64,000 nucleotides of DNA, from contig JBQLZK010000021.1 of assembly GCA_052168235.1 (NCBI GenBank), positions 1-64,000 of the forward strand. Direction: 5' to 3'. The notes under the pieces are model-generated. The model worked only from the letters and a program-made list of their open reading frames with translations, was not told where the DNA came from and searched no databases. Position numbers and translations under genes: made by a program. Source of the DNA: Thainema sp. Its GTDB lineage: Bacteria > Cyanobacteriota > Cyanobacteriia > Phormidesmidales > Phormidesmidaceae. Shown here piece after piece: positions 1 through 64,000 of the stretch; position 1 is the first letter of the stretch, and the number at the start of each line of letters is the position of its first letter.

Positions 1-53
1 TCTCGTGCCCTTACCTCTCAGCAGTCCGATTGGCTACTGGGTTGAGCAATTAC

Positions 54-1388
54 CTACAATCTATTGTGCTGTGCCCACTGCTTAAACGGTTCGGCCTCGG
101 CCAAAATCGGATTGATATCAAACCAGCGGCCCTGCTGATCGCGATATTCAAACAAAAATAGCCCCCGCAGCAGCAGATTATAGTCCTCATCGCCCTGAAT
201 CGAGCGCTGCTCGACGGCATTGAATAGAAGTTGCCATTCTTCATTCGACAGTGGCGCACTCAGATTGTCCCGCTCATCGCGAATCACCGATTCAAGGACG
301 GAGCGCTGAATCGGTGGATCTTGCTTTTGCAGACAGCCCGTGATGAGTCGCAGCAGGTTCCGCACATGTCCACCGCTGGCCTGACAGACTCGATCTAATG
401 TTGCTAAATTGTCAAACACCTCAGGCAGCAAGGCCGGAAACTGATCCGGATCGACATCAAAATCTACGGTCGGGAACGCCCGCACCATTGCCATTCGCCG
501 CATCAGCGCCAGTCCTTTGATAAACGGTTCGCCACTGCGAGTCTGCACGGGCACCATCGGCAATACTTTAGGATTGCTGCCAAAGCGGCTGGTCAGTCGC
601 GCCTGATCGTTCGAGAAAATAAGCGACAGCGGCATTGTATAGACCATGTGGCACTTAAGCTGCCGTAGCTGCATCCCTCGGTCAATGAACAAATATTCCG
701 GCTGGGTGCGATCGCTAATTTTTTTCGTACTCTCCACCCGGTCGAGATTGTCCATGATCACGACTAGACCCTTCTTTCCCTGGGCCTTGAGCGTTGCGAT
801 CGCAGGTACGAGTAGCTCACGATTAACCGCGTCAATAATTGTTTTAGTGCGAGGTTCCAGGTACTGCCGCAGTTGGCTGCGCAGTTCCGGACTGGCTTTA
901 GCTTCGGCAGTGATTTCGGCGATGCCCATTGAGAAGCTAACTTCGGAAATCTGAAACGGCATTTGCAGCCAGCTTCTCAGCTTTTCAAACAAATCACGAA
1001 AGTAGTTCGACTTGAGCTGAATTCCCTCGGCGATCAGGCTTTGATCCACCTGATAGGCAATCACCAGCAGAATGTCGCTGATGTCTACATCCGCCACTTC
1101 CAAATTGCGATCGGACTCAAAGTAGACCACGTGAAAGCCCTGCTGCTCCAGCTCATACTTGAGCCGAAACAGCTCCGTCGATTTGCCGCAGCCAATGTGC
1201 CCCGTAAATAGCTGACAGGTCGGCTCCTCCGGCGACAGGCGCGTAATCGTGCGCGTCAGCTCATGAATCACATCGCCACCGCGCACTGTCGAAAAATCCA
1301 CATAAAAATCGCGATCGCGGTTGTTCTGAATTTCCAGCGGACGACCCGGATTGCAGGCTTGGTAGAACGTTGTGGCGTCGAGGGGCAT
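54..1388 (-). CDS. P-loop NTPase (AAA/KAP-like ATP-binding protein common in filamentous cyanobacteria)
   Basis: 444 aa ORF; Walker A GHIGCGKS, Walker B-like VVIMDNLD, SGGHVRNLL motif. Confidence 0.8.
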   Translation of the reverse strand: MPLDATTFYQACNPGRPLEIQNNRDRDFYVDFSTVRGGDVIHELTRTITRLSPEEPTCQLFTGHIGCGKSTELFRLKYELEQQGFHVVYFESDRNLEVADVDISDILLVIAYQVDQSLIAEGIQLKSNYFRDLFEKLRSWLQMPFQISEVSFSMGIAEITAEAKASPELRSQLRQYLEPRTKTIIDAVNRELLVPAIATLKAQGKKGLVVIMDNLDRVESTKKISDRTQPEYLFIDRGMQLRQLKCHMVYTMPLSLIFSNDQARLTSRFGSNPKVLPMVPVQTRSGEPFIKGLALMRRMAMVRAFPTVDFDVDPDQFPALLPEVFDNLATLDRVCQASGGHVRNLLRLITGCLQKQDPPIQRSVLESVIRDERDNLSAPLSNEEWQLLFNAVEQRSIQGDEDYNLLLRGLFLFEYRDQQGRWFDINPILAEAEPFKQWAQHNRL

Positions 1389-1390
1389 AG

Positions 1391-1426
1391 GCGATTTTGG
1401 ATTTTGGATTGGCGATTTTGGATTGG
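1391..1426. repeat. Short tandem heptamer repeat (ATTTTGG), STRR type
   Basis: gcgATTTTGG ATTTTGG attggcg ATTTTGG attgg just upstream of the ATPase start. Confidence 0.7.
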
Positions 1427-1653
1427 GTCTTGCTTTGTTTCAGTGTATGCCATCGGCTCATAGGCGATGAGATGACGGCTGCGATCTCAAATTTCCCCTA
1501 CTCCTTCTGCTCCCCTGCCTCTTCTGCTCCCCCGCTCCTTCCGCCCATCGATATATCCGGTATCCGGCAGATTCAAACTCCCTGCAAATGTCAGTAAAAT
1601 TTGATGTAATACAATCACCCGATGTTGTATCCGTCGGAATTTTGGCTCTTGCT

Positions 1654-2199
1654 ATGAATTTGCCCACCTGGATCACCGTTTCGCGACTGCTCGCTGCCCC
1701 CATTCTGCTGGTCACGCTGTTCCTGCCCGATCCGTTTTGGCAGTGGTTTAGCCTAGTCGTTTTCCTGATCGCCTCGCTAACGGACTGGGTGGACGGCTAC
1801 CTGGCCCGTCGCTTGAATCAGGTCACAGATCTGGGTAAATTTCTCGATCCGCTGGTCGATAAGCTCCTGGTACTAGCACCACTGTTAGTCCTGGTTGAAC
1901 AGCAGCTCGTACCCGCTTGGGGCGTATTTTTAATCTTGGCACGAGAGCTGACCGTGGCCGGTTGGCGTGTCAATCCGTCGCTACAGGGCAAAACCAGCAT
2001 CTCCGGCGCAAATATCTGGGGCAAGCTAAAAACCGTCACCCAAATTGCTGCGATCGCACTTCTGATCGCCCCCCTACCCGCTCCAACTTTAACCATCGGC
2101 ATCTGGTTCTTCTGGGCCGCCGTCGCCCTCACCCTCATCTCCGGCGCAATCTATCTCTGGCCTGCCACACCGTCAGCACCCAAACCATCAGCTCAATAA
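1654..2199 (+). CDS. pgsA: CDP-diacylglycerol--glycerol-3-phosphate 3-phosphatidyltransferase
   Basis: MNLPTWITVSR start; CDP-alcohol phosphotransferase motif DWVDGYLARR...GKFLDPLVDK; start moved from ORF 1588 to ATG 1654. Confidence 0.95.
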   Translation: MNLPTWITVSRLLAAPILLVTLFLPDPFWQWFSLVVFLIASLTDWVDGYLARRLNQVTDLGKFLDPLVDKLLVLAPLLVLVEQQLVPAWGVFLILARELTVAGWRVNPSLQGKTSISGANIWGKLKTVTQIAAIALLIAPLPAPTLTIGIWFFWAAVALTLISGAIYLWPATPSAPKPSAQ

Positions 2200-2272
2200 A
2201 GATTGAACGTAAAAAGTGAGGAGTAAGGCGTGAGGCGTTTTTAATTTTTACAGCCCTTTTGTAACCCTGATC

Positions 2273-2370
2273 GGTGCGTTTCGTTCACTCAACACACCCT
2301 AACCCTAGCCCGATTTAATCTTTAGCCCTCTACAGCCTTTACAGCCTTCACAGCCTTCACAGCCTTCACA
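2273..2370. repeat. Degenerate GTAG-type REP plus a 9-mer tandem repeat (ACAGCCTTY x4)
   Basis: Minus strand GTTAGGGTGTGTTGAGTGAACGAAACGCACC (2273-2303); acagccttt acagccttc acagccttc acagccttc (about 2332-2367), between convergent genes. Confidence 0.55.
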
Positions 2371-2980
2371 CCTCAAACTCAACTCCCCCCTGCCTTAAAA
2401 TCTGCCAGCGATCTCCCTGCCACAGCACCACTGTTGAAGGGACACCACCCGGATCAGCAGCCTGTGAACCTTGAGTTTCAGCCATTAATTGGGCACAGAG
2501 GTCATTCGACATTACGTTGACTTTAGGGAAAAAGGTATCGATATCTTTGGCCGTCAGCAGCGGTGGCTGACCGGATTTATTAACGCTGGTGGTGGCTAGA
2601 ACGCCAGTTTGAGCCAGGACACGGCGTGCGATCGCAGAATTAGGAATGCGAATTCCTACGGTTTGCGTACCCGCTGGATTAATCCCTTCAGGTAGTTGCT
2701 CGCTAGCGGGTAACACTAACGTGAGCGCTCCTGGCCAGTACCTTTCAGCGACTTGTTGCCAGGTAGCCTGTTCTTCAGTCGTCCCTGACACGTAGGGCCA
2801 CAAATCCTCTGGTGTTACCGCCATCAGAATCAGCGGTTTGTCAAAACTGCGCTGCTTGGCCTCATAGATTTTTGCCGCTTGCTCCGGGCGAGCGGCAAGT
2901 GCGGGTACAGTATCCGTGGGAAAGCTAATCAGTTGGCCGGACTGTGCGGCTTGAATTAAATCGTTGAATGATACGTACAT
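2366..2980 (-). CDS. tsaC: L-threonylcarbamoyladenylate synthase (Sua5/YrdC)
   Basis: FPTDTV, KQRSFDKPL, YWPGALTLVL, TTSVNKSG, PSTVV, ILRQG motifs. Confidence 0.92.
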   Translation of the reverse strand: MYVSFNDLIQAAQSGQLISFPTDTVPALAARPEQAAKIYEAKQRSFDKPLILMAVTPEDLWPYVSGTTEEQATWQQVAERYWPGALTLVLPASEQLPEGINPAGTQTVGIRIPNSAIARRVLAQTGVLATTSVNKSGQPPLLTAKDIDTFFPKVNVMSNDLCAQLMAETQGSQAADPGGVPSTVVLWQGDRWQILRQGGVEFEV

Positions 2981-2983
2981 GGT

Positions 2984-4165
2984 CTAGAATCTGCTGCCAA
3001 ACCGATCGGGTGAAGGTCGATCAAAATAGCGATCGCGTTCTGGGGGACGATTGGAAGAAAGGGGCGCTGGATTGGGTGCAAACGCCAGCCACAGCGGAAA
3101 CTGCAAAATCGACAGGTCAATCTTGCCCTCAGCCTCATCAACCACAATCAGCGGCAGCATGCCCCGTTCCATCATCCGCTCAGCTCGCTGAGCCAGCGGT
3201 TCGGGCGCTTCAAACAGCACAACACCCTGTTCAATGTTAAAGTCCATACGGGCAATACCGAGACAGTCCTGCAATCCCCGTCGCCACTCACCTAAGCGTT
3301 CCGGCGTATCGGTCAGGATTAAAACGCCTAAGCGATCTTGGTAGATATCTTTCAAAATTGAAATGACCGCTGACGTGACCAGTACGTTTTGCAGTCGGCT
3401 GCCCATGCTGCGTACCGCGCCGCGCCCCCCTTGTTTGAAGAACCAGTTCGACACTCGCTCGGCATGAATCGGCTCAAATGTGCGGCGCAATTGCCAGGGT
3501 GGGCCATAGTATTCAGGCCGAGTGCGGTACTGATCTAACAGCGCTCGAATCCGCCGAATTTGCCGCTGAAACCGCTCATCGGTAAAGCGGGGCTGCATAT
3601 CCTCTGCTTCAGTACTGGCAGCGGGGGCTGGTTGTCGAGATGGTTGGGGTATGGGAGAAGGCGGTGCTGGCTTGGGGGCTGGCTGTTGAGGCGGAGCCAA
3701 TTCAAGCTGTTCAGCTGCGATCGCAAGATCCTGCAAGCTGCCTACGAGGTAATCTTTAAAGCCCTGCACCCGCACCGCCAAATCCTGGGAAACTCCAGCA
3801 AAGCTCTGGCGCATTTCAGTCTGAATGCGATCGCGCCGCCGCTCAAGCTGCTCAACCTCTAGCCGCAGGGTGTTACGCCGTTTTTCCAGTTCTTTGAGGC
3901 TGTCTCGGAGAAGCTGATTAACTAGGTTTTGAGTTTCAGGAGAAGGAGAAGAAGGAGATGTGCGATCGCGCTCTGGCATGACAGGTTCAGCAGCCGACTC
4001 CGTAACCGAAAACGTCCGGGATAGCCGACGAGAGGAATCAGTGCTGCTTTGAGATAGGTTAAGCGGCTTGCCGGATTCTGTCCGATCGGGCGAGTTTGCA
4101 GGTTGGGCATCCGTCATGCGGTCTTCTGCGTCTGATTCTGGATTGGGAGATTCGTAAGGATTCAT
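2984..4165 (-). CDS. DUF3086 family coiled-coil protein
   Basis: FAGVSQDLAVRVQGFKDYLVGSLQDL and YYGPPWQLRR motifs; sits next to DUF3119 and mlaE as in other cyanobacteria. Confidence 0.85.
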   Translation of the reverse strand: MNPYESPNPESDAEDRMTDAQPANSPDRTESGKPLNLSQSSTDSSRRLSRTFSVTESAAEPVMPERDRTSPSSPSPETQNLVNQLLRDSLKELEKRRNTLRLEVEQLERRRDRIQTEMRQSFAGVSQDLAVRVQGFKDYLVGSLQDLAIAAEQLELAPPQQPAPKPAPPSPIPQPSRQPAPAASTEAEDMQPRFTDERFQRQIRRIRALLDQYRTRPEYYGPPWQLRRTFEPIHAERVSNWFFKQGGRGAVRSMGSRLQNVLVTSAVISILKDIYQDRLGVLILTDTPERLGEWRRGLQDCLGIARMDFNIEQGVVLFEAPEPLAQRAERMMERGMLPLIVVDEAEGKIDLSILQFPLWLAFAPNPAPLSSNRPPERDRYFDRPSPDRFGSRF

Positions 4166-4167
4166 GT

Positions 4168-4626
4168 TTAGCTGTCCGTTTCTGCTTCAGTCACTTGGGG
4201 AAGTTGCCGCGCTTCTAGGCTATCTCGCAGAGCCGTGGGATTAAACAGCATCGGCAAAAAGTGAATACTCTTCACCTCACGGAAGTAAAACAAAATCGGC
4301 ACGGGCGACCAAAAAATTTCCCAATGCTCCCACTCCTGATAGGGAAAGCGACGAATCAGCGTTTCGCCCCGATAAATGTCTAGATCCGTCTCCGTGAACT
4401 TGAGTCGCAGCGTTGCGGTCTGTACCAACAGAAACATGCCAAACAGAGCAATTGGCAAACCGACCCACCACTTAATGAACGCAAAAGGAATGGCAAATAA
4501 TACAACTGCGATCGGCAATCGATAGTCCGGCGGTAGCTGCACCGTTCCTTTGGCTGAGGATTCAGATGATTGAACAGAAGTCACGGGTAAAATCCTTGAA
4601 TTCATCCTGGAGTTGCCAATTAGCAC
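4168..4626 (-). CDS. DUF3119 family membrane protein
   Basis: Two TM segments, then IRRFPYQEW...ILFYFREVKSIHFLP; true start may lie a few codons downstream. Confidence 0.85.
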   Translation of the reverse strand: MLIGNSRMNSRILPVTSVQSSESSAKGTVQLPPDYRLPIAVVLFAIPFAFIKWWVGLPIALFGMFLLVQTATLRLKFTETDLDIYRGETLIRRFPYQEWEHWEIFWSPVPILFYFREVKSIHFLPMLFNPTALRDSLEARQLPQVTEAETDS

Positions 4627-4713
4627 AACCAGATTTTTGACACAGTTTCATATTACTGTAATGCCTAAAGGCTGTAGCGTTGCCGGATTATGGTCAGTAA
4701 AAGCCTCAACCAA

Positions 4714-5517
4714 CTACAATCCCTGCAAAAATGCACTGCCCTGACCTTGGAACATAATCCAGGACAAGAAAAAATTGCTGATAAAAATGGCTAACAGGGA
4801 TGTAACCACCGCGGTCGTTGTCGATTGGCCAACTCCCTTCGCGCCCCCCGTAGTCGTCAAACCCCAGCTCGTGCCAATCACGGCAATGATGGCTCCAAAC
4901 ACAACCGACTTGAACATGGCCGCAAAAATGTCCCAGATGCTCAAAAATCCTTGGGCTGAATCCCAGAACAGGTTTTGGGACAGTCCATAAAGCGAAATCG
5001 CCACAATTAATCCGCCAACCATCCCAGTCACAAAGGACAGCATGGTCAAAAACGGCATCATCAGTCCGCAGGCCAGCACTCTAGGAATCACCAGGTAATC
5101 AATCGGGTCAGTTTTGAGCATGTGGAGCGCATCAATTTGCTCTGTGACCTGCATGGTGCCAATTTCTGCCGCAAAGGACGAACCGACGCGACCTGCAATC
5201 ACAACTGCGGTCAAAACCGGAGCCAGTTCACGCACGAGAGCCAGCGCCAGTACCCCACCCACAGTTGATCCAGCACCAAAGGCAATGAACTCACGAGCCA
5301 CCTGAATCGTGAACACCATACCGACAAAGCCAGCCGTCACCAAGGCAATCAGTAGCGATTCGGGGCCAACAGCAGCCATTTGATCGAGCGTGTTGCGTCG
5401 ATGAATTTTACCGCCTATTAAATGGATGACAACTTGTCCTGCCAGTAACACGGCTGCCAGTAACCGATGAAACCACAGCCCTAGACTCGACTGCCGGATG
5501 ACTTCTCTTAGCTGCAT
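4714..5517 (-). CDS. mlaE: MlaE/Ycf63 (TGD1-like) lipid ABC transporter permease
   Basis: RELAPVLTAVVIAGRVGSSFAAEIGTMQVTEQIDAL; GGAKGVGQSTTTAVV; start set at ATG 5517 (ORF track 5577). Confidence 0.92.
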   Translation of the reverse strand: MQLREVIRQSSLGLWFHRLLAAVLLAGQVVIHLIGGKIHRRNTLDQMAAVGPESLLIALVTAGFVGMVFTIQVAREFIAFGAGSTVGGVLALALVRELAPVLTAVVIAGRVGSSFAAEIGTMQVTEQIDALHMLKTDPIDYLVIPRVLACGLMMPFLTMLSFVTGMVGGLIVAISLYGLSQNLFWDSAQGFLSIWDIFAAMFKSVVFGAIIAVIGTSWGLTTTGGAKGVGQSTTTAVVTSLLAIFISNFFLSWIMFQGQGSAFLQGL

Positions 5518-5811
5518 AGTTCTCTTCGCGATAGTGATATTCAAGCCATTCTGGATGAGATTCCGTCCACACGCCACAGAATGTTAAGCGGCAAATTCAT
5601 CGACTTCTATCGAGATTTCTCGTTTTTTTAGGAAAATTTAATCTTTGTGACGGATGAACAACGCAACTAGGAAATTACTCCTATGCTGGATAGAGAAGTC
5701 TTGCCACTCATGCTTGTTTCATGCTCGTCAGAGTACTTGTTACAGAGTGCCTGTTACAGTTGCGACAGATGCGATCGCAGCTTTTGACATCTTCTACAGA
5801 CCTGTCATCTT

Positions 5812-6108
5812 ATGACTGCTTCACATTTTATTCGATCTCTTTTTGTTTCCACTGTGCTGAGCTTCTTGATGCCAGTCATTAGCGTCGCCAGTATTTTTGC
5901 CTTGGCATTTGGGATTCGCTACATTCCCGATTTGGACATGATTAGCCAGATTGGGGTACAGCAAATTTATGATTTCCTTTCCGTATTTGGCAGCGGCAAC
6001 CCAGTTCATGGCGTCGTGATCATTGGCATTACCTTTGGCCTAGTTGGAGGACTTTTCGATACATTTGCCCTCTATCGACACCAGCGCTTTAAAGGATTCG
6101 ATCCTTAA
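5812..6108 (+). CDS. Small conserved cyanobacterial membrane protein
   Basis: 98 aa with two hydrophobic segments; FLSVFGSG and VGGLFDTF motifs. Confidence 0.7.
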   Translation: MTASHFIRSLFVSTVLSFLMPVISVASIFALAFGIRYIPDLDMISQIGVQQIYDFLSVFGSGNPVHGVVIIGITFGLVGGLFDTFALYRHQRFKGFDP

Positions 6109-6199
6109 AACCAAACACTCAAAATTTCTCAAACAGGCCCTGCGGTTGCCTCATACGTCAGCTATAGGGCTTATTTGCTTTTCAACACCACCTACTCCC

Positions 6200-6290
6200 T
6201 TCCCCATCCATCCTCCTACCCATCCACTCCATCACTCATCCACCCATCCACTCCCTTACCCATCCACCCTCCCACCCATCTACCCACAAC
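6200..6290. repeat. Degenerate octamer tandem repeat (CCATCCAC/CCACCCAT)
   Basis: About 10 imperfect C-rich 8-mer units; explains the spurious P/H/S-rich ORFs 6044..6391 and 6175..6429. Confidence 0.7.
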
Positions 6291-6380
6291 TCCTTGTGTT
6301 ACAAGTCCGCAGCTTTCCCCGGACGTTCGCAGAAAAAGTGACTATCCTGAAGATTGGCGTTTATTTGTCTGTAACGATTC

Positions 6381-8114
6381 ATGCGTCCTGATTGCTATGG
6401 GAATCGTCGGGTTAATTTGCCCCGATTAACACCTCTCTTTTCTGATGGTTGCTCTTTCGTTCAAACTCGATTGCGAAATGTGCGAAATGTATTTTCGGCT
6501 GTGTCGTCTCGTAAAGAATTGCAACTCCTCCCTTCAGTTCAAAAAACAGCTCCACAACGAAGCTGGCAGCAGTTGATTAGCGTTCTCCTGATCGGTCTGC
6601 TGGTTTGGGTGGGTACTCCTACAGCCGCTTTTGCCCAAGACGCAGAATCGCCGAGTACAACTACTGCAGCCCAATCGATTCAGCCCTATTTAGATCGAGT
6701 AGCGGAAGCCGTTACTGAATTCACGCTAGAGAATGGCCTCAAGTTTATTGTGCTTGAACGGCATCAAGCGCCCGTCATCTCGTTTATGACCTATGCCGAT
6801 GTCGGAGCTGCCAATGAAGAGGACGGTAAAACTGGCGTCGCCCACTACTTAGAGCATTTGGCCTTTAAGGGCACGACCGAAATCGGCACGACGAACTATG
6901 CTGCCGAAGCACCACTGCTTGACGAAATGGACGTGGTCTTCAATCAGCTTAAGGCCGCTCAAGCTGAAGGAGATGAAGCTGCCGTTGAGGCGCTACAAGC
7001 AGAGCTAGCATCGCTACAGGAAGAAGCCGTTCAGTACGTCAAGCAAAATGAATTTGGCCAAATCGTTGAGCAGGCTGGCGGAGTCGGCTTGAATGCCACC
7101 ACTGGAGCTGATGCCACCCGCTATTTCTACAGCTTTCCCTCCAACAAGCTAGAGCTATGGATGTCGATTGAGTCCGATCGCTTTTCCAAGCCTGTCTTCC
7201 GCGAATTTTTCACTGAGAAAGAAGTGATTCTCGAAGAACGGCGGATGCGGGTGGATAACTCGCCCATTGGCCAAATGATCGAGAAGTTTCTGGAAGTCGC
7301 ATTTACAGAGCATCCCTATCGTCGGCCTGTAATTGGTTATGAGGCGGATTTGTATCAAGCGACGCGTGAGGATATTCAAACCTTTTTTGATCAGTACTAC
7401 GTTCCTAATAATCTGGTGATTGCCATTGTCGGCGATGTTGATCCAGCCCAAGTACAGGAACTGGCGACAGCTTACTTTGGGCGATTAGAAGCCAAACCCG
7501 CTCCGGCTGAACTGGTAATCAACGAACCTGTCCAGACGGAAGAACGCGAATATACGCTTGAACTGGACTCTGAGCCTTGGTATCTAGAGGGCTATCACCG
7601 CCCCGCCGTCACCGATCCGGACAATGCCGTGTATTCCATTATCGACGGCATTTTAACCGGGGGACGCACGGCTCGACTCTATAAGTCTTTGGTTGAAGGC
7701 CAGCAGATTGCGCTTGATATTGGTAGCAGCACAGGCTTCCCTGGCGATAAGTTTCCCAATATGATGCTGCTTTATGCGCTGACGGCTCCAGGACATACGG
7801 TTGATGAAATTGCCGCCGCAATGGATGAGGAATTGACTCGGCTGAAGACAGAACCCGTTTCCGAGCAAGATCTGGATCGCGTCAAAACGCAAACTCGAGC
7901 TGGGCTACTGCGCACGCTGTCATCTAATCAGGGGATGGCTAGCCTTTTAGCCGAATTTGAAGTGAAAACTGGCAGTTGGCGGAACGTTTTCGAAGAATTA
8001 GCTGCCATCGAAGCAGTGACAGCCGAGGATGTCCTGCGAGTTGCCCAATCGACATTCGTCCCCGAGAACCGAACCGTTGGTCGATTGCTGTCCAAGTCGG
8101 ACGCAGCAGAATAG
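6381..8114 (+). CDS. M16 (pitrilysin-like) zinc peptidase, catalytic subunit, probably exported
   Basis: Inverted zinc motif HYLEH; NATT, EERRMR, HPYRRPVIG; hydrophobic signal ending AAFAQ; true start probably downstream of 6381. Confidence 0.92.
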   Translation: MRPDCYGNRRVNLPRLTPLFSDGCSFVQTRLRNVRNVFSAVSSRKELQLLPSVQKTAPQRSWQQLISVLLIGLLVWVGTPTAAFAQDAESPSTTTAAQSIQPYLDRVAEAVTEFTLENGLKFIVLERHQAPVISFMTYADVGAANEEDGKTGVAHYLEHLAFKGTTEIGTTNYAAEAPLLDEMDVVFNQLKAAQAEGDEAAVEALQAELASLQEEAVQYVKQNEFGQIVEQAGGVGLNATTGADATRYFYSFPSNKLELWMSIESDRFSKPVFREFFTEKEVILEERRMRVDNSPIGQMIEKFLEVAFTEHPYRRPVIGYEADLYQATREDIQTFFDQYYVPNNLVIAIVGDVDPAQVQELATAYFGRLEAKPAPAELVINEPVQTEEREYTLELDSEPWYLEGYHRPAVTDPDNAVYSIIDGILTGGRTARLYKSLVEGQQIALDIGSSTGFPGDKFPNMMLLYALTAPGHTVDEIAAAMDEELTRLKTEPVSEQDLDRVKTQTRAGLLRTLSSNQGMASLLAEFEVKTGSWRNVFEELAAIEAVTAEDVLRVAQSTFVPENRTVGRLLSKSDAAE

Positions 8115-8124
8115 GAGGCCAACC

Positions 8125-9714
8125 GTGAACAGAGTCAATTCAACAGCAAGTCAACCCAAGCAATTCACGCCAAAGATGCAACGCAAACGATTAGGAGGCT
8201 CAAGCTTCATGGGATGGTTTGGTTTAGGTCAGTCGTGGGGGCACCGCGTCATGCGGTTTCTCACGCTGGCGCTGGTCACCTGCGGTATTCTACTGGCGGT
8301 TGATTCCCACTCCCCAGCCGCTGCCGTCACGCCCAAGTTTTACGCCGATTTAGAATTTCCACCGCTGCCCGAAATTCAAATTCCCGAATACGAGCGATTT
8401 GAATTGGATAACGGCATGGTGGTTTATCTGATGGAAGATCACGAGCTACCGCTAGTGAGCGGCAGCGTTACCTTCCGCAGTGGCGATCGCTGGGAACCTG
8501 CCAATGAGGTTGGACTGGCCAGCGTGGTCGGGGAAGTGATGCGTACCGGAGGCACCGAAGATCATTCGTCTGATGAACTGAATCAACTGCTGGAACAGCG
8601 GGCCGCTTCGGTGGAAACGGGCATCGACAGCACGGCAGGCAGCGCCAGCTTCAGTGCCCTTAGTGAAGATCTGAATGAAGTCTTCGACTTATTTGTGGAA
8701 GTTCTGCGGCAACCAGCTTTTGAACCCGACAAGGTTGCCTTATCCCTCAATCAGTACCGAGGCAGTATCGCTCGTCGTAATGACGATCCAGACGACATTG
8801 CTAGCCGCGAGTTTTACAAGCTGATCTACGGCGAGAATAGCCCCTACGCCCGCACAGCAGAGTATGAAACGCTCGACAATATCAGCCGCGAAGATGTGAT
8901 TGCGTTCTACAACCGCTACGTGCAGCCGGATCAAATGATTCTGGGTATTGTGGGCGATATCGATCCGGTTGCGGTTAAGGCCCTGATTGAGGAGAAGCTG
9001 GGTGATTGGCAACCCACTAATGATCAACCGCTGCCCGAGATTCCCGACGCTAGCCAAGCGAAGAAAGGCGGTATCTTCTTTGTCGATCAGCCCCAACTGA
9101 CGCAGAGCTCTATTCAGATGGGACATCTGGGCGGACGGTTTGACAACCCTGACTATGCCGCCATGTCCGTCCTCAACGGAGTGCTAAATGGATTTGGTGG
9201 ACGGCTGTTTAACGAATTGCGATCGCGCCAAGGTTTAGCCTATTCCGTTTATGGAGTGTGGTCAGCTCGCTATGATTACCCTGGCGTGTTTATCGGTGGT
9301 GGACAAACGCGGTCGGAGGCGACTGTGCCGTTTATCCAGGCGATGATGCGGGAAATTGAACAGATCCGAACAACGTCAGTTTCAGCCGAAGAACTACAGT
9401 ACGCTAAAGATTCAGTCTTAAACAGTTTTGTCTTTAACTTCCAAGATCCGAGTCAAACGCTATCTCGTCTGATTCGCTATGAATACTATGGCTATCCGGC
9501 GGACTTCGTCTTCCAGTATCAACGAGAAGTTGAAGAGACAACGGTAGAAGATGTTCTACAGGCGGCACAGACCTATCTCAATCCAGAGGACATTGTTACT
9601 TTAGTGGTGGGTAATTCAGCCCAAATTCAGCCCGCTCTGAGTACGCTAGCGCCCGATGGAACGGTATCAACGATTGATGTTTCCATTCCGGAACCCGTGG
9701 GGGCAGCTAACTAG
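8125..9714 (+). CDS. M16 peptidase, non-catalytic partner subunit
   Basis: M16 fold motifs (LDNGMVVYLMEDHELP, RLFNELRSRQGLAYSV) with no HxxEH; GTG 8125 follows AGGAGG. Confidence 0.88.
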   Translation: MNRVNSTASQPKQFTPKMQRKRLGGSSFMGWFGLGQSWGHRVMRFLTLALVTCGILLAVDSHSPAAAVTPKFYADLEFPPLPEIQIPEYERFELDNGMVVYLMEDHELPLVSGSVTFRSGDRWEPANEVGLASVVGEVMRTGGTEDHSSDELNQLLEQRAASVETGIDSTAGSASFSALSEDLNEVFDLFVEVLRQPAFEPDKVALSLNQYRGSIARRNDDPDDIASREFYKLIYGENSPYARTAEYETLDNISREDVIAFYNRYVQPDQMILGIVGDIDPVAVKALIEEKLGDWQPTNDQPLPEIPDASQAKKGGIFFVDQPQLTQSSIQMGHLGGRFDNPDYAAMSVLNGVLNGFGGRLFNELRSRQGLAYSVYGVWSARYDYPGVFIGGGQTRSEATVPFIQAMMREIEQIRTTSVSAEELQYAKDSVLNSFVFNFQDPSQTLSRLIRYEYYGYPADFVFQYQREVEETTVEDVLQAAQTYLNPEDIVTLVVGNSAQIQPALSTLAPDGTVSTIDVSIPEPVGAAN

Positions 9715-9739
9715 TTCATAGTCTATATTTTCTGGATCT

Positions 9740-9798
9740 AAACTCAAAGCGGACTGGTTATTGCTGTGACACAGCAATAACCAGTCCGCTTTGAGTTT
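9740..9798. repeat. Perfect 29-bp inverted repeat with a 1-nt centre
   Basis: AAACTCAAAGCGGACTGGTTATTGCTGTG A CACAGCAATAACCAGTCCGCTTTGAGTTT. Confidence 0.95.
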
Positions 9799-9847
9799 TA
9801 TGGAAATTCCCCTACACAGAAGTCAGACGGAGTGTTAATGTAGAAAT

Positions 9848-9941
9848 GACTCGGATCCACGCGATTACGACGCCCAAATCTTGTCAGGACCGGAAGGTAG
9901 CAGCAATACGGGATGCTCGTAATAGGCGTGGCCTCCGGGTC
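9848..9941 (+). ncRNA. ffs: Signal recognition particle RNA (4.5S)
   Basis: SRP domain IV motif GTCAGGACCGGAAGGTAGCAGC; termini GACTCGGA..CCACGC pair with GCGTGG..TCCGGGTC; followed by T-rich sequence. Confidence 0.95.
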
Positions 9942-9950
9942 GCTTTTGTT

Positions 9951-11288
9951 TTAAAGGCTTTTCCCACGGGTATGCTTTTGACGATACAGATCAATACCCG
10001 TCAAAAGCGGCAGCAGGTACAAATAAACGGCATAGGGAATATAGCCCGCATCAGTCATTAAAACGGTCGCCGGTACCAGCCCCGCAATATTCCACGGCAC
10101 GAGGGGCGATAGGACAACGGCTGTATTTTCCAGATCAACGGCCAGTTGGCCAGCCGCAATGTCTACAGGCAGCACTTTATCGTACTGGTCGGTGACCAAC
10201 TGCTGCGTGAGCAGAATGGCAATGGCTTGGGTGCAGCCAAAAGCGGCAGAGGCAACACTAATCAGCGCTGTGCTGCAAAACAGGTCATAGCGGGATGAGC
10301 GACGGTGCAGAAACTGCTCAATCTGCCCTAGTGCTTTGGTCTGAGTGATGATGCCAGCTAAAGCCGTTGAGATAACGACAACCAGCGATACTTTCGCCAT
10401 TGACCACAATCCGCCACCTTGTAGTAAATCTGCCAAGGGGACATCTGGATTAAGCTGAAAACCCAGAACCAGCCAGCGCAGAATCGAGGCAACAGACTGC
10501 TGTTGCCCAAAAAGCGCGATCGCACATCCGACTCCAATACTCAGCAGTAGTGACCACTGCACAGGCACGCGCCAGATCGCCAGCACCATAATCAGCACAG
10601 CAGGCAGCAAAACGACCGGATGAAGATTAAAGACCTGCGATAGCTGATCAGTGAGGTCACTTTCTGCGCTGTAGACGGGTTGCCAAAGCGACAGCAGTAA
10701 ATACACGCCACAAGACAGCAGCAACGGCCAGCCACTTGTCCGGATCATCTGCCGAATGTTTTGATAAATATCCGTCTGCGTCAAAGTCGCGACCAGATGC
10801 GCGCTAGACGACATGGGAGAACAGCGATCGCCGACATAGGCACCTGCAATAATCGCCCCTGCCACCCAGTCCGGATTCGCAGCACTGCCCTTGGCGATCA
10901 GCATCAGCGCCACGCCGATTGTGCCCGCCGTGCCAAACGAGGTGCCAAGCAGCACCGAAACGAAGCTAGTCAAGACAAACGCTGACAGGATAAACAGGCG
11001 AGGATGCAGCAGCTTCAAACCGTAATACATCAAGGCTGGGATCGTACCTGCCGCCATCCACACAGCAATCACGGCACCAATCAGCAACAGAATGCGAATT
11101 ACGCCAAACGATTGGCGACTGCTACGGTAGGCCATTCGGATCAGCGATCGCAGATTAAAACCGCGCCGCCAAAAGACGGCCATTAAAATCAGCAGCGATC
11201 CCAGCAGCGGATAAGCAATGAAATAGCCATGTAAAACGCTGAGCAAAAGCAGCGTAAACGAACAAATCAGCGCGGCAAATAAATCCAT
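9951..11288 (-). CDS. Na+/H+ antiporter NhaC family protein
   Basis: GTSFGTAGTIG, AGAYVGDRCSPMSSS and PLVPWN motifs; about 11 TM segments. Confidence 0.88.
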   Translation of the reverse strand: MDLFAALICSFTLLLLSVLHGYFIAYPLLGSLLILMAVFWRRGFNLRSLIRMAYRSSRQSFGVIRILLLIGAVIAVWMAAGTIPALMYYGLKLLHPRLFILSAFVLTSFVSVLLGTSFGTAGTIGVALMLIAKGSAANPDWVAGAIIAGAYVGDRCSPMSSSAHLVATLTQTDIYQNIRQMIRTSGWPLLLSCGVYLLLSLWQPVYSAESDLTDQLSQVFNLHPVVLLPAVLIMVLAIWRVPVQWSLLLSIGVGCAIALFGQQQSVASILRWLVLGFQLNPDVPLADLLQGGGLWSMAKVSLVVVISTALAGIITQTKALGQIEQFLHRRSSRYDLFCSTALISVASAAFGCTQAIAILLTQQLVTDQYDKVLPVDIAAGQLAVDLENTAVVLSPLVPWNIAGLVPATVLMTDAGYIPYAVYLYLLPLLTGIDLYRQKHTRGKSL

Positions 11289-11451
11289 TACAGCCAACCT
11301 CTGCATCCCGGTCTAGGTCATGATCCCCTTTATTGCGATCCCCAATTTTCGCCTAGATCTTTAAACCCGAATTAAATCCCTATTCATGGATATTGTTTCG
11401 AGTCTGTATCCTTGTAGACTAATAGTGTGGACAACTGAGAGAGGGTTTACT

Positions 11452-12114
11452 GTGGGAGTCGGGATCGGCATCAGCGTTGTGTTAATTGCGTTGGCATATC
11501 TGTTGGGATCAACGCCAACTGGGTATTTGGTCGGTTATGCGTTACAGGGAATTGACATTCGCCAGTATGGTTCCGGTGGCACAGGTGCAACCAACGTGCT
11601 GAGAACCCTTGGTAAGAAACCTGCTCTTTTCGTGCTAGTCGTCGATATTCTCAAAGGCGCGATCGCAGTTCTTCTAGTTACGCTAGGTTACGACTGGATG
11701 GCCTCTCAACCGTGGGCAGCGGGAGCCGATTGGTTATCCTGGCAACCGTGGATCGTCACGCTCGCGGGACTATTGGCTATTCTAGGTCACAGCCGCTCTG
11801 TCTGGATTAACTTCACAGGTGGCAAATCCGTTGCCACTGGCCTCGGTGTCGTATTCATGATGGCTTGGCCTGTCGGTTTAGGAGCCTTACTGGTGTTTGC
11901 TCTGACCCTAGCCGTGTGGCGAATCGTATCGCTGGGATCAATCCTTGCCGCTACGACTGCCGTCATTTTGATGTTTACCACTGGCCAACCCATTCCCTAT
12001 CTACTACTTGCGATCGCAGCAGGTTTATATGTCATCCTGCGTCACCGCACCAATATCCAGCGCATTCTTGATGGCACCGAGCCTAAGATCGGTCAAAAAT
12101 TAGCGCAGGGATAA
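11452..12114 (+). CDS. plsY: Glycerol-3-phosphate acyltransferase PlsY
   Basis: YLLGSTPTGY, DIRQYGSGGTGATNVLR, GGKSVAT, RHRTNIQR; GTG start 11452. Confidence 0.95.
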   Translation: MGVGIGISVVLIALAYLLGSTPTGYLVGYALQGIDIRQYGSGGTGATNVLRTLGKKPALFVLVVDILKGAIAVLLVTLGYDWMASQPWAAGADWLSWQPWIVTLAGLLAILGHSRSVWINFTGGKSVATGLGVVFMMAWPVGLGALLVFALTLAVWRIVSLGSILAATTAVILMFTTGQPIPYLLLAIAAGLYVILRHRTNIQRILDGTEPKIGQKLAQG

Positions 12115-12164
12115 CGGCCTCAAAAATTTAACCTTCAAAAACTACGAAAATTAGCGGATAGCGA

Positions 12165-13418
12165 TTATGCCGATAGCGGTAATCGCGCCATCACGCGGCA
12201 GCCTTGGCCAGGCTTGCTTTCAATTTGAAACTCACCCTGCAAGGCCAGTGTTCGTTCCCGCATACCCTGAAGGCCAAAGCCAGTGGTGTTTAGCTCAGGC
12301 TGAAACCCTTGACCATCATCTGCGATCGCAATTTTCATATCAGCTTGCACATCAGTTGATGCCAGTCGGGCCTGAATCGTCACATGCTGAGCATTGGCAT
12401 GACGCGCAATATTGGTTAATGCTTCTTGAATAATTCGATAGATAGCCGTTTGCAGTTCAGTCGGCAGGTGTTCTGGCAAATCCAGATCCAGTGTGGGTGT
12501 CACACCTGTTGCTTGGGCATGGGCATGGGCCAACTCGCTAATTGCAGCCTGTAGTCCCTTATCCTGTAGAGGATTCGTGCGCAAAGCAGACACCGAATGC
12601 CGTACGTCTTGCAGCGCGGTTGAGCCAAGCTGTTTGGATGCCCGCAGGAACTGCTGCGCCTTTTCAGGATTGGTCTGCCAGAGCTTTAGTGCCCCTTCGA
12701 GCTGAATGTTCAAGGCAGTCAGAGAGTGCCCAAGCGAGTCATGAATTTCGCGGGCAATCCGCGATCGCTCTTGTTCCATCGCTAAATTTTCCACCCGCAG
12801 GGCATAGTCCCGCAGTTGTTGATTCGCCTCTACCAGTTGTTCCTGGTTGCGGCGTTCGGCCAGGAGCGCATTCACGAGTAACAGCACAAAAACCAGCGCT
12901 AGGCCAAACAAGGCTGCCAAGTTGAAGCTGAAATTGACAATAAATGGAGAAAACGATCCGTCCCGCATACCATCCCGCATAACGGGCGGAGGGCGGCGCA
13001 GCGGACGCAGCGATTGCAGCCGATAGATGAGCAGCACCAAGAATGTGAGGTAGGTTGTGCCCGTTACGAAGAGTCGCCCCATCAGCTCAAACATGAGGCA
13101 GCCGCGAATGACTAGGATCAAGTACAGAAACGGAAACAGCCGCAGGCCCGGAAATCCAGCAATTGTAACCAGCAGAATCAGACCAAACTCTAACGAGGTA
13201 TAGGCCAGCTTCAGCCACAGAGGACGAGTCGGAATCCGCAGTCCCATCAGGCCAAATCCCAACACGTAGCCGATCGTTGTAATAGACAAAATGAGATGCG
13301 GTGGCCGGGGAATGGGTTCGGGCAGCAGCTCGCTCAAAACAGCTAACCCCAGCAGGCTCCATTCCAAGTACAGCAGGAAAGGAAATGGATGGTTATGAAT
13401 GGTAATTTCATGCCGCAT
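12165..13418 (-). CDS. Membrane sensor histidine kinase, HisKA_3 (NarX/DesK type)
   Basis: ERSRIAREIHDSLGH, IIQEALTNIARHA, DDGQGF, GFGLQGMRER. Confidence 0.92.
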   Translation of the reverse strand: MRHEITIHNHPFPFLLYLEWSLLGLAVLSELLPEPIPRPPHLILSITTIGYVLGFGLMGLRIPTRPLWLKLAYTSLEFGLILLVTIAGFPGLRLFPFLYLILVIRGCLMFELMGRLFVTGTTYLTFLVLLIYRLQSLRPLRRPPPVMRDGMRDGSFSPFIVNFSFNLAALFGLALVFVLLLVNALLAERRNQEQLVEANQQLRDYALRVENLAMEQERSRIAREIHDSLGHSLTALNIQLEGALKLWQTNPEKAQQFLRASKQLGSTALQDVRHSVSALRTNPLQDKGLQAAISELAHAHAQATGVTPTLDLDLPEHLPTELQTAIYRIIQEALTNIARHANAQHVTIQARLASTDVQADMKIAIADDGQGFQPELNTTGFGLQGMRERTLALQGEFQIESKPGQGCRVMARLPLSA

Positions 13419-13469
13419 ACGGTGATTTCAGGCTGATTTATGGCAGGATGAGGAGTGCGATCGCAGCTT

Positions 13470-13484
13470 TGAAAATTATTCTCG
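13470..13484. promoter_or_regulatory. Fur-box-like 7-1-7 site upstream of the Fe(II)/2OG dioxygenase
   Basis: TGAAAAT T ATTCTCG versus consensus TGATAATnATTATCA, 22 bp before the start; piuC homologues are iron regulated. Confidence 0.5.
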
Positions 13485-13506
13485 TTAGATTTTATTAATT
13501 CTCGCC

Positions 13507-14175
13507 ATGATGTTGACAATTCCCAACGTGCTGAGCCCAGCAGAAGTTGACGACATTCTGGAGCAGTTGAGTAAAGCTGAATTCATTGATGGTAAAGCGA
13601 CAGCGGGTTGGAATGCCAAACTAGTCAAACATAATTTGCAGTTGAATACCAGCGATCCCCATGCGGCTTCCCTACAGCAAAAAGTAGCCTCTGCTTTGGG
13701 GAACAACCCGCTGTTTCAAATGGCCATACGCCCTAAAGTCATTCACTCCTTACGGTTTAGTCGCTACGAAAAGGGGATGTCCTATGGTAGCCACGTGGAC
13801 AATGCCTACATGGGTGGCAGTCAACATTTGCGCACCGACGTATCGTTTACGCTATTTCTGAGTGCCCCAGAATCGTATCAGGGTGGCGAACTGGAAATTG
13901 ATGACGTGGGCGGCGGTCGCCGCATCAAGCTACCAGCTGGATCGGCGTTTGCCTATCCTTCTTCAACACTGCACGAGGTCAAGCCTGTTACCGAGGGAGA
14001 GCGCTGGGTTGTGGTTGGCTGGGTAACGAGTTTAATCCGTGATCCGGCTGAGCGAGAAATTCTGTTTGAAATCGATACGGTGCGGCGAACCCTGTTTGCC
14101 AAAGACGGTAAAACCGATGAATTTGACCTGCTGACCAAAACTCATTCAAATCTTTTGCGGAAGTGGGGCGAGTAA
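13507..14175 (+). CDS. Fe(II)/2-oxoglutarate-dependent dioxygenase, PiuC/YbiX (PKHD-type hydroxylase)
   Basis: DGKATAG..AKLVKHNLQL, HVD, RTDVSFTLFL, YQGGEL, YPSSTLHEV, SNLLRKW. Confidence 0.92.
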   Translation: MMLTIPNVLSPAEVDDILEQLSKAEFIDGKATAGWNAKLVKHNLQLNTSDPHAASLQQKVASALGNNPLFQMAIRPKVIHSLRFSRYEKGMSYGSHVDNAYMGGSQHLRTDVSFTLFLSAPESYQGGELEIDDVGGGRRIKLPAGSAFAYPSSTLHEVKPVTEGERWVVVGWVTSLIRDPAEREILFEIDTVRRTLFAKDGKTDEFDLLTKTHSNLLRKWGE

Positions 14176-14329
14176 AAATGTAGCATATGTAGTATCGCTT
14201 AATGGGCGGCTCACTCCCACGTTAGATTTTCGGGTAGCCGACTGTTACAGATCTTAAGGCAATCTAGAATGAAGAGGTGTCTTGATTTGCCAGTGCGATC
14301 GCACCAAATTCTTAGAATTGTTTAGACCT

Positions 14330-16780
14330 TTGAGCGCACCTGATATTCAATCCGAAACGCTAAATTTGTTGGAATGGTCACGCTTATGTGACCACCTATC
14401 GACGTTTGCCAGTACCAAGCTGGGCGCACGCGTGGCGCGACAGCTCCGCATTCCCACCCGCGTCACCGACAGCCAGCAGCTGTTGCAGCAGACCAAAGAG
14501 GTTTATGAACTGGAAGCTAGACTCACTTCTGGGCTGAAGTTCAATGGCATTCAAGATATTGGTGACGACCTGGAACGGGCCGAACGCCAGGGGATTTTGA
14601 CGGCTGAATCGCTGCTTGGTATTGCCACGACGCTGGCCAGCACCCGTCAGTTGCGGCGGGTAATTGATGCCCAAGAACCCGAAGATGTGCCCGTACTGGC
14701 CGAGCTGGTGGAAGAACTGCGTACCTATCCTGAGCTAGAGCAGGAAATTCACCACTGTATCGACGATCGGGGTGAAGTGGCCGATCGAGCTAGCCCGAAG
14801 CTGGGCGAAATTCGCAGTAAGCAAAAGCAGGTGCGCGACCAGATTTATCAGACATTGCAGCGGCTGATGCAGCGCAACGGTCACGCGGTGCAGGAGCAGT
14901 TAATCACCCAGCGGGGCGATCGGTTCGTCATTCCCGTCAAAGCACCCCAGAAAGACGCGATTCCGGGCATTGTCCATGATGCGTCGGCCAGTGGGGCCAC
15001 GCTGTACATTGAGCCACATAAGGTGGTGGAATCGGGCAACCGGCTGCGGCAGCTCAACCGTCAGGAGCAGACAGAAATTGAGGCCATCCTGCGGCAACTG
15101 ACGGAGAAAGTCGCCGAAGTGAAGCCGGATTTAGAGCAGTTGCTGGCGATTGTGACGACGCTGGATCTAGCTGCCGCTCGCGCCCGCTATTCGCTTTGGC
15201 TGGAGGGCAATCCACCCCGTTTCATTGAACAGGTCGATCAGGAAACTGTTACCCTGCGCCAACTGCGCCATCCGCTCCTGGTTTGGCAGGAACAGCATGA
15301 GCAGGGGCAGCCCGTGGTGCCGATTGACCTGCTGATTAAACCTCAAATTCGTGTCGTCGCCATCACGGGGCCGAACACGGGCGGCAAAACCGTCACGCTC
15401 AAGACGCTGGGACTGGCGATTTTGATGGCGAAAGTGGGACTATTTATCCCGGCGCGGGAACCCGTTGAGCTGCCCTGGTTTGAGCGAGTGCTAGCCGACA
15501 TTGGCGATGAGCAGTCGCTAGAGCAGAGTTTATCGACGTTTTCAGGGCATATCCGCCGGATTAGTCGGATTCTAGACGCGATTCCCCCTGTTGACGAGTC
15601 TATTGACCAATCAGCCAATGCGCTGGTGTTACTGGATGAAGTTGGGGCCGGCACCGACCCATCAGAAGGGAGCGCCCTTGCGATCGCACTTTTGCGCCAT
15701 CTAGCGACCAAAGCCCATCTGACGATTGCCACCACTCACTTTGGCGAACTAAAGGCGCTCAAATACGAAGATGAGCGGTTTGAAAATGCGTCCGTGGAAT
15801 TTAACGACCAGACGCTATCGCCAACCTATCGCTTGCTGTGGGGGATTCCCGGTCGCTCGAATGCGCTGACCATTGCTCAGCGCTTGGGTTTAGAGTCAGA
15901 GGTCGTTGAACAGGCCCAGTCGCTGATTGGCGCAACCAATCATCAAGACGTGAACCAGGTGATTGCTGGACTGGAAGAACAGCGTCGCCGCCAGGAATCC
16001 TCTGCGGACGAAACCTCGAAAATCTTGCAGCAGGCGGAGCAGCTTTACAAAGAGGTATCACGCAAATCTGCCCTGCTGAAGGAGCGGGAGCAGGAGCTGA
16101 AGCAGCAGCAGGAGCAGGCGGTGCAGCAGGCAATTGCTCAAGCTAAGGGCGAAATTGCGGCAGTGATTCGCCGACTGCAGCGCGGCAACGCCACGGCCCA
16201 GGATGCTCAAGCCGCTACCGAGCAAATTGACAAGCTAGCTGAGAAAAAGCTGCCCTCGCGTCAGCAGCCTACCAAACCTAAGCCAGGCTATCGACCGACT
16301 GTGGGTGAGCGGGTGCGGATTCCGCGCATTGGTCAAACCGCTGAGGTGCTAACCGAGCCGGATGAAGAAGGCGAAATCAATGTCCGCTTTGGTCTAATGA
16401 AAATGACCGTCAGCCTAGCCGACGTAGAATCGCTCCAGGGTGAGAAGGCCGAGATGCCCAGCAAGCCGGAGCCTAAAGCCGCACCCCAAGCTGCAACCAC
16501 CACCGTGGCAACGCCCTCTGCACCTGCGATTCGCACCCAGCGCAATACGGTTGACCTGCGTGGTCAACGCGTGTCTGAGGCCGAATCTGTGTTGGAAAAT
16601 GCGATCGCATCTGCTCAAGGCCCACTTTGGGTAATTCACGGTCACGGCACGGGCAAGCTGCGGCGCGGCGTACATGAGTTTCTCAAGCGCCATCCCCAGG
16701 TGGAGCGGTTTGAATATGCCGATCAGTCCGATGGCGGCAAAGGTGTGACGGTGGCACACGTGACTTTACCGTCTTATTAA
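14330..16780 (+). CDS. mutS2: Endonuclease MutS2
   Basis: IQSETLNLLEW, ITGPNTGGKT, DIGDEQS..QSLSTFSGH, LLDEVGAGTDP, C-terminal Smr domain with IHGHGTG; TTG start at about 14330. Confidence 0.97.
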   Translation: MSAPDIQSETLNLLEWSRLCDHLSTFASTKLGARVARQLRIPTRVTDSQQLLQQTKEVYELEARLTSGLKFNGIQDIGDDLERAERQGILTAESLLGIATTLASTRQLRRVIDAQEPEDVPVLAELVEELRTYPELEQEIHHCIDDRGEVADRASPKLGEIRSKQKQVRDQIYQTLQRLMQRNGHAVQEQLITQRGDRFVIPVKAPQKDAIPGIVHDASASGATLYIEPHKVVESGNRLRQLNRQEQTEIEAILRQLTEKVAEVKPDLEQLLAIVTTLDLAAARARYSLWLEGNPPRFIEQVDQETVTLRQLRHPLLVWQEQHEQGQPVVPIDLLIKPQIRVVAITGPNTGGKTVTLKTLGLAILMAKVGLFIPAREPVELPWFERVLADIGDEQSLEQSLSTFSGHIRRISRILDAIPPVDESIDQSANALVLLDEVGAGTDPSEGSALAIALLRHLATKAHLTIATTHFGELKALKYEDERFENASVEFNDQTLSPTYRLLWGIPGRSNALTIAQRLGLESEVVEQAQSLIGATNHQDVNQVIAGLEEQRRRQESSADETSKILQQAEQLYKEVSRKSALLKEREQELKQQQEQAVQQAIAQAKGEIAAVIRRLQRGNATAQDAQAATEQIDKLAEKKLPSRQQPTKPKPGYRPTVGERVRIPRIGQTAEVLTEPDEEGEINVRFGLMKMTVSLADVESLQGEKAEMPSKPEPKAAPQAATTTVATPSAPAIRTQRNTVDLRGQRVSEAESVLENAIASAQGPLWVIHGHGTGKLRRGVHEFLKRHPQVERFEYADQSDGGKGVTVAHVTLPSY

Positions 16781-16809
16781 TCGCCCTACAGCGTTTTTCA
16801 AGCGCTTAA

Positions 16810-16967
16810 AACCCAGTTGTTATAGTGATTCCAGTTAAAAGTGAGAAAAAGAGAGAGGAGAGTGCCTCAGGATGAGGCACTCTCCTCTCTCTTTTTTATC
16901 TAGAACCGCTATATTTTTGGTGAAAGTTAGGCTATGCCTAACTTTCACCAAAAATAACAACTGGGTT
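16810..16967. repeat. 32-bp-arm palindrome interrupted by a MITE
   Basis: Removing the 89-bp insert plus one TA restores AACCCAGTTGTTATTTTTGGTGAAAGTTAGGC TAT GCCTAACTTTCACCAAAAATAACAACTGGGTT. Confidence 0.9.
16823..16911. mobile_element. 89-bp MITE with TA target duplication (IS630/Tc1-mariner-like), copy 1
   Basis: Flanked by TA/TA; imperfect TIR TAGTGATTCCAG...CTAGAACCGCTA; internal 24-bp hairpin; second copy at 61429-61517. Confidence 0.85.
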
Positions 16968-16973
16968 CAATAC

Positions 16974-18719
16974 CTATACAGTGAGTGCTTCGCTCAGCGG
17001 GCTTTGAGGCCAAATGCTGTGGTAGCGATCATTGCGAATGCTCTCTAGCTCAGCTTGAATCACCTGAGGCTGTTCGCCCAGGGTACGCAGCAGGTGAGAG
17101 CCGAGTTCTAGGGCCGCTTCAAACTCAGGCTGCACAACTTCTCTTGCGCCCAGTTGGGTCAGCAAATCAATTTCTTCATCGTTATGAGAGCGGGCAATGA
17201 TATCCAGTTCAGGCACCTTAGCAATCGCTCGCTGGAGCAGCAGCCGAGTGCTGGTGGGATCAGGCAGTGCGATCGCAAGAGCCTTGGCGGTTTCTAGACA
17301 GGTTTTTTCCAGGACTAGTTCACTATCGGCATCCCCAAAGATAAAAGGGATTTCGCGATGGCGCAGTCCCTGCGCCGCCGATTCGCTGTTGTCTACGACC
17401 AGGACTGGGTATCCCTGATTGAGCAAGATGTTGACTAGCACCTGTCCTACTCGCCCATAGCCCGCTACAATCACGTGATCTTTCATCACTTCAGGGACAG
17501 AAAATAGGTTGGGTTCGACAAACTGCTTCAGATATAGGGCTAGAGTGGGTCGCTTTTGTAGCCAGGTGACAAATTTAGGCGCAAAGCTAAACCAGAGGGG
17601 AGTCAGCATCAAAGTAATGGCGGTGGTGCCCAGCAGCAGTGAGTAGCGCTGTTCTGAAATCAGATCCATTTCGAAGCCTACTAGAGCCAATACAAAGGAA
17701 AATTCTCCAATCTGATTCAGCCCAAAGCTAGAAAGGATAGCGGTTTTAAGGGAATAGCCGAAGCGCAACACAATCGGTAAGATAATCACGGCTTTGCCCA
17801 CCATCACCAGCGTGACCAGCCCCAGGATAATCCACAGTTCGCTTAGTAACAGCCTGGGGTCAATCAGCATACCGATGGAGACGAAAAACATGCAGGCAAA
17901 GGTATCTCGCAGCGGCAGAATTTTGCCTAGGGCCTGTTCAGAATAGTCAACCTCTGAAATCATCAGCCCTGCTACAAAAGCGCCCATCGCAATGGACAAG
18001 CCCAATTGAGACGTGATCCAGGCCACCCCCAGACAGAGTGCAGTTACCGTTAACAGAAACAGCTCGTTGCTTTCAGTGGCGGCAATATGCTGCATCAGCC
18101 GGGGCACGATCCAGCGTCCTAGGACAATGGCCCCTCCCAGAAAAATCGCAATCTTCAGCAGTGCCAGCCCCAGGGTGGGCCAGAGTGCCTCCGGCTGATC
18201 CAGTACTGGCAGCAAGGCCAGGATGATGCCCAAAGCTAGATCCTGGGCGATCAGCAGAGCCAGCATGATTTGACCGTGGGCAGTGGTGGTTTCGACCTTG
18301 TCGTTTAAGGTCTTCAACACCACGGCAGTAGACGATAGGGACAGCACGAGTCCCAAAAAGATGCCCTCTAGGGGAGAAGCAGCCCAACCGACCAGCAGGG
18401 TCATGCCCGTCACCAGCAGCGTGGTTAGGCCCATTTGCAACAGGCTACCCGTCAGGGCGATACTCCTCATTTGCTTCAGTTCGGTCAGGGAGAACTCAAC
18501 TCCCAGGGCAAACAGCAAAAAGGCAATGCCAATCTCGGCCAGGGTCTCGATCTGGCCAATGTCTTGTAGCAATCCAAAGCCAAACGGGCCAATCAGCAAA
18601 CCCGTGACCAGATAACCCAGTAAAGCAGGTTGTTTGAAGCGGTGGGCGATATATCCACCAACGGCAGACGTGCCTAGAGCTAGTGTAACGTCGAGAATAA
18701 AGCGGGTATCGGCGGCCAT
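16974..18719 (-). CDS. CPA2 cation:proton antiporter with TrkA-N (RCK) domain (KefB/YbaL-like)
   Basis: LSSTAVVLK, LIAQDL, LRDTF..FFVSIG, QIGEFSFVL, GYGRVG, VVQPEFEA. Confidence 0.92.
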   Translation of the reverse strand: MAADTRFILDVTLALGTSAVGGYIAHRFKQPALLGYLVTGLLIGPFGFGLLQDIGQIETLAEIGIAFLLFALGVEFSLTELKQMRSIALTGSLLQMGLTTLLVTGMTLLVGWAASPLEGIFLGLVLSLSSTAVVLKTLNDKVETTTAHGQIMLALLIAQDLALGIILALLPVLDQPEALWPTLGLALLKIAIFLGGAIVLGRWIVPRLMQHIAATESNELFLLTVTALCLGVAWITSQLGLSIAMGAFVAGLMISEVDYSEQALGKILPLRDTFACMFFVSIGMLIDPRLLLSELWIILGLVTLVMVGKAVIILPIVLRFGYSLKTAILSSFGLNQIGEFSFVLALVGFEMDLISEQRYSLLLGTTAITLMLTPLWFSFAPKFVTWLQKRPTLALYLKQFVEPNLFSVPEVMKDHVIVAGYGRVGQVLVNILLNQGYPVLVVDNSESAAQGLRHREIPFIFGDADSELVLEKTCLETAKALAIALPDPTSTRLLLQRAIAKVPELDIIARSHNDEEIDLLTQLGAREVVQPEFEAALELGSHLLRTLGEQPQVIQAELESIRNDRYHSIWPQSPLSEALTV

Positions 18720-18761
18720 AGATTAGGGTTTACCGGAAAAAGCGAGTGGTCTGCAAAGTCA

Positions 18762-18801
18762 CTGTGAGGGGCGAATTTCTTGAGAAATTCGCCCCTCACA
18801 G
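18762..18801. repeat. Perfect 19-bp inverted repeat, REP-derived
   Basis: CTGTGAGGGGCGAATTTCT TG AGAAATTCGCCCCTCACAG; shares AGGGGCGAAT/ATTCGCCCCT with the REP at 22619. Confidence 0.9.
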
Positions 18802-19000
18802 CAAACTTGACGCCTTACTTATATGCAGTCCGGTTGAAAGCCCATCGTTTTATCTTTTCTGCGAGGGCTTGATATTACGGAGGCATAAAAGGAGTTTCTA
18901 TTATTAGGCTAACTGGAAATGAACTAATTTGCTGGGAAACTCTAGACCTCTAATCAGGCTAGTTACAGCAGACTCAAGATTGCTACCGATTAGATAGACA

Positions 19001-20383
19001 TTACACCTTATGGAGTTCTGACTTGGGCCAGTAGCTGGCGACAATAGCTAGGCAGAGCCACCAGAGCGTGTTGATTTGGGGACGATACCACACCGTATCG
19101 ACTAAACCGTGGATCAACAAACCAATCATGGCTGCGATCGCAGCTAGTAACCAGTAGCCTTGAACCTGTCCCGATTGGCGCAGCCGATTTACCTGCACCA
19201 AGCCTTGAATGATAGCTGTCAGCACCAGCCAGCCAAACGCCGCTAGACCGATCAAACCCATTTCAACCGCAATTTCTAGCGGAATTGAATAGGCGCTAAG
19301 GGCACTGTAGCGAGCCTGCTGGTAGAGGGGATAAACCTGATTGAAGGCATCGTGACCAGGGCCAATGCCCAGAACCGGACGGTCTTTAATCATGTCAATG
19401 GCGGCCATCCAGACGTTGATGCGGAAATTGTTGCTGCTGTCGTCTCGGCCAGCAAAGATACTCAAAACGCGATCGCGCAGGGGTTCTAAAGCGGCTACCG
19501 CTACAACGATGAAGGCGGCTGAACCTCCTAACACCATCGGTAGCGCCCACCGTCGCCAAAAATAGGGCATTCGCGGCAACCACCACCAAACAATCAGCAC
19601 CGTCATCACGTAGCCTGCGGCAACGAACCCTAACCAGCCGCCCCGACTAAAGGTCAAGATCAGACAGAGAGAGTTAACCACAAGCAGCAGCAGCGCTAGC
19701 GCCTTCTGTAGCCAACTACGCCAAGCAAACAGTGCCGCCATGCTAAATGGAATGGCCGGAACCAGATAACCCGCCAGCAGGTTGGGATTGCCCAGATAGC
19801 TGTAGACGCGGGTGGTTTCAGCCAGGGGAGACTCTGGATCAACCCAGGTAGCCAGAGCTTCTGCCCCAAAGAACCACTGCCGCAGGCCATAAATGCTGAC
19901 GATCATCGCTGTCAGCAGGTAAATGACAATTAGCCCCGTGCGAAGCGGTTGCGATCGCAAACAGCGAGCCAGCAGCGCAAAGAATACTAAAAATAAGGTC
20001 AGCTCAACCCAGCCCGAAATTGCCGCTGAGCGTACAGGAGACAAGGCCGTTGCCGCCGTCGCCACGCCCCAGTAGAGCAACACTAGGAGGTGAATTGGCG
20101 TAGACAAACCGCTTTCCGCCTCGTCAGTCAGCGTCAGCAACGCCCAAAACGCCGCACAGCAGAGCAGCAGCACCCCAATCAGTGTTGTGGAAACATAGGG
20201 CGCTAGACCAAATACACAGGCGGCTAATAGAACTGCGATCGCATCGGCCCACTGGAGCAACCAGCTTCCCTGCCGCCACTGCCGAAATGGGAACAAGCCT
20301 CGATGGATGAGACTCGCACCGCGCCACGGCTCCAGCGAAATCGTTGAGAGTGTTACCCGCTGTAGGACAGAGTTCATAAGCAA
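19001..20383 (-). CDS. ictB: IctB family O-antigen-ligase-like membrane protein
   Basis: LATWVDP, RVYSYLGNPNLLAGYL, RDDSSNNFRINVW, ALSAYS, DTVWYRPQ. Confidence 0.95.
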   Translation of the reverse strand: MLMNSVLQRVTLSTISLEPWRGASLIHRGLFPFRQWRQGSWLLQWADAIAVLLAACVFGLAPYVSTTLIGVLLLCCAAFWALLTLTDEAESGLSTPIHLLVLLYWGVATAATALSPVRSAAISGWVELTLFLVFFALLARCLRSQPLRTGLIVIYLLTAMIVSIYGLRQWFFGAEALATWVDPESPLAETTRVYSYLGNPNLLAGYLVPAIPFSMAALFAWRSWLQKALALLLLVVNSLCLILTFSRGGWLGFVAAGYVMTVLIVWWWLPRMPYFWRRWALPMVLGGSAAFIVVAVAALEPLRDRVLSIFAGRDDSSNNFRINVWMAAIDMIKDRPVLGIGPGHDAFNQVYPLYQQARYSALSAYSIPLEIAVEMGLIGLAAFGWLVLTAIIQGLVQVNRLRQSGQVQGYWLLAAIAAMIGLLIHGLVDTVWYRPQINTLWWLCLAIVASYWPKSELHKV

Positions 20384-20632
20384 TCAGAGTACCGCAAAGT
20401 AGCCAATAAACTTCACCGATTCTAGCGGTGATTCTCCGTATTTTCCCGAAAATTTTTGGCGCACCTTAGCGTTGGTCAGCCAAACCGGGAATGCTAAGCC
20501 TAGTACCGAATTAAGCTGGAACACTCTAGGCTGTTTGAGCAAAAAGCACGCGCTGTGTATGTTTGCTCAAACTAAAGTTGTTTTTGCCAACAAATTCGGC
20601 CCAACCGTAGTCTGTACCTGTTGAGCAGCCTG

Positions 20633-21313
20633 ATGAAAAAGATTCTAATTGTAGATGATGACGCTACGCTGCGGATTGTTCTCAAGCGGCATCTGGAAAA
20701 CCGAGGCTACTTCGTGCAAAGTGTCGATTCTGGGGAAAAAGCCCTGGCTCAGTTTGAAGCAGATCCACCGGATTTGGTGGTATCCGATGTCATGATGCCA
20801 GGAATGGATGGCTTTGAATTTTGCCGTCGGCTGCGGGCGACTCGACAGGGACAGCTGGTGCCGCTGATTTTTCTATCGAGCTGCACTGAAACCGATGATC
20901 GCGTCCAGGGGCATCAAATGGGCGGCGATGATTATCTAGTCAAACCCTTTGAACCCAAGGAGCTAATTGCCAAAATCGAAGCGCATTTGGAGCGAGTGCG
21001 ACGTACCCATGCTGAAATTTTGCGCCTAATGCAGACAGCTCAACCTGCTCAGTCCAGTACAGCTACGCCAGCTCCAGCGGAAATCACTGCTCCTTTGCCG
21101 CTGACACCAGCAGAGGAAAAGGTTTTCTGGGAAGTAATTCAAGGTTTTACTAACAAACAAATCGGTAAGCATCTCTTCATTAGTCCCCGTACGGTTCAAA
21201 CCCATCTCAGCAATATTTTGAACAAGCTAGAACTCGAAAATCGTTCGCAGCTCATTCGATACGCATTTGAACATGGTCATCAAGCTCCAGTCAAACTGGA
21301 AGAAGTCAATTAG
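20633..21313 (+). CDS. NarL/LuxR-family response regulator (Ycf29-like)
   Basis: REC (ILIVDD, SDVMMP, YLVKPF) plus LuxR HTH (LTPAE...TNKQIG...SPRTVQTHLSNI). Confidence 0.92.
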   Translation: MKKILIVDDDATLRIVLKRHLENRGYFVQSVDSGEKALAQFEADPPDLVVSDVMMPGMDGFEFCRRLRATRQGQLVPLIFLSSCTETDDRVQGHQMGGDDYLVKPFEPKELIAKIEAHLERVRRTHAEILRLMQTAQPAQSSTATPAPAEITAPLPLTPAEEKVFWEVIQGFTNKQIGKHLFISPRTVQTHLSNILNKLELENRSQLIRYAFEHGHQAPVKLEEVN

Positions 21314-21378
21314 TACATTGTCCAGTTTGCTGAACTTTGTGCAGTAATAGACATGGAAAACCTGTACGGAGATGAACC

Positions 21379-22461
21379 ATGTTGCGTCAAGTTGGCATCG
21401 GATTTGCAGTTGGAATTAGCTTAAGCGCGATCGCACCTTGGCTAACAAACATCGCCACCGCTCAGCCTCCAGTTCCGACCACGTCCGATCTGATCGACAG
21501 TGCCACAGACGAGTTACCGCCAGCGCTGCCGTCTGATGCGACTGAAGCAGCACCCTCTGCGGCTCCGGTTCTATTTACCGATGTTGAGCAGTACGAAACC
21601 AATATTGCGGGCGATCCAACCGATATTTACATTCCAATCAATCCTGAAAGCGACTTTGGTTCTGTCGCTGAGACCGAGGTAGCGGTATCGCTACCGATTG
21701 CACTGATGCTGCCCGGTGCGCTGGTTGACCCGGATCAGTATTCTGACTTTGCCAGCCAGGTTGCCAAGTATGGCTTTGTGGTCGTCGTGCCCAGCCATGT
21801 GCGATCGCTACCTGAGTTTGGGTTTGAAGGTGAACTGGCTGAAGCCGCTCAGATTACCAGCGTACTGAACTACATGGCAGCGGCTCAGACGGATCCAGAC
21901 TCGCCGCTGGCTGGACGGCTCATGCCTGACAAACTGGCGCTGCTCGGTCACTCTCACGGCGGTGCGGTGGGGCTGATGGCCATTGGCGATATTTGCATGT
22001 TTCCCTTTTGCGTAGGCGAGTTTGAGCGACCGGATGCTGTGATGGCCGGAGCGTTTTACGGCGTAAATACGTTCAATCCGGAAACGGGCGAGTTTGGCGC
22101 AATCAACAACAACGGCATTCCGGTGGCGCTGATTCAAGGTAGTGCCGAGGGTGTCTCAACGCCCGATGAAGGGATTGCCACCTACGAGCGGATTGCCGAT
22201 GCGCCCAAAGTGTTTGTCACGGTAGAGGGTGCCAATCACTACGGCATCACGAATGACAACAATCCAGCGGGTTCGCAGCCAGATGAAAGCACTCCGACTA
22301 TTTCATCCGAGGCTAGTATTAATGCGATCGCAGATTGGACAGGCTTATTTCTCCGCGCTCACCTGTGGAACGACCAAGCCGCGTTTGACTACATCTATGA
22401 CATGGGCGACGCTCAGGACGACCGAGTCGAAGTGATCTCAAATCCCGGCGAAACCCCATAA
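21379..22461 (+). CDS. Exported alpha/beta hydrolase (chlorophyllase/cutinase-like)
   Basis: Signal peptide; YGFVVVVP, nucleophile elbow GHSHGG, GANHYG. Confidence 0.8.
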   Translation: MLRQVGIGFAVGISLSAIAPWLTNIATAQPPVPTTSDLIDSATDELPPALPSDATEAAPSAAPVLFTDVEQYETNIAGDPTDIYIPINPESDFGSVAETEVAVSLPIALMLPGALVDPDQYSDFASQVAKYGFVVVVPSHVRSLPEFGFEGELAEAAQITSVLNYMAAAQTDPDSPLAGRLMPDKLALLGHSHGGAVGLMAIGDICMFPFCVGEFERPDAVMAGAFYGVNTFNPETGEFGAINNNGIPVALIQGSAEGVSTPDEGIATYERIADAPKVFVTVEGANHYGITNDNNPAGSQPDESTPTISSEASINAIADWTGLFLRAHLWNDQAAFDYIYDMGDAQDDRVEVISNPGETP

Positions 22462-22528
22462 TGCGCGGCTCATGTTAAGCAATTGATACAAACTCGAAAA
22501 CGTTATCTTTCGTAATAGAGATTGAGGC

Positions 22529-22785
22529 GTGAAGTGCGATCGCACTTCACAACCAGGAACTAATACCTACCCGTCGATTGGGTTGCGGCACGAAATCTAG
22601 CAGCAATTATCAGATACCTGTAGGGGCGAATGGCCATTCGCCCCTACATATCGTTGATGGGTTTATCCGATGAACGGTTGAATCTGTTGGGTTTCGCGTG
22701 GCTCAACCCAAACTACAGGAGTGGAAAAGGTGCGATCGCACTTTCTGCGGCTGATATTCATACTGGTGGGCAGTGCCCACCCTAC
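22529..22785. repeat. Cluster of GTAG-type REP palindromes and HIP1-centred palindromes
   Basis: GTGAAGTGCGATCGCACTTCAC (22529-22550); TGTAGGGGCGAATGGCCATTCGCCCCTACA (22619-22648); GTTGGGTTTCGCGTGGCTCAACCCAAACTAC (22686-22716); GGTGGGCAGTGCCCACCCTAC (22765-22785). Confidence 0.85.
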
Positions 22786-23222
22786 AAGAGCTGCACATAG
22801 CAAACAGAATCAGCTCAACCCGCTAACCTTTGGAATCTCTAAAGAACAAGGCTTATATCGTTTTTGTCTTTTGTTCTTATTTTTATATAGATTTGATTAT
22901 AAAAGTCTGTTTTTGGATTTTAAGCTAGCTAGCAAGTTTTCTATAGGCTTTTGATTCATACATTGATGTTTAGAGGACTACGGCTCTTGATTACGCTCTT
23001 ATCTATTTTTTGCGACCCTTCCGTTACTAGGAGGTATCACCCATAATTTGATTGTTCGGCTCTGACCCGTGAATCAAAACAGCGTGAACTCTGAATCCAC
23101 ATCAACCTGTTCAACGCTTTGCTTAGCGCAACAAGTTCATCTAAATGACCATATTGATTCGCGGGTGAGTACCTAACCCCATAACAACGCATCAAAAGAA
23201 GACTCATTAGGAGAGGAAAAGC

Positions 23223-24089
23223 GTGAAACTAGCAGTTTATGGCAAAGGCGGTATCGGCAAATCCACGACAAGCTGCAATATCTCCGTCGCCCTCGCCCGT
23301 CGAGGCAAAAAGGTCTTGCAAATTGGCTGTGACCCCAAGCACGACAGCACGTTTACCCTGACCGGATTTTTGATTCCCACCATCATCGATACTCTGCAAG
23401 AGAAGGACTACCACTATGAGGATGTCTGGCCAGAGGACGTCATCTATAAAGGCTACGGCGGCGTGGATTGCGTTGAAGCAGGCGGTCCGCCGGCGGGGGC
23501 AGGCTGCGGCGGCTACGTGGTGGGTGAGACGGTCAAACTGCTGAAAGAGCTGAATGCGTTTGATGAATACGATGTCATCCTGTTCGACGTACTGGGCGAT
23601 GTAGTCTGCGGCGGCTTTGCGGCTCCCCTGAACTATGCAGACTACTGCATGATCGTTACCGATAACGGCTTTGACGCGCTGTTTGCGGCCAATCGGATTG
23701 CGGCATCGGTACGGGAAAAAGCACGGACGCATCCTCTACGTTTAGCGGGTCTAATCGGCAATCGCACCTCGAAGCGAGATCTGATTGACAAGTATATTGA
23801 AGCGGTGCCGATGCCTGTGCTGGAAATTCTGCCGCTGATTGAAGATATTCGGATTTCGCGTGTGAAAGGCAAGACCATCTTTGAAATGGCGGAAACCGAT
23901 CCGATGCTGGAGCCTGTGGCGCAGTATTACCTGAATATTGCCGACCAGATTTTGGCCAACCCCGAAGGCGTGGTGCCCAATGACTCGCCCGATCGCGACC
24001 TGTTTGCTTTGCTGTCTGACTTCTATCTCAATCCGCCTGCGGATGCGCCCCAGCAGCAGGCTGAGGTGGAAGATCTGATGATGGTCTAA
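23223..24089 (+). CDS. chlL: Light-independent protochlorophyllide reductase iron protein
   Basis: [52 protein letters not shown]. Confidence 0.99.
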
Positions 24090-24211
24090 GAAATCTTTAC
24101 GCGATCGCACTTGGGATGGCGATTGGGTTGCGAAAGTTTGCAGTATCATGCTGTACGTCATCGAGCCGATAGACTCGTAAGTTAAATTTCGCAACCGGAA
24201 AGAAGCAGATT

Positions 24212-24568
24212 ATGGCATTCTTCGAGAATTTCACCACCGTTATTCGCGATAAGTGGCTGGACTACGTGCAAGCGAATCGTGGCTGGCTCACTCTCCAGAT
24301 GAATAACACCTCTGTTCGCACCCCCGATGGGGGTCGCCGTCCCTCCTCCTATCTCATCCTGGGCGTGGTCAATGCCCTAGAGCCAAAGCTCGGTAACCTG
24401 ATGGTGCCGTTCTACAAGCTCAATTCGGATGAGGATGCCCTCGTCGATGTCCTGGGCCTGAACTTTGACCCGGAAATGGTGCTGGACGGCGGCAATGTGC
24501 GATCCACGATTGATGCCACCAGCGAATCCTCTTCACCGATGTTGCCGGATGCTGAATCTGACATGTAA
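24212..24568 (+). CDS. DUF5331 family protein
   Basis: KWLDY..NRGW, GGRRPSSYLILG, LVDVLGLNFDP; typical position between chlL and chlN. Confidence 0.85.
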   Translation: MAFFENFTTVIRDKWLDYVQANRGWLTLQMNNTSVRTPDGGRRPSSYLILGVVNALEPKLGNLMVPFYKLNSDEDALVDVLGLNFDPEMVLDGGNVRSTIDATSESSSPMLPDAESDM

Positions 24569-24633
24569 GTAACAGCTAGCGCACTTGTGTCCGAGTTAGT
24601 TGCCGGATTTAAAATTCATCCTCACAATCTCTT

Positions 24634-25176
24634 ATGGAGATGTTTGCGATCGCAAAGGGCAACACCGTGAAGATTGAACGACTGCGTCGGAACCTAAAGC
24701 GTAAATGGCTCAACTACTACCGCGAAAATCGGTCTTGGTTGGTCAAGCTTGGGATCTGGGTGAGCTACGACGGCTATCGTCGCCCGTCCTCTAGCTTCAT
24801 TCTGGCGACGGTCTCGGTACTGGAACCCCAACTGGCCGAGCTGTTCCCGCTCATTGTTGAACTGAGCCACGATCCCGATCAGGTTGTTGAGGCGTTGGGA
24901 TTAGACTTTGATCCCGATGAGCTGTTGAACACTCACCAGACCAATGGGCAGATCAACGGGCAAGAGGTCAAAATGTTGCCCAGTGGAGCCGTACCAGAAG
25001 TCGCTTACGCAGACGTTCAAAACAGGGTTCAAAGTCAGAAGAATGTCCAGGACTGGGAAGTTTCGGCAGTCGCCATGTCCACTTCCCCCCGCGATGATGA
25101 TTCCTGCCAAGGCGTCTATCGCCAGGGTAAATCCGAGCCAGGAGGATATCCGCGATCGCAGGATTTCTGCGATTAA
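24634..25176 (+). CDS. DUF5331 family protein (second paralogue)
   Basis: KWLNYYRENRSW, RRPSSSFILA, VVEALGLDFDP. Confidence 0.85.
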   Translation: MEMFAIAKGNTVKIERLRRNLKRKWLNYYRENRSWLVKLGIWVSYDGYRRPSSSFILATVSVLEPQLAELFPLIVELSHDPDQVVEALGLDFDPDELLNTHQTNGQINGQEVKMLPSGAVPEVAYADVQNRVQSQKNVQDWEVSAVAMSTSPRDDDSCQGVYRQGKSEPGGYPRSQDFCD

Positions 25177-26697
<1,521 letters not shown>

Positions 26698-26752
26698 AGC
26701 CTGCCACCTCAGATTCTATAAGTTTCGCTGAGACTATCTTTTGATGCGTGTG

Positions 26753-26776
26753 CCCCTGCTTCGGCAGGGGTTTTTT
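26753..26776 (+). terminator. Rho-independent terminator of the chlL-chlN operon
   Basis: CCCCTGC TTCG GCAGGGG TTTTTT. Confidence 0.9.
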
Positions 26777-27181
26777 GATGCTATTTTTTGATGCTGAGCT
26801 TGCGATCGCACCTGTTGCACCTGTCGCACCTGTCGCCATCTTGTCCCATTCTCCATCAATGAGCGAGGCATTACTGATGCCACAATGCTGTCACATTTCA
26901 CCAATAGTATAAAAATGGCTGCTCCGTAGAATTTATCCAGCAAGACCTTCAAGCAATAAAATTCTATAAATGTAGCCGCCAACTTAGCACTTTTGAAAAA
27001 ATGCTGATTTTATCTACACAATAATAGACAGACCTTATCAATAGGCTAATCAATATTTTGTTTTCGATAATTGGCCAATAGTTTTATTATGACTTTCATA
27101 TTTGTTTCATATAAATCCACCTTGAGCTAGTTTTCTTCACCTAGTTTTCATACACCCGTTTTGCACTAGTTTATATGGTGA

Positions 27182-27207
27182 TTGCAAGGTGCGATCGCAC
27201 CTTGCAA
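27182..27207. repeat. Perfect 26-bp palindrome centred on HIP1
   Basis: TTGCAAGGTGCGATCGCACCTTGCAA. Confidence 0.9.
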
Positions 27208-27515
27208 CCCACTCAAAACGTTGACAAGTCAGGCATTCCAGTAGCTGCCTGAATACCGTCGTCGCAGGTGCTGATGGAGCTAAGAGCAAGGGCAGTTCAC
27301 CCAGCTATAGGCTAGATGGCTTTTGGGAAACAGTAGCGAAATTTATGAACATTGCAGCTTGGCTATACTGCTTGCATCAAAGATTACTTTTCAGAAAAAT
27401 CGATCATTAATAATCAAAGCGGTAATTTAATCCGGAAAAACAATTTTCACAAGATCGTGATTATTTATTGTCGAAGGGAATCCTGATAAAGACGCTGGAT
27501 TGCCGGAGGTGATAG

Positions 27516-30332
27516 ATGAAAAGGTGGATTAGCTATTTGAAACAGATTGACGGTAGAGCAATTGCTGGATTATTGATACCTATTGGCCTGAGTCTAGTTT
27601 GGGGAACTGCTGCAAATGCTCAAGTCGTGTCCGATGGCACACTGTCCACCACCGTTTCCCGCTCAGGCGGTAACTTTACCATCACCAATGGCAACCGAGT
27701 CGGCAATAACCTATTTCACAGCTTCAGCCAGTTCTCTGTCCCGACGGGTGGGGCGGCCTTATTCAACAATGCTGCCGATGTGCAAACCATCTTCAGCCGG
27801 GTGACGGGGGGCAGCGTCTCAAATATTGATGGCTTGATTCAAACAAATGGCAATGCTGACCTGTTTTTGCTCAACCCGTCCGGCATTCTCTTCGGCCCCA
27901 ATTCACGCTTGAATATCGGTGGCTCCTTTATCGCCAGCACGGCAGATAGCATTTTGTTTGAAGATGGTACTCAGTTTAGTGCGACTGAGCCAACTGCTTC
28001 GCCATTGCTGACTGTGAGTGTTCCACTGGGATTACAACTGGGAGCCAATGCGGGACCAATCCAAGTCCAAGGTACACCCACCAACAATTTCTTTTTCCGT
28101 CCCCCAACATGGTCGATGAAACCGAATCAAACGCTGGCCTTGATTGGGGGACAAGTGGATATCAATAGTGCCGCTATTTATGTACCCGATGGTCATGTGG
28201 AATTGTGGGCAATGCAGAATGGCACTGTAAACATGCCGACCTCTGGGAAGTGGCAGTTGGCTCGTTCATCCACCCTGCCAACTTGGGGCACTGTCACCTT
28301 GCAGGAGTCCTCCTATATCAATACCAATGGTGCTACGGGGGGACTGATTAACATCCGGGGGCGCGGATTGACTCTGCAAGATGGCTCACATATTGAATCA
28401 TCGACGGGTGCTAATGGTCGTGGTCAGGGTATTCATGTTCAGACCACAGAATTTGTGGATTTGTTGGGCATTTCTGATCCGGCGAATTACACATCTTCGG
28501 GGTTAGCAACCAGTGTGACTGGCAGTGGAGCGACGGCTGGAAATATCACAGTTGATACGCAACGATTGCGCCTTAGCAATAGCGCCTGGATCAGTTCCCT
28601 CAACTATGGCTTTGACTTTTTTACCTTTGCGCCAATTAATAATGCCAGCACTGGCAATATTACAATTCGGGCTGCGGATGTGGAAGTGAATGGTGAAGCA
28701 CCCTTTCCTAATCCATTTACAGGAACTTTTGTCGCGGGTGCAATTACAACGCTAGTTGCCGGGGGGCAACAGAATGACAGCGGTGCCATTACTGTTAATG
28801 CTGAGCGGGTAAGCCTGCTAGACGGAGGCCGCATTAGCACCGATTTATTAGGTTCGTTTGATTTCTTCACCGGACAGCTCAATATTACAAGGGGTACAGC
28901 AGGGGATATCTCTGTGACAGCAACCGAGAGGCTAGATATTCGCGGCACAACTTCAGCCAATTTCAATAGCGCCATCATTAGTTCGATTCAAAACTTAGTG
29001 GAGGGTCAAGGAGGCGATATTACGATTAAGGCTGGGCAACTCAACCTTGCTGCGGGTGGAACGATCTCTAGTGCGATTTCTGGTAGTCCAAATGCTGCGA
29101 TCGCAGGTCGAGGCATAGCCGGAAATGTTACCATTCGAGCCACCGACGTACAAGTTAGCGATCCTGTAGTTGATTTTTATAGCCAGGGTGCTAGCGGCAT
29201 CACAGTGTCTGTGGGGCAAAACGCTATCGGAGCGGGTGGCAATATTAATTTGGCTGCGAGTCGTTTGCGAGTCTTTGACGGAGGACAGATCACCTCGTCA
29301 AGCGAAGGCGACGGGCCAGCCGGAAGCGTCACCCTCCGGGTCAGTGATATTGACGTACAAGGAATTTCCCGATCTCAGGTGAATGGTCAGTTCCTCCCCA
29401 GTACTATCACTGCCTCCTCAGCTAGTGCCTTTGAGGCCGGATCGGTCAATATCAGAGCTAATCGCTTACAGGTGAGAGACGGGGCCGAAGTGACCGTTAG
29501 TAACTCTGGCACAGGCGATGCGGGTAACCTCAACGTCTGGGCTCGCAATGTTTTTCTCGATAATGGCGGTAGCTTACAAGCTGAAGTCAATGGTGGTGGG
29601 CAGGGAAATATTCGACTTCACATTGATGACTTACTCGTGCTGCGAAACGGCAGCAACATCACCACCAATGCTCAAGGTGCGTCCACCGGAGGCAACATCT
29701 CTATCGATGCTGGATTTGTAATAGCGGTAGCCGATGAAAACAGTGACATCATCGCCAATGCTATTGAAGGCAATGGCGGTAACATCGACATCACCACTCA
29801 AGGTATCTTTGGCCTAGAGTTTCGGGATGAACTAACGCCTGAAAGTGATATTACGGCTAGTTCCCAGTTCGGCGTCAGCGGCACGGTTCAGATCACCACC
29901 ATCAACACCGACCCTAGTTCCGGCGTGATTGAACTGCCCGAGAATGTGACAGATCCATCGCAGCAAATCGCCACAGGTTGTGCAGAAACACAGGGTAGCC
30001 AGTTTGTCGCCACTGGACGCGGCGGTGTGCCCCAGAATCCTATCCAGCAGGTCAACCGCGATCGCACTTGGGAGGATGTCCGCGATCTCTCTGCTTATCG
30101 ACAGTCGGAGAACGCTGAGTCTCCAGCCCCGACGACTGTATCTAATCTGATTGAAACCACAAGCTGGCGTCGCAACGCCAACGGTCAGGTTGAACTGATT
30201 GCTCAGCAATCAGCTATCCAGCACTCAACTTTTGCCACCTGTAGCGGATCAGCAATGAGCGAGCGTTTCTTCAGTCACCGTGCAGAAACAGAAACAGAAA
30301 CAGCAGCAATGACGAGTAAAACTAATTGGTGA
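27516..30332 (+). CDS. Filamentous haemagglutinin N-terminal (TPS) domain beta-helical exoprotein, paralogue 1
   Basis: Signal peptide (ANA-Q); NLFHSFSQFSVP, SRVTGG, NPSGILFG; G/N/S-rich beta-helix repeats; C-terminal ATGRGGVPQNP; RBS GGAGGT. Confidence 0.92.
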   Translation: MKRWISYLKQIDGRAIAGLLIPIGLSLVWGTAANAQVVSDGTLSTTVSRSGGNFTITNGNRVGNNLFHSFSQFSVPTGGAALFNNAADVQTIFSRVTGGSVSNIDGLIQTNGNADLFLLNPSGILFGPNSRLNIGGSFIASTADSILFEDGTQFSATEPTASPLLTVSVPLGLQLGANAGPIQVQGTPTNNFFFRPPTWSMKPNQTLALIGGQVDINSAAIYVPDGHVELWAMQNGTVNMPTSGKWQLARSSTLPTWGTVTLQESSYINTNGATGGLINIRGRGLTLQDGSHIESSTGANGRGQGIHVQTTEFVDLLGISDPANYTSSGLATSVTGSGATAGNITVDTQRLRLSNSAWISSLNYGFDFFTFAPINNASTGNITIRAADVEVNGEAPFPNPFTGTFVAGAITTLVAGGQQNDSGAITVNAERVSLLDGGRISTDLLGSFDFFTGQLNITRGTAGDISVTATERLDIRGTTSANFNSAIISSIQNLVEGQGGDITIKAGQLNLAAGGTISSAISGSPNAAIAGRGIAGNVTIRATDVQVSDPVVDFYSQGASGITVSVGQNAIGAGGNINLAASRLRVFDGGQITSSSEGDGPAGSVTLRVSDIDVQGISRSQVNGQFLPSTITASSASAFEAGSVNIRANRLQVRDGAEVTVSNSGTGDAGNLNVWARNVFLDNGGSLQAEVNGGGQGNIRLHIDDLLVLRNGSNITTNAQGASTGGNISIDAGFVIAVADENSDIIANAIEGNGGNIDITTQGIFGLEFRDELTPESDITASSQFGVSGTVQITTINTDPSSGVIELPENVTDPSQQIATGCAETQGSQFVATGRGGVPQNPIQQVNRDRTWEDVRDLSAYRQSENAESPAPTTVSNLIETTSWRRNANGQVELIAQQSAIQHSTFATCSGSAMSERFFSHRAETETETAAMTSKTNW

Positions 30333-30444
30333 TTTGAATAATGAGCTTAGCAATTATCTGAATTCTTCATGTTTAATTACCATGATTAGCAATTATTCAT
30401 GACCAAAGGGAAGCATAAATCAAAGCTTTATCTTGCCAGGATTT

Positions 30445-32985
30445 ATGAGAAGGCGGACGATCTGTCTCAAGAAAATGCGCATTAGACCAATTGTGGGATT
30501 ATTGATACCTGTTGGTCTGAGTTTAGCTTGGGGAGTTTCTGCAAACGCTCAAGTAACACCTGATGGTACTCTATCCACCACTGTTTCTCATACAGACAGC
30601 AGCTTTACCATCAACAACGGCAGCCGAGTTGGCAATCATTTATTCCACAGCTTCAGCCAATTTTCTGTGCCTACCAATGGAGCAGCTATCTTCAACAATG
30701 CTGCCGATGTACAAACTATTTTCAGTCGAGTGACAGGAGGCCGTGTTTCCAATATTGATGGTTTAATTCAAACCAATGGAACGGCTGACTTGTTTCTGCT
30801 CAATCCATCTGGAATTTTATTCGGCCCCAACGCCAGCTTGAATATCGGTGGCTCTTTTATTACAAGTACCGCCGATAGTATTTTGTTTGAGGACGGTACA
30901 GAGTTTGAGACAACTGGCCAAAGTCATCCATCCTTATTGACCATTAGTACTCCGATCGGTTTACAGCTTGGAAATCAACCTGCACCCATTACCGTTCAAG
31001 GCACTGGACACACCCTCACAACATCCACGGGCATCAGTCCGCTCATGCGTAGGTCGGGTTCGAGTGAACTTCGCGTCCAGCCTGGTCATACTCTTGCCTT
31101 AGTGGGTGGGGAGCTAAGGTTGCAGGGTGCGATACTAACTGCTGAGCAAGGAAACATCGAGCTTGGCAGCTCAAGCAATGCAGGCTTAGTTAGGCTAACG
31201 CCAATCCCTGATGGGTATCGTTTGGGCTACGATTCTGCTCAACCGTTTGGCAATATTCAATTAGCTCAACAGTCACTCCTCAATGTCAGTGGTGTGAACG
31301 CAGGTTCTGTAAGCCTTCAGGGACGACAAATTCAGTTTGCCGATGGGTCGCTGATTTGGAGCCAAAACTTGGGTGCCTTACCTGGAGGGACAATCCATTT
31401 GCGGGCATCCGAAAGCATCAATATAGTGGGGACGACTGCGGACGCCGCAATTCGTAGCGGCATCCGTAATGAATCTCTTGCCACAGGTGCTGGATCAGCG
31501 ATTGAAATTGTCACGCCGCACTTGAGTTTGTTGCAAGGCGCAGGGATTAATAGTAATGCCTTTGGCACGGGTTCCAGTGGTGATATTAAAGTCAATGCTG
31601 CCACTGTTGAGATTGCGGGTTCTTCCCCCATTAACCCCAGTGGCGTAACGTCTTTAACGACCAATACGCGTGGCTTTCAACCTGCAGGTGACATCTATAT
31701 TACAGGTGAGCGCTTGCTGGTTTCAGGGGGTGGGGCTTTGTCCTCGATCACATTTGGTGCAGGGGCTGGTGGGCAGGTCACCATTCGCAATCGTGAAACG
31801 ACTGTAGTAGGAGATAACTTTGGTGGTCTTTACAGCAATATCAGCGGTATCACATTTGGTACTGGCGATGCGGGAAGAGTCGCGTTAGAGACTCAACGAT
31901 TGCGCATACTCGACGGTGGTGCGATCGCAACTACATCTTGGCTTGTGGGACAGGGAGGCGATCTAGATATCAATGCCACAGAGTCCGTTCTGATCAGTGG
32001 GCAGGGCCAAAGTAATAACAGCAGCATCAATTCAGCCGTCATTCGGCCAGATCGGCTAATTCAGTTGCTCTTTGGCCTGCCTGATGTTCTAACCGCTGAT
32101 GCTGGCAGCATCAATGTAACAACGCCAAGCTTATTGATAACGGACGGTGGAACAATCAGCGTTACTAATCGGGGTAGCGGTGATGGAGGGATGCTTGCGA
32201 TCGCAACTGATCTCCTTTACCTCGATCGCCAGAGCAGCATTCAAGCTCAGACCACTTCAGGAGAAGGTGGAAACATCAACCTCCAAGCACAAAATGGGCT
32301 AATTATACGGAATGGGAGTTTGATTAACGCCACTGCAGGCGGCGCAGGTAATGGCGGCAATATCACTATTGATGCGCCAGTAATTGTAGGACTAGAAAAT
32401 AGTGACATTATTGCCAATGCTGTTGAAGGTAACGGCGGGAACATCGATATCACAACTCAAGGCATCTTTGGTTTAGAGTTTCGCGACCAACTGACCCCTG
32501 AAAATGACATCACGGCTAGCTCTCAGTTTGGGATAAGCGGCACGGTTCAAATCAGCTCCATCGATACTGATCCGAGTTCTGGTGTGATTGAACTGCCTGC
32601 CAACGTGGTAGACCCATCACAGCAAATCGCCACAGGCTGTGCAGAGACTCAAGGCAGTCAGTTTGTCGCCACTGGACGCGGAGGTGTGCCGCAGAATCCG
32701 ACCCAGCAGATAAACCGCGATCGCACTTGGGAAGATGTCCGCGATCTTTCTGCTTATCGGCAATTAGAGAACGCTGAGCCTCCAGTTTTAACGACTACAC
32801 CTAATCTCGTTGAAACCACAAGCTGGCGTCGGAACGCTAATGGTCAGATTGAGTTGATTGCTGAGCAATCGGCTGTACCGCAATCGGCTTTTGCTACCTG
32901 TAGCGGTTCAGAGGTAAGCGGTTATTCCCCTAGCCACCGCGTAGCAACAGGGACAGCCACCATGACGAGCCAAGCCAGTTGGTGA
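30445..32985 (+). CDS. FHA/TPS-domain exoprotein, paralogue 2
   Basis: Same N- and C-terminal modules as paralogue 1 with a different central region; start ATG 30445 or 30475. Confidence 0.92.
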   Translation: MRRRTICLKKMRIRPIVGLLIPVGLSLAWGVSANAQVTPDGTLSTTVSHTDSSFTINNGSRVGNHLFHSFSQFSVPTNGAAIFNNAADVQTIFSRVTGGRVSNIDGLIQTNGTADLFLLNPSGILFGPNASLNIGGSFITSTADSILFEDGTEFETTGQSHPSLLTISTPIGLQLGNQPAPITVQGTGHTLTTSTGISPLMRRSGSSELRVQPGHTLALVGGELRLQGAILTAEQGNIELGSSSNAGLVRLTPIPDGYRLGYDSAQPFGNIQLAQQSLLNVSGVNAGSVSLQGRQIQFADGSLIWSQNLGALPGGTIHLRASESINIVGTTADAAIRSGIRNESLATGAGSAIEIVTPHLSLLQGAGINSNAFGTGSSGDIKVNAATVEIAGSSPINPSGVTSLTTNTRGFQPAGDIYITGERLLVSGGGALSSITFGAGAGGQVTIRNRETTVVGDNFGGLYSNISGITFGTGDAGRVALETQRLRILDGGAIATTSWLVGQGGDLDINATESVLISGQGQSNNSSINSAVIRPDRLIQLLFGLPDVLTADAGSINVTTPSLLITDGGTISVTNRGSGDGGMLAIATDLLYLDRQSSIQAQTTSGEGGNINLQAQNGLIIRNGSLINATAGGAGNGGNITIDAPVIVGLENSDIIANAVEGNGGNIDITTQGIFGLEFRDQLTPENDITASSQFGISGTVQISSIDTDPSSGVIELPANVVDPSQQIATGCAETQGSQFVATGRGGVPQNPTQQINRDRTWEDVRDLSAYRQLENAEPPVLTTTPNLVETTSWRRNANGQIELIAEQSAVPQSAFATCSGSEVSGYSPSHRVATGTATMTSQASW

Positions 32986-33102
32986 TTGGGAAGAATAAAT
33001 CTGATTTTTTATCTAATTCTCAATGTTTATCACCGTAACTAGCAATTATTCGCCATCCAAGGGAAATATAAATTAAAGTTGCGCCTTACCAGGGTTAGGT
33101 TG

Positions 33103-35673
33103 ATGAAAAGATGGATGAGTTGTTTCGAAAAGATACATATTGAAACGGTTGCTGGTTTACTAATACCTATTGGATTGGGTTTGGTTTTTGGAACCCCCGC
33201 AAACGCTCAAGTAACACCTGACGGCACTCTATCCACTACCGTTTCTCGCACAGGCAGCAACTTTACCATCAACAACGGCAACCAAGTCGGCAATAATTTA
33301 TTCCACAGCTTCAGCCAATTTTCTGTGCCAACCAATGGAGCAGCTATCTTCAATAATGCTGCCGATGTGCAAACTATTTTTAGTCGAGTAACCGGGGGCA
33401 GTGTTTCCAATATTGATGGCCTCATTCAAACCAATGGCAATGCAAATTTGTTTCTGCTCAATTCAGCCGGAATTCTCTTTGGCCCCAATGCCAGTTTGAA
33501 TGTCGGGGGCTCTTTCATTGCCAGCACCGCTGATAGTGTTGTGTTTGAGGATGGAGCACAGTTCAGTACCACAGACGTTGCTGCTGCGCCCTTGCTGACT
33601 GTAAATGTGCCAGTAGGGTTGCAGATGGGAAGCGATCCTGGCTCAATAATCGTGCAGGGCCCGGGCAATCAATTGCTCGATTTAACTGGTTTCGGTACGC
33701 CCAGTACTCTCAATACTCCTGCCGGTCTGCAAGTTGAAGCTAATCGGACACTCGCATTGATTGGTGGTGCCGTAAACTTCTCTGGCGGTGTTATTTCCAC
33801 CAATGGTGGTGGGCATCTAGAAATAGGCAGTGTCAGCAATGGATCAGTTCGACTGACAGCTACACCTACGGGATGGGTGGGGGATTACTCTGCAGTGTCG
33901 CAGTTTAGCGATGTTCATCTGGCGCAAGACTCAATACTGAATACTAGCGGCAGTAATAGCTCCATCCAAATCCAAGGGCAAAACGTCAGTTTGACCGAAG
34001 GGTCTACTGCTTTGATCCAAAACTTTGGGCCTCAGTCTACCGGGGGAATTACAGTCAATGCTAGAGGCTCCCTTGACTTGGCGGGGAACACAACCAACGG
34101 TCAATTGGGAAGTTTGATCCAAATTAATAATTTCGGTACAGGCCAGACCGAAGATATTACTATTTCTGCGGCTCAGCTATCTCTCCGAGATGGGGCAAGA
34201 GTGCGAACGAACAGTGTTCAGAGTGCGGGCGGCAACATTACAGCAAATGTAACCGGTACAACCGAGATTAGCGGAATCAACCGCAACAACCCTGCCATTT
34301 ATACTGCACTCGTAACATTTTCGCTTGGCAGTGGCAATGCAGGGGACATCAACGTGTCTACGGGTAATCTCAATCTTTTAGATTCTGGACAAATTACTTC
34401 TGTCGCTCTTAGTTCTGGAAACAGTGGCACCATCCAAGTCAATGCAACAGAGCAAATTGACATTGCAGGGTATAACCCTTTGGCATTTTATGAAAGTTCA
34501 GTGAGTACCTTTACTCAGGGGTCTGGTAATGCAAATAATGCAATCATCAACACCTCTAGATTAGTAATTCAGGATGGAGGCTCTCTAGGATCTTCTACCG
34601 TAGCCAGTGGTTCAGCCGGTAGCGTAGAAATTAACGCTTCAGAGTTTATCCACATCCAGGGGCGTGCGACTCAGGGTAATGGTGCCGGAACAATCTCTCG
34701 TATTTTTTCAAACGCTGAACTTCTTAGCCCAGCCGCTCAAGCTGCTTTTGGGCTACCAGCTATTCCTGCCGGCAATGCAGGGTTCATTACCATCAATACC
34801 CCATCGCTACGCATTGCCGATGGGGGTGCAGTAAGTGTCAAAAATGATGGTCCAGGGCTTGCAGGGAATGTACAGATTAATGCTGAATCTATGTTTCTGG
34901 AGCGTCAAAGCAGCATTACTGCAGTAGCTCAGTCAGGAGAAGGGGGAAATCTTGTCTTTGACTTATCTGAGATACTATACCTAACCGATTTAAGCCAACT
35001 GAATGCTGAAGCTGGCGGGACTGGCAATGGGGGCAATATTACTATTAACGTGCCGTTTATCGTCGGCTTGAACAACAGCGATATCATCGCTAATGCTGTT
35101 GAAGGAAATGGTGGCAAAATTGACATCACGGCTCAAGGCATCTTTGGCCTAGAGTTTCGGGATGAACTAACGCCTGAAAGTGATATTACGGCTAGTTCTG
35201 AGTTCGGTGTCAGCGGTACGGTTCAGATTAACTCTATCGATACTGATCCGAGTTCTGGTGTGATTGAACTGCCCGAGAATGTCGCAGACCCATCACAGCA
35301 AATTGCAACGGGCTGTGAAGAAACGCAAGGTAGTCAGTTCATTGCCACTGGACGCGGTGGTGTGCCCCAGAATCCCGCTCAGCAGGTAAACCGCGATCGC
35401 ACTTGGGAAGATGTCCGCGATCTCTCTGCTTACCGACAGTCTAGCAGCCCTGAACCGCCAGCCCCGGCGACCGTATCTAATTTGATTGAAACCACAAGCT
35501 GGCGTCGCAATGCTAATGGTCAGGTTGAACTGGTTGCTGAGCAATCAGCGATGCCGCAATCGGCTTTTGCCACCTGTAGCGGTTCAACGATGAACGGTCG
35601 TTTCCCTAGCCACAGCACAGTAACGGAGACAGCCACAATGACTAGCCAATCAGTTAGTAATTGGGAAGAATAA
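33103..35673 (+). CDS. FHA/TPS-domain exoprotein, paralogue 3
   Basis: Same modules; NSAGILFG variant of the NPxG motif; ATG 33103 aligns with the paralogue 1 start. Confidence 0.92.
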   Translation: MKRWMSCFEKIHIETVAGLLIPIGLGLVFGTPANAQVTPDGTLSTTVSRTGSNFTINNGNQVGNNLFHSFSQFSVPTNGAAIFNNAADVQTIFSRVTGGSVSNIDGLIQTNGNANLFLLNSAGILFGPNASLNVGGSFIASTADSVVFEDGAQFSTTDVAAAPLLTVNVPVGLQMGSDPGSIIVQGPGNQLLDLTGFGTPSTLNTPAGLQVEANRTLALIGGAVNFSGGVISTNGGGHLEIGSVSNGSVRLTATPTGWVGDYSAVSQFSDVHLAQDSILNTSGSNSSIQIQGQNVSLTEGSTALIQNFGPQSTGGITVNARGSLDLAGNTTNGQLGSLIQINNFGTGQTEDITISAAQLSLRDGARVRTNSVQSAGGNITANVTGTTEISGINRNNPAIYTALVTFSLGSGNAGDINVSTGNLNLLDSGQITSVALSSGNSGTIQVNATEQIDIAGYNPLAFYESSVSTFTQGSGNANNAIINTSRLVIQDGGSLGSSTVASGSAGSVEINASEFIHIQGRATQGNGAGTISRIFSNAELLSPAAQAAFGLPAIPAGNAGFITINTPSLRIADGGAVSVKNDGPGLAGNVQINAESMFLERQSSITAVAQSGEGGNLVFDLSEILYLTDLSQLNAEAGGTGNGGNITINVPFIVGLNNSDIIANAVEGNGGKIDITAQGIFGLEFRDELTPESDITASSEFGVSGTVQINSIDTDPSSGVIELPENVADPSQQIATGCEETQGSQFIATGRGGVPQNPAQQVNRDRTWEDVRDLSAYRQSSSPEPPAPATVSNLIETTSWRRNANGQVELVAEQSAMPQSAFATCSGSTMNGRFPSHSTVTETATMTSQSVSNWEE

Positions 35674-35776
35674 ATCTGATTTTTATCTAATTCTCAATGT
35701 TTATCACCGTAATTAGCAATTATCCGTCATTCAAGGGAAATATAAAACACAGTTGTGTCTCACTAGGGTTAGGTTG

Positions 35777-38530
35777 ATGAAAAGATGGATGAGTTGTTTC
35801 GGCAAGACACATGTTGGGACAGTTGCGGGGTTATTGATACCTGTTGGACTGAATTTAATTTGGGGAGTTTCTGCAAACGCTCAAGTAACCTCTGATGGCA
35901 CTTTATCCACAACCGTTTCTCGCACAGGCAGCAACTTTACCATCAACAACGGCAGTCGAGTCGGCAATAATTTATTCCACAGCTTCAGCCAATTTTCTGT
36001 GCCCACCAATGGAGCAGCTATCTTCAATAATGCTGCCGATGTACAAACCATTTTCAGCCGAGTAACCGGGGGCAGTGCTTCAAATATTGATGGCCTCATT
36101 CAAACCAATGGCAGTGCAAATTTATTTCTGCTCAATTCAGCGGGCATTCTCTTTGGTCCCAATGCCCGTTTAGATATTAGCGGTTCGTTTGTTGCTAGTA
36201 CCGCAAGTAGTGTCTTATTTGGCGATGGTGTTCAGTGGAGCACGACCAATACAGCCACGCCTCCATTGTTAACCGTTAGTGTTCCGGTAGGATTACAACT
36301 GGGGCCGAATGCAGGATCAATTCAAGTCGAAGGGCCACCAGTACTAAATTCGTTTATTCCTCGTCCTCCAACTCTGACTGTCCCATCAGGAGAAACCTTG
36401 GCCTTAGTTACTGGACAAATCGATATTGATAACGCAACCCTAACGGCTCCAGATGGGCAAATCGAACTGTGGGCTGTACAAGATGCTGAGGTGACGTTTA
36501 ACAGTAGTCTCCGTAATTGGCGCTTGGTGAGTGAGATGGATCTAGCGAACTGGGGTACAGTTTCGCTACGACAAGCTTCGTTGGTGAATGCAAGTGGAAC
36601 CGATGGTGGGGCCATCAACATCCGGGGATTAGGACTGACTGTGCAAGATGGATCAAACATTAGTTCGAATACCTTAGCGGGTCAAGGGAGAGGTATTACC
36701 GTTCAAACGACAGACTTTGTTGACCTGCTAGGAGCGTCACAGCCAAATCAGTTTTTCCCTGGTATTGGAACGTCTGTTGGAAGCATATTTGAGCCTCTAG
36801 CCATCGGGCGTGCAGGCAACGTAACCGTCGAGACCGAGAACTTGCGATTGCGTAATGGAGCAGGACTTTTTTCCTCTTCGTCTGGTAACAATTCTCGAAC
36901 AGGGGATATTGTTGTTCGAGCTTCAAACATTGAGGTTATCGGCTTCCAGCCCTTTTTATTGCAACCAACCTCCATTACTACTACGCTCTTTAGCGGTACC
37001 AACAATGAAAGTGGCAATATTACTATTGAGTCTGATCGCATCCGTGTGCAAGATGGAGGACTGATCAGTACGTCTTTGCTGGCTTTTAGCCCTCTATTTC
37101 CTACGGTTGGAAGATCGGGTGATATTTCGATCCGAGCAACCGAAAGCTTCGAAATTGCGGGTTCGACACCTTTCAATGTGCTATCTGGGGTATCTACAGG
37201 CATTCAACCCTTTGCAGAAGGGCAGGCTGGAAACATCACAATTAATGCTGGACGGCTACAAATCTCTGATGGCGGATCTATTCGGAGTAGCTTAGCAGGA
37301 ACAGGGCAAGCCGGAAGCATTTCTATTCGAGCAACGGAGATAGCCGTTAGTGAACCGAAACTTGATGGCACCAGCAATTTACCCGGTGGCATTACCGTTG
37401 CTGTAGGAAGTAATGCAGTCGGCCCAGGTGGCAGTATCAATCTAACGGCTGATCGGCTATATGTCTTTGATGGTGGCCAGATTACATCTTCCAGCTTAGG
37501 ACAAGGAACCGCCGGAAGCGTCAGCCTCCGGGTCAGAGATATTGATGTGCGAGGCATTTCCCCGTCTCAAATAAATGGCCAGTTCCTACCCAGTGAAATC
37601 ACAGCCTCTTCGACAGGTGCCTTTGAGGCAGGCTCAGTCAATATCAGAGCCGATCGCTTACAGGTGCGTGACGGTGCTAAAGTAACCGTGAGCAATTTGG
37701 GGACTGGTGATGCCGGGAACCTCAACGTTTGGGCTCGCAACGTCTTCTTGGATAACGGTGGCAGTCTACAAGCTGAAGTTAACGGCGGTGGGCAAGGAAA
37801 TATTCGACTTCACATTGATGACTTACTCGTGCTGCGAAACGGCAGCAACATCACCACCAATGCTCAAGGTGCGTCCACCGGAGGCAACATCTCTATCGAT
37901 GCTGGATTTGTAATAGCGGTAGCCGATGAAAACAGTGACATCATCGCCAATGCTATTGAAGGCAATGGCGGTAACATCGACATCACCACTCAAGGTATCT
38001 TTGGCCTAGAGTTTCGGGATGAACTAACGCCTGAAAGTGATATTACGGCTAGTTCCCAGTTCGGCGTCAGCGGCACGGTTCAGATCACCACCATCAACAC
38101 CGACCCTAGTTCTGGCGTGATTGAACTACCTGCTAACGTGACAGACCCGTCACAGCAAATTGCTACAGGCTGTGCAGAAACGCAAGGCAGTCAGTTCATT
38201 GCCACTGGACGCGGCGGCGTACCCCAGAATCCTACCCAGCAGGTCAACCGCGATCGCACTTGGGAGGATGTGCGTGACTTATCAGCATATCGACAGTCAG
38301 AGAACGCTGAGTCTCCAGCCCTGACGACCACATCTAATTTGGTTGAAACCACAAGTTGGCGTCGCAATGCTAATGGTCAGGTTGAGCTGATTGCTGAGCA
38401 ATCGGCTATGCCGCAGTCGGCTTTTGCCACCTGTAGCGGTTCGGCAATGAACAGTCGTTCTCCCAACCACAGCACAGTGATTGAGGCAGCAGCCATAACG
38501 AGCCAAGCCGTTGGTGATTGGGAAGAATAA
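35777..38530 (+). CDS. FHA/TPS-domain exoprotein, paralogue 4
   Basis: Same modules; NSAGILFG variant; ATG 35777. Confidence 0.92.
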   Translation: MKRWMSCFGKTHVGTVAGLLIPVGLNLIWGVSANAQVTSDGTLSTTVSRTGSNFTINNGSRVGNNLFHSFSQFSVPTNGAAIFNNAADVQTIFSRVTGGSASNIDGLIQTNGSANLFLLNSAGILFGPNARLDISGSFVASTASSVLFGDGVQWSTTNTATPPLLTVSVPVGLQLGPNAGSIQVEGPPVLNSFIPRPPTLTVPSGETLALVTGQIDIDNATLTAPDGQIELWAVQDAEVTFNSSLRNWRLVSEMDLANWGTVSLRQASLVNASGTDGGAINIRGLGLTVQDGSNISSNTLAGQGRGITVQTTDFVDLLGASQPNQFFPGIGTSVGSIFEPLAIGRAGNVTVETENLRLRNGAGLFSSSSGNNSRTGDIVVRASNIEVIGFQPFLLQPTSITTTLFSGTNNESGNITIESDRIRVQDGGLISTSLLAFSPLFPTVGRSGDISIRATESFEIAGSTPFNVLSGVSTGIQPFAEGQAGNITINAGRLQISDGGSIRSSLAGTGQAGSISIRATEIAVSEPKLDGTSNLPGGITVAVGSNAVGPGGSINLTADRLYVFDGGQITSSSLGQGTAGSVSLRVRDIDVRGISPSQINGQFLPSEITASSTGAFEAGSVNIRADRLQVRDGAKVTVSNLGTGDAGNLNVWARNVFLDNGGSLQAEVNGGGQGNIRLHIDDLLVLRNGSNITTNAQGASTGGNISIDAGFVIAVADENSDIIANAIEGNGGNIDITTQGIFGLEFRDELTPESDITASSQFGVSGTVQITTINTDPSSGVIELPANVTDPSQQIATGCAETQGSQFIATGRGGVPQNPTQQVNRDRTWEDVRDLSAYRQSENAESPALTTTSNLVETTSWRRNANGQVELIAEQSAMPQSAFATCSGSAMNSRSPNHSTVIEAAAITSQAVGDWEE

Positions 38531-38634
38531 ATCCGATTTTTATCTAATTTTCAATGTTTTGTCACCGCAATTAGCAATTATTCGCTATTCAAGGGAAATA
38601 TAAAACACAGTTGTGTCTCACCAGGGTTAGATTG

Positions 38635-41433
38635 ATGAACAGATGGATGAGTTGTTTCGAGAAGATACATATCGAAACGATTGCGGGATTATTAGTACCT
38701 ATTGGACTGAGTTTGGTTTGGGGAGTTTCTGTAAGTGCTCAAGTAACGCCTGACGGCACGCTGTCCACCACCGTTTCTCGTACAGGCAGCAGCTTTACCA
38801 TCAACAACGGCAGTCGAGTTGGCAATAATTTATTCCACAGCTTTAGTCAATTTTCTGTGCCAACCAATGGAGCCGCTATCTTTAATAATGCTGCCAATGT
38901 GCAAACTATTTTCAGTCGAGTAACTGGGGGCAGCGCTTCCAATATTGATGGTTTGATTCAGACTAAAGGCAATGCTGACTTGTTTCTGCTCAATCCGTCT
39001 GGCATCCTCTTTGGCCCCAATGCCAGCTTGAATATTGGAGGCTCCTTTGTTGCGAGTACAGCAGACAGCATTCTGTTTGACGATGGGACTCAGTTTAGTG
39101 CAACTAACACGACAGCTTCGCCATTGCTGACGGTGAGTGTTCCAGTGGGATTGCAACTGGGAGCTAATGCAGAGCCAATTCGCGTTGAAGGTATGCCCGC
39201 CAACAATTTCTTCTTTCGGACGCCGACTTTGTCAATGCCATCAAATCAGATGTTGGCACTAATTGGGGGAACAGTCGATATCGACAGTGCCAACATTATT
39301 GTCCCGGATGGGCATGTGGAGCTGTGGGCACTGCAAAATGGCACGGTGGATATCCCAACCACAGGGAACTGGCAGTTATCAAGTTTGTCACCATCGCCCA
39401 CATGGGGCGACGTTACGTTACGACAATCCTCCTATATCAACGCCAGTGGGACAATGGGAGGCGCAATTAATATTCGAGGTCGTAGTTTAACCTTGCAAAA
39501 TGGTTCGCATATAGAATCATCTACATATGGCGTAAATAATCAAGGCCAGGGCATTAACGTTCAGACAACAGAATTTGTGGATGTGCTGGGTGCCTCTCAT
39601 CCCGACAATTATCTCCTCGCAGGTCTCGCGACAAATGTGTCTGGTAGCGGAGCCACTGGCGGGAATATTCAGATTGATACTCAGCGGTTGCGCGTGAACA
39701 CGGGGGCATGGATCTCTTCTATAACCTCCGGTACGAACCTATTCACCAGTCTTCCTGTTACGGACGCCAACACAGGCCAAATTATTATCCATGCTACTGA
39801 TGTAGAGGTACAGGGGTATAATCCAACGCCTAATGCCTTTGGCTATTCCGTCAGTGCGATCGCAACCATGATAACTGGGGGAGAACGGAATAACGGTGGT
39901 GCAATGATCATTGATGCTGACAGGGTAAGGGTGCTAGACGGAGCACGTCTCACCACCGATGTCATTGGTCCGCTGATTGGTCCTCCTACACCGACCATTG
40001 GCAATGCTGGCAGCGTTGTTGTGACTGCAAGAGAAAGTTTAGAGATTCGTGGGACAAACCCCGCACAGTTTCACAGTGGGATCGCTAGCTCAATTCAACT
40101 CTTAGGGGTTGGAGAGGCGGGGGATATTGAGATCACTGCCGGACAACTTTCCCTGTCTAACGGTGGAACCATTACCAGTGGGGTTGCTGGTAATTCCATC
40201 GCTGCCAACGCAGGTCAAGGTGCGGCAGGTAATATTACCATTCGAGCCAATGATGTGCAGGTTAGCGATCCTATATTTGATCCCTTTTCTAGTTCTATCA
40301 GCGGTATCACCGTGTCATTAGGTCAGAACTCTACTGCTCAGGGAGGGAATATCAACCTAACTGCGAATCGTTTGCGAGTCTTTAACGGGGGGCAAATCAC
40401 CTCGTCAAGCGAAGGCGACGGGCCAGCCGGCAGCGTCAACCTCCGCGTCAGAGATATTGATGTGAAAGGGATTTCCTCATCTCAAGTGAATGGTCAGTTT
40501 CTCCCCAGTACCATCACCGCAGCCGCCAACTCTAGCTTTAATGCAGGCTCGGTCAATATCAGAGCTGATCGATTACAGGTGCGCGACGGGGCCGAAGTGA
40601 CCGTTAGCAATTCCGGCACAGGTGATGCGGGCAACCTCAATGTTTGGGCCCGCAATATCTTTTTGGATAACGGCGGCAGCCTGCAAGCTGAAGTCAACGG
40701 TGGTGGGCAAGGTAATATTCGACTCTACGTTGATGACTTACTCGTGCTGCGACACGGCAGTAGTATCACGACCAATGCTCAAGGGGCTTCCACCGGAGGC
40801 AACATCAGCATTGATGCTGGATTTGTAGTAGCAGTCGCTGATGAAAACAGCGATATCATCGCCAATGCGATTGAAGGCAACGGAGGGAACATTGACATCA
40901 ACACTCAGGGCATCTTTGGTCTAGAGTTTCGCGACCAACTGACGCTTGAAAGTGATATCACAGCTAGTTCTCAGTTCGGTGTCAGCGGCACGGTTCAAAT
41001 TAACACCATTAACACCGATCCTAGTTCTGGCGTGATTGAGCTGCCCGAAGATGTAGCAGACCCATCGCAGCAAATTGCCACAGGCTGTACAGAAACGCAA
41101 GGCAGTCAGTTTATCGCCACTGGACGCGGTGGTGTGCCGCAGAATCCGACTCAGCAGGTAAACCGCGATCGCACTTGGGAGGATGTCCGCGATCTCTCTG
41201 CTTATCGACAGTCGGAGAACGCTGAGTCTCCAGCCCCGACGACTGTATCTAATCTGATTGAAACCACAAGCTGGCGTCGCAACGCCAACGGTCAGGTTGA
41301 ACTGATTGCTGAGCAATCAGCTATCCAGCAATCAACTTTTGCCACCTGTAGCAGTCCAGCCATTAGGAGTGGCACATCCCAATCACAGCATAGTTATAGT
41401 GCAGCGACTGAAACAGCCACAATAACTCGCTAA
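38635..41433 (+). CDS. FHA/TPS-domain exoprotein, paralogue 5
   Basis: Same modules; central region most like paralogue 1; ATG 38635. Confidence 0.92.
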   Translation: MNRWMSCFEKIHIETIAGLLVPIGLSLVWGVSVSAQVTPDGTLSTTVSRTGSSFTINNGSRVGNNLFHSFSQFSVPTNGAAIFNNAANVQTIFSRVTGGSASNIDGLIQTKGNADLFLLNPSGILFGPNASLNIGGSFVASTADSILFDDGTQFSATNTTASPLLTVSVPVGLQLGANAEPIRVEGMPANNFFFRTPTLSMPSNQMLALIGGTVDIDSANIIVPDGHVELWALQNGTVDIPTTGNWQLSSLSPSPTWGDVTLRQSSYINASGTMGGAINIRGRSLTLQNGSHIESSTYGVNNQGQGINVQTTEFVDVLGASHPDNYLLAGLATNVSGSGATGGNIQIDTQRLRVNTGAWISSITSGTNLFTSLPVTDANTGQIIIHATDVEVQGYNPTPNAFGYSVSAIATMITGGERNNGGAMIIDADRVRVLDGARLTTDVIGPLIGPPTPTIGNAGSVVVTARESLEIRGTNPAQFHSGIASSIQLLGVGEAGDIEITAGQLSLSNGGTITSGVAGNSIAANAGQGAAGNITIRANDVQVSDPIFDPFSSSISGITVSLGQNSTAQGGNINLTANRLRVFNGGQITSSSEGDGPAGSVNLRVRDIDVKGISSSQVNGQFLPSTITAAANSSFNAGSVNIRADRLQVRDGAEVTVSNSGTGDAGNLNVWARNIFLDNGGSLQAEVNGGGQGNIRLYVDDLLVLRHGSSITTNAQGASTGGNISIDAGFVVAVADENSDIIANAIEGNGGNIDINTQGIFGLEFRDQLTLESDITASSQFGVSGTVQINTINTDPSSGVIELPEDVADPSQQIATGCTETQGSQFIATGRGGVPQNPTQQVNRDRTWEDVRDLSAYRQSENAESPAPTTVSNLIETTSWRRNANGQVELIAEQSAIQQSTFATCSSPAIRSGTSQSQHSYSAATETATITR

Positions 41434-41699
41434 ATGAACTGGTGATTTGAATTCTCTTTGGTTTTTCCATTTTCCATTTTAAAGATGAACAGTTTTATTA
41501 CTGAAGATGGTAATTATTCGTTAATGAGGGGAAATCTAGATCAAGAAATTGATCCTGGAGGCAAATCGATGGAGTGGTGGTTCAGTGATTGCCCAAAGAG
41601 ACAAACAAATTGGCAATGTTTAAAGCCTAATTACATAACTGACCAGTAATCTGTAGCCGATTAACGTGGCTAACTGTCAAACTACCTGCATAAACTCCT

Positions 41700-44282
41700 A
41701 TGATTTTGCGTTTTAAGCGATCGCCGCTCTTTTATCTAATCCTTAGTATTTTAAGCCTGAGTCTGTCCCTTGCTCTGCCAACAGCGCGAGTACTCTCGGC
41801 AACACCCACGACTGCATCATTTAGTATTTCAGCGGTTAGCAATTTATCTGCCAACTCATCCCAATCTTTACTAGAACAAGGCCGTAGCCTTTATCGAGCC
41901 GGGCAATTTGGAGACGCAATTACTATCTGGCAGCAGGCCATTCAGCAGTATCAGAGTCAAGGCGATTCACTCAATCAGGCACTCGGCCTCAGCTATCTCT
42001 CGCTAGCTTATCAGGAGCTTTATCAGTGGGATGCAGCTCAACAGTCAATTGAGCAAAGCTTGGATCTGTTGCAAGCGGCTCAATCAACAGCAGATGCCAT
42101 TTTGTGGGCACAGGCACTCAATACCCAAGCGAGCCTGCAGCTCAACACCGGCCAAGCCGAATTGGCGTTGGAAACCTGGCAGCAAGCGCAAACCTATTAC
42201 GAACAAGCAGGGGATACCAGCGGTAGCTTAGGTAGCCAAATCAACCAGGCACAGGCATTACAGAGCTTGGGCTTCTATCGCCGCTCAAAACAGCAACTCG
42301 AATCGCTGGCTCAGCAACTAGAGGCAATGCCTGATGCAGATATGAAAGTTAGCGGATTGCGATCGCTAGGTTTATCTCTACAAATGATTGGCGATACAGT
42401 CGGCAGTCAGCAGGCATTGGAACAGAGTTTAGCGATCGCACAAGACATTGGTGCAACGGCGCAACTGAGCTCCATCTGGTTGAATTTGGGCAAAACGTCT
42501 GCTGACTTAGGCGATCCCGACAGCGCGCTGTATTGCTTTGATCAGGCCGAGCAGGTCGCCGTGAATCCAGGAGAACAGTTACAGGCTCGATTGGATCGAT
42601 TCAAGCTGTTTCTGGACTATGACCTGCTGGATTTAGCGACACCGGAGGCCGCCACGATCCTTCAGCAGCTTCAGGCACTGCCACCGAATCATCTATCGCT
42701 CTATGCGGCGATCAACTTTACCGCTGCGATTAACCAGATCGAAAATCCGGCTCAAGTTCTGCCGCTGAGCAATTTGTCGCAGTTGATGGCTACGACTATT
42801 CAATCGGCCCAGCAGAGCCAGGATGCTCAAGCAGAAGCCTATGCGCTGTACCAGTTAGGCCAACTTTATAAGCGGACTGAGCAGTGGGCAGACGCAAGAC
42901 AGGTGACGCAGAAATCTCTCGATGTGGCTCGTCAGCTTCGAGCAGACCACATTATTTCTCAGTCAGCTTGGAGCTTGGGCCAAGTGTATCGCCAAGAAGG
43001 AAAGCGGACGGAAGCTATTAGCGCTTATACAGAAGCCGTCAATGCTTTAAAGGCTTTACGAACTGATTTAGCGTCCATTAATTCCGACGTTCAGTTTTCA
43101 TTTCAGGAAAGTGTCGAGCCAGTCTATCGAGAACTAGTTGATTTGCTGCTTGATGGTCAGCCCAGTCAAACAGCTTTGTTAGAAGCCCGTGAATTGATTG
43201 AATCGCTTCAGGTGGCAGAACTAGATGATTTCTTCCACGAAGCCTGTTTAGATGAAACCGAGCGGGTTGAGATTGACCAAGTTGATCCGGCAGCAACCGT
43301 CATTTATCCGATTATTCTGCCAGATCGCTTAGCCGTCATCCTTTCTGCGGCTGGAAAACCGCTGCACTACTATGAAACACCTGTGTCACAGGTAGAAATT
43401 GAGCAAACGTTAGACACGTTGCTAATTGGCCTCAATCCAGTTTCAGATGCCAAAGAACGCGATCGCGCTTCTCAGCAAGTATACAACTGGTTAATTCAAC
43501 CGGCGGAAGCAGAGCAAATTTTGACCGATACAAAAACATTGGTGTTTGTGTTAGATGGCCGCCTGCGTAATATTCCAATGGCGGCTCTATATGATGGCCA
43601 GAACTATTTGATTGAAAAATATGCTGTTGCCCTTTCGCCAGGTTTACAGCTAATGGCTGCTCAGTCCCTCCAACCGAATCAAATTGACGCGATTGTGGGT
43701 GGTATTAGTCAATCCCATGAAGGCTTTAGTGCCTTACCTGCTGTTGAATCCGAAGTGCAAGAAATTTCAGAGATGGTGCCAGCTTCAGTTTTAATGAATC
43801 ACGAATTTACTAGCGCTGCTCTGGCGAATCGCTTTAGAAATACAAATGCTAATGTGATTCACTTAGCGACTCATGGACAGTTTAGTTCTCGGCAAGAAGA
43901 AACCTTTCTCTTAACTTGGGATGGTCGAGTCAGCATTAAAGAACTATCGGAACTTCTAGAGAATCGCGGTAGTAAAGCCTCACAGCCGATTGAATTATTG
44001 GTTCTTAGTGCCTGTGATACTGCTACTGGCGATGATCGGGCCGTACTTGGCTTAGCTGGCTTAGCGGTCAAATCAGGCGCTCGCTCAACGGTGGCTGCGC
44101 TTTGGCCTGTAAAGGATCGAGCTGCTGCTCAACTGATGACTCGTTTTTATGATCAGCTGCAACAGCAAGGTATGACGAAAGCTGAAGCACTACGTCAAGC
44201 TCAAATGTATCTCATTCAGCAAACTGACTTTAAAGATCCTTTCTTTTGGTCTGCCTTTGTTTTAGTGGGTAACTGGTTATAG
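41700..44282 (+). CDS. Exported TPR + CHAT domain (caspase/separase-like, clan CD) protease
   Basis: Signal peptide; TPR helices; LRNIPMAALYDG, IHLATHGQFS (His), LVLSACDTA (Cys), ALWPVKD, PFFWSAFVLVGNWL. Confidence 0.93.
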   Translation: MILRFKRSPLFYLILSILSLSLSLALPTARVLSATPTTASFSISAVSNLSANSSQSLLEQGRSLYRAGQFGDAITIWQQAIQQYQSQGDSLNQALGLSYLSLAYQELYQWDAAQQSIEQSLDLLQAAQSTADAILWAQALNTQASLQLNTGQAELALETWQQAQTYYEQAGDTSGSLGSQINQAQALQSLGFYRRSKQQLESLAQQLEAMPDADMKVSGLRSLGLSLQMIGDTVGSQQALEQSLAIAQDIGATAQLSSIWLNLGKTSADLGDPDSALYCFDQAEQVAVNPGEQLQARLDRFKLFLDYDLLDLATPEAATILQQLQALPPNHLSLYAAINFTAAINQIENPAQVLPLSNLSQLMATTIQSAQQSQDAQAEAYALYQLGQLYKRTEQWADARQVTQKSLDVARQLRADHIISQSAWSLGQVYRQEGKRTEAISAYTEAVNALKALRTDLASINSDVQFSFQESVEPVYRELVDLLLDGQPSQTALLEARELIESLQVAELDDFFHEACLDETERVEIDQVDPAATVIYPIILPDRLAVILSAAGKPLHYYETPVSQVEIEQTLDTLLIGLNPVSDAKERDRASQQVYNWLIQPAEAEQILTDTKTLVFVLDGRLRNIPMAALYDGQNYLIEKYAVALSPGLQLMAAQSLQPNQIDAIVGGISQSHEGFSALPAVESEVQEISEMVPASVLMNHEFTSAALANRFRNTNANVIHLATHGQFSSRQEETFLLTWDGRVSIKELSELLENRGSKASQPIELLVLSACDTATGDDRAVLGLAGLAVKSGARSTVAALWPVKDRAAAQLMTRFYDQLQQQGMTKAEALRQAQMYLIQQTDFKDPFFWSAFVLVGNWL

Positions 44283-44737
44283 CATACAAAAGCCACAATG
44301 CAAGTTTAGATTCCTAATCAAATAGGAGCGATGAATCCGTGCTGAAATAGTTGCGATCGCAACAGGGACAAATTTGCCTAAACTCGATCAATAAATTTAG
44401 TTGATCAAGTTTAGATTGGACAAATTCCTGTTTACTTAAAAAACATTGTTGTCGTTCGTTGATTTAGATCTCGTAAAAATACTCAGATTTGCGTAGTTTC
44501 TCTATGGTTCCGATGTGCGTAGTTGTCTATGTTACAAGTGTGTTCTCTGTTAATGATGTATCCGACAGCAAATCGTTGTTCTTAATCACTAATTTCAACC
44601 AATTTTGATTAGGAAATAATGAGGAACTACCTGTTCGGAAAGGTTTTAGCGTGATGGATGTAGAGCCATTTTTATCATCTGCTCTATTTGTAATCGCTAG
44701 AGTTTTGTCCACATTAACCTTATCCAGGTATCACGTC

Positions 44738-45724
44738 ATGAAACGTCAACATCTGGCGAGTATGTTGAGCATTGTTGCTCTAATCGCGGGTGGTGTTTGT
44801 ACCAGTGCTCAAGCTGTGACATTTACACCCCCGACCACCAATCGGGCTCCAAGTCAAGCGACTGGCGGAGCATCGCGCGGGAGTTTCTTTATCCCTCCAG
44901 CTGACCAGGGTGCTCCGAATCAAGCCACGGGTGGAGCCTCTCGTGGAGGCTTGTTTGTGCCTGCTGATGGTCAGCGGGCTCCTCGACAGGCAATGGGCGG
45001 AGCGTCACGCGGTGGTCTATTTACACCTGCCGATGGCCAACGGGCTCCCCAGCATGCGGCTGGTGGAGCATCGCGCGGCGATCTGTTCACGCCTGCTGAT
45101 AGTCAGCGGGCTCCCCAACAGGCTGCTGGTGGGGCATCGCGTGTCGGCACCTACTATTTGAATCCATCAATGGTAGGGGCAGACGGCCCAGCCGCGATGA
45201 TTGCGCTGACGCCTCAAAGCTACTACGGCACGACGGTGTCTGAGCGTCCCATGTTTCTGGTGTATCTGCCTGCATCCAATGCGGCGGAAGCCGTTTTTAG
45301 TCTGAAGGACGCAGCGGGCAATCTGCAATACCAGATGACGGTTCCGGTTGCCGGAGCTGTTGGTGTTGTGCCAATTCAATTGCCAGAAGATGCACCTGCC
45401 CTAGAAATTGGGGAAGACTATCAGTGGTTAGTTGCACTCAAGGTCGATGGGCAGTTGGGGCCAAGCACGCCCTATGTCGATGGCTGGATTCAGCGGATTC
45501 AACCAAATGACGAGCTGGCAACGGCTCTGCAAGAGGGAGATGCCCTAGAACAGGCAACGGCTCTGGGTCAAGACGGTGTGTGGTATGACTGCGTGGCAAT
45601 TCTTGCTTCGCTTTATGCCACAGAGGCAGCGGATACGACCTTAACCCATCAGTGGGCAGAACTACTGTCCTCAGTTGGATTAGAAGCAATTGAAACAGCT
45701 CCCGTTTTAGCTTCTGTTCAATAG
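44738..45724 (+). CDS. Exported DUF928 protein with five 22-aa GGASRG repeats
   Basis: Signal peptide; G.TVSERPMFLVYLP, LEIGEDYQW, GWIQRI, GVWYD, WAELLSSVGL; ATG 44738. Confidence 0.88.
   Translation: MKRQHLASMLSIVALIAGGVCTSAQAVTFTPPTTNRAPSQATGGASRGSFFIPPADQGAPNQATGGASRGGLFVPADGQRAPRQAMGGASRGGLFTPADGQRAPQHAAGGASRGDLFTPADSQRAPQQAAGGASRVGTYYLNPSMVGADGPAAMIALTPQSYYGTTVSERPMFLVYLPASNAAEAVFSLKDAAGNLQYQMTVPVAGAVGVVPIQLPEDAPALEIGEDYQWLVALKVDGQLGPSTPYVDGWIQRIQPNDELATALQEGDALEQATALGQDGVWYDCVAILASLYATEAADTTLTHQWAELLSSVGLEAIETAPVLASVQ
44822..45142 (+). repeat. Five in-frame 66-bp coding tandem repeats
   Basis: Unit FxPxxxxxAPxQAxGGASRG; nucleotide divergence mostly at third codon positions. Confidence 0.9.
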
Positions 45725-45733
45725 ATTGGCTTA

Positions 45734-45834
45734 CTCACATCTTGCACCTTGCATTTTAAGAAACCGAACAGGTTATTTTGCCGTCGCATCACGGCGGCAA
45801 AATAACCCTTCTGGGTTCTGGTGCAAGATGTGCG
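45734..45834. mobile_element. 101-bp MITE-like element with 15-bp terminal inverted repeats and an internal hairpin
   Basis: CTCACATCTTGCACC ... GGTGCAAGATGTGCG (14/15); inner GGTTATTTTGCCGTCG CATCA CGGCGGCAAAATAACC; flanks CTTA/CTCA. Confidence 0.7.
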
Positions 45835-45941
45835 CTCAGTAATGTCTAACGTCCAGTAGAAGTTGGTGAGTTATCCTTGCCAACTTCTTGGCCTAGCCCA
45901 ACCCATATTCAATCAGCTCGCGATCGCTGTCTAGCAAAATT

Positions 45942-48767
45942 ATGTGGCGCAAGTTTCAGACTCTTCTTCAACGAACTCGTAGCGTACTGGTGATTACGCC
46001 CAGTGTGGCTTTGACTGTCATTGTGGGTCAGTCATTTGGGTTGTTTAACCTACCGGAATGGAAGATCCGCGACGAGTGGGTGCGGTTGCGATCGCAAAAT
46101 GTCGTAGCCGACGAGATTGTCATTGTCACAATTGATGAGCAGGATATTCAATCGGTCGGTAACTGGCCGGTTCCAGACTGGGCACTGGCGCAGCTACTGG
46201 AACAGATTCGGGCGCAAGAACCGCGCAGCATCGGCCTGGATCTGTATCGCGATTTGCCGGAGGGCAGTGGCCACGAGCAGTTAGTTGAGATCTTTCAAAC
46301 AACGCCTAATTTAATTGGAGTTGAGAAAATTACCGGGGAACGAGTTCCAGCGCCGCCCGCACTAAAAGAGCTCGACCAAGTGGGACTGGCAGATTTGGTG
46401 CTAGACAGCGATCGCAACGTGCGCCGCGCCCTGCTCACGGCTGGCGATGAGCAAGAGGACAACATCATCAAAGCTGGATTGGCTACCCGCGTTGCTCTCC
46501 AGTACCTGGAAGCCGAAAGTATCAGTTTAGAAAGCATTGATCCAGAGCAGCAGAAGTTTCAGTTGGGTCAACAAACTTATGTACCACTCAGCCGACAGGA
46601 AGCGGGCTACTCGAATGGGGATTTGGGCGGCTATCAGATTTTGCTGAACTGGCATGGCTCAGAAACTGCTTTCCAAACGGTTACCATGCGCGATGTGCTA
46701 GCAGGCAACGTGCCGTCGGATTTAATGCGCGATCGCATGGTTTTTATTGGCTCGACCGCTTCGAGTACAAACGACTTTTTTGGCACTCCCTTTAGTTCCT
46801 CTTGGCTATTTGCCCAACGTCCAACACCTGGTGTCGTTGTTCATGCCAATATTGCCTACCAGCTCGTTCGCGGCGCACAGACGGGAACAGCGAATCTACG
46901 CGGCTTTTCCCGTGTCCCCTTTGCTGGCTGGATTTTACTCTGGTCTACTGTGGGGTCAGTTGGTAGCTGGTGGCTCTCAAGCGTGCAAGCGGGTAAATGG
47001 ATTCCGGGCGGCAAAATCTTCTGGGCCAGCGTGGGCATTAATGGAGCACTACTGGTGGGCGGTTACGCCGGATTCTTGGGCGGTATTTTGATTCCCGTTA
47101 GTCCTGCATTGGTCGCATTGACTAGCAGCGTGATTGCCACGACAAACGCTCGCAAACAGCAAAAGCTAGAAGAAACCAACCAACAGCTCGAAATTGCTAA
47201 CGCTCAGCTTCTGGACTATTCCAAAACGCTGGAAGCCAAAGTAGAAGAGCGCACACACGAGCTAGTTCAAGCCAAACAAGCCGCTGATGCCGCCAACCAA
47301 GCCAAGAGCGAGTTCCTGGCCAATATGAGTCATGAGCTGCGCACGCCGCTCAACGGCATTTTGGGCTACGCCCAAATTCTAGAGCGCTCGCCAGCGCTCC
47401 GTCAGCAAGATCAAAAAGGGGTAGGCATTATCTATCAATGCGGCACCCACCTCCTGACGCTGATTAATGACATTCTGGATTTGTCAAAAATCGAAGCTCG
47501 CAAACTGGATTTATCACCCACAAAGATTCATTTGCTGACGTTTTTGCATGGAGTGGCTGAAATCTGTCGCATTCGGGCCGAGCAAAAAGGTGTGTTCTTC
47601 AATATGGCCATGAACGATCGCCTACCGATGACGATTCAGGCCGATGAAAAGCGGCTGCGACAGGTTTTGATTAATCTGCTGGGAAACGCTATCAAGTTTA
47701 CGGACAACGGCAAAGTCACATTCAAAATTGATGTCCTGCCCCAGGCTGCTCCGCCGCAAGACGAAGATGAACAGCAGGCCAATCAGCTTACCATCACGCT
47801 GCGCTTTCAAGTTGAAGACACTGGCATTGGCATGTCTGCCGATCAGATCGAAAAAATCTTTTTACCGTTTGAGCAGGTTGGTGAAGCTAGTCATCGCCCC
47901 GACGGTACTGGCTTGGGGCTAGCGATTAGCCAAAAAATCATCGCGCTGATGAGTAGTCAAATTCAGGTACAGAGCCGCTTAGGAGAAGGCAGCGTCTTCT
48001 GGTTTGACCTCAGTGTTCCAGTGTCCCGTGACTGGCAGGCCACAGAGCAGAACCCGACCCAACCCGTAATTGTAGGAATTCAAGGTCAATCCCCCAAAAT
48101 CCTAATTATTGATGACGATGCCAATCATCGTTCAATTTTGACGAAGCTGCTGCAGGACATCGGTTGTCAAACCCTTGCCGCCACAGACGGTGGTGAAGGA
48201 TTAGCACAAGCTATGCAACATCAGCCCGATCTGATTGTGCTGGATTTGGCCATGCCTAATATGGATGGATTTGAGCTGATGATGAAGTTGCAGGCTAATT
48301 CAGACACTCAAGCCATTCCAATTATCGTGTCTAGTGCCAGCGTGTTTGAAGCAGACCGCGATCGCAGTTTGCAAGCTGGGGCACATACATTTCTGCCCAA
48401 ACCGTTTCAAACCGATGAACTACTCAATGCCATCAGCTCACTGCTGAATGTGGACTGGATCTATGCCGAAGTAATGCCACTGTCAACCTCTTTAATTCCT
48501 GATCCGCTGCCAGTACAGTCGTCTGCTCATCAACATAATCATCAACAGGATGAATGGGTCTTGCCTTCAGATGACGTTCTACAGCAGCTCTACCACCTGG
48601 CCATGATGGGCGACATTCCAGCGATTGAGCAGATTTTAGTGGACTTAACTCAACATTCACAGTTCGCTCCCTTTGTCGCTGAGTTACACAAGCTGGCCAC
48701 TAACTTTCAAACTAAAAAAATTCGCCAATTCCTCAAAGCTTTTGTCAAAACGGAGTCGCATCAGTAA
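45942..48767 (+). CDS. CHASE2-domain hybrid sensor histidine kinase
   Basis: [33 protein letters not shown], 3 [35 protein letters not shown]. Confidence 0.93.
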
Positions 48768-50158
48768 TGATTTCACATTCTTTCTCCCAGTCAACTTCCA
48801 CGCTGAGTCAGGCTGCTCAATGTGATGGATCACCGAATAGCTTAGTCACTGATGCCATACCGACTTCTGTGCATATTCTGCTGGTTGATGATAATCCAAC
48901 CAATCTGAAAGTGCTGTCGGAAGCCATTCAAGGCTATGGTTGGAAAGCGTTAATGGCAACGGATGGTGAATCTGCGATTGAACAGGCTGAATATGCTAGT
49001 CCTGATTTGATTTTGCTGGATGTGATGATGCCTGGTTTGAACGGGTTCGAAACCTGCCGCAGGCTAAAAGATAATCCCCTGACTCAAAATATTCCGATCA
49101 TTTTTATGACCGCTTTATCGGATGCAAGAGATAAAGTGAAAGGGTTAGAAATGGGCGCGGTCGATTATGTAACTAAGCCATTTCAACAAGAAGAAGTCGT
49201 TGCTCGGTTGAAGCTGCATCTGAAGCTATCTCATTTAACCCGCACACTTGAGCAACAGGTGCAAGAGCGTACCGCCAAATTAGCCCAATCCTTACAGCAA
49301 TTACAGCAGGCGCAACTAAAGCTGGTACAAAGCGAAAAAATGTCTGCTTTAGGTAATTTGGTTGCGGGTGTCGCCCATGAAATCAATAATCCCGTAGGCT
49401 TTTTATCGGGCAATTTACAGCCAGCACAGGATTATGTCAGCGACCTAATGCGGCTAATTGATCTATATCAGCAAACCTATCCTGAACCCACACCTGAAAT
49501 TCAGGATGAGCTAGAGGATGTGGATCTGGACTATTTACGGGATGATTTGCCTAAGCTTCTACAGTCGATGCGAGTGGGAATTGAGCGTATCCACGGCATC
49601 AGCAACAGCCTTCGGACGTTCTCCCGTGCAGATAAGGACTACAAAGTTCCGTTTGATGTTCATGAAGGATTAGATAGTACGCTGCTAATCCTGAAGCATC
49701 GCCTGAAAGCCAATGATAATCGGCCCGATATTGAGGTGGTTAAACACTATGGTGACTTGCCTAAAATTGACTGCTTTCCTGGCCAATTAAATCAGGTCTT
49801 TATGAATATCCTGGCCAATGCAATTGATGCACTAGAAGAATCTAATGCTGAACGCAGCTTTGCCGACATTAAAGCCAATCCTAATCAAATTACTATCAGT
49901 ACCCAATTAACGGACGATCAGCAGGCCGTTGTCATTCAGCTTCAAGATAACGGCATTGGCATCAGTGAGGAGGTCAAGCAGAAAATTTTTGATCACCTGT
50001 TTACGACTAAAGATGTGGGGAAGGGAACTGGACTGGGTTTAGCCATCTCTCAACAAATCGTTGTTGAACAGCACAACGGTTCGCTAGACGTCAAAGCGTC
50101 CCCAAATCAAGGCTCTGAATTCACGATCACCTTGCCTGTTAAGGCTCTCAACTCTTAG
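48767..50158 (+). CDS. REC-histidine kinase (NtrB-like HisKA)
   Basis: LLVDDNPTN, LDVMMP, SEKMSALGNLVAGVAHEINNP, GKGTGLGL; TAATG stop/start overlap with the upstream gene. Confidence 0.93.
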   Translation: MISHSFSQSTSTLSQAAQCDGSPNSLVTDAIPTSVHILLVDDNPTNLKVLSEAIQGYGWKALMATDGESAIEQAEYASPDLILLDVMMPGLNGFETCRRLKDNPLTQNIPIIFMTALSDARDKVKGLEMGAVDYVTKPFQQEEVVARLKLHLKLSHLTRTLEQQVQERTAKLAQSLQQLQQAQLKLVQSEKMSALGNLVAGVAHEINNPVGFLSGNLQPAQDYVSDLMRLIDLYQQTYPEPTPEIQDELEDVDLDYLRDDLPKLLQSMRVGIERIHGISNSLRTFSRADKDYKVPFDVHEGLDSTLLILKHRLKANDNRPDIEVVKHYGDLPKIDCFPGQLNQVFMNILANAIDALEESNAERSFADIKANPNQITISTQLTDDQQAVVIQLQDNGIGISEEVKQKIFDHLFTTKDVGKGTGLGLAISQQIVVEQHNGSLDVKASPNQGSEFTITLPVKALNS

Positions 50159-50361
50159 GTGACTCGTTGATACTGATTGATCACTATGCATTCACATTTG
50201 TCGGCAACCTGTTTCTTGCTGGTTGCCAGCTCGTTAGCCGCTCTGGCTAACAGATCTATCTCGGTGTCCAGGTAGTGACCCAATCTGGATGATGATAGGT
50301 AAATTTGAAAATTTACTTGACGAATTTAGAGACTTTACGGCATGATAGTAGACGCGTATAC

Positions 50362-50434
50362 GGGGCTATAGCGCAGTTGGTAGCGCATCTCAATGGCATT
50401 GAGAGGGTCAGCGGTTCGAATCCGCTTAGCTCCA
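50362..50434 (+). tRNA. tRNA-Ala(GGC)
   Basis: GGGGCTA/TAGCTCC acceptor stem with G3:U70, D arm GCGC, anticodon arm TCTCA-AT GGC AT-TGAGA, T arm AGCGG TTCGAAT CCGCT; CCA not encoded. Confidence 0.97.
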
Positions 50435-50478
50435 TTCTATTATTTTCTGCACCGCCGATTTTTACATCACGACTGTCG

Positions 50479-51618
50479 TTACGGCAAAGTCTGTGCTGCT
50501 GCATCTCGACTCGGCAATTGGAAGTAAAACGATGTGCCCGCATCAACCTCAGAAGCAACCCAAATATCTCCGCCATGACTGTCGACAATTTTCTTGCAGG
50601 TTGCCAATCCAATGCCGCTACCGGGATACTTTTCAGTCGGGTGAAGGCGTTGAAAACCCTTGAAGATGTCCTGTAGATGTTCAGATGGAATACCGATGCC
50701 GTTGTCATGAACCGCGAAGCGCCAGTAGGTTTTGTCGTGGGGAGAAGCCGCGATCGCAATTTGGGGAATCACCTGAGCGTGAACAAACTTAATGGCGTTA
50801 CTAATTAAATTTTGAAATAACTGAACTAACTGCGTCTCGTTGCCGTAAATAGCCGGGAGGTCAGAACACTGCAAAACTGCGCCGCTTTCTCTCAAAGCAA
50901 TATCGAGATTGCTGAGCGCTTGCGCTAACACAGCATTACCGTCTAACCAGGCAAACGCTTGTTCTTCATGCCCAAGTTGAGCGTAATCCAGCAGATTTTG
51001 AATTAATCGCTGCATGCGATCGCAGGCGTTAACAATGTTGTTTAAGTACTCCTGGGCTGGAGTTTGAGCCAACTCTGGGAACTGAAGGGTGATGATTTTG
51101 GTGTAGCCTGTAATGCTTTGTAAAGGTTGCTGTAGGTCGTGGGACACGATATGAGCAAACTGCTCCAGCTCTTGATTAGAGCGGGCTAGCTCTTCATTCT
51201 GAGCCGTTAGCTGCCGCTGGAGTTCCTGCAGGCGGAGCTGATTTTCGACCCGGACGAGCACTTCAGCTTCTTGAAAAGGTTTAGTAATGTAGTCCGCTCC
51301 GCCGACAGAAAAGGCGTGCACTTTGTCTAATGCATCATCCAGGGCACTGATAAAGATAATCGGAACAGCTTGCGTGTCTGGATCTTGTTTGAGCCGCAGG
51401 CAAACTTCATAACCATCCATCTCCGGCATTTTGATATCCAGCAGAATCAAATCAGGCGCATCTGCTTTCACTGAAGCAAGAGCTTGAGCGCTATTCAAGG
51501 CTTTACGCACCTCGTAATTGTGCTGTGTCAGTATGGCCGACAACAACCGCAAATTATCTGGTGTATCATCGACAACTAGGATTTCTTTTTTAGACGGATT
51601 TGCTGGAAGATATGGCAT
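50479..51618 (-). CDS. REC-histidine kinase (BphP-type kinase module)
   Basis: VVDDTPDN, LDIKMP, FAHIVSHDLQQPL, QLFQNLISNAIKF, YPGSGIGL. Confidence 0.92.
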   Translation of the reverse strand: MPYLPANPSKKEILVVDDTPDNLRLLSAILTQHNYEVRKALNSAQALASVKADAPDLILLDIKMPEMDGYEVCLRLKQDPDTQAVPIIFISALDDALDKVHAFSVGGADYITKPFQEAEVLVRVENQLRLQELQRQLTAQNEELARSNQELEQFAHIVSHDLQQPLQSITGYTKIITLQFPELAQTPAQEYLNNIVNACDRMQRLIQNLLDYAQLGHEEQAFAWLDGNAVLAQALSNLDIALRESGAVLQCSDLPAIYGNETQLVQLFQNLISNAIKFVHAQVIPQIAIAASPHDKTYWRFAVHDNGIGIPSEHLQDIFKGFQRLHPTEKYPGSGIGLATCKKIVDSHGGDIWVASEVDAGTSFYFQLPSRDAAAQTLP

Positions 51619-51647
51619 AAAGTAAATCAAGCGCGTAGTGCAATTGT

Positions 51648-54600
51648 TTAGCCCATTTTCATCAGTAACACAATCTGATCAAACTGAAATCGTTTTGCTA
51701 AATGAGCCAAAATTTTTGTCAAGGCTTCATGTTTAAGAGCAACTTGTTCAGTTAGCTGAAGAATCTTACGATCGGAACCTGTTAAAGCCGCTTGATGAAC
51801 TTGCTGTCGCCACTGCAGCGAGACTCGATCTAGATCTTCTTTTACAGCATTGAAAAGGGGCTCCATCTCATCCAGCGAATGATTAGAGGCATCAAATAAC
51901 GCGACGTTAAACTTCGAGAATTCAATTGTTTCAGGATCAAGCACAGACGGTGGAACGTCGAATTCGCTTGATGTAGCGGTGGTGGTCTGAATCGCTGTAT
52001 TATCTATTACTGCCGATGGCCCACTTGCGCCGTTACTGGCAATTGTCCAAAAATTAAATTTAAACAAGCTACCGTGATTTAATGCGCTGTGAACAGTGAT
52101 ATCTCCTCCCATCAAGTTAATAAATTGGCGAGCCAGCGCCAATCCCAAACCATTCCCTTGACTCGCTTTCCGTCCGGCTTCTGCTTGGGTAAAGGGTGCA
52201 AAAACGTTATTTAATTCTTTAGGCTCAATGCCCTGGCCCGTATCTTCAATCTCAGCCCAAAGGTTGAAGCGATAGTCTGTTTGGTTAACAGGAACTTGAG
52301 CCTGGATTCCCATGCGTAATGTGATACTGCCAATCTGAGTAAATTTGATGGCATTATTTAATAAATTAAACAGTATTTGGCGCAGCTTGCCTTGATCGGT
52401 CGTGATGGATTGGGGCAGTTGCGGATCAATTTCGAACGATAAGCTCAGTCTTTTTTGGGCAGCTGCGATCGCAACTTTCGCTTCAATATCCACTAACAGC
52501 TCACGTAAATTAAAACGAGTTGGAACTAGCTGATTGGGGCCAGAGTCGAGGCGGGCAATCGTCAGCACATCATTAATGCGATTGAGTAAATAGCGGCCAT
52601 TGCGATGGATGATATCAATGTATTCTTTGTGCTCCGCTGTAATTACCGTTTCGGCAGTGTCGGTATCTTCTTTGGCTTCATTGCCTAAAATTTCGCTGAA
52701 TCCCAAAATGGCGTTCAGCGGCGTCCGCAGTTCATGGCTGATGTTAGCCAGAAATTCGGTTTTGGCTTGGTTGGCGGATTCTGCTGCTGTCTTAGCTTGA
52801 GCCAGTTCTAGAGCCTGTTGGCGAGTTTGTTCCAAAAGCTCTGCATGCTGCAGTGCAACGCCCAGTTGGCTGGTAATGTGAAGCACGAGGTTAACCTCTT
52901 CCGGTTTCCACTGGCGCGGTGCAGTATTTTGATAATTGGCCAGCAGTCCCCAAAGCCGCCCACCCACAAAAATGGGAACCGTGAGGTAAGCCCGCACCTG
53001 AAAATGGCGAAGCAGGTTGAGGTAGCAGTCGTCTAGCTTGGCCTGCTGGATATCGGCAATGCAGCTATAGGGTTTGCCTCGAGCATAGTGTCCCTCCTGA
53101 GACGTTTGAAAATAGGTATCCCTTTCGAAGATAAAACGCTGGTTCCAATGTTGAATACTGCATGTCTGGGAGGTTACGGCTTCGCTCGGCAAATGAGGAG
53201 TCTGGGAGAACGTTGGGATGAGGGTATCCCAAGCTGGAGCGGCGGATTCGGAGACAAAACAGCCGCTCCAGTCGGAGTTAAAGCGATAAATCAGAGTGCG
53301 ATCGCAGTTCAACAGGTGGCGTAGTTCACGGGTAGTTGTGGTAAAAATTTGCTCAACCTCCAGTGTTTGGCGCATCTGTTCAACCAGTTGATGCGTCAAG
53401 TGTTCTCGCCGCCAGTTTTGATGGAGTTCTACTTCAGCTTGACAATTTTCCAGATGCAGTGAAAGAGAGGCAGCGGCAGCTTCTAACAGCATAATTTCAG
53501 CGGCATCCCATAGCCGAGCGGTTTGGCAGTTATCAAACCCAATCGTGCCCCAAAATTGCCCTTTTACCATTAACGGCAACACCAGAATAGCCAGAATGTC
53601 CTGCGAGTCTAGAATGGCTTGATCAGAAGCGGGCAAATCGCAAACCAGGCTGTTGATTGGCTGTCCCAGGGACAAACGTTGAAACCACTGCGGCGACAAC
53701 TGATCATAGGAGAGGTTTTGCAGCAGCGAGTTATCGATTTGAGGCAGGATACCCGCTGCACACCACTCCAGCCGCTGGCTCATCAGTCGCTCATCGTGGT
53801 TTTCAAATAGATAGGCTCGTGACGCGCCTGCCGTTTCTCCAAGCTGGCTCAAAACGGTCTGATAAACCAATTTAAGTTTAGCCAGTTGGGACTCTAAACT
53901 GAGCCGGGTTGGCTGCGCCCCACAGTCCGATGAGTCGTCCAAATCACGGGACATCAAGTAATGGCCAGAGGCCAATAGCTGCTGCTGAATCGAAACCACA
54001 ACAGACAGATAGCGCTCTTGCCGGACTAACAGCGCTTCCATTTCCTTGTAGTGCGTGACATCCCGCTGAATCCCAAAGTGGCCCATAATCTGGCCTTGGT
54101 CGTTATACAGACAGGTGTAATACCCTTCAATCCACAGAGTTGCACCATCGCTAAATCGCCGCTCTTCGGTGACTGTGCTCATGATGCCGACGTTGAAAAA
54201 GCGCCTCCACACCTCTTTCCCGTAGTCCAGATCGTGGGCAAAAAAGTCAACAGGCGTAGTGCCTAAAATGTCCTCATGGCTTACACCATACTGCTCTAGA
54301 AATGCGTCGTTGACTTTAGTAATGCGTTGATGAACAAAGGCATAGTCAATGGCAGCAGCTTGGTCAGTGTCGTCATTCCAGGTCAACGGCTCATCCAGCA
54401 TCATCAGAAAAAAGCCATCTTGAGCTTCTTCAAAGATCTGTTCGAGCAGACTGGGGGTGTGTTCTCGACAAGAAATACGTAGGAGTTGCCATTTACTCAC
54501 GACTCCTAGAAAGGAGCTGCCAGGAGCTGCTACGGGTAAATAATCAACCTGATACGCTTCAAAGTAACCAATGAGTTGCTCAATGGAGAGGGATGTGTTT

Positions 54601-54896
54601 GGCTGAATGCACGGTAAATGACGCACCATAACGTGCTCAACCGTCAGGGCAGTCAGGCTATTAGCCGTTATATTGCCAACCGTTGCGTCGTTAGTCGTTG
54701 TGGTGATGGCTTGCAGTAGTTGCTTCGGAAAGACGGCTCCGAGTAGCTGAATATCGCCATTAGCATTCGTTTCCGTAATCCATAGCGCCGTGAAGTGGGT
54801 CTGCCTCATAACTGCGATCGCAGTTTGTAGAGACGCTGTACGCTCTATCGTCGGAGGATGATAGTCAATGGCTTGAGATAAGAAACGATCCAGCAT
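51648..54896 (-). CDS. CBS-PAS-GAF-GAF(cyanobacteriochrome)-histidine kinase
   Basis: Degenerate CBS pair, PAS (GIQRDVT), GAF, CBCR GAF ([36 protein letters not shown]...PRQW), [14 protein letters not shown]. Confidence 0.9.
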
Positions 54897-55208
54897 GTCT
54901 TTACTAGCACAACGAATATCATATGATGGCCCAACGATTGGCAAGTTTCTTGATGCAATCCCAATTAATGAGCGACTTTAAATCTGACCTAAAATTGTGA
55001 ACCAGCAATCTAATTTAGGCAAACAATTACGATTATTAATTTATTAGGTATTAGGTTTTCCAGCCACTGGCAAATTCGCTGATCAATCTTGTTATTTTAG
55101 TTTTGACTACTGGAGAAATTCACCAGCTTTCGAATCCAATTCAAGTAATAACTGAATAACTAGCCAACTTTGACTTATGCTGCTGAATGAATTATTCTTA
55201 TTACTGAA

Positions 55209-58200
55209 TCAGCTATTTTTTAAACCGCTAATTTTCAGGATTTCCATAATAGATGTGAATTGAAAAGTTTGCGCCCAATAGATTAGCATTTGTGCCAAGT
55301 TTGATTTTTGATCCGGTAACATCTCAATCAGCTGGAAAATTCGTTCATCTGATCCTTTGACTGCAGCCTGTTGCAGAGACTGAATCCACGTTTCAGGCAT
55401 AGATGGTAAGACCGTTGCCAATTCGAGCACGAGTTGATCGACAGTTGGCTGTTCAGGTGCGACCTCAAAACTAGTGGTTGTTGGATAACGTAAATCTGCG
55501 ATCGCGCATGAGTCTGTTTTATAGAGATAACGAACGGGTAAATATTCGGCAATTGTCTGAAAAATTTGCTTAGCCTGAAACGGCTTTCGAATGAAGTCAT
55601 CACATCCGGCTACCAAGACTCGATTTCGCTCTTCTTCAAACGCATTGGCTGTCAAGCCAACAATAATTGGCGAGGGTGATAGTGCGGCGGCCTTAATTTG
55701 ACGAGTTGCTTCATACCCATCCATTCTTGGCATCCGCATATCCATCCAAATCAGATGAGGCTGCCAACTGTGAGCAAGTTCGACAGCAGCTAAGCCATCT
55801 TCTGCCGTTTTAACTGTGAACCCAGCGGCTTCGAGCATGCGCACGAGCAGCAAGCGATTAGCGGGTTGGTCTTCAACCACTAATAGTCGGTAAGCGGGCT
55901 GCCCCGGAGCTAATCGTTCAACTACGGCATCAGTCGCAACTGAAGGCGGACTCACGGGTAAATCAACCACTAAAGCTTGGATTGCAAAGGAGAATGTTGA
56001 ACCTTGACTCAGTGAGGTTTGAACGTGAATGACACCTCCCATCAGTTGAACAAACTGCTGGCTAATTGATAATCCCAGCCCAGTCCCTTCGCGAGATTGA
56101 TGTCCGGCAGTTGTCTGCGTAAATGGAGCAAAAAGTGTTTTTAGCTCATCTGGCGCAATTCCTGGGCCTGTATCTTCTACCGCGAATGATATGAATATAG
56201 GAGAAGATTGTGAAATCATTGTGACGATTTCTGGATTATTGGCCAAATTGACCGTTAAGTGATCAACTTCCTGCCTGGTAGTTAGTTTCACTCGCAAATT
56301 GACATGGCCCTGCTGAGTAAATTTCACCGCATTACTCAGCAAGTTAATTAATACCTGACGTAACTTATTTTCATCTGTTTCAATATAACGTGGAACATTA
56401 GATGCACAGTCAATAGTCAGAGATATATTTTTGTTTTTTGCCCGCAGCAAAAACATATTTTCGAGGCTTTGCAGCAAAGCATATAGATCAAATGGTTGAG
56501 GCGTAAACGAGATTTTGCCAGCCTCAATTTTGGACATTTCAAGCACATCGTTAATCAACGTCAGCAGATGTTCTCCACTGCGGTAAACAATGTCTAAATA
56601 TTCATGCGTTGTTTGATCAACTTTCCCCTCTCCTAAGAGGAGTTGGGTAAAACCCAAAATCGAATTTAATGGGGTGCGGAACTCATGGCTAATGTTGGCT
56701 AAAAACTCGCTCTTGGCCCGATTGGCTGCATCCGCACTTTCCCGTGCTTGCTGTAACTCATTTTCAAAGGTTTGTCGCTCTAGCTCTGCGCCAGCTCGGG
56801 CCGCAAAAATCTTTAGGATGAGCTCACGCTGCTGTTCAGTGAGCATCGGTCGATCATCAAGCACAGCCAAATGTCCAATCACCTGATTATTTGAATTAGT
56901 CAGCGGTACGCCAAAATAACTGCAAACTCCCCACTCAGCAAATATCGGAAACTGTGGATATAGCGATTGCAGATTGCGTTCATGAAAAACAGTGTGTCCG
57001 TCTAAAACCTTTTCACAAGGTGATCCGCTTAAATCCAGTTCACAATTTGCCCCAAAGCTATCCTTTTGCCAAAAGGCCAGCGTGCGGACACGTTTCTTTT
57101 CTGTACCAATGGTTTGGGTAATGAGGGCATATCGAACCTGGAGCACATCGGCCAGGTAACGAACCAAGGAGCGGAAAAATTGGCTGCCCGTTTTAGCTGC
57201 AGTTCGTTCAAAAATGAGCCGCAGAGCCTGTTCTTGATACTTGAGATCGGTGATATCTTCCGCAATGCCGACTACCCGATCAACATGCCCCGCATCGTCA
57301 CAAATTGGAAAAGCGCGATCGCGAATCCAGCGAGTGGTGCCGTCAGGCCGAATAATCCGATATTCTTCATCGTAGCTTTCACCCTTAGCCTGCTTTGCCA
57401 CGATTCGCTTGATATCTTGAGAATGAATGGCAGCCTGCCAAACCTGGGCATCCTGTAGCACCATGCTGCACGGACGGCCCCAGATCGCTTCATAGGCCGG
57501 CGACATATAGGTAAATTGCTGTTGGGACGGTTCTAAGATCCAAAAAATATTTTCAATATGTTCTGCAAGCTGCCTAAACCGAGCCTCGCTTTCCCGCAGT
57601 GCCATTTCCGCTTGCTGCCGCTGTTGTTCAATTTGATAGGAACAAATAAACTTACCGATGCTTTGAGCCATCAGCTCAATAATTTCGCGTTCATGCCCTT
57701 CAAACCCTTCTGAGCGAATGTCTTGTGAGAAAAAACATAAACTGCCGTAAATCTGCTCATTAACAAAAATAGGTGTGCTAATAAAGGACTCAATCTTAAA
57801 TGCTTGATAAATTGGGTGTTGCTCTATGCCCGGAATGCTGCCGAGATGTGAGTACGTAACGGTTTGTCGAGTTCGAATCGCTTCAGCACAGAACGTATCT
57901 TCTAAATCACAGCTAAAACCAGGGGAGAAACCGCTTAGGCCAGTCTCTATCGCCTGAATCGTGTACTGACTTTGCTGGATAGAGCTAATCACGCCACCCG
58001 CAAACTTCATAGTTTGGCAACCTGTCTTTAGATAATCCTCAAACAGTTCGTCGAAACTCTCAAACTGCCTCAGTCCTAGACGATGAAGCTGTTTGAGGTT
58101 GTGGCTAAATTTTTGAAGGGTTTGAGAGGTTTTAACTAACTTTTGCTCGTTAGCTTTGCGAGATGTGATATCTCGGTATTGCCACAAGTGACCCTGGAAC

Positions 58201-59393
58201 CGATCGCCCGACAGGATGGGTAAATAGTCTCGCTCCAAAATTCGCCCGTCTGCCAGCACAATTTCCTCGGCCACAACGGGTTGGCGATTTTCCAAAATCT
58301 GATTAATCCGCTGAATGGCCTGATCTGGATAGGCAAATAGGGTTGCACCTTGGGCCACCATTTGTTCGCAGTCCAGTCCTAGCAGTTCTGAAGGAGTCAG
58401 ATCAACACCAAATAGATCGCAAAATAGCTGATTACTTAAAACAATTTTTCGATGTTCATTCTCCACTAAAATGCCAGCTTGCAAGCTACAAATCAGTGTG
58501 GATAATCGAGAACTGGTTCGACTGAGATGTTCTTCTGATGCCTTGCGATTCGTGATGTCTCGACAGATACCAATTAGTCCCAGCAACTTTCCCTGCGGAT
58601 CTTCAATCGGTATCTTATAGGTATCCAACGAGCGTTTACTTTGGTCAGGGAAGATAGCAAGTTCTTCGTACCGGAGCGGTACACGGCGAGTTAGAACCTG
58701 CCGATCTCGCGCTTGAATTTGCCGAGCCGCTGATGGTGAAAATAGGTCGGCATCCGTTTGGCACAAAATACTCTGTTGGGCACGTCCCGTAAAGGTTTGG
58801 AATGCTTGGTTCCAAAGAATGTATTGCCCCTTAGAATTTTTGTAGAAAATAAAATCTGGAATTGCGTCGATTAGATTGCGTAAGAGGTTCCGCTCTCGGC
58901 TCAAGTCTGCTTGAACACATTTGCGATCGCGGATTTCCTGTTGAAGTTGCTGATTTTGAGTCGCTAAAAGCTGCTGCTGCTGCTGAAGCTGTCGCTGCAA
59001 ATGTAGAAGCCGCATCTGATGCCGCACCCGTGCTAGCACCTCTTCCGATTGAAACGGTTTGGTAATATAGTCGCTTCCACCCACCTCAAAAGCTTTTACC
59101 TTATCTCGACCATCCTGTAGAGCGCTGAGAAAAATAATTGGAATGTCTTGAGTGTTTCGGTTTTCTTTTAGCCGTTGACACAGCTCATACCCATCCATTT
59201 TAGGCATTCGAATATCCAGCAAAATCAAGTCGGGTAAATTTCGCTGAATTGCCATCAACGCAAGGCTAGCACTCGGAGACAGCTGAACACTATATCCCTG
59301 CTCAGACAACAAGTCCGCCAATAGAGACAAATTAGCTGGCTTATCATCAATAATCAAAATAGACGTTGGTTGGAGTATGGTGTCAGAACTCAC
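55209..59393 (-). CDS. Multi-sensor hybrid histidine kinase REC-PAS-PAS-GAF-PAS-GAF-HisKA-HATPase-REC
   Basis: [55 protein letters not shown]. Confidence 0.92.
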
Positions 59394-59744
59394 GAGGCTA
59401 CTGCTGAGTACTTAATTAAAACCACTAAGCTACTGTAACTTTAGGAGCATCAAACGCTTTTCCTGACTCATCCTTGCATCTTATCCAATAATCACAGACC
59501 TAAGTCAGCCCTTGTCGTTATATCATAACGACCCAAGTTTACTTTGGAAGTTCAATGCAATATACAAGCCTAGCGACTGGTGCGACCCAAAACTACGCCA
59601 CCTCAGTATTACCCATTTCCATAATCAAACTATCAAATAAATTAAAACTTCTTAAAATCAAAACATCATTTTAGGGGCAGTATTCAAAAAAGCCGATATT
59701 AATCACCATACCTCCATCAAAGCTTTATTTATTTCTTATCAAAT

Positions 59745-60797
59745 TCATATACCTTTCAGTAAAAATTGAGCAGCCGCCAAACTATCAACTGGCATAGAGA
59801 AGTGATAGCCCTGCATCTTCCTACAACCAATTTGCTTCATCTTGTCTAGTTGCGCTGGTGTTTCAATTCCCTCGGCAATTACATCTAAATTCAAACGAGA
59901 TGCTAGAGCTAAAATTGCTTCACTCATAACCCAATTTTGATTGGAAATAAACGATCGATCAATTTTGATAGCATCAAATGGAAAATCTTGTAGTCGAGCC
60001 AAAGAAGAATAGCCAGTACCAAAATCATCAATATAAAACTTGACGCCCAGTTCTTTTAGTTTGACGATATTTTCCAACGCTTTATTTTGATTACCAATCA
60101 AAAAGCTTTCAGTTATTTCTAGCTTTAAAGTATTAGGAATAATCGTATAGTCAGATAATATATCTTTGACCTTTAAACATAAATCAGGCTCCGACAACTG
60201 GCTGGATGAAAGATTAATACTCATCATAATCGGCGCATCGTGGCAAAATCCTGCTTGCCAGTCTTGTAACTGCTGACAAGCCATTCTTAGTAAATAAAGC
60301 TCCAGTTCTTTAATTTGACCAGTCTTTTCGGACAGGGGAATAAAAGTTGTAGGTGAAATCAGTCCTTGAGTAGGATGCTGCCATCGAGCCAGAGCTTCAA
60401 ATCCAATAATCCTATTATCTAGTACAGAAATAATTGGTTGGTAATTCAGAAAGAACTCCCGACGCTTTAATCCACCTGCAATATCTTTTTCTAGCTTGAA
60501 GTTTTCTATATCTTCAGCAGACAATATGGCTGGAAGTAAATCAGGATGGTGCTCAAGAAAATCAACCAGGCGAGTTAAACGATCGGCCCCACCAATTGCA
60601 AGTTTTAAAAGTTTCAATCCATCGTCCGATAAGTTGCCAAACTGCTCGTAATCTAAAAGCTTCAGAACGCCCTGAATAGAAGTAAGAGGTGTGCGCATTT
60701 CATGACAAATAAGGCTGGTGATTTCTTCAATCTGCTCAACATTGTTGTTTGAGATGGTTGAACCAGCAGACAACGGTAATACAGTAGAATGCAACAT
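59745..60797 (-). CDS. HisKA(DHp)-EAL fusion, probable c-di-GMP phosphodiesterase
   Basis: CHEMRTPLTSIQG; YQPII, GFEALARW, LEITES, DDFGTGYSSL, KIDRSF, AEGIE, QGYHFS. Confidence 0.9.
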   Translation of the reverse strand: MLHSTVLPLSAGSTISNNNVEQIEEITSLICHEMRTPLTSIQGVLKLLDYEQFGNLSDDGLKLLKLAIGGADRLTRLVDFLEHHPDLLPAILSAEDIENFKLEKDIAGGLKRREFFLNYQPIISVLDNRIIGFEALARWQHPTQGLISPTTFIPLSEKTGQIKELELYLLRMACQQLQDWQAGFCHDAPIMMSINLSSSQLSEPDLCLKVKDILSDYTIIPNTLKLEITESFLIGNQNKALENIVKLKELGVKFYIDDFGTGYSSLARLQDFPFDAIKIDRSFISNQNWVMSEAILALASRLNLDVIAEGIETPAQLDKMKQIGCRKMQGYHFSMPVDSLAAAQFLLKGI

Positions 60798-60945
60798 GGT
60801 GGCGTATAAAATTGTTTTTTTCAGTAAAATACCAATAAATAAAGTAACAGCCGTTAAGATAATAGAAAGTTAGCGATACCTGTAGCTTAGGCTATAATTT
60901 AAAGCATCTCTATCAGCAACAAGTTTAAAATAGCGCTTCCACAAA

Positions 60946-61272
60946 TTAGTTATTTCCCAAGTTTGCAGCAACGCAATCATTTAATGCACTTAAACTATTA
61001 TCTTTAGAGTGTTGGTTTGTAGCGAGCATAGATACGGCTCGCAGACTTATCCATAATGTGTATCCAGACGCAGAAACCGTAATACAAACTTTCGCATCTG
61101 CCGTTGAAAGTTCGCAGCCGTCCCTATAAGCATCCAAACGGCTGTCCAAATCATAGCTTTTAACCTGGGTATAGAGTTCATTGCTAAACAACATACCTCT
61201 TTGGATGCCTTCATCCCAATATGCAAATAGAGTGATTAAATTTTCTGAAACGACTGTAGGGAGCATAATCAA
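60946..61272 (-). CDS. Conserved cyanobacterial hypothetical protein
   Basis: MLPTVVSE..F.YW..GIQ.GM...NELY...ITVS..Y.LWISLR pattern; co-oriented in the cluster. Confidence 0.65.
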   Translation of the reverse strand: MIMLPTVVSENLITLFAYWDEGIQRGMLFSNELYTQVKSYDLDSRLDAYRDGCELSTADAKVCITVSASGYTLWISLRAVSMLATNQHSKDNSLSALNDCVAANLGNN

Positions 61273-61428
61273 AGATAACTAGAGGCTAGGGGTAAGCCTG
61301 CGTAATTTTCTACAGTAAAATATATTTGAACAATGTGACAAATTTGTGACGCCCGGATGGGATACAGCAACCGATGAGGAGATATAGAAGTACAGTCCGT
61401 TCCTATTCAAGGTACGGGGCATGATTTA

Positions 61429-61517
61429 TAGCGATTCCACTTAAGAGTAAGAGAACGAGAGAGGAGAGTGCCTCAGGATGAGGCACTCTCCTCTCTCGTT
61501 CGTATCTAGAACCGCTA
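61429..61517. mobile_element. 89-bp MITE, copy 2
   Basis: TAGCGATTCCAC...GAGAGAGGAGAGTGCCTCA GGA TGAGGCACTCTCCTCTCTC...CTAGAACCGCTA; same length as 16823-16911; flanks TA / CA. Confidence 0.85.
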
Positions 61518-61545
61518 CATAAAAGAGTTGTAAGAAATAAACCAA

Positions 61546-61941
61546 TTAAACCATATTTAAATTAGTCCATCCTAGTATGGACTCGATTTGTTCACCTAAT
61601 AAACCTGGATCAAAAGGTTTAATCAAAATTCCTTGTGCGCCAAGATAGAAAAAATCTTCTTGAATAGCCTTTTTCACCGTAGCGGTTAGTAAAATAACCG
61701 GAATAACTTGAGTTTCTGGATAACTTTTCAAGCTTTTAAGTGTAGCCAACCCATTCATTATAGGCATCAGTACATCTAATAAAATTGCATCTGGCCTTTC
61801 TTCCAGCGCGATCCTCACCCCTTCATCGCCCGATCCAGCAGATACAATATCCCAATGCTTTGTAATTTTCAGGCTAAGCTTAGCAACCTCGCGAATATCA
61901 GGCTCATCATCAATAATCAAAATTTTTCTTTGAGCTGTCAT
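61546..61941 (-). CDS. Single-domain response regulator
   Basis: ILIIDDEPD, LLDVLMP, LLTA, IKPFDP. Confidence 0.92.
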   Translation of the reverse strand: MTAQRKILIIDDEPDIREVAKLSLKITKHWDIVSAGSGDEGVRIALEERPDAILLDVLMPIMNGLATLKSLKSYPETQVIPVILLTATVKKAIQEDFFYLGAQGILIKPFDPGLLGEQIESILGWTNLNMV

Positions 61942-62176
61942 ACTGTTAGATCGTTAATAGCTGCATTGGTCAACTGACTTGGGCTGAGATTTTTTAGAAT
62001 AATCAAACAATGTATTATTATCGTAGCCACACTGATTGGGATACTGGAAATTCCGAAAACGTTTGTTAGATTGTTCATCTGTCTCAATTCAAATAGTAAT
62101 GGCGATAAAATAGGAGACAAATGAACGACAGATAATATTAGTATCTACTGTAGAATAATTTCACAGATTCAATCAG

Positions 62177-64000
62177 CTATTTAGAAACACCGATCAATTT
62201 TCTTTGTACTAATCGGCTACGACGTATTTTGTTAAGCAAGCGAGTAGCGAGTGCTTTATATTCAAAGGGTTTAGTGATATAGTCATCCGCTCCAGAGCTA
62301 TAGACCTGCTGAAGCGTCCTACAATCACTTTGAGCACTTAAAAATACAATAGGTAGAGCATCCCACTGGCAGTCGCTACGAATAACTCGGCAAAGCTCAA
62401 TTCCTCTAATCCTAGGCATTTCAACATCCAATAACACGAGATCTGGTTTAGTTTGAGGCAACGTATTCCATAACTGTTCAGGATTGCTCAGAGCTGTCAC
62501 TTGTATACCCCAGCGCGAAAGTTGTTGCTCAAGCGCTCTAAGTACCATTAAGTCATCATCAACTGCTAAAACGTGGTAATGGGTGGGAAAATAGCAACTA
62601 CATTTCTCAAGCATCTTATCCAAAAGGTGTTGAGCTGTTACGGATGGGGATAGAAAAGTGTATTGACAAGAACGAGCTAGCTTTAAACGCACCTGAAATG
62701 TGTTTTGACAAGACAAAATGAATATTAATAAATCGGGAAAAGCTTCAGACACTTTCTCTAGAAAAGACGAGATCGGTACCATATTGGCAAAGCCTACTAT
62801 GTCTAGGAGTAACACATCAGGGGGCCGTTGAGCTAAGCGATGGACAAACTGTTGTTGGGCCTGATCAAGATCCGTTACTTGAGTAATCTGTAATGTTTTA
62901 GGTGCAATATCAACTAATGCTCTTATTAATTCATCCGAAGTAGAAACAACTAAAAGCGAAATCATCTGTTGTTCGAGACAATCAGAAAAAATTGCATTTA
63001 TCCGGATTCCGCTTTCGATTTGGCAGGCTGACGGAATTTTATTTACTTTTATAAGCACAGCCTCTAGATTTTGGCTGAGTTGTGAAATCCATTTGCAAAG
63101 CTGACATGGATTTGAAATAACTGAGGATTGGCTGAGACATGTCTCAATTTTCTTACTAAGGTTAGATTCTTCCTGCAAGCCAAACATCCCCAGAGAACCA
63201 ACAAGTTTATGAGCAGCTTGTTGTGCCTGCTGATGCAGTGTACTGGGTAAAGCACCTATCTCTTGCAGTGTCTCAGCGGCTTCCTGCAAAGTGGCCAGAC
63301 GAGCAGCAATTACATCACTAAATTGACTCAAAGTTGCGATCGCAGCTGCTCTAGCCGCTTCGACTTTTTCGTTTACAGCTATAGATGCAGTTGATAAATT
63401 GCTGTCTTGATCGGCTCGATCAGCTGAATTAATCGCATCAGTGCTCTCAGCACTCGCTGCAATCAATTGATCAGGAGGTGGCATCAAGCGATAGCCCATG
63501 CCATATACGTTTTCGATAACATCTTCAGCCCCAGCCGATTTTAACTTGCGGCGCAACCGTTTAATATGGGTACGAATGGTTTCATCACCTGGCGTTTCGT
63601 CAAATCCCCAAAGTCTTTCTAGTAGCATAGCGTTGCTGAAAATTCTCTGTGGATTACGGAGAAACAGCTCTAATAGACCGTACTCTTTGGGTGATAGCGT
63701 AATCTCTTGGTCAGCTAAGGTAATCTGGCAGGTGCTTGGGTTTAGCTGCAACGTGCCCCACTGTAAAATCGGAGCGGTTGTTTCCCGTGGTCGGCGTAAG
63801 AGTGCTCTAATGCGAGCCGTCAGTTCTTCAGTTGTGCAGGGCTTCACGACATAGTCATCAGCACCGGAATCAAGTCCTATAACTTTAGAGTGAGCATCAT
63901 CTTGGGCCGTTAAGAGTAAAATAGCTCCCTTATAATCAGCATCACGCAACTGTCGACACAGTGAAATGCCGTCTAATCCTGGCAGATTGATATCCAGGAC
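62177..64000 (-). CDS. Multi-domain response regulator REC-wHTH-Hpt-pseudoREC-REC (RcaC-like); 5' end outside the window
   Basis: Frame is open to the window edge (VLDINLPGLDG...); OmpR wHTH (LSPKEYGLL, IENVYGMGYRL), Hpt AHKLVGSLGMFG, C-terminal REC LLDVEMP. Confidence 0.9.
   Translation of the reverse strand, partial: VLDINLPGLDGISLCRQLRDADYKGAILLLTAQDDAHSKVIGLDSGADDYVVKPCTTEELTARIRALLRRPRETTAPILQWGTLQLNPSTCQITLADQEITLSPKEYGLLELFLRNPQRIFSNAMLLERLWGFDETPGDETIRTHIKRLRRKLKSAGAEDVIENVYGMGYRLMPPPDQLIAASAESTDAINSADRADQDSNLSTASIAVNEKVEAARAAAIATLSQFSDVIAARLATLQEAAETLQEIGALPSTLHQQAQQAAHKLVGSLGMFGLQEESNLSKKIETCLSQSSVISNPCQLCKWISQLSQNLEAVLIKVNKIPSACQIESGIRINAIFSDCLEQQMISLLVVSTSDELIRALVDIAPKTLQITQVTDLDQAQQQFVHRLAQRPPDVLLLDIVGFANMVPISSFLEKVSEAFPDLLIFILSCQNTFQVRLKLARSCQYTFLSPSVTAQHLLDKMLEKCSCYFPTHYHVLAVDDDLMVLRALEQQLSRWGIQVTALSNPEQLWNTLPQTKPDLVLLDVEMPRIRGIELCRVIRSDCQWDALPIVFLSAQSDCRTLQQVYSSGADDYITKPFEYKALATRLLNKIRRSRLVQRKLIGVSK

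What the first reader, a model, noticed from the sequence alone, without database searches (positions are those of the whole stretch)
27516..50158. Candidate extracellular recognition/proteolytic signalling system: 5x variable TPS exoproteins + exported CHAT protease + DUF928 + CHASE2 phosphorelay
Seen: nine co-oriented genes. There are five signal-peptide FHA/TPS-domain proteins with conserved ends and different middles. A TPR-CHAT protein follows with a signal peptide and intact catalytic motifs (HLATHG, LSACD). Then come an exported DUF928 protein, a CHASE2 hybrid kinase and a translationally coupled REC-kinase. Known: CHAT is a clan CD protease fold (HetF, separase relatives), CHASE2 is an extracellular sensor with no defined ligand, and DUF928 has no known function. 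These domains are known to occur near each other in filamentous cyanobacteria, but I know of no mechanism. Inference: variable surface beta-helices act as identity or ligand sensors, their shared C-terminal tail engages the periplasmic protease, and cleavage of DUF928 or of the tails yields the CHASE2 ligand. That would be a protease-gated self/non-self or surface-contact signalling cascade.
Basis: partly seen in the sequence, partly recalled or inferred. Interest (0 to 1): 0.85.

Follow-up and report, generated by a model that had tools for sequence, protein, structure and literature searches.

The report
Secreted filaments, exported protease, CHASE2 sensor module
Nine neighbouring cyanobacterial genes encode five secreted filament proteins, an exported caspase-like protease, a small periplasmic protein and a membrane sensor kinase; versions of this gene set recur in many cyanobacteria, and it gives a testable lead to what CHASE2 sensors detect.

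Summary
Window 27516-50158 carries nine co-oriented genes: five paralogous TpsA exoproteins, a signal-peptide TPR-CHAT protease (His725/Cys772 intact), a signal-peptide DUF928 protein, a CHASE2 hybrid histidine kinase and an overlapping (TAATG) REC-kinase.

It is one copy of a recurring module. Around the best DUF928 gene of 57 genomes, CHASE2 lay within about 9.7 kb in 44, CHAT in 22 and TPS in 12. The window's own genome has several paralogous sets, including TpsA-TPR-CHAT fusion proteins.

New points here:
- The DUF928 model is an Ig-like sandwich plus helices. It best matches MtxA, a periplasmic protein also encoded beside a CHASE2 cyclase.
- The DUF928 tree follows the receptor class of its neighbour.
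- This kinase-type subfamily carries 4-5 tandem 22-residue "QATGGASRG" repeats.
- The five TpsA share a predicted-disordered tail with two invariant cysteines. Gene conversion keeps the tails alike, and the tail is missing from the four TpsA-CHAT fusion proteins examined.

Self/non-self recognition is unlikely. No TpsB gene lies in the window.

This scan noted the same module before in other genomes. I found no paper that describes it.

The parts
27516..30332 (+). TpsA paralogue 1 (938 aa): signal peptide, TPS domain, beta-helix, conserved C-terminal tail
   Evidence: Pfam PF05860 E 1.6e-63. Hydrophobic segment at aa 15-33. The only Cys residues are C822 and C909, both in the tail.
30445..32985 (+). 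TpsA paralogue 2 (ORF listed from 30433; conserved Met at 30445)
   Evidence: Pfam PF05860 E 8.7e-68. 53% identical to paralogue 1 overall; tail 74% identical. Start position.
33103..35673 (+). TpsA paralogue 3 (ORF listed from 33079; conserved Met at 33103)
   Evidence: Pfam PF05860 E 2.6e-62. 54% identical to paralogue 1 overall; tail 72% identical.
35777..38530 (+). TpsA paralogue 4 (ORF listed from 35753; conserved Met at 35777)
   Evidence: Pfam PF05860 E 8.8e-63. 100% nucleotide identity to paralogue 1 over aligned codons 751-850, read as a gene-conversion tract.
38635..41433 (+). TpsA paralogue 5 (ORF listed from 38611; conserved Met at 38635)
   Evidence: Pfam PF05860 E 1.1e-64. 100% nucleotide identity to paralogue 1 over aligned codons 901-950.
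29898..30332 (+). C-terminal tail of TpsA1. The equivalent tails are at 32551-32985, 35239-35673, 38096-38530 and 40999-41433. Layout: first Cys, F..TGRGG.P..P motif, variable linker, W-containing hairpin, second Cys.
   Evidence: Both Cys are invariant and the GRGG.P..P motif is invariant or nearly invariant in 21 sequences; the 18-sequence alignment A6 keeps the first Cys and the motif invariant. The AlphaFold2 model has pLDDT below 50 here, apart from one hairpin. The profile finds 8013 clusters, always at the protein C-terminus. No Pfam model matches.
41700..44282 (+). Exported TPR-CHAT (clan CD, caspase-like) protease, 860 aa
   Evidence: Pfam CHAT E 5.5e-64 plus TPR families. N-terminal hydrophobic segment at aa 8-32. 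His725 and Cys772 invariant in 30 of 30 aligned CHAT domains.
44738..45724 (+). Periplasmic DUF928 protein (328 aa from the ATG at 44738): signal peptide, five 22-residue repeats, Ig-like sandwich plus four helices
   Evidence: Pfam PF06051 E 8.7e-51. AlphaFold2 model, pLDDT of the 10-residue blocks 88-98 from aa 151 (82 in the last block). Best structural match is MtxA, PDB 4Z29, Z 9.6.
44843..45148 (+). Tandem repeats in the N-terminal region of DUF928; consensus about 'APxQAxGGASRGxLFxPADxQR', five copies at the protein level
   Evidence: The motif occurs at aa 43, 65, 87, 109 and 131. Tandem Repeats Finder reports a 66-nt period, 2.8 copies, at 44959-45141. The region is modelled as disordered.
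45942..48767 (+). CHASE2 hybrid histidine kinase (941 aa): transmembrane segment, periplasmic CHASE2, transmembrane segments, HisKA, HATPase, REC
   Evidence: Pfam CHASE2 E 1.5e-60, HisKA, HATPase_c and Response_reg. Hydrophobic segments at aa 14-35 and 366-401.
48767..50158 (+). REC-histidine kinase (463 aa) whose start overlaps the previous stop (TAATG)
   Evidence: Pfam. Sequence of the overlap. An orthologue follows the CHASE2 kinase in L064, L074 and L085, 63-69% identical.

Best explanation
The region is one copy, with a histidine-kinase output, of a recurring cyanobacterial envelope module built from two coupled pairs.

Pair 1 is a periplasmic DUF928 protein with a CHASE2 membrane receptor. 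DUF928 has an Ig-like sandwich plus helices, like MtxA. I read it as the receptor's periplasmic partner or co-sensor. In this window the receptor is a hybrid kinase that feeds a second REC-kinase.

Pair 2 is a set of TpsA beta-helix exoproteins with an exported TPR-CHAT protease. A TpsB pore encoded elsewhere in the genome would secrete the five TpsA. The best candidates are the orphan TpsB on contig C4 and the TpsB on contig C50. The shared disordered tail would stay on the periplasmic side. Its two cysteines and GRGG motif may act as a plug, like the cysteine hook of CdrA.

The protease then cuts the tail and/or the 22-residue repeats at the N-terminus of DUF928. In this way the state of the surface filaments is reported to the CHASE2 kinase.

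Shown:
- gene content and export signals;
- intact catalytic dyad;
- synteny, fusion proteins and the predicted fold;
- DUF928 and CHASE2 diversifying together;
- gene conversion in the tails.

Inferred:
- every binding and cleavage step;
- the direction of signal flow;
- which TpsB serves these TpsA.
For: Domains.

Survey around the best-scoring DUF928 gene of 57 genomes:
- CHASE2 in 44 of 57 loci, within 700 bp in 42 and on the same strand in 40.
- CHAT in 22 of 57, TPS in 12 of 57, TpsB in 9 of 57.
- 11 of the 12 loci with TPS also have CHAT.
- Expected per 20 kb from copy numbers in the window's genome: about 3.4% for CHASE2, 5.6% for CHAT, 4% for TPS and 0.8% for TpsB. Random placement in that genome agrees.
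- L064, L082 and L083 keep the window's gene order; L064 and L082 also have TpsB upstream.

Fusions and the tail:
- TpsA-TPR-CHAT fusion proteins occur in L013, L018, L065 and L071.
- The tail is present in 16 of 17 complete stand-alone TpsA and in 0 of 4 fusions.

The DUF928-CHASE2 pair:
- The 45 CHASE2 proteins next to DUF928 have varied outputs: 22 cyclase, 14 N-terminal CHAT-like, 3 GGDEF types, 3 hybrid kinase, 1 SpoIIE, 2 none. The DUF928-CHASE2 pair is the constant part.
- On the DUF928 tree the partner class changes 7 times. The minimum possible is 6. 200 shuffles gave a minimum of 19 and a mean of 24.1.
- All 101 genomes with DUF928 also have CHASE2.
- The DUF928 model best matches MtxA (Foldseek E 9.6e-6; VIA Z 9.6 over 150 aa; next best Z 7.1). 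mtxA is followed by a CHASE2 adenylate cyclase gene (PMC4439547, passages).

Tail details:
- Two invariant Cys, which are the only Cys in the mature TpsA.
- Predicted disordered.
- Tracts of 100% nucleotide identity between paralogues.

Precedents:
- CdrA is held in CdrB by a cysteine hook (PMC7616799 and PMC11898600, passages).
- The periplasmic protease LapG releases CdrA (PMC4694147, abstract in the listing).
- In S. meliloti, CHASE2 cyclases respond to a protein signal through an outer-membrane barrel (PMC13001267, passages).
Against: - No binding or cleavage was tested, and there are no expression data.
- The full set is the minority. Of 57 DUF928 loci, 25 have CHASE2 alone, 8 have CHASE2 with both CHAT and TPS, and 13 have no CHASE2 nearby. 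DUF928-CHASE2 therefore works without the protease arm in most loci.
- The closest orthologous cores (L085, L074) have no TpsA within 6.5 kb, or only an IS-truncated TpsA.
- No TpsB gene lies in the window.
- The tail family is very large (8013 clusters). In the window's genome only 3 of 6 tail-bearing TpsA loci have a CHAT neighbour. The tail may therefore serve TpsB rather than CHAT.
- The link between DUF928 and MtxA rests on fold and gene context only. The DUF928 profile finds no 4Z29 chain at E up to 10. No MtxA family matched any of 63 members at E up to 1.
- Deleting mtxA gave no phenotype under standard conditions (PMC4439547, passage).
- The cleavage preference of CHAT proteases cannot be read from sequence.
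- Related genomes share labels, so the tree and synteny counts overstate the number of independent cases.
Confidence: 0.42

Rival explanations
1. The signal runs from inside to outside, as in LapD/LapG. The CHASE2 receptor, together with DUF928, holds back or releases the periplasmic CHAT protease. The cell thereby decides when TpsA adhesins are cut from the surface. The kinase domains report or set this state; they do not receive an outside signal.
For: The precedent is CdrA/CdrB with LapG/LapD. The gene set is the same as in the main reading. The output domains next to DUF928 include c-di-GMP enzymes.
Against: The CHASE2 proteins carry active-type output enzymes (cyclase, kinase, GGDEF), which is typical of outside-to-inside sensors. 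Most DUF928-CHASE2 pairs have no exported protease nearby: 35 of 57 loci lack CHAT.
Confidence: 0.17
2. These are two independent units that only share regulation or inheritance. DUF928-CHASE2 senses an envelope or small-molecule cue. TpsA with CHAT is an adhesin with its own maturation protease. They are neighbours because the phosphorelay controls expression of the filament genes, or for no functional reason.
For: DUF928-CHASE2 mostly occurs without CHAT or TPS (25 of 57 loci have CHASE2 alone). TpsA-CHAT pairs occur without CHASE2 (3 of 57 loci; own contigs C50 and C64). The number of TpsA genes varies among orthologous loci.
Against: CHAT lies within about 9.7 kb of DUF928 in 22 of 57 loci, against about 5.6% expected. 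The gene order CHAT-DUF928-CHASE2 is kept in L064, L074, L085, L083 and on own contig C18. No DNA-binding regulator is encoded within 27516-50158.
Confidence: 0.27
3. A contact-dependent inhibition or kin-recognition system, in which the five variable TpsA act as identity or toxin-delivery molecules.
For: Five tandem TpsA paralogues with differing middles.
Against: The C-termini are the most conserved part (72-90% identical), unlike the variable toxin ends of CDI proteins. No small immunity-like genes lie between the paralogues; the gaps are 79-100 bp. The middles are saturated at synonymous sites, so they diverged long ago.
Confidence: 0.03

Closest known systems
CdrA/CdrB with LapG/LapD of Pseudomonas aeruginosa (regulated periplasmic proteolysis of a TpsA adhesin)
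   Same: A TpsA filament has a C-terminal pair of cysteines thought to plug the TpsB pore, and a periplasmic cysteine protease is encoded for it (PMC7616799, PMC11898600, PMC4694147).
   Different: The protease here is TPR-CHAT (caspase fold), not LapG. The membrane partner is a CHASE2 kinase with DUF928, not the c-di-GMP receptor LapD. No TpsB gene is adjacent. The direction of signalling is probably the reverse.
mtx cluster of magnetotactic bacteria: MtxA (PDB 4Z29) followed by a CHASE2 adenylate cyclase
   Same: A signal-peptide protein with an Ig-like domain plus a helical domain is encoded next to a CHASE2 receptor. MtxA is the best structural match to the DUF928 model.
   Different: No similarity was detected at the sequence level. 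The output is a cyclase, not a kinase. The passages I read mention neither TpsA nor CHAT genes. MtxA has a further N-terminal beta-rich region in place of the short repeats.
EACC2-caspase proteins with C-terminal CHASE2, ECF sigma factor and DUF1822 (Kaur, Iyer, Burroughs, Aravind 2021, PMC8195603)
   Same: A caspase-like domain is functionally tied to CHASE2. 14 of the 45 CHASE2 proteins next to DUF928 are of this fused type, including one on own contig C25 that sits beside DUF1822.
   Different: There the protease is cytoplasmic and fused to the receptor. Here it is a separate exported TPR-CHAT. The paper's text contains none of the words DUF928, periplasmic or hemagglutinin.
Sinorhizobium meliloti CHASE2 cyclases CyaD1/CyaD2/CyaK with the outer-membrane barrel NsrA
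   Same: CHASE2 receptors are activated by a signal of protein nature that is passed through an outer-membrane beta-barrel (PMC13001267, passages).
   Different: The output is a cyclase and the signal comes from a plant. No DUF928, CHAT or TpsA is reported in the passages I read. The NsrA paper itself (PMC5952392) was not held.
Periplasmic partner proteins of hybrid kinases (LuxP-LuxQ, TorT-TorS); recalled, not checked here
   Same: A soluble periplasmic protein encoded next to a hybrid histidine kinase sets that kinase's activity.
   Different: Those partners have periplasmic-binding-protein folds that bind small molecules. DUF928 is an Ig-like sandwich plus a helical bundle with a disordered repeat tail.

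Membership tests
Two-partner secretion (type Vb) TpsA exoprotein | N-terminal signal peptide followed by a TPS domain | tested here: met
   PF05860 in all five, E 1e-62 to 1e-67. Hydrophobic N-terminal segments.
Two-partner secretion (type Vb) TpsA exoprotein | Cognate TpsB (POTRA plus ShlB barrel) encoded next to it | tested here: not met
   No ShlB match in the window. Three lie elsewhere in the genome, on contigs C54, C4 and C50. The orthologous locus L064 has TpsB upstream. Its TpsB is 53% identical to the own-genome copies on C50 and C4.
CHAT / clan CD cysteine protease | CHAT domain with a catalytic His and Cys | tested here: met
   PF12770 E 5.5e-64. His725 and Cys772 invariant in 30 of 30 aligned domains.
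CHAT / clan CD cysteine protease | Proteolytic activity and a defined substrate | not testable with these tools
   Needs biochemistry.
DUF928 (PF06051) | Match above Pfam's gathering score | tested here: met
   172.7 bits against a cut-off of 26. This member lacks the two nearly invariant Cys of the family and has the N-terminal motif five times.
CHASE2 transmembrane receptor | CHASE2 domain flanked by transmembrane segments, with a cytoplasmic output | tested here: met
   PF05226 E 1.5e-60 at aa 23-339. Hydrophobic segments at aa 14-35 and 366-401. HisKA, HATPase and REC follow.
Multi-step phosphorelay | Hybrid kinase, Hpt domain and a terminal response regulator with an output | tested here: inconclusive
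   The hybrid kinase and a REC-kinase are present. No Hpt and no DNA-binding regulator were detected within 27516-50158. An Hpt-containing regulator lies at 62177-63949 on the other strand, but no link to it is shown.
LapG/LapD-type control of adhesin release | LapG-family protease and a LapD-type c-di-GMP receptor | tested here: not met
   The protease is CHAT and the receptor is a CHASE2 kinase. Only the logic is similar: a TpsA with a C-terminal Cys pair plus a periplasmic Cys protease.
Contact-dependent inhibition / polymorphic toxin TpsA | Variable C-terminal toxin domain followed by an immunity gene | tested here: not met
   The C-terminal 238 aa are 72-90% identical among the five. Intergenic gaps are 79-100 bp with no ORF.
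MtxA family (PDB 4Z29) | Sequence or profile similarity to MtxA | tested here: inconclusive
   Fold match: Z 9.6, rmsd 3.9 over 150 aa, 13% identity. Foldseek E 9.6e-6. No sequence match: the DUF928 profile against PDB at E up to 10, and no MtxA family among the Pfam families matched by any of 63 members at E up to 1. The gene context is shared, with a CHASE2 neighbour.

The most novel reading that the evidence does not exclude
The 4-5 tandem 22-residue 'QATGGASRG...' units at the N-terminus of this DUF928 subfamily are a pro-peptide array. The exported CHAT protease cuts them into several copies of a short peptide, much as the yeast alpha-factor precursor is cut. That peptide, or the trimmed DUF928, is the ligand of the CHASE2 kinase. 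The five TpsA filaments recruit or activate the protease through their shared tail, so that surface contact or filament load is turned into a peptide signal. This would be the first defined class of ligand for CHASE2 and the first extracytoplasmic signalling role for a bacterial caspase-like protease.
Probability: 0.1. Interest if true: 0.9.

Novelty: new variant of a known kind. Interest (0 to 1): 0.62.

Why it matters
- CHASE2 is a widespread bacterial sensor domain whose ligands were still called unknown in 2023 (PMC10581220, passages). A periplasmic partner that is almost always encoded beside it gives a concrete protein to pull down, delete or crystallise with the receptor. DUF928 has no literature beyond one passing mention.
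- The exported TPR-CHAT proteases, and their fusion to TpsA exoproteins, point to a role for caspase-like enzymes outside the cytoplasm.
- The TpsA tail defined here is a large family without a Pfam model: 5613 clusters at E up to 1e-10. Its two invariant cysteines suggest a general way of retaining or releasing cyanobacterial surface filaments. This bears on adhesion, biofilm and mat formation.
- This window is a good test case. Its output is a kinase, so phosphorylation can be assayed. Its DUF928 has the repeat array. Five substrates sit in one locus.

Tried and rejected
The queue was full each time. At the tool was declared unavailable. Nothing was folded, so no verdict exists on any binding claim.
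I replaced it with the genome search plus fetch from genomes.
- No RNA holder was listed for window 41700-50158. All 9 runs listed are DNA metagenomes.
- The promoter and terminator scan of 41300-50700 was not above shuffles: 10 found against 11.0 expected, and 7 against 9.9.
- Rfam at gathering threshold found no riboswitch in the window, only an SRP RNA and one tRNA.
- The DUF928 profile against PDB sequences gave no meaningful hit. The CHASE2 periplasmic domain gave none either. The CHAT protein matched only TPR proteins.
- No MtxA family appeared among the Pfam families matched by any of 63 DUF928 proteins at E up to 1.
- The 224-aa ORF between a TpsA gene and a CHASE2 gene on own contig C45 is not DUF928-like (hhalign probability 0.2).
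- The CDI or kin-recognition reading was rejected (see rival explanations).
- The idea that the 'TGRGG' of the tail and the 'GGASRG' of DUF928 are one shared motif was considered and left untested.
- The NsrA paper (PMC5952392) was not held.

Full report
**1. What is there**

ORF listing and Pfam confirm nine co-oriented genes on the + strand.

- Five genes (27516-30332, 30433-32985, 33079-35673, 35753-38530, 38611-41433) encode proteins of 850-940 aa. Each has an N-terminal hydrophobic signal-like segment and a TPS secretion domain (PF05860, E 1e-62 to 1e-67).
- 41700-44282 encodes an 860-aa protein with a signal-like N-terminus, TPR repeats and a CHAT domain (E 5.5e-64).
- 44651-45724 encodes a DUF928 protein (E 1e-50).
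- 45942-48767 encodes CHASE2 + HisKA + HATPase + REC.
- 48767-50158 encodes REC + HisKA + HATPase. Its ATG overlaps the preceding stop as TAATG.

The locus has clear edges. Upstream lie protochlorophyllide-reductase-type genes (NifH-like, then a nitrogenase component 1-type protein) with two DUF5331 genes between them, then an 818-bp gap. Downstream a tRNA-Ala gene at 50362-50434 ends the block.

The DUF928 gene most likely starts at the ATG at 44738, because the orthologues begin MKR.YL at that point. TpsA genes 2-5 most likely start at a conserved Met 4-8 codons inside the listed ORFs.

**2. The five TpsA paralogues**

- Alignment A1 gives 53-75% overall identity to copy 1. tblastn gives 56-78% for the TPS domain and 72-90% for the last 238 aa. 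The middles differ and carry large indels.
- A codon-level comparison shows that the middles are 37-60% identical in nucleotides for most pairs. Third positions of shared four-fold codons are near random there, so these parts diverged long ago.
- The ends show much higher synonymous identity. They include tracts of 100% nucleotide identity: copies 1 and 4 over aligned codons 751-850, and copies 1 and 5 over codons 901-950. That is the signature of gene conversion.
- Both ends are thus kept alike. The N-terminal end has a known reason: a shared TpsB. By the same logic the tail should also have a shared partner. This step is an inference.

**3. The tail**

- Aligned with 16 relatives, the tail has this order: the end of the beta-helix, an invariant Cys, a nearly invariant F..TGRGG.P..P motif, a variable linker, a W-containing hairpin, and a second invariant Cys near the C-terminus.
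- These two are the only cysteines of the mature TpsA proteins.
- AlphaFold2 models the helix part with confidence (pLDDT about 90). It models the last 140 or so residues as disordered (pLDDT below 50), apart from one hairpin (the alignment has only 21 sequences, so this is weak evidence).
- A profile of the tail finds 8013 clusters at E up to 0.001 and 5613 at E up to 1e-10 among 1.84 billion representatives. The match sits at the extreme C-terminus in all 150 listed.
- I sent 30 of those 150 to Pfam. Of the 25 proteins of 588 aa or more, 22 have an N-terminal TPS domain. The 5 short ones have none and are probably fragments.
- No Pfam model matches the tail.

**4. The module recurs**

*In the window's own genome.* tblastn and Pfam show several paralogous sets:

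| Contig | Genes |
|---|---|
| C18 | TpsA, TPR-CHAT, DUF928, CHASE2-GGDEF, in the window's order |
| C25 | CHAT-like-CHASE2, DUF928, and an 1890-aa TpsA-TPR-CHAT fusion, beside DUF1822 |
| C46 | DUF928, CHASE2-GGDEF-EAL, CHAT |
| C50 | TpsA, TpsB, TPR-CHAT, caspase |
| C64 | TpsA, TPR-CHAT |
| C22 | Ser/Thr kinase-CHASE2, DUF928 |
| C12 | a second TpsA-CHAT fusion |

Five of the 8 DUF928 genes have a CHASE2 gene within 2 kb. Random placement gave a mean of 0.08 and a maximum of 2 in 1000 trials.

*Across the phylum.*
- DUF928 occurs in 101 of 301 sampled genomes and CHASE2 in 279 of 301.
- All 101 genomes with DUF928 also have CHASE2. This is a weak test, because CHASE2 is nearly universal in the sample.

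*The 57-genome survey.*
- I fetched about 9.7 kb on each side of the best-scoring listed DUF928 gene of 57 genomes. This is a biased sample of one locus per genome. L078 was a coordinate slip and was dropped.
- I scanned the loci with HMMs built from the own-genome paralogues.

| Family | Loci with it (of 57) | Detail |
|---|---|---|
| CHASE2 | 44 | 42 within 700 bp, 40 on the same strand |
| CHAT | 22 | |
| TPS | 12 | 11 of these also have CHAT, 2 as fusions |
| TpsB | 9 | |

- All four families occur together in 5 loci, CHASE2 alone in 25, and none of the four in 6.
- L064, L082 and L083 keep the window's gene order. L064 and L082 also have TpsB upstream.

**5. Which parts belong together**

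- *DUF928 with CHASE2.* The 45 CHASE2 proteins beside DUF928 carry very different outputs: 22 class III cyclase, 14 N-terminal CHAT-like domain, 2 GGDEF-EAL, 1 GGDEF, 3 hybrid kinase, 1 SpoIIE phosphatase and 2 none. The DUF928-CHASE2 pair is therefore the constant sensing part.
- A tree of 49 DUF928 domains shows 7 changes of the partner's output class. The minimum possible is 6. 200 label shuffles gave a minimum of 19 and a mean of 24.1. The pairs have therefore diversified together. Related genomes share labels, so this is not proof of contact.
- *TpsA with CHAT.* The fusion proteins tie these two together. The tail is present in 16 of 17 complete stand-alone TpsA and in none of the 4 fusions, where TPR-CHAT forms the C-terminal part instead.
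- The catalytic His and Cys are invariant in 30 of 30 CHAT domains. Most stand-alone copies have a hydrophobic N-terminus.

**6. What DUF928 looks like**

- AlphaFold2 on 63 sequences gives a confident Ig-like sandwich (aa 138-253) plus four helices (aa 258-312). Block pLDDT is 88-98 from aa 151 (82 in the last block). The N-terminal region is disordered.
- The best structural match by two methods is the C-terminal domain of MtxA, PDB 4Z29: Foldseek E 9.6e-6, and VIA Z 9.6 with rmsd 3.9 over 150 aa spanning both sub-domains, with the next best match at Z 7.1.
- I read the abstract, section 15 and passages of the MtxA paper (PMC4439547). MtxA is a signal-peptide protein with an Ig-like part and a TPR-like part. 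[quoted passage not shown] Its deletion gave no phenotype under standard conditions.
- A second paper lists a Sel1-domain gene, mtxA and a cyclase gene in one mtx cluster (PMC5088516, passage).
- I found no sequence-level link between DUF928 and MtxA. Common ancestry is therefore open, but the shared fold together with the shared neighbour is striking.

**7. What is special in this window**

- The core CHAT, DUF928, CHASE2 hybrid kinase and REC-kinase is conserved at 58-69% identity in three other genomes: L064, L074 and L085.
- In this subfamily, and in L083, DUF928 has lost the two nearly invariant family cysteines. Its N-terminal motif, single in most members, is repeated 4-5 times as 22-residue units such as "APxQATGGASRGxLFxPAxGxx". 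Five of the 63 aligned proteins have four or more copies. Tandem Repeats Finder sees a 66-nt period at 44959-45141.
- The TpsA arm varies among these loci. The window has five genes. L064 has two plus TpsB. L074 has one, cut down to its last 306 aa next to an IS-type tnpA/tnpB pair. L085 has none within 6.5 kb.
- The window has no TpsB gene. The TpsB of L064 is 53% identical to the own-genome copies on C50 and C4 and 41% identical to the copy on C54. The C4 copy has no TpsA neighbour, so it is a candidate transporter.

**8. Mechanism**

My best reading, at about 0.4, is as follows.
- DUF928 is the periplasmic partner of the CHASE2 kinase.
- The TpsA filaments are secreted and held by their cysteine-bearing tail.
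- The exported CHAT protease acts on the tail and/or the DUF928 repeats, and so couples the state of the filaments to the phosphorelay.

The precedents are these. CdrA is held in CdrB by a cysteine hook and released by the periplasmic protease LapG (PMC7616799 and PMC11898600, passages; PMC4694147, abstract in the listing). The S. meliloti CHASE2 cyclases respond to a protein signal through an outer-membrane barrel (PMC13001267, passages).

All binding and cleavage steps are inferences. The complex-prediction tool was never available, and no RNA run was listed.

The rivals are a Lap-like inside-to-outside control, two independent units that merely share a neighbourhood, and a CDI or kin-recognition system. 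The last is disfavoured by the conserved C-termini and the lack of immunity genes.

**9. Novelty**

- Full-text searches found one paper that mentions DUF928, in passing, together with CHASE2 and WD40 genes in Nostoc punctiforme (PMC5587647). No paper holds both "CHAT domain" and "two-partner secretion".
- A 2023 paper still calls the CHASE2 ligands unknown (PMC10581220).
- Kaur et al. 2021 describe cytoplasmic EACC2-caspase-CHASE2 fusions. Their text contains none of the words DUF928, periplasmic or hemagglutinin.
- Supplements of these papers were not read and might list such neighbourhoods.
- Earlier notes of this scan describe the same module, and MtxA-like partners of CHASE2, in other genomes. 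Within the scan this is therefore a repeat finding. The new points for this window are the kinase-type subfamily with the repeat array, the tail family and its gene conversion, and the five-fold TpsA expansion.

Noticed in passing
window 50479-63949 (- strand): A dense block of signalling genes converges on the locus. It holds REC-HK (50479-51630), CBS-PAS-GAF-GAF-HK (51648-54944), REC-PAS-GAF-PAS-HK-REC (55209-59393), HisKA-EAL (59745-60797) and an OmpR-type regulator with Hpt and REC domains (62177-63949). The Hpt-containing regulator could complete the phosphorelay of the CHASE2 hybrid kinase.
   Followed up: no
window 48435-48767 (CHASE2 kinase aa 832-941): About 110 residues follow the REC domain and match no Pfam family. 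They contain an 'LHKL' stretch that might be a degenerate Hpt domain.
   Followed up: no
L074:14531-17341: In an orthologous locus the TpsA gene is cut down to its last 306 aa. Next to it lies an IS-type pair: a 399-aa TnpB-like ORF with Zn-ribbon cysteines and a 137-aa TnpA-like ORF. I named these from the sequence alone, not from a family search.
   Followed up: partly
window 44483-44524 and 45759-45819: A 16-nt direct repeat (TCAGATTTGCGTAGTT / TCCGATGTGCGTAGTT, 26 nt apart) lies upstream of the DUF928 gene. An imperfect inverted repeat with 28-nt arms lies between the DUF928 gene and the CHASE2 kinase gene. These may be a regulator site and an attenuator or terminator.
   Followed up: no
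window 27182-27207: A perfect 26-nt palindrome centred on GCGATCGC lies in the 818-bp gap upstream of TpsA1. GCGATCGC is the HIP1-type octamer common in cyanobacteria; that name is recalled, not checked here.
   Followed up: no
L016 (own contig C45) 3841-10406: A tail-bearing TpsA (1187 aa) is followed by a 224-aa ORF that is not DUF928-like (hhalign probability 0.2). Next comes a 637-aa CHASE2 protein with no recognised output domain.
   Followed up: partly
L013 (own contig C25) 10594-14188: A CHAT-like-CHASE2 fusion sits beside a DUF1822 gene. This matches the EACC2-caspase systems of Kaur et al. 2021, but here DUF928 and a TpsA-TPR-CHAT fusion are attached.
   Followed up: partly
window 23223-26697: Protochlorophyllide-reductase-type genes (NifH-like, then a nitrogenase component 1-type protein) have two DUF5331 genes between them, directly upstream of the locus.
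   Followed up: no
window 9848-9944: Bacterial small SRP RNA gene (Rfam RF00169, 63.6 bits).
   Followed up: no
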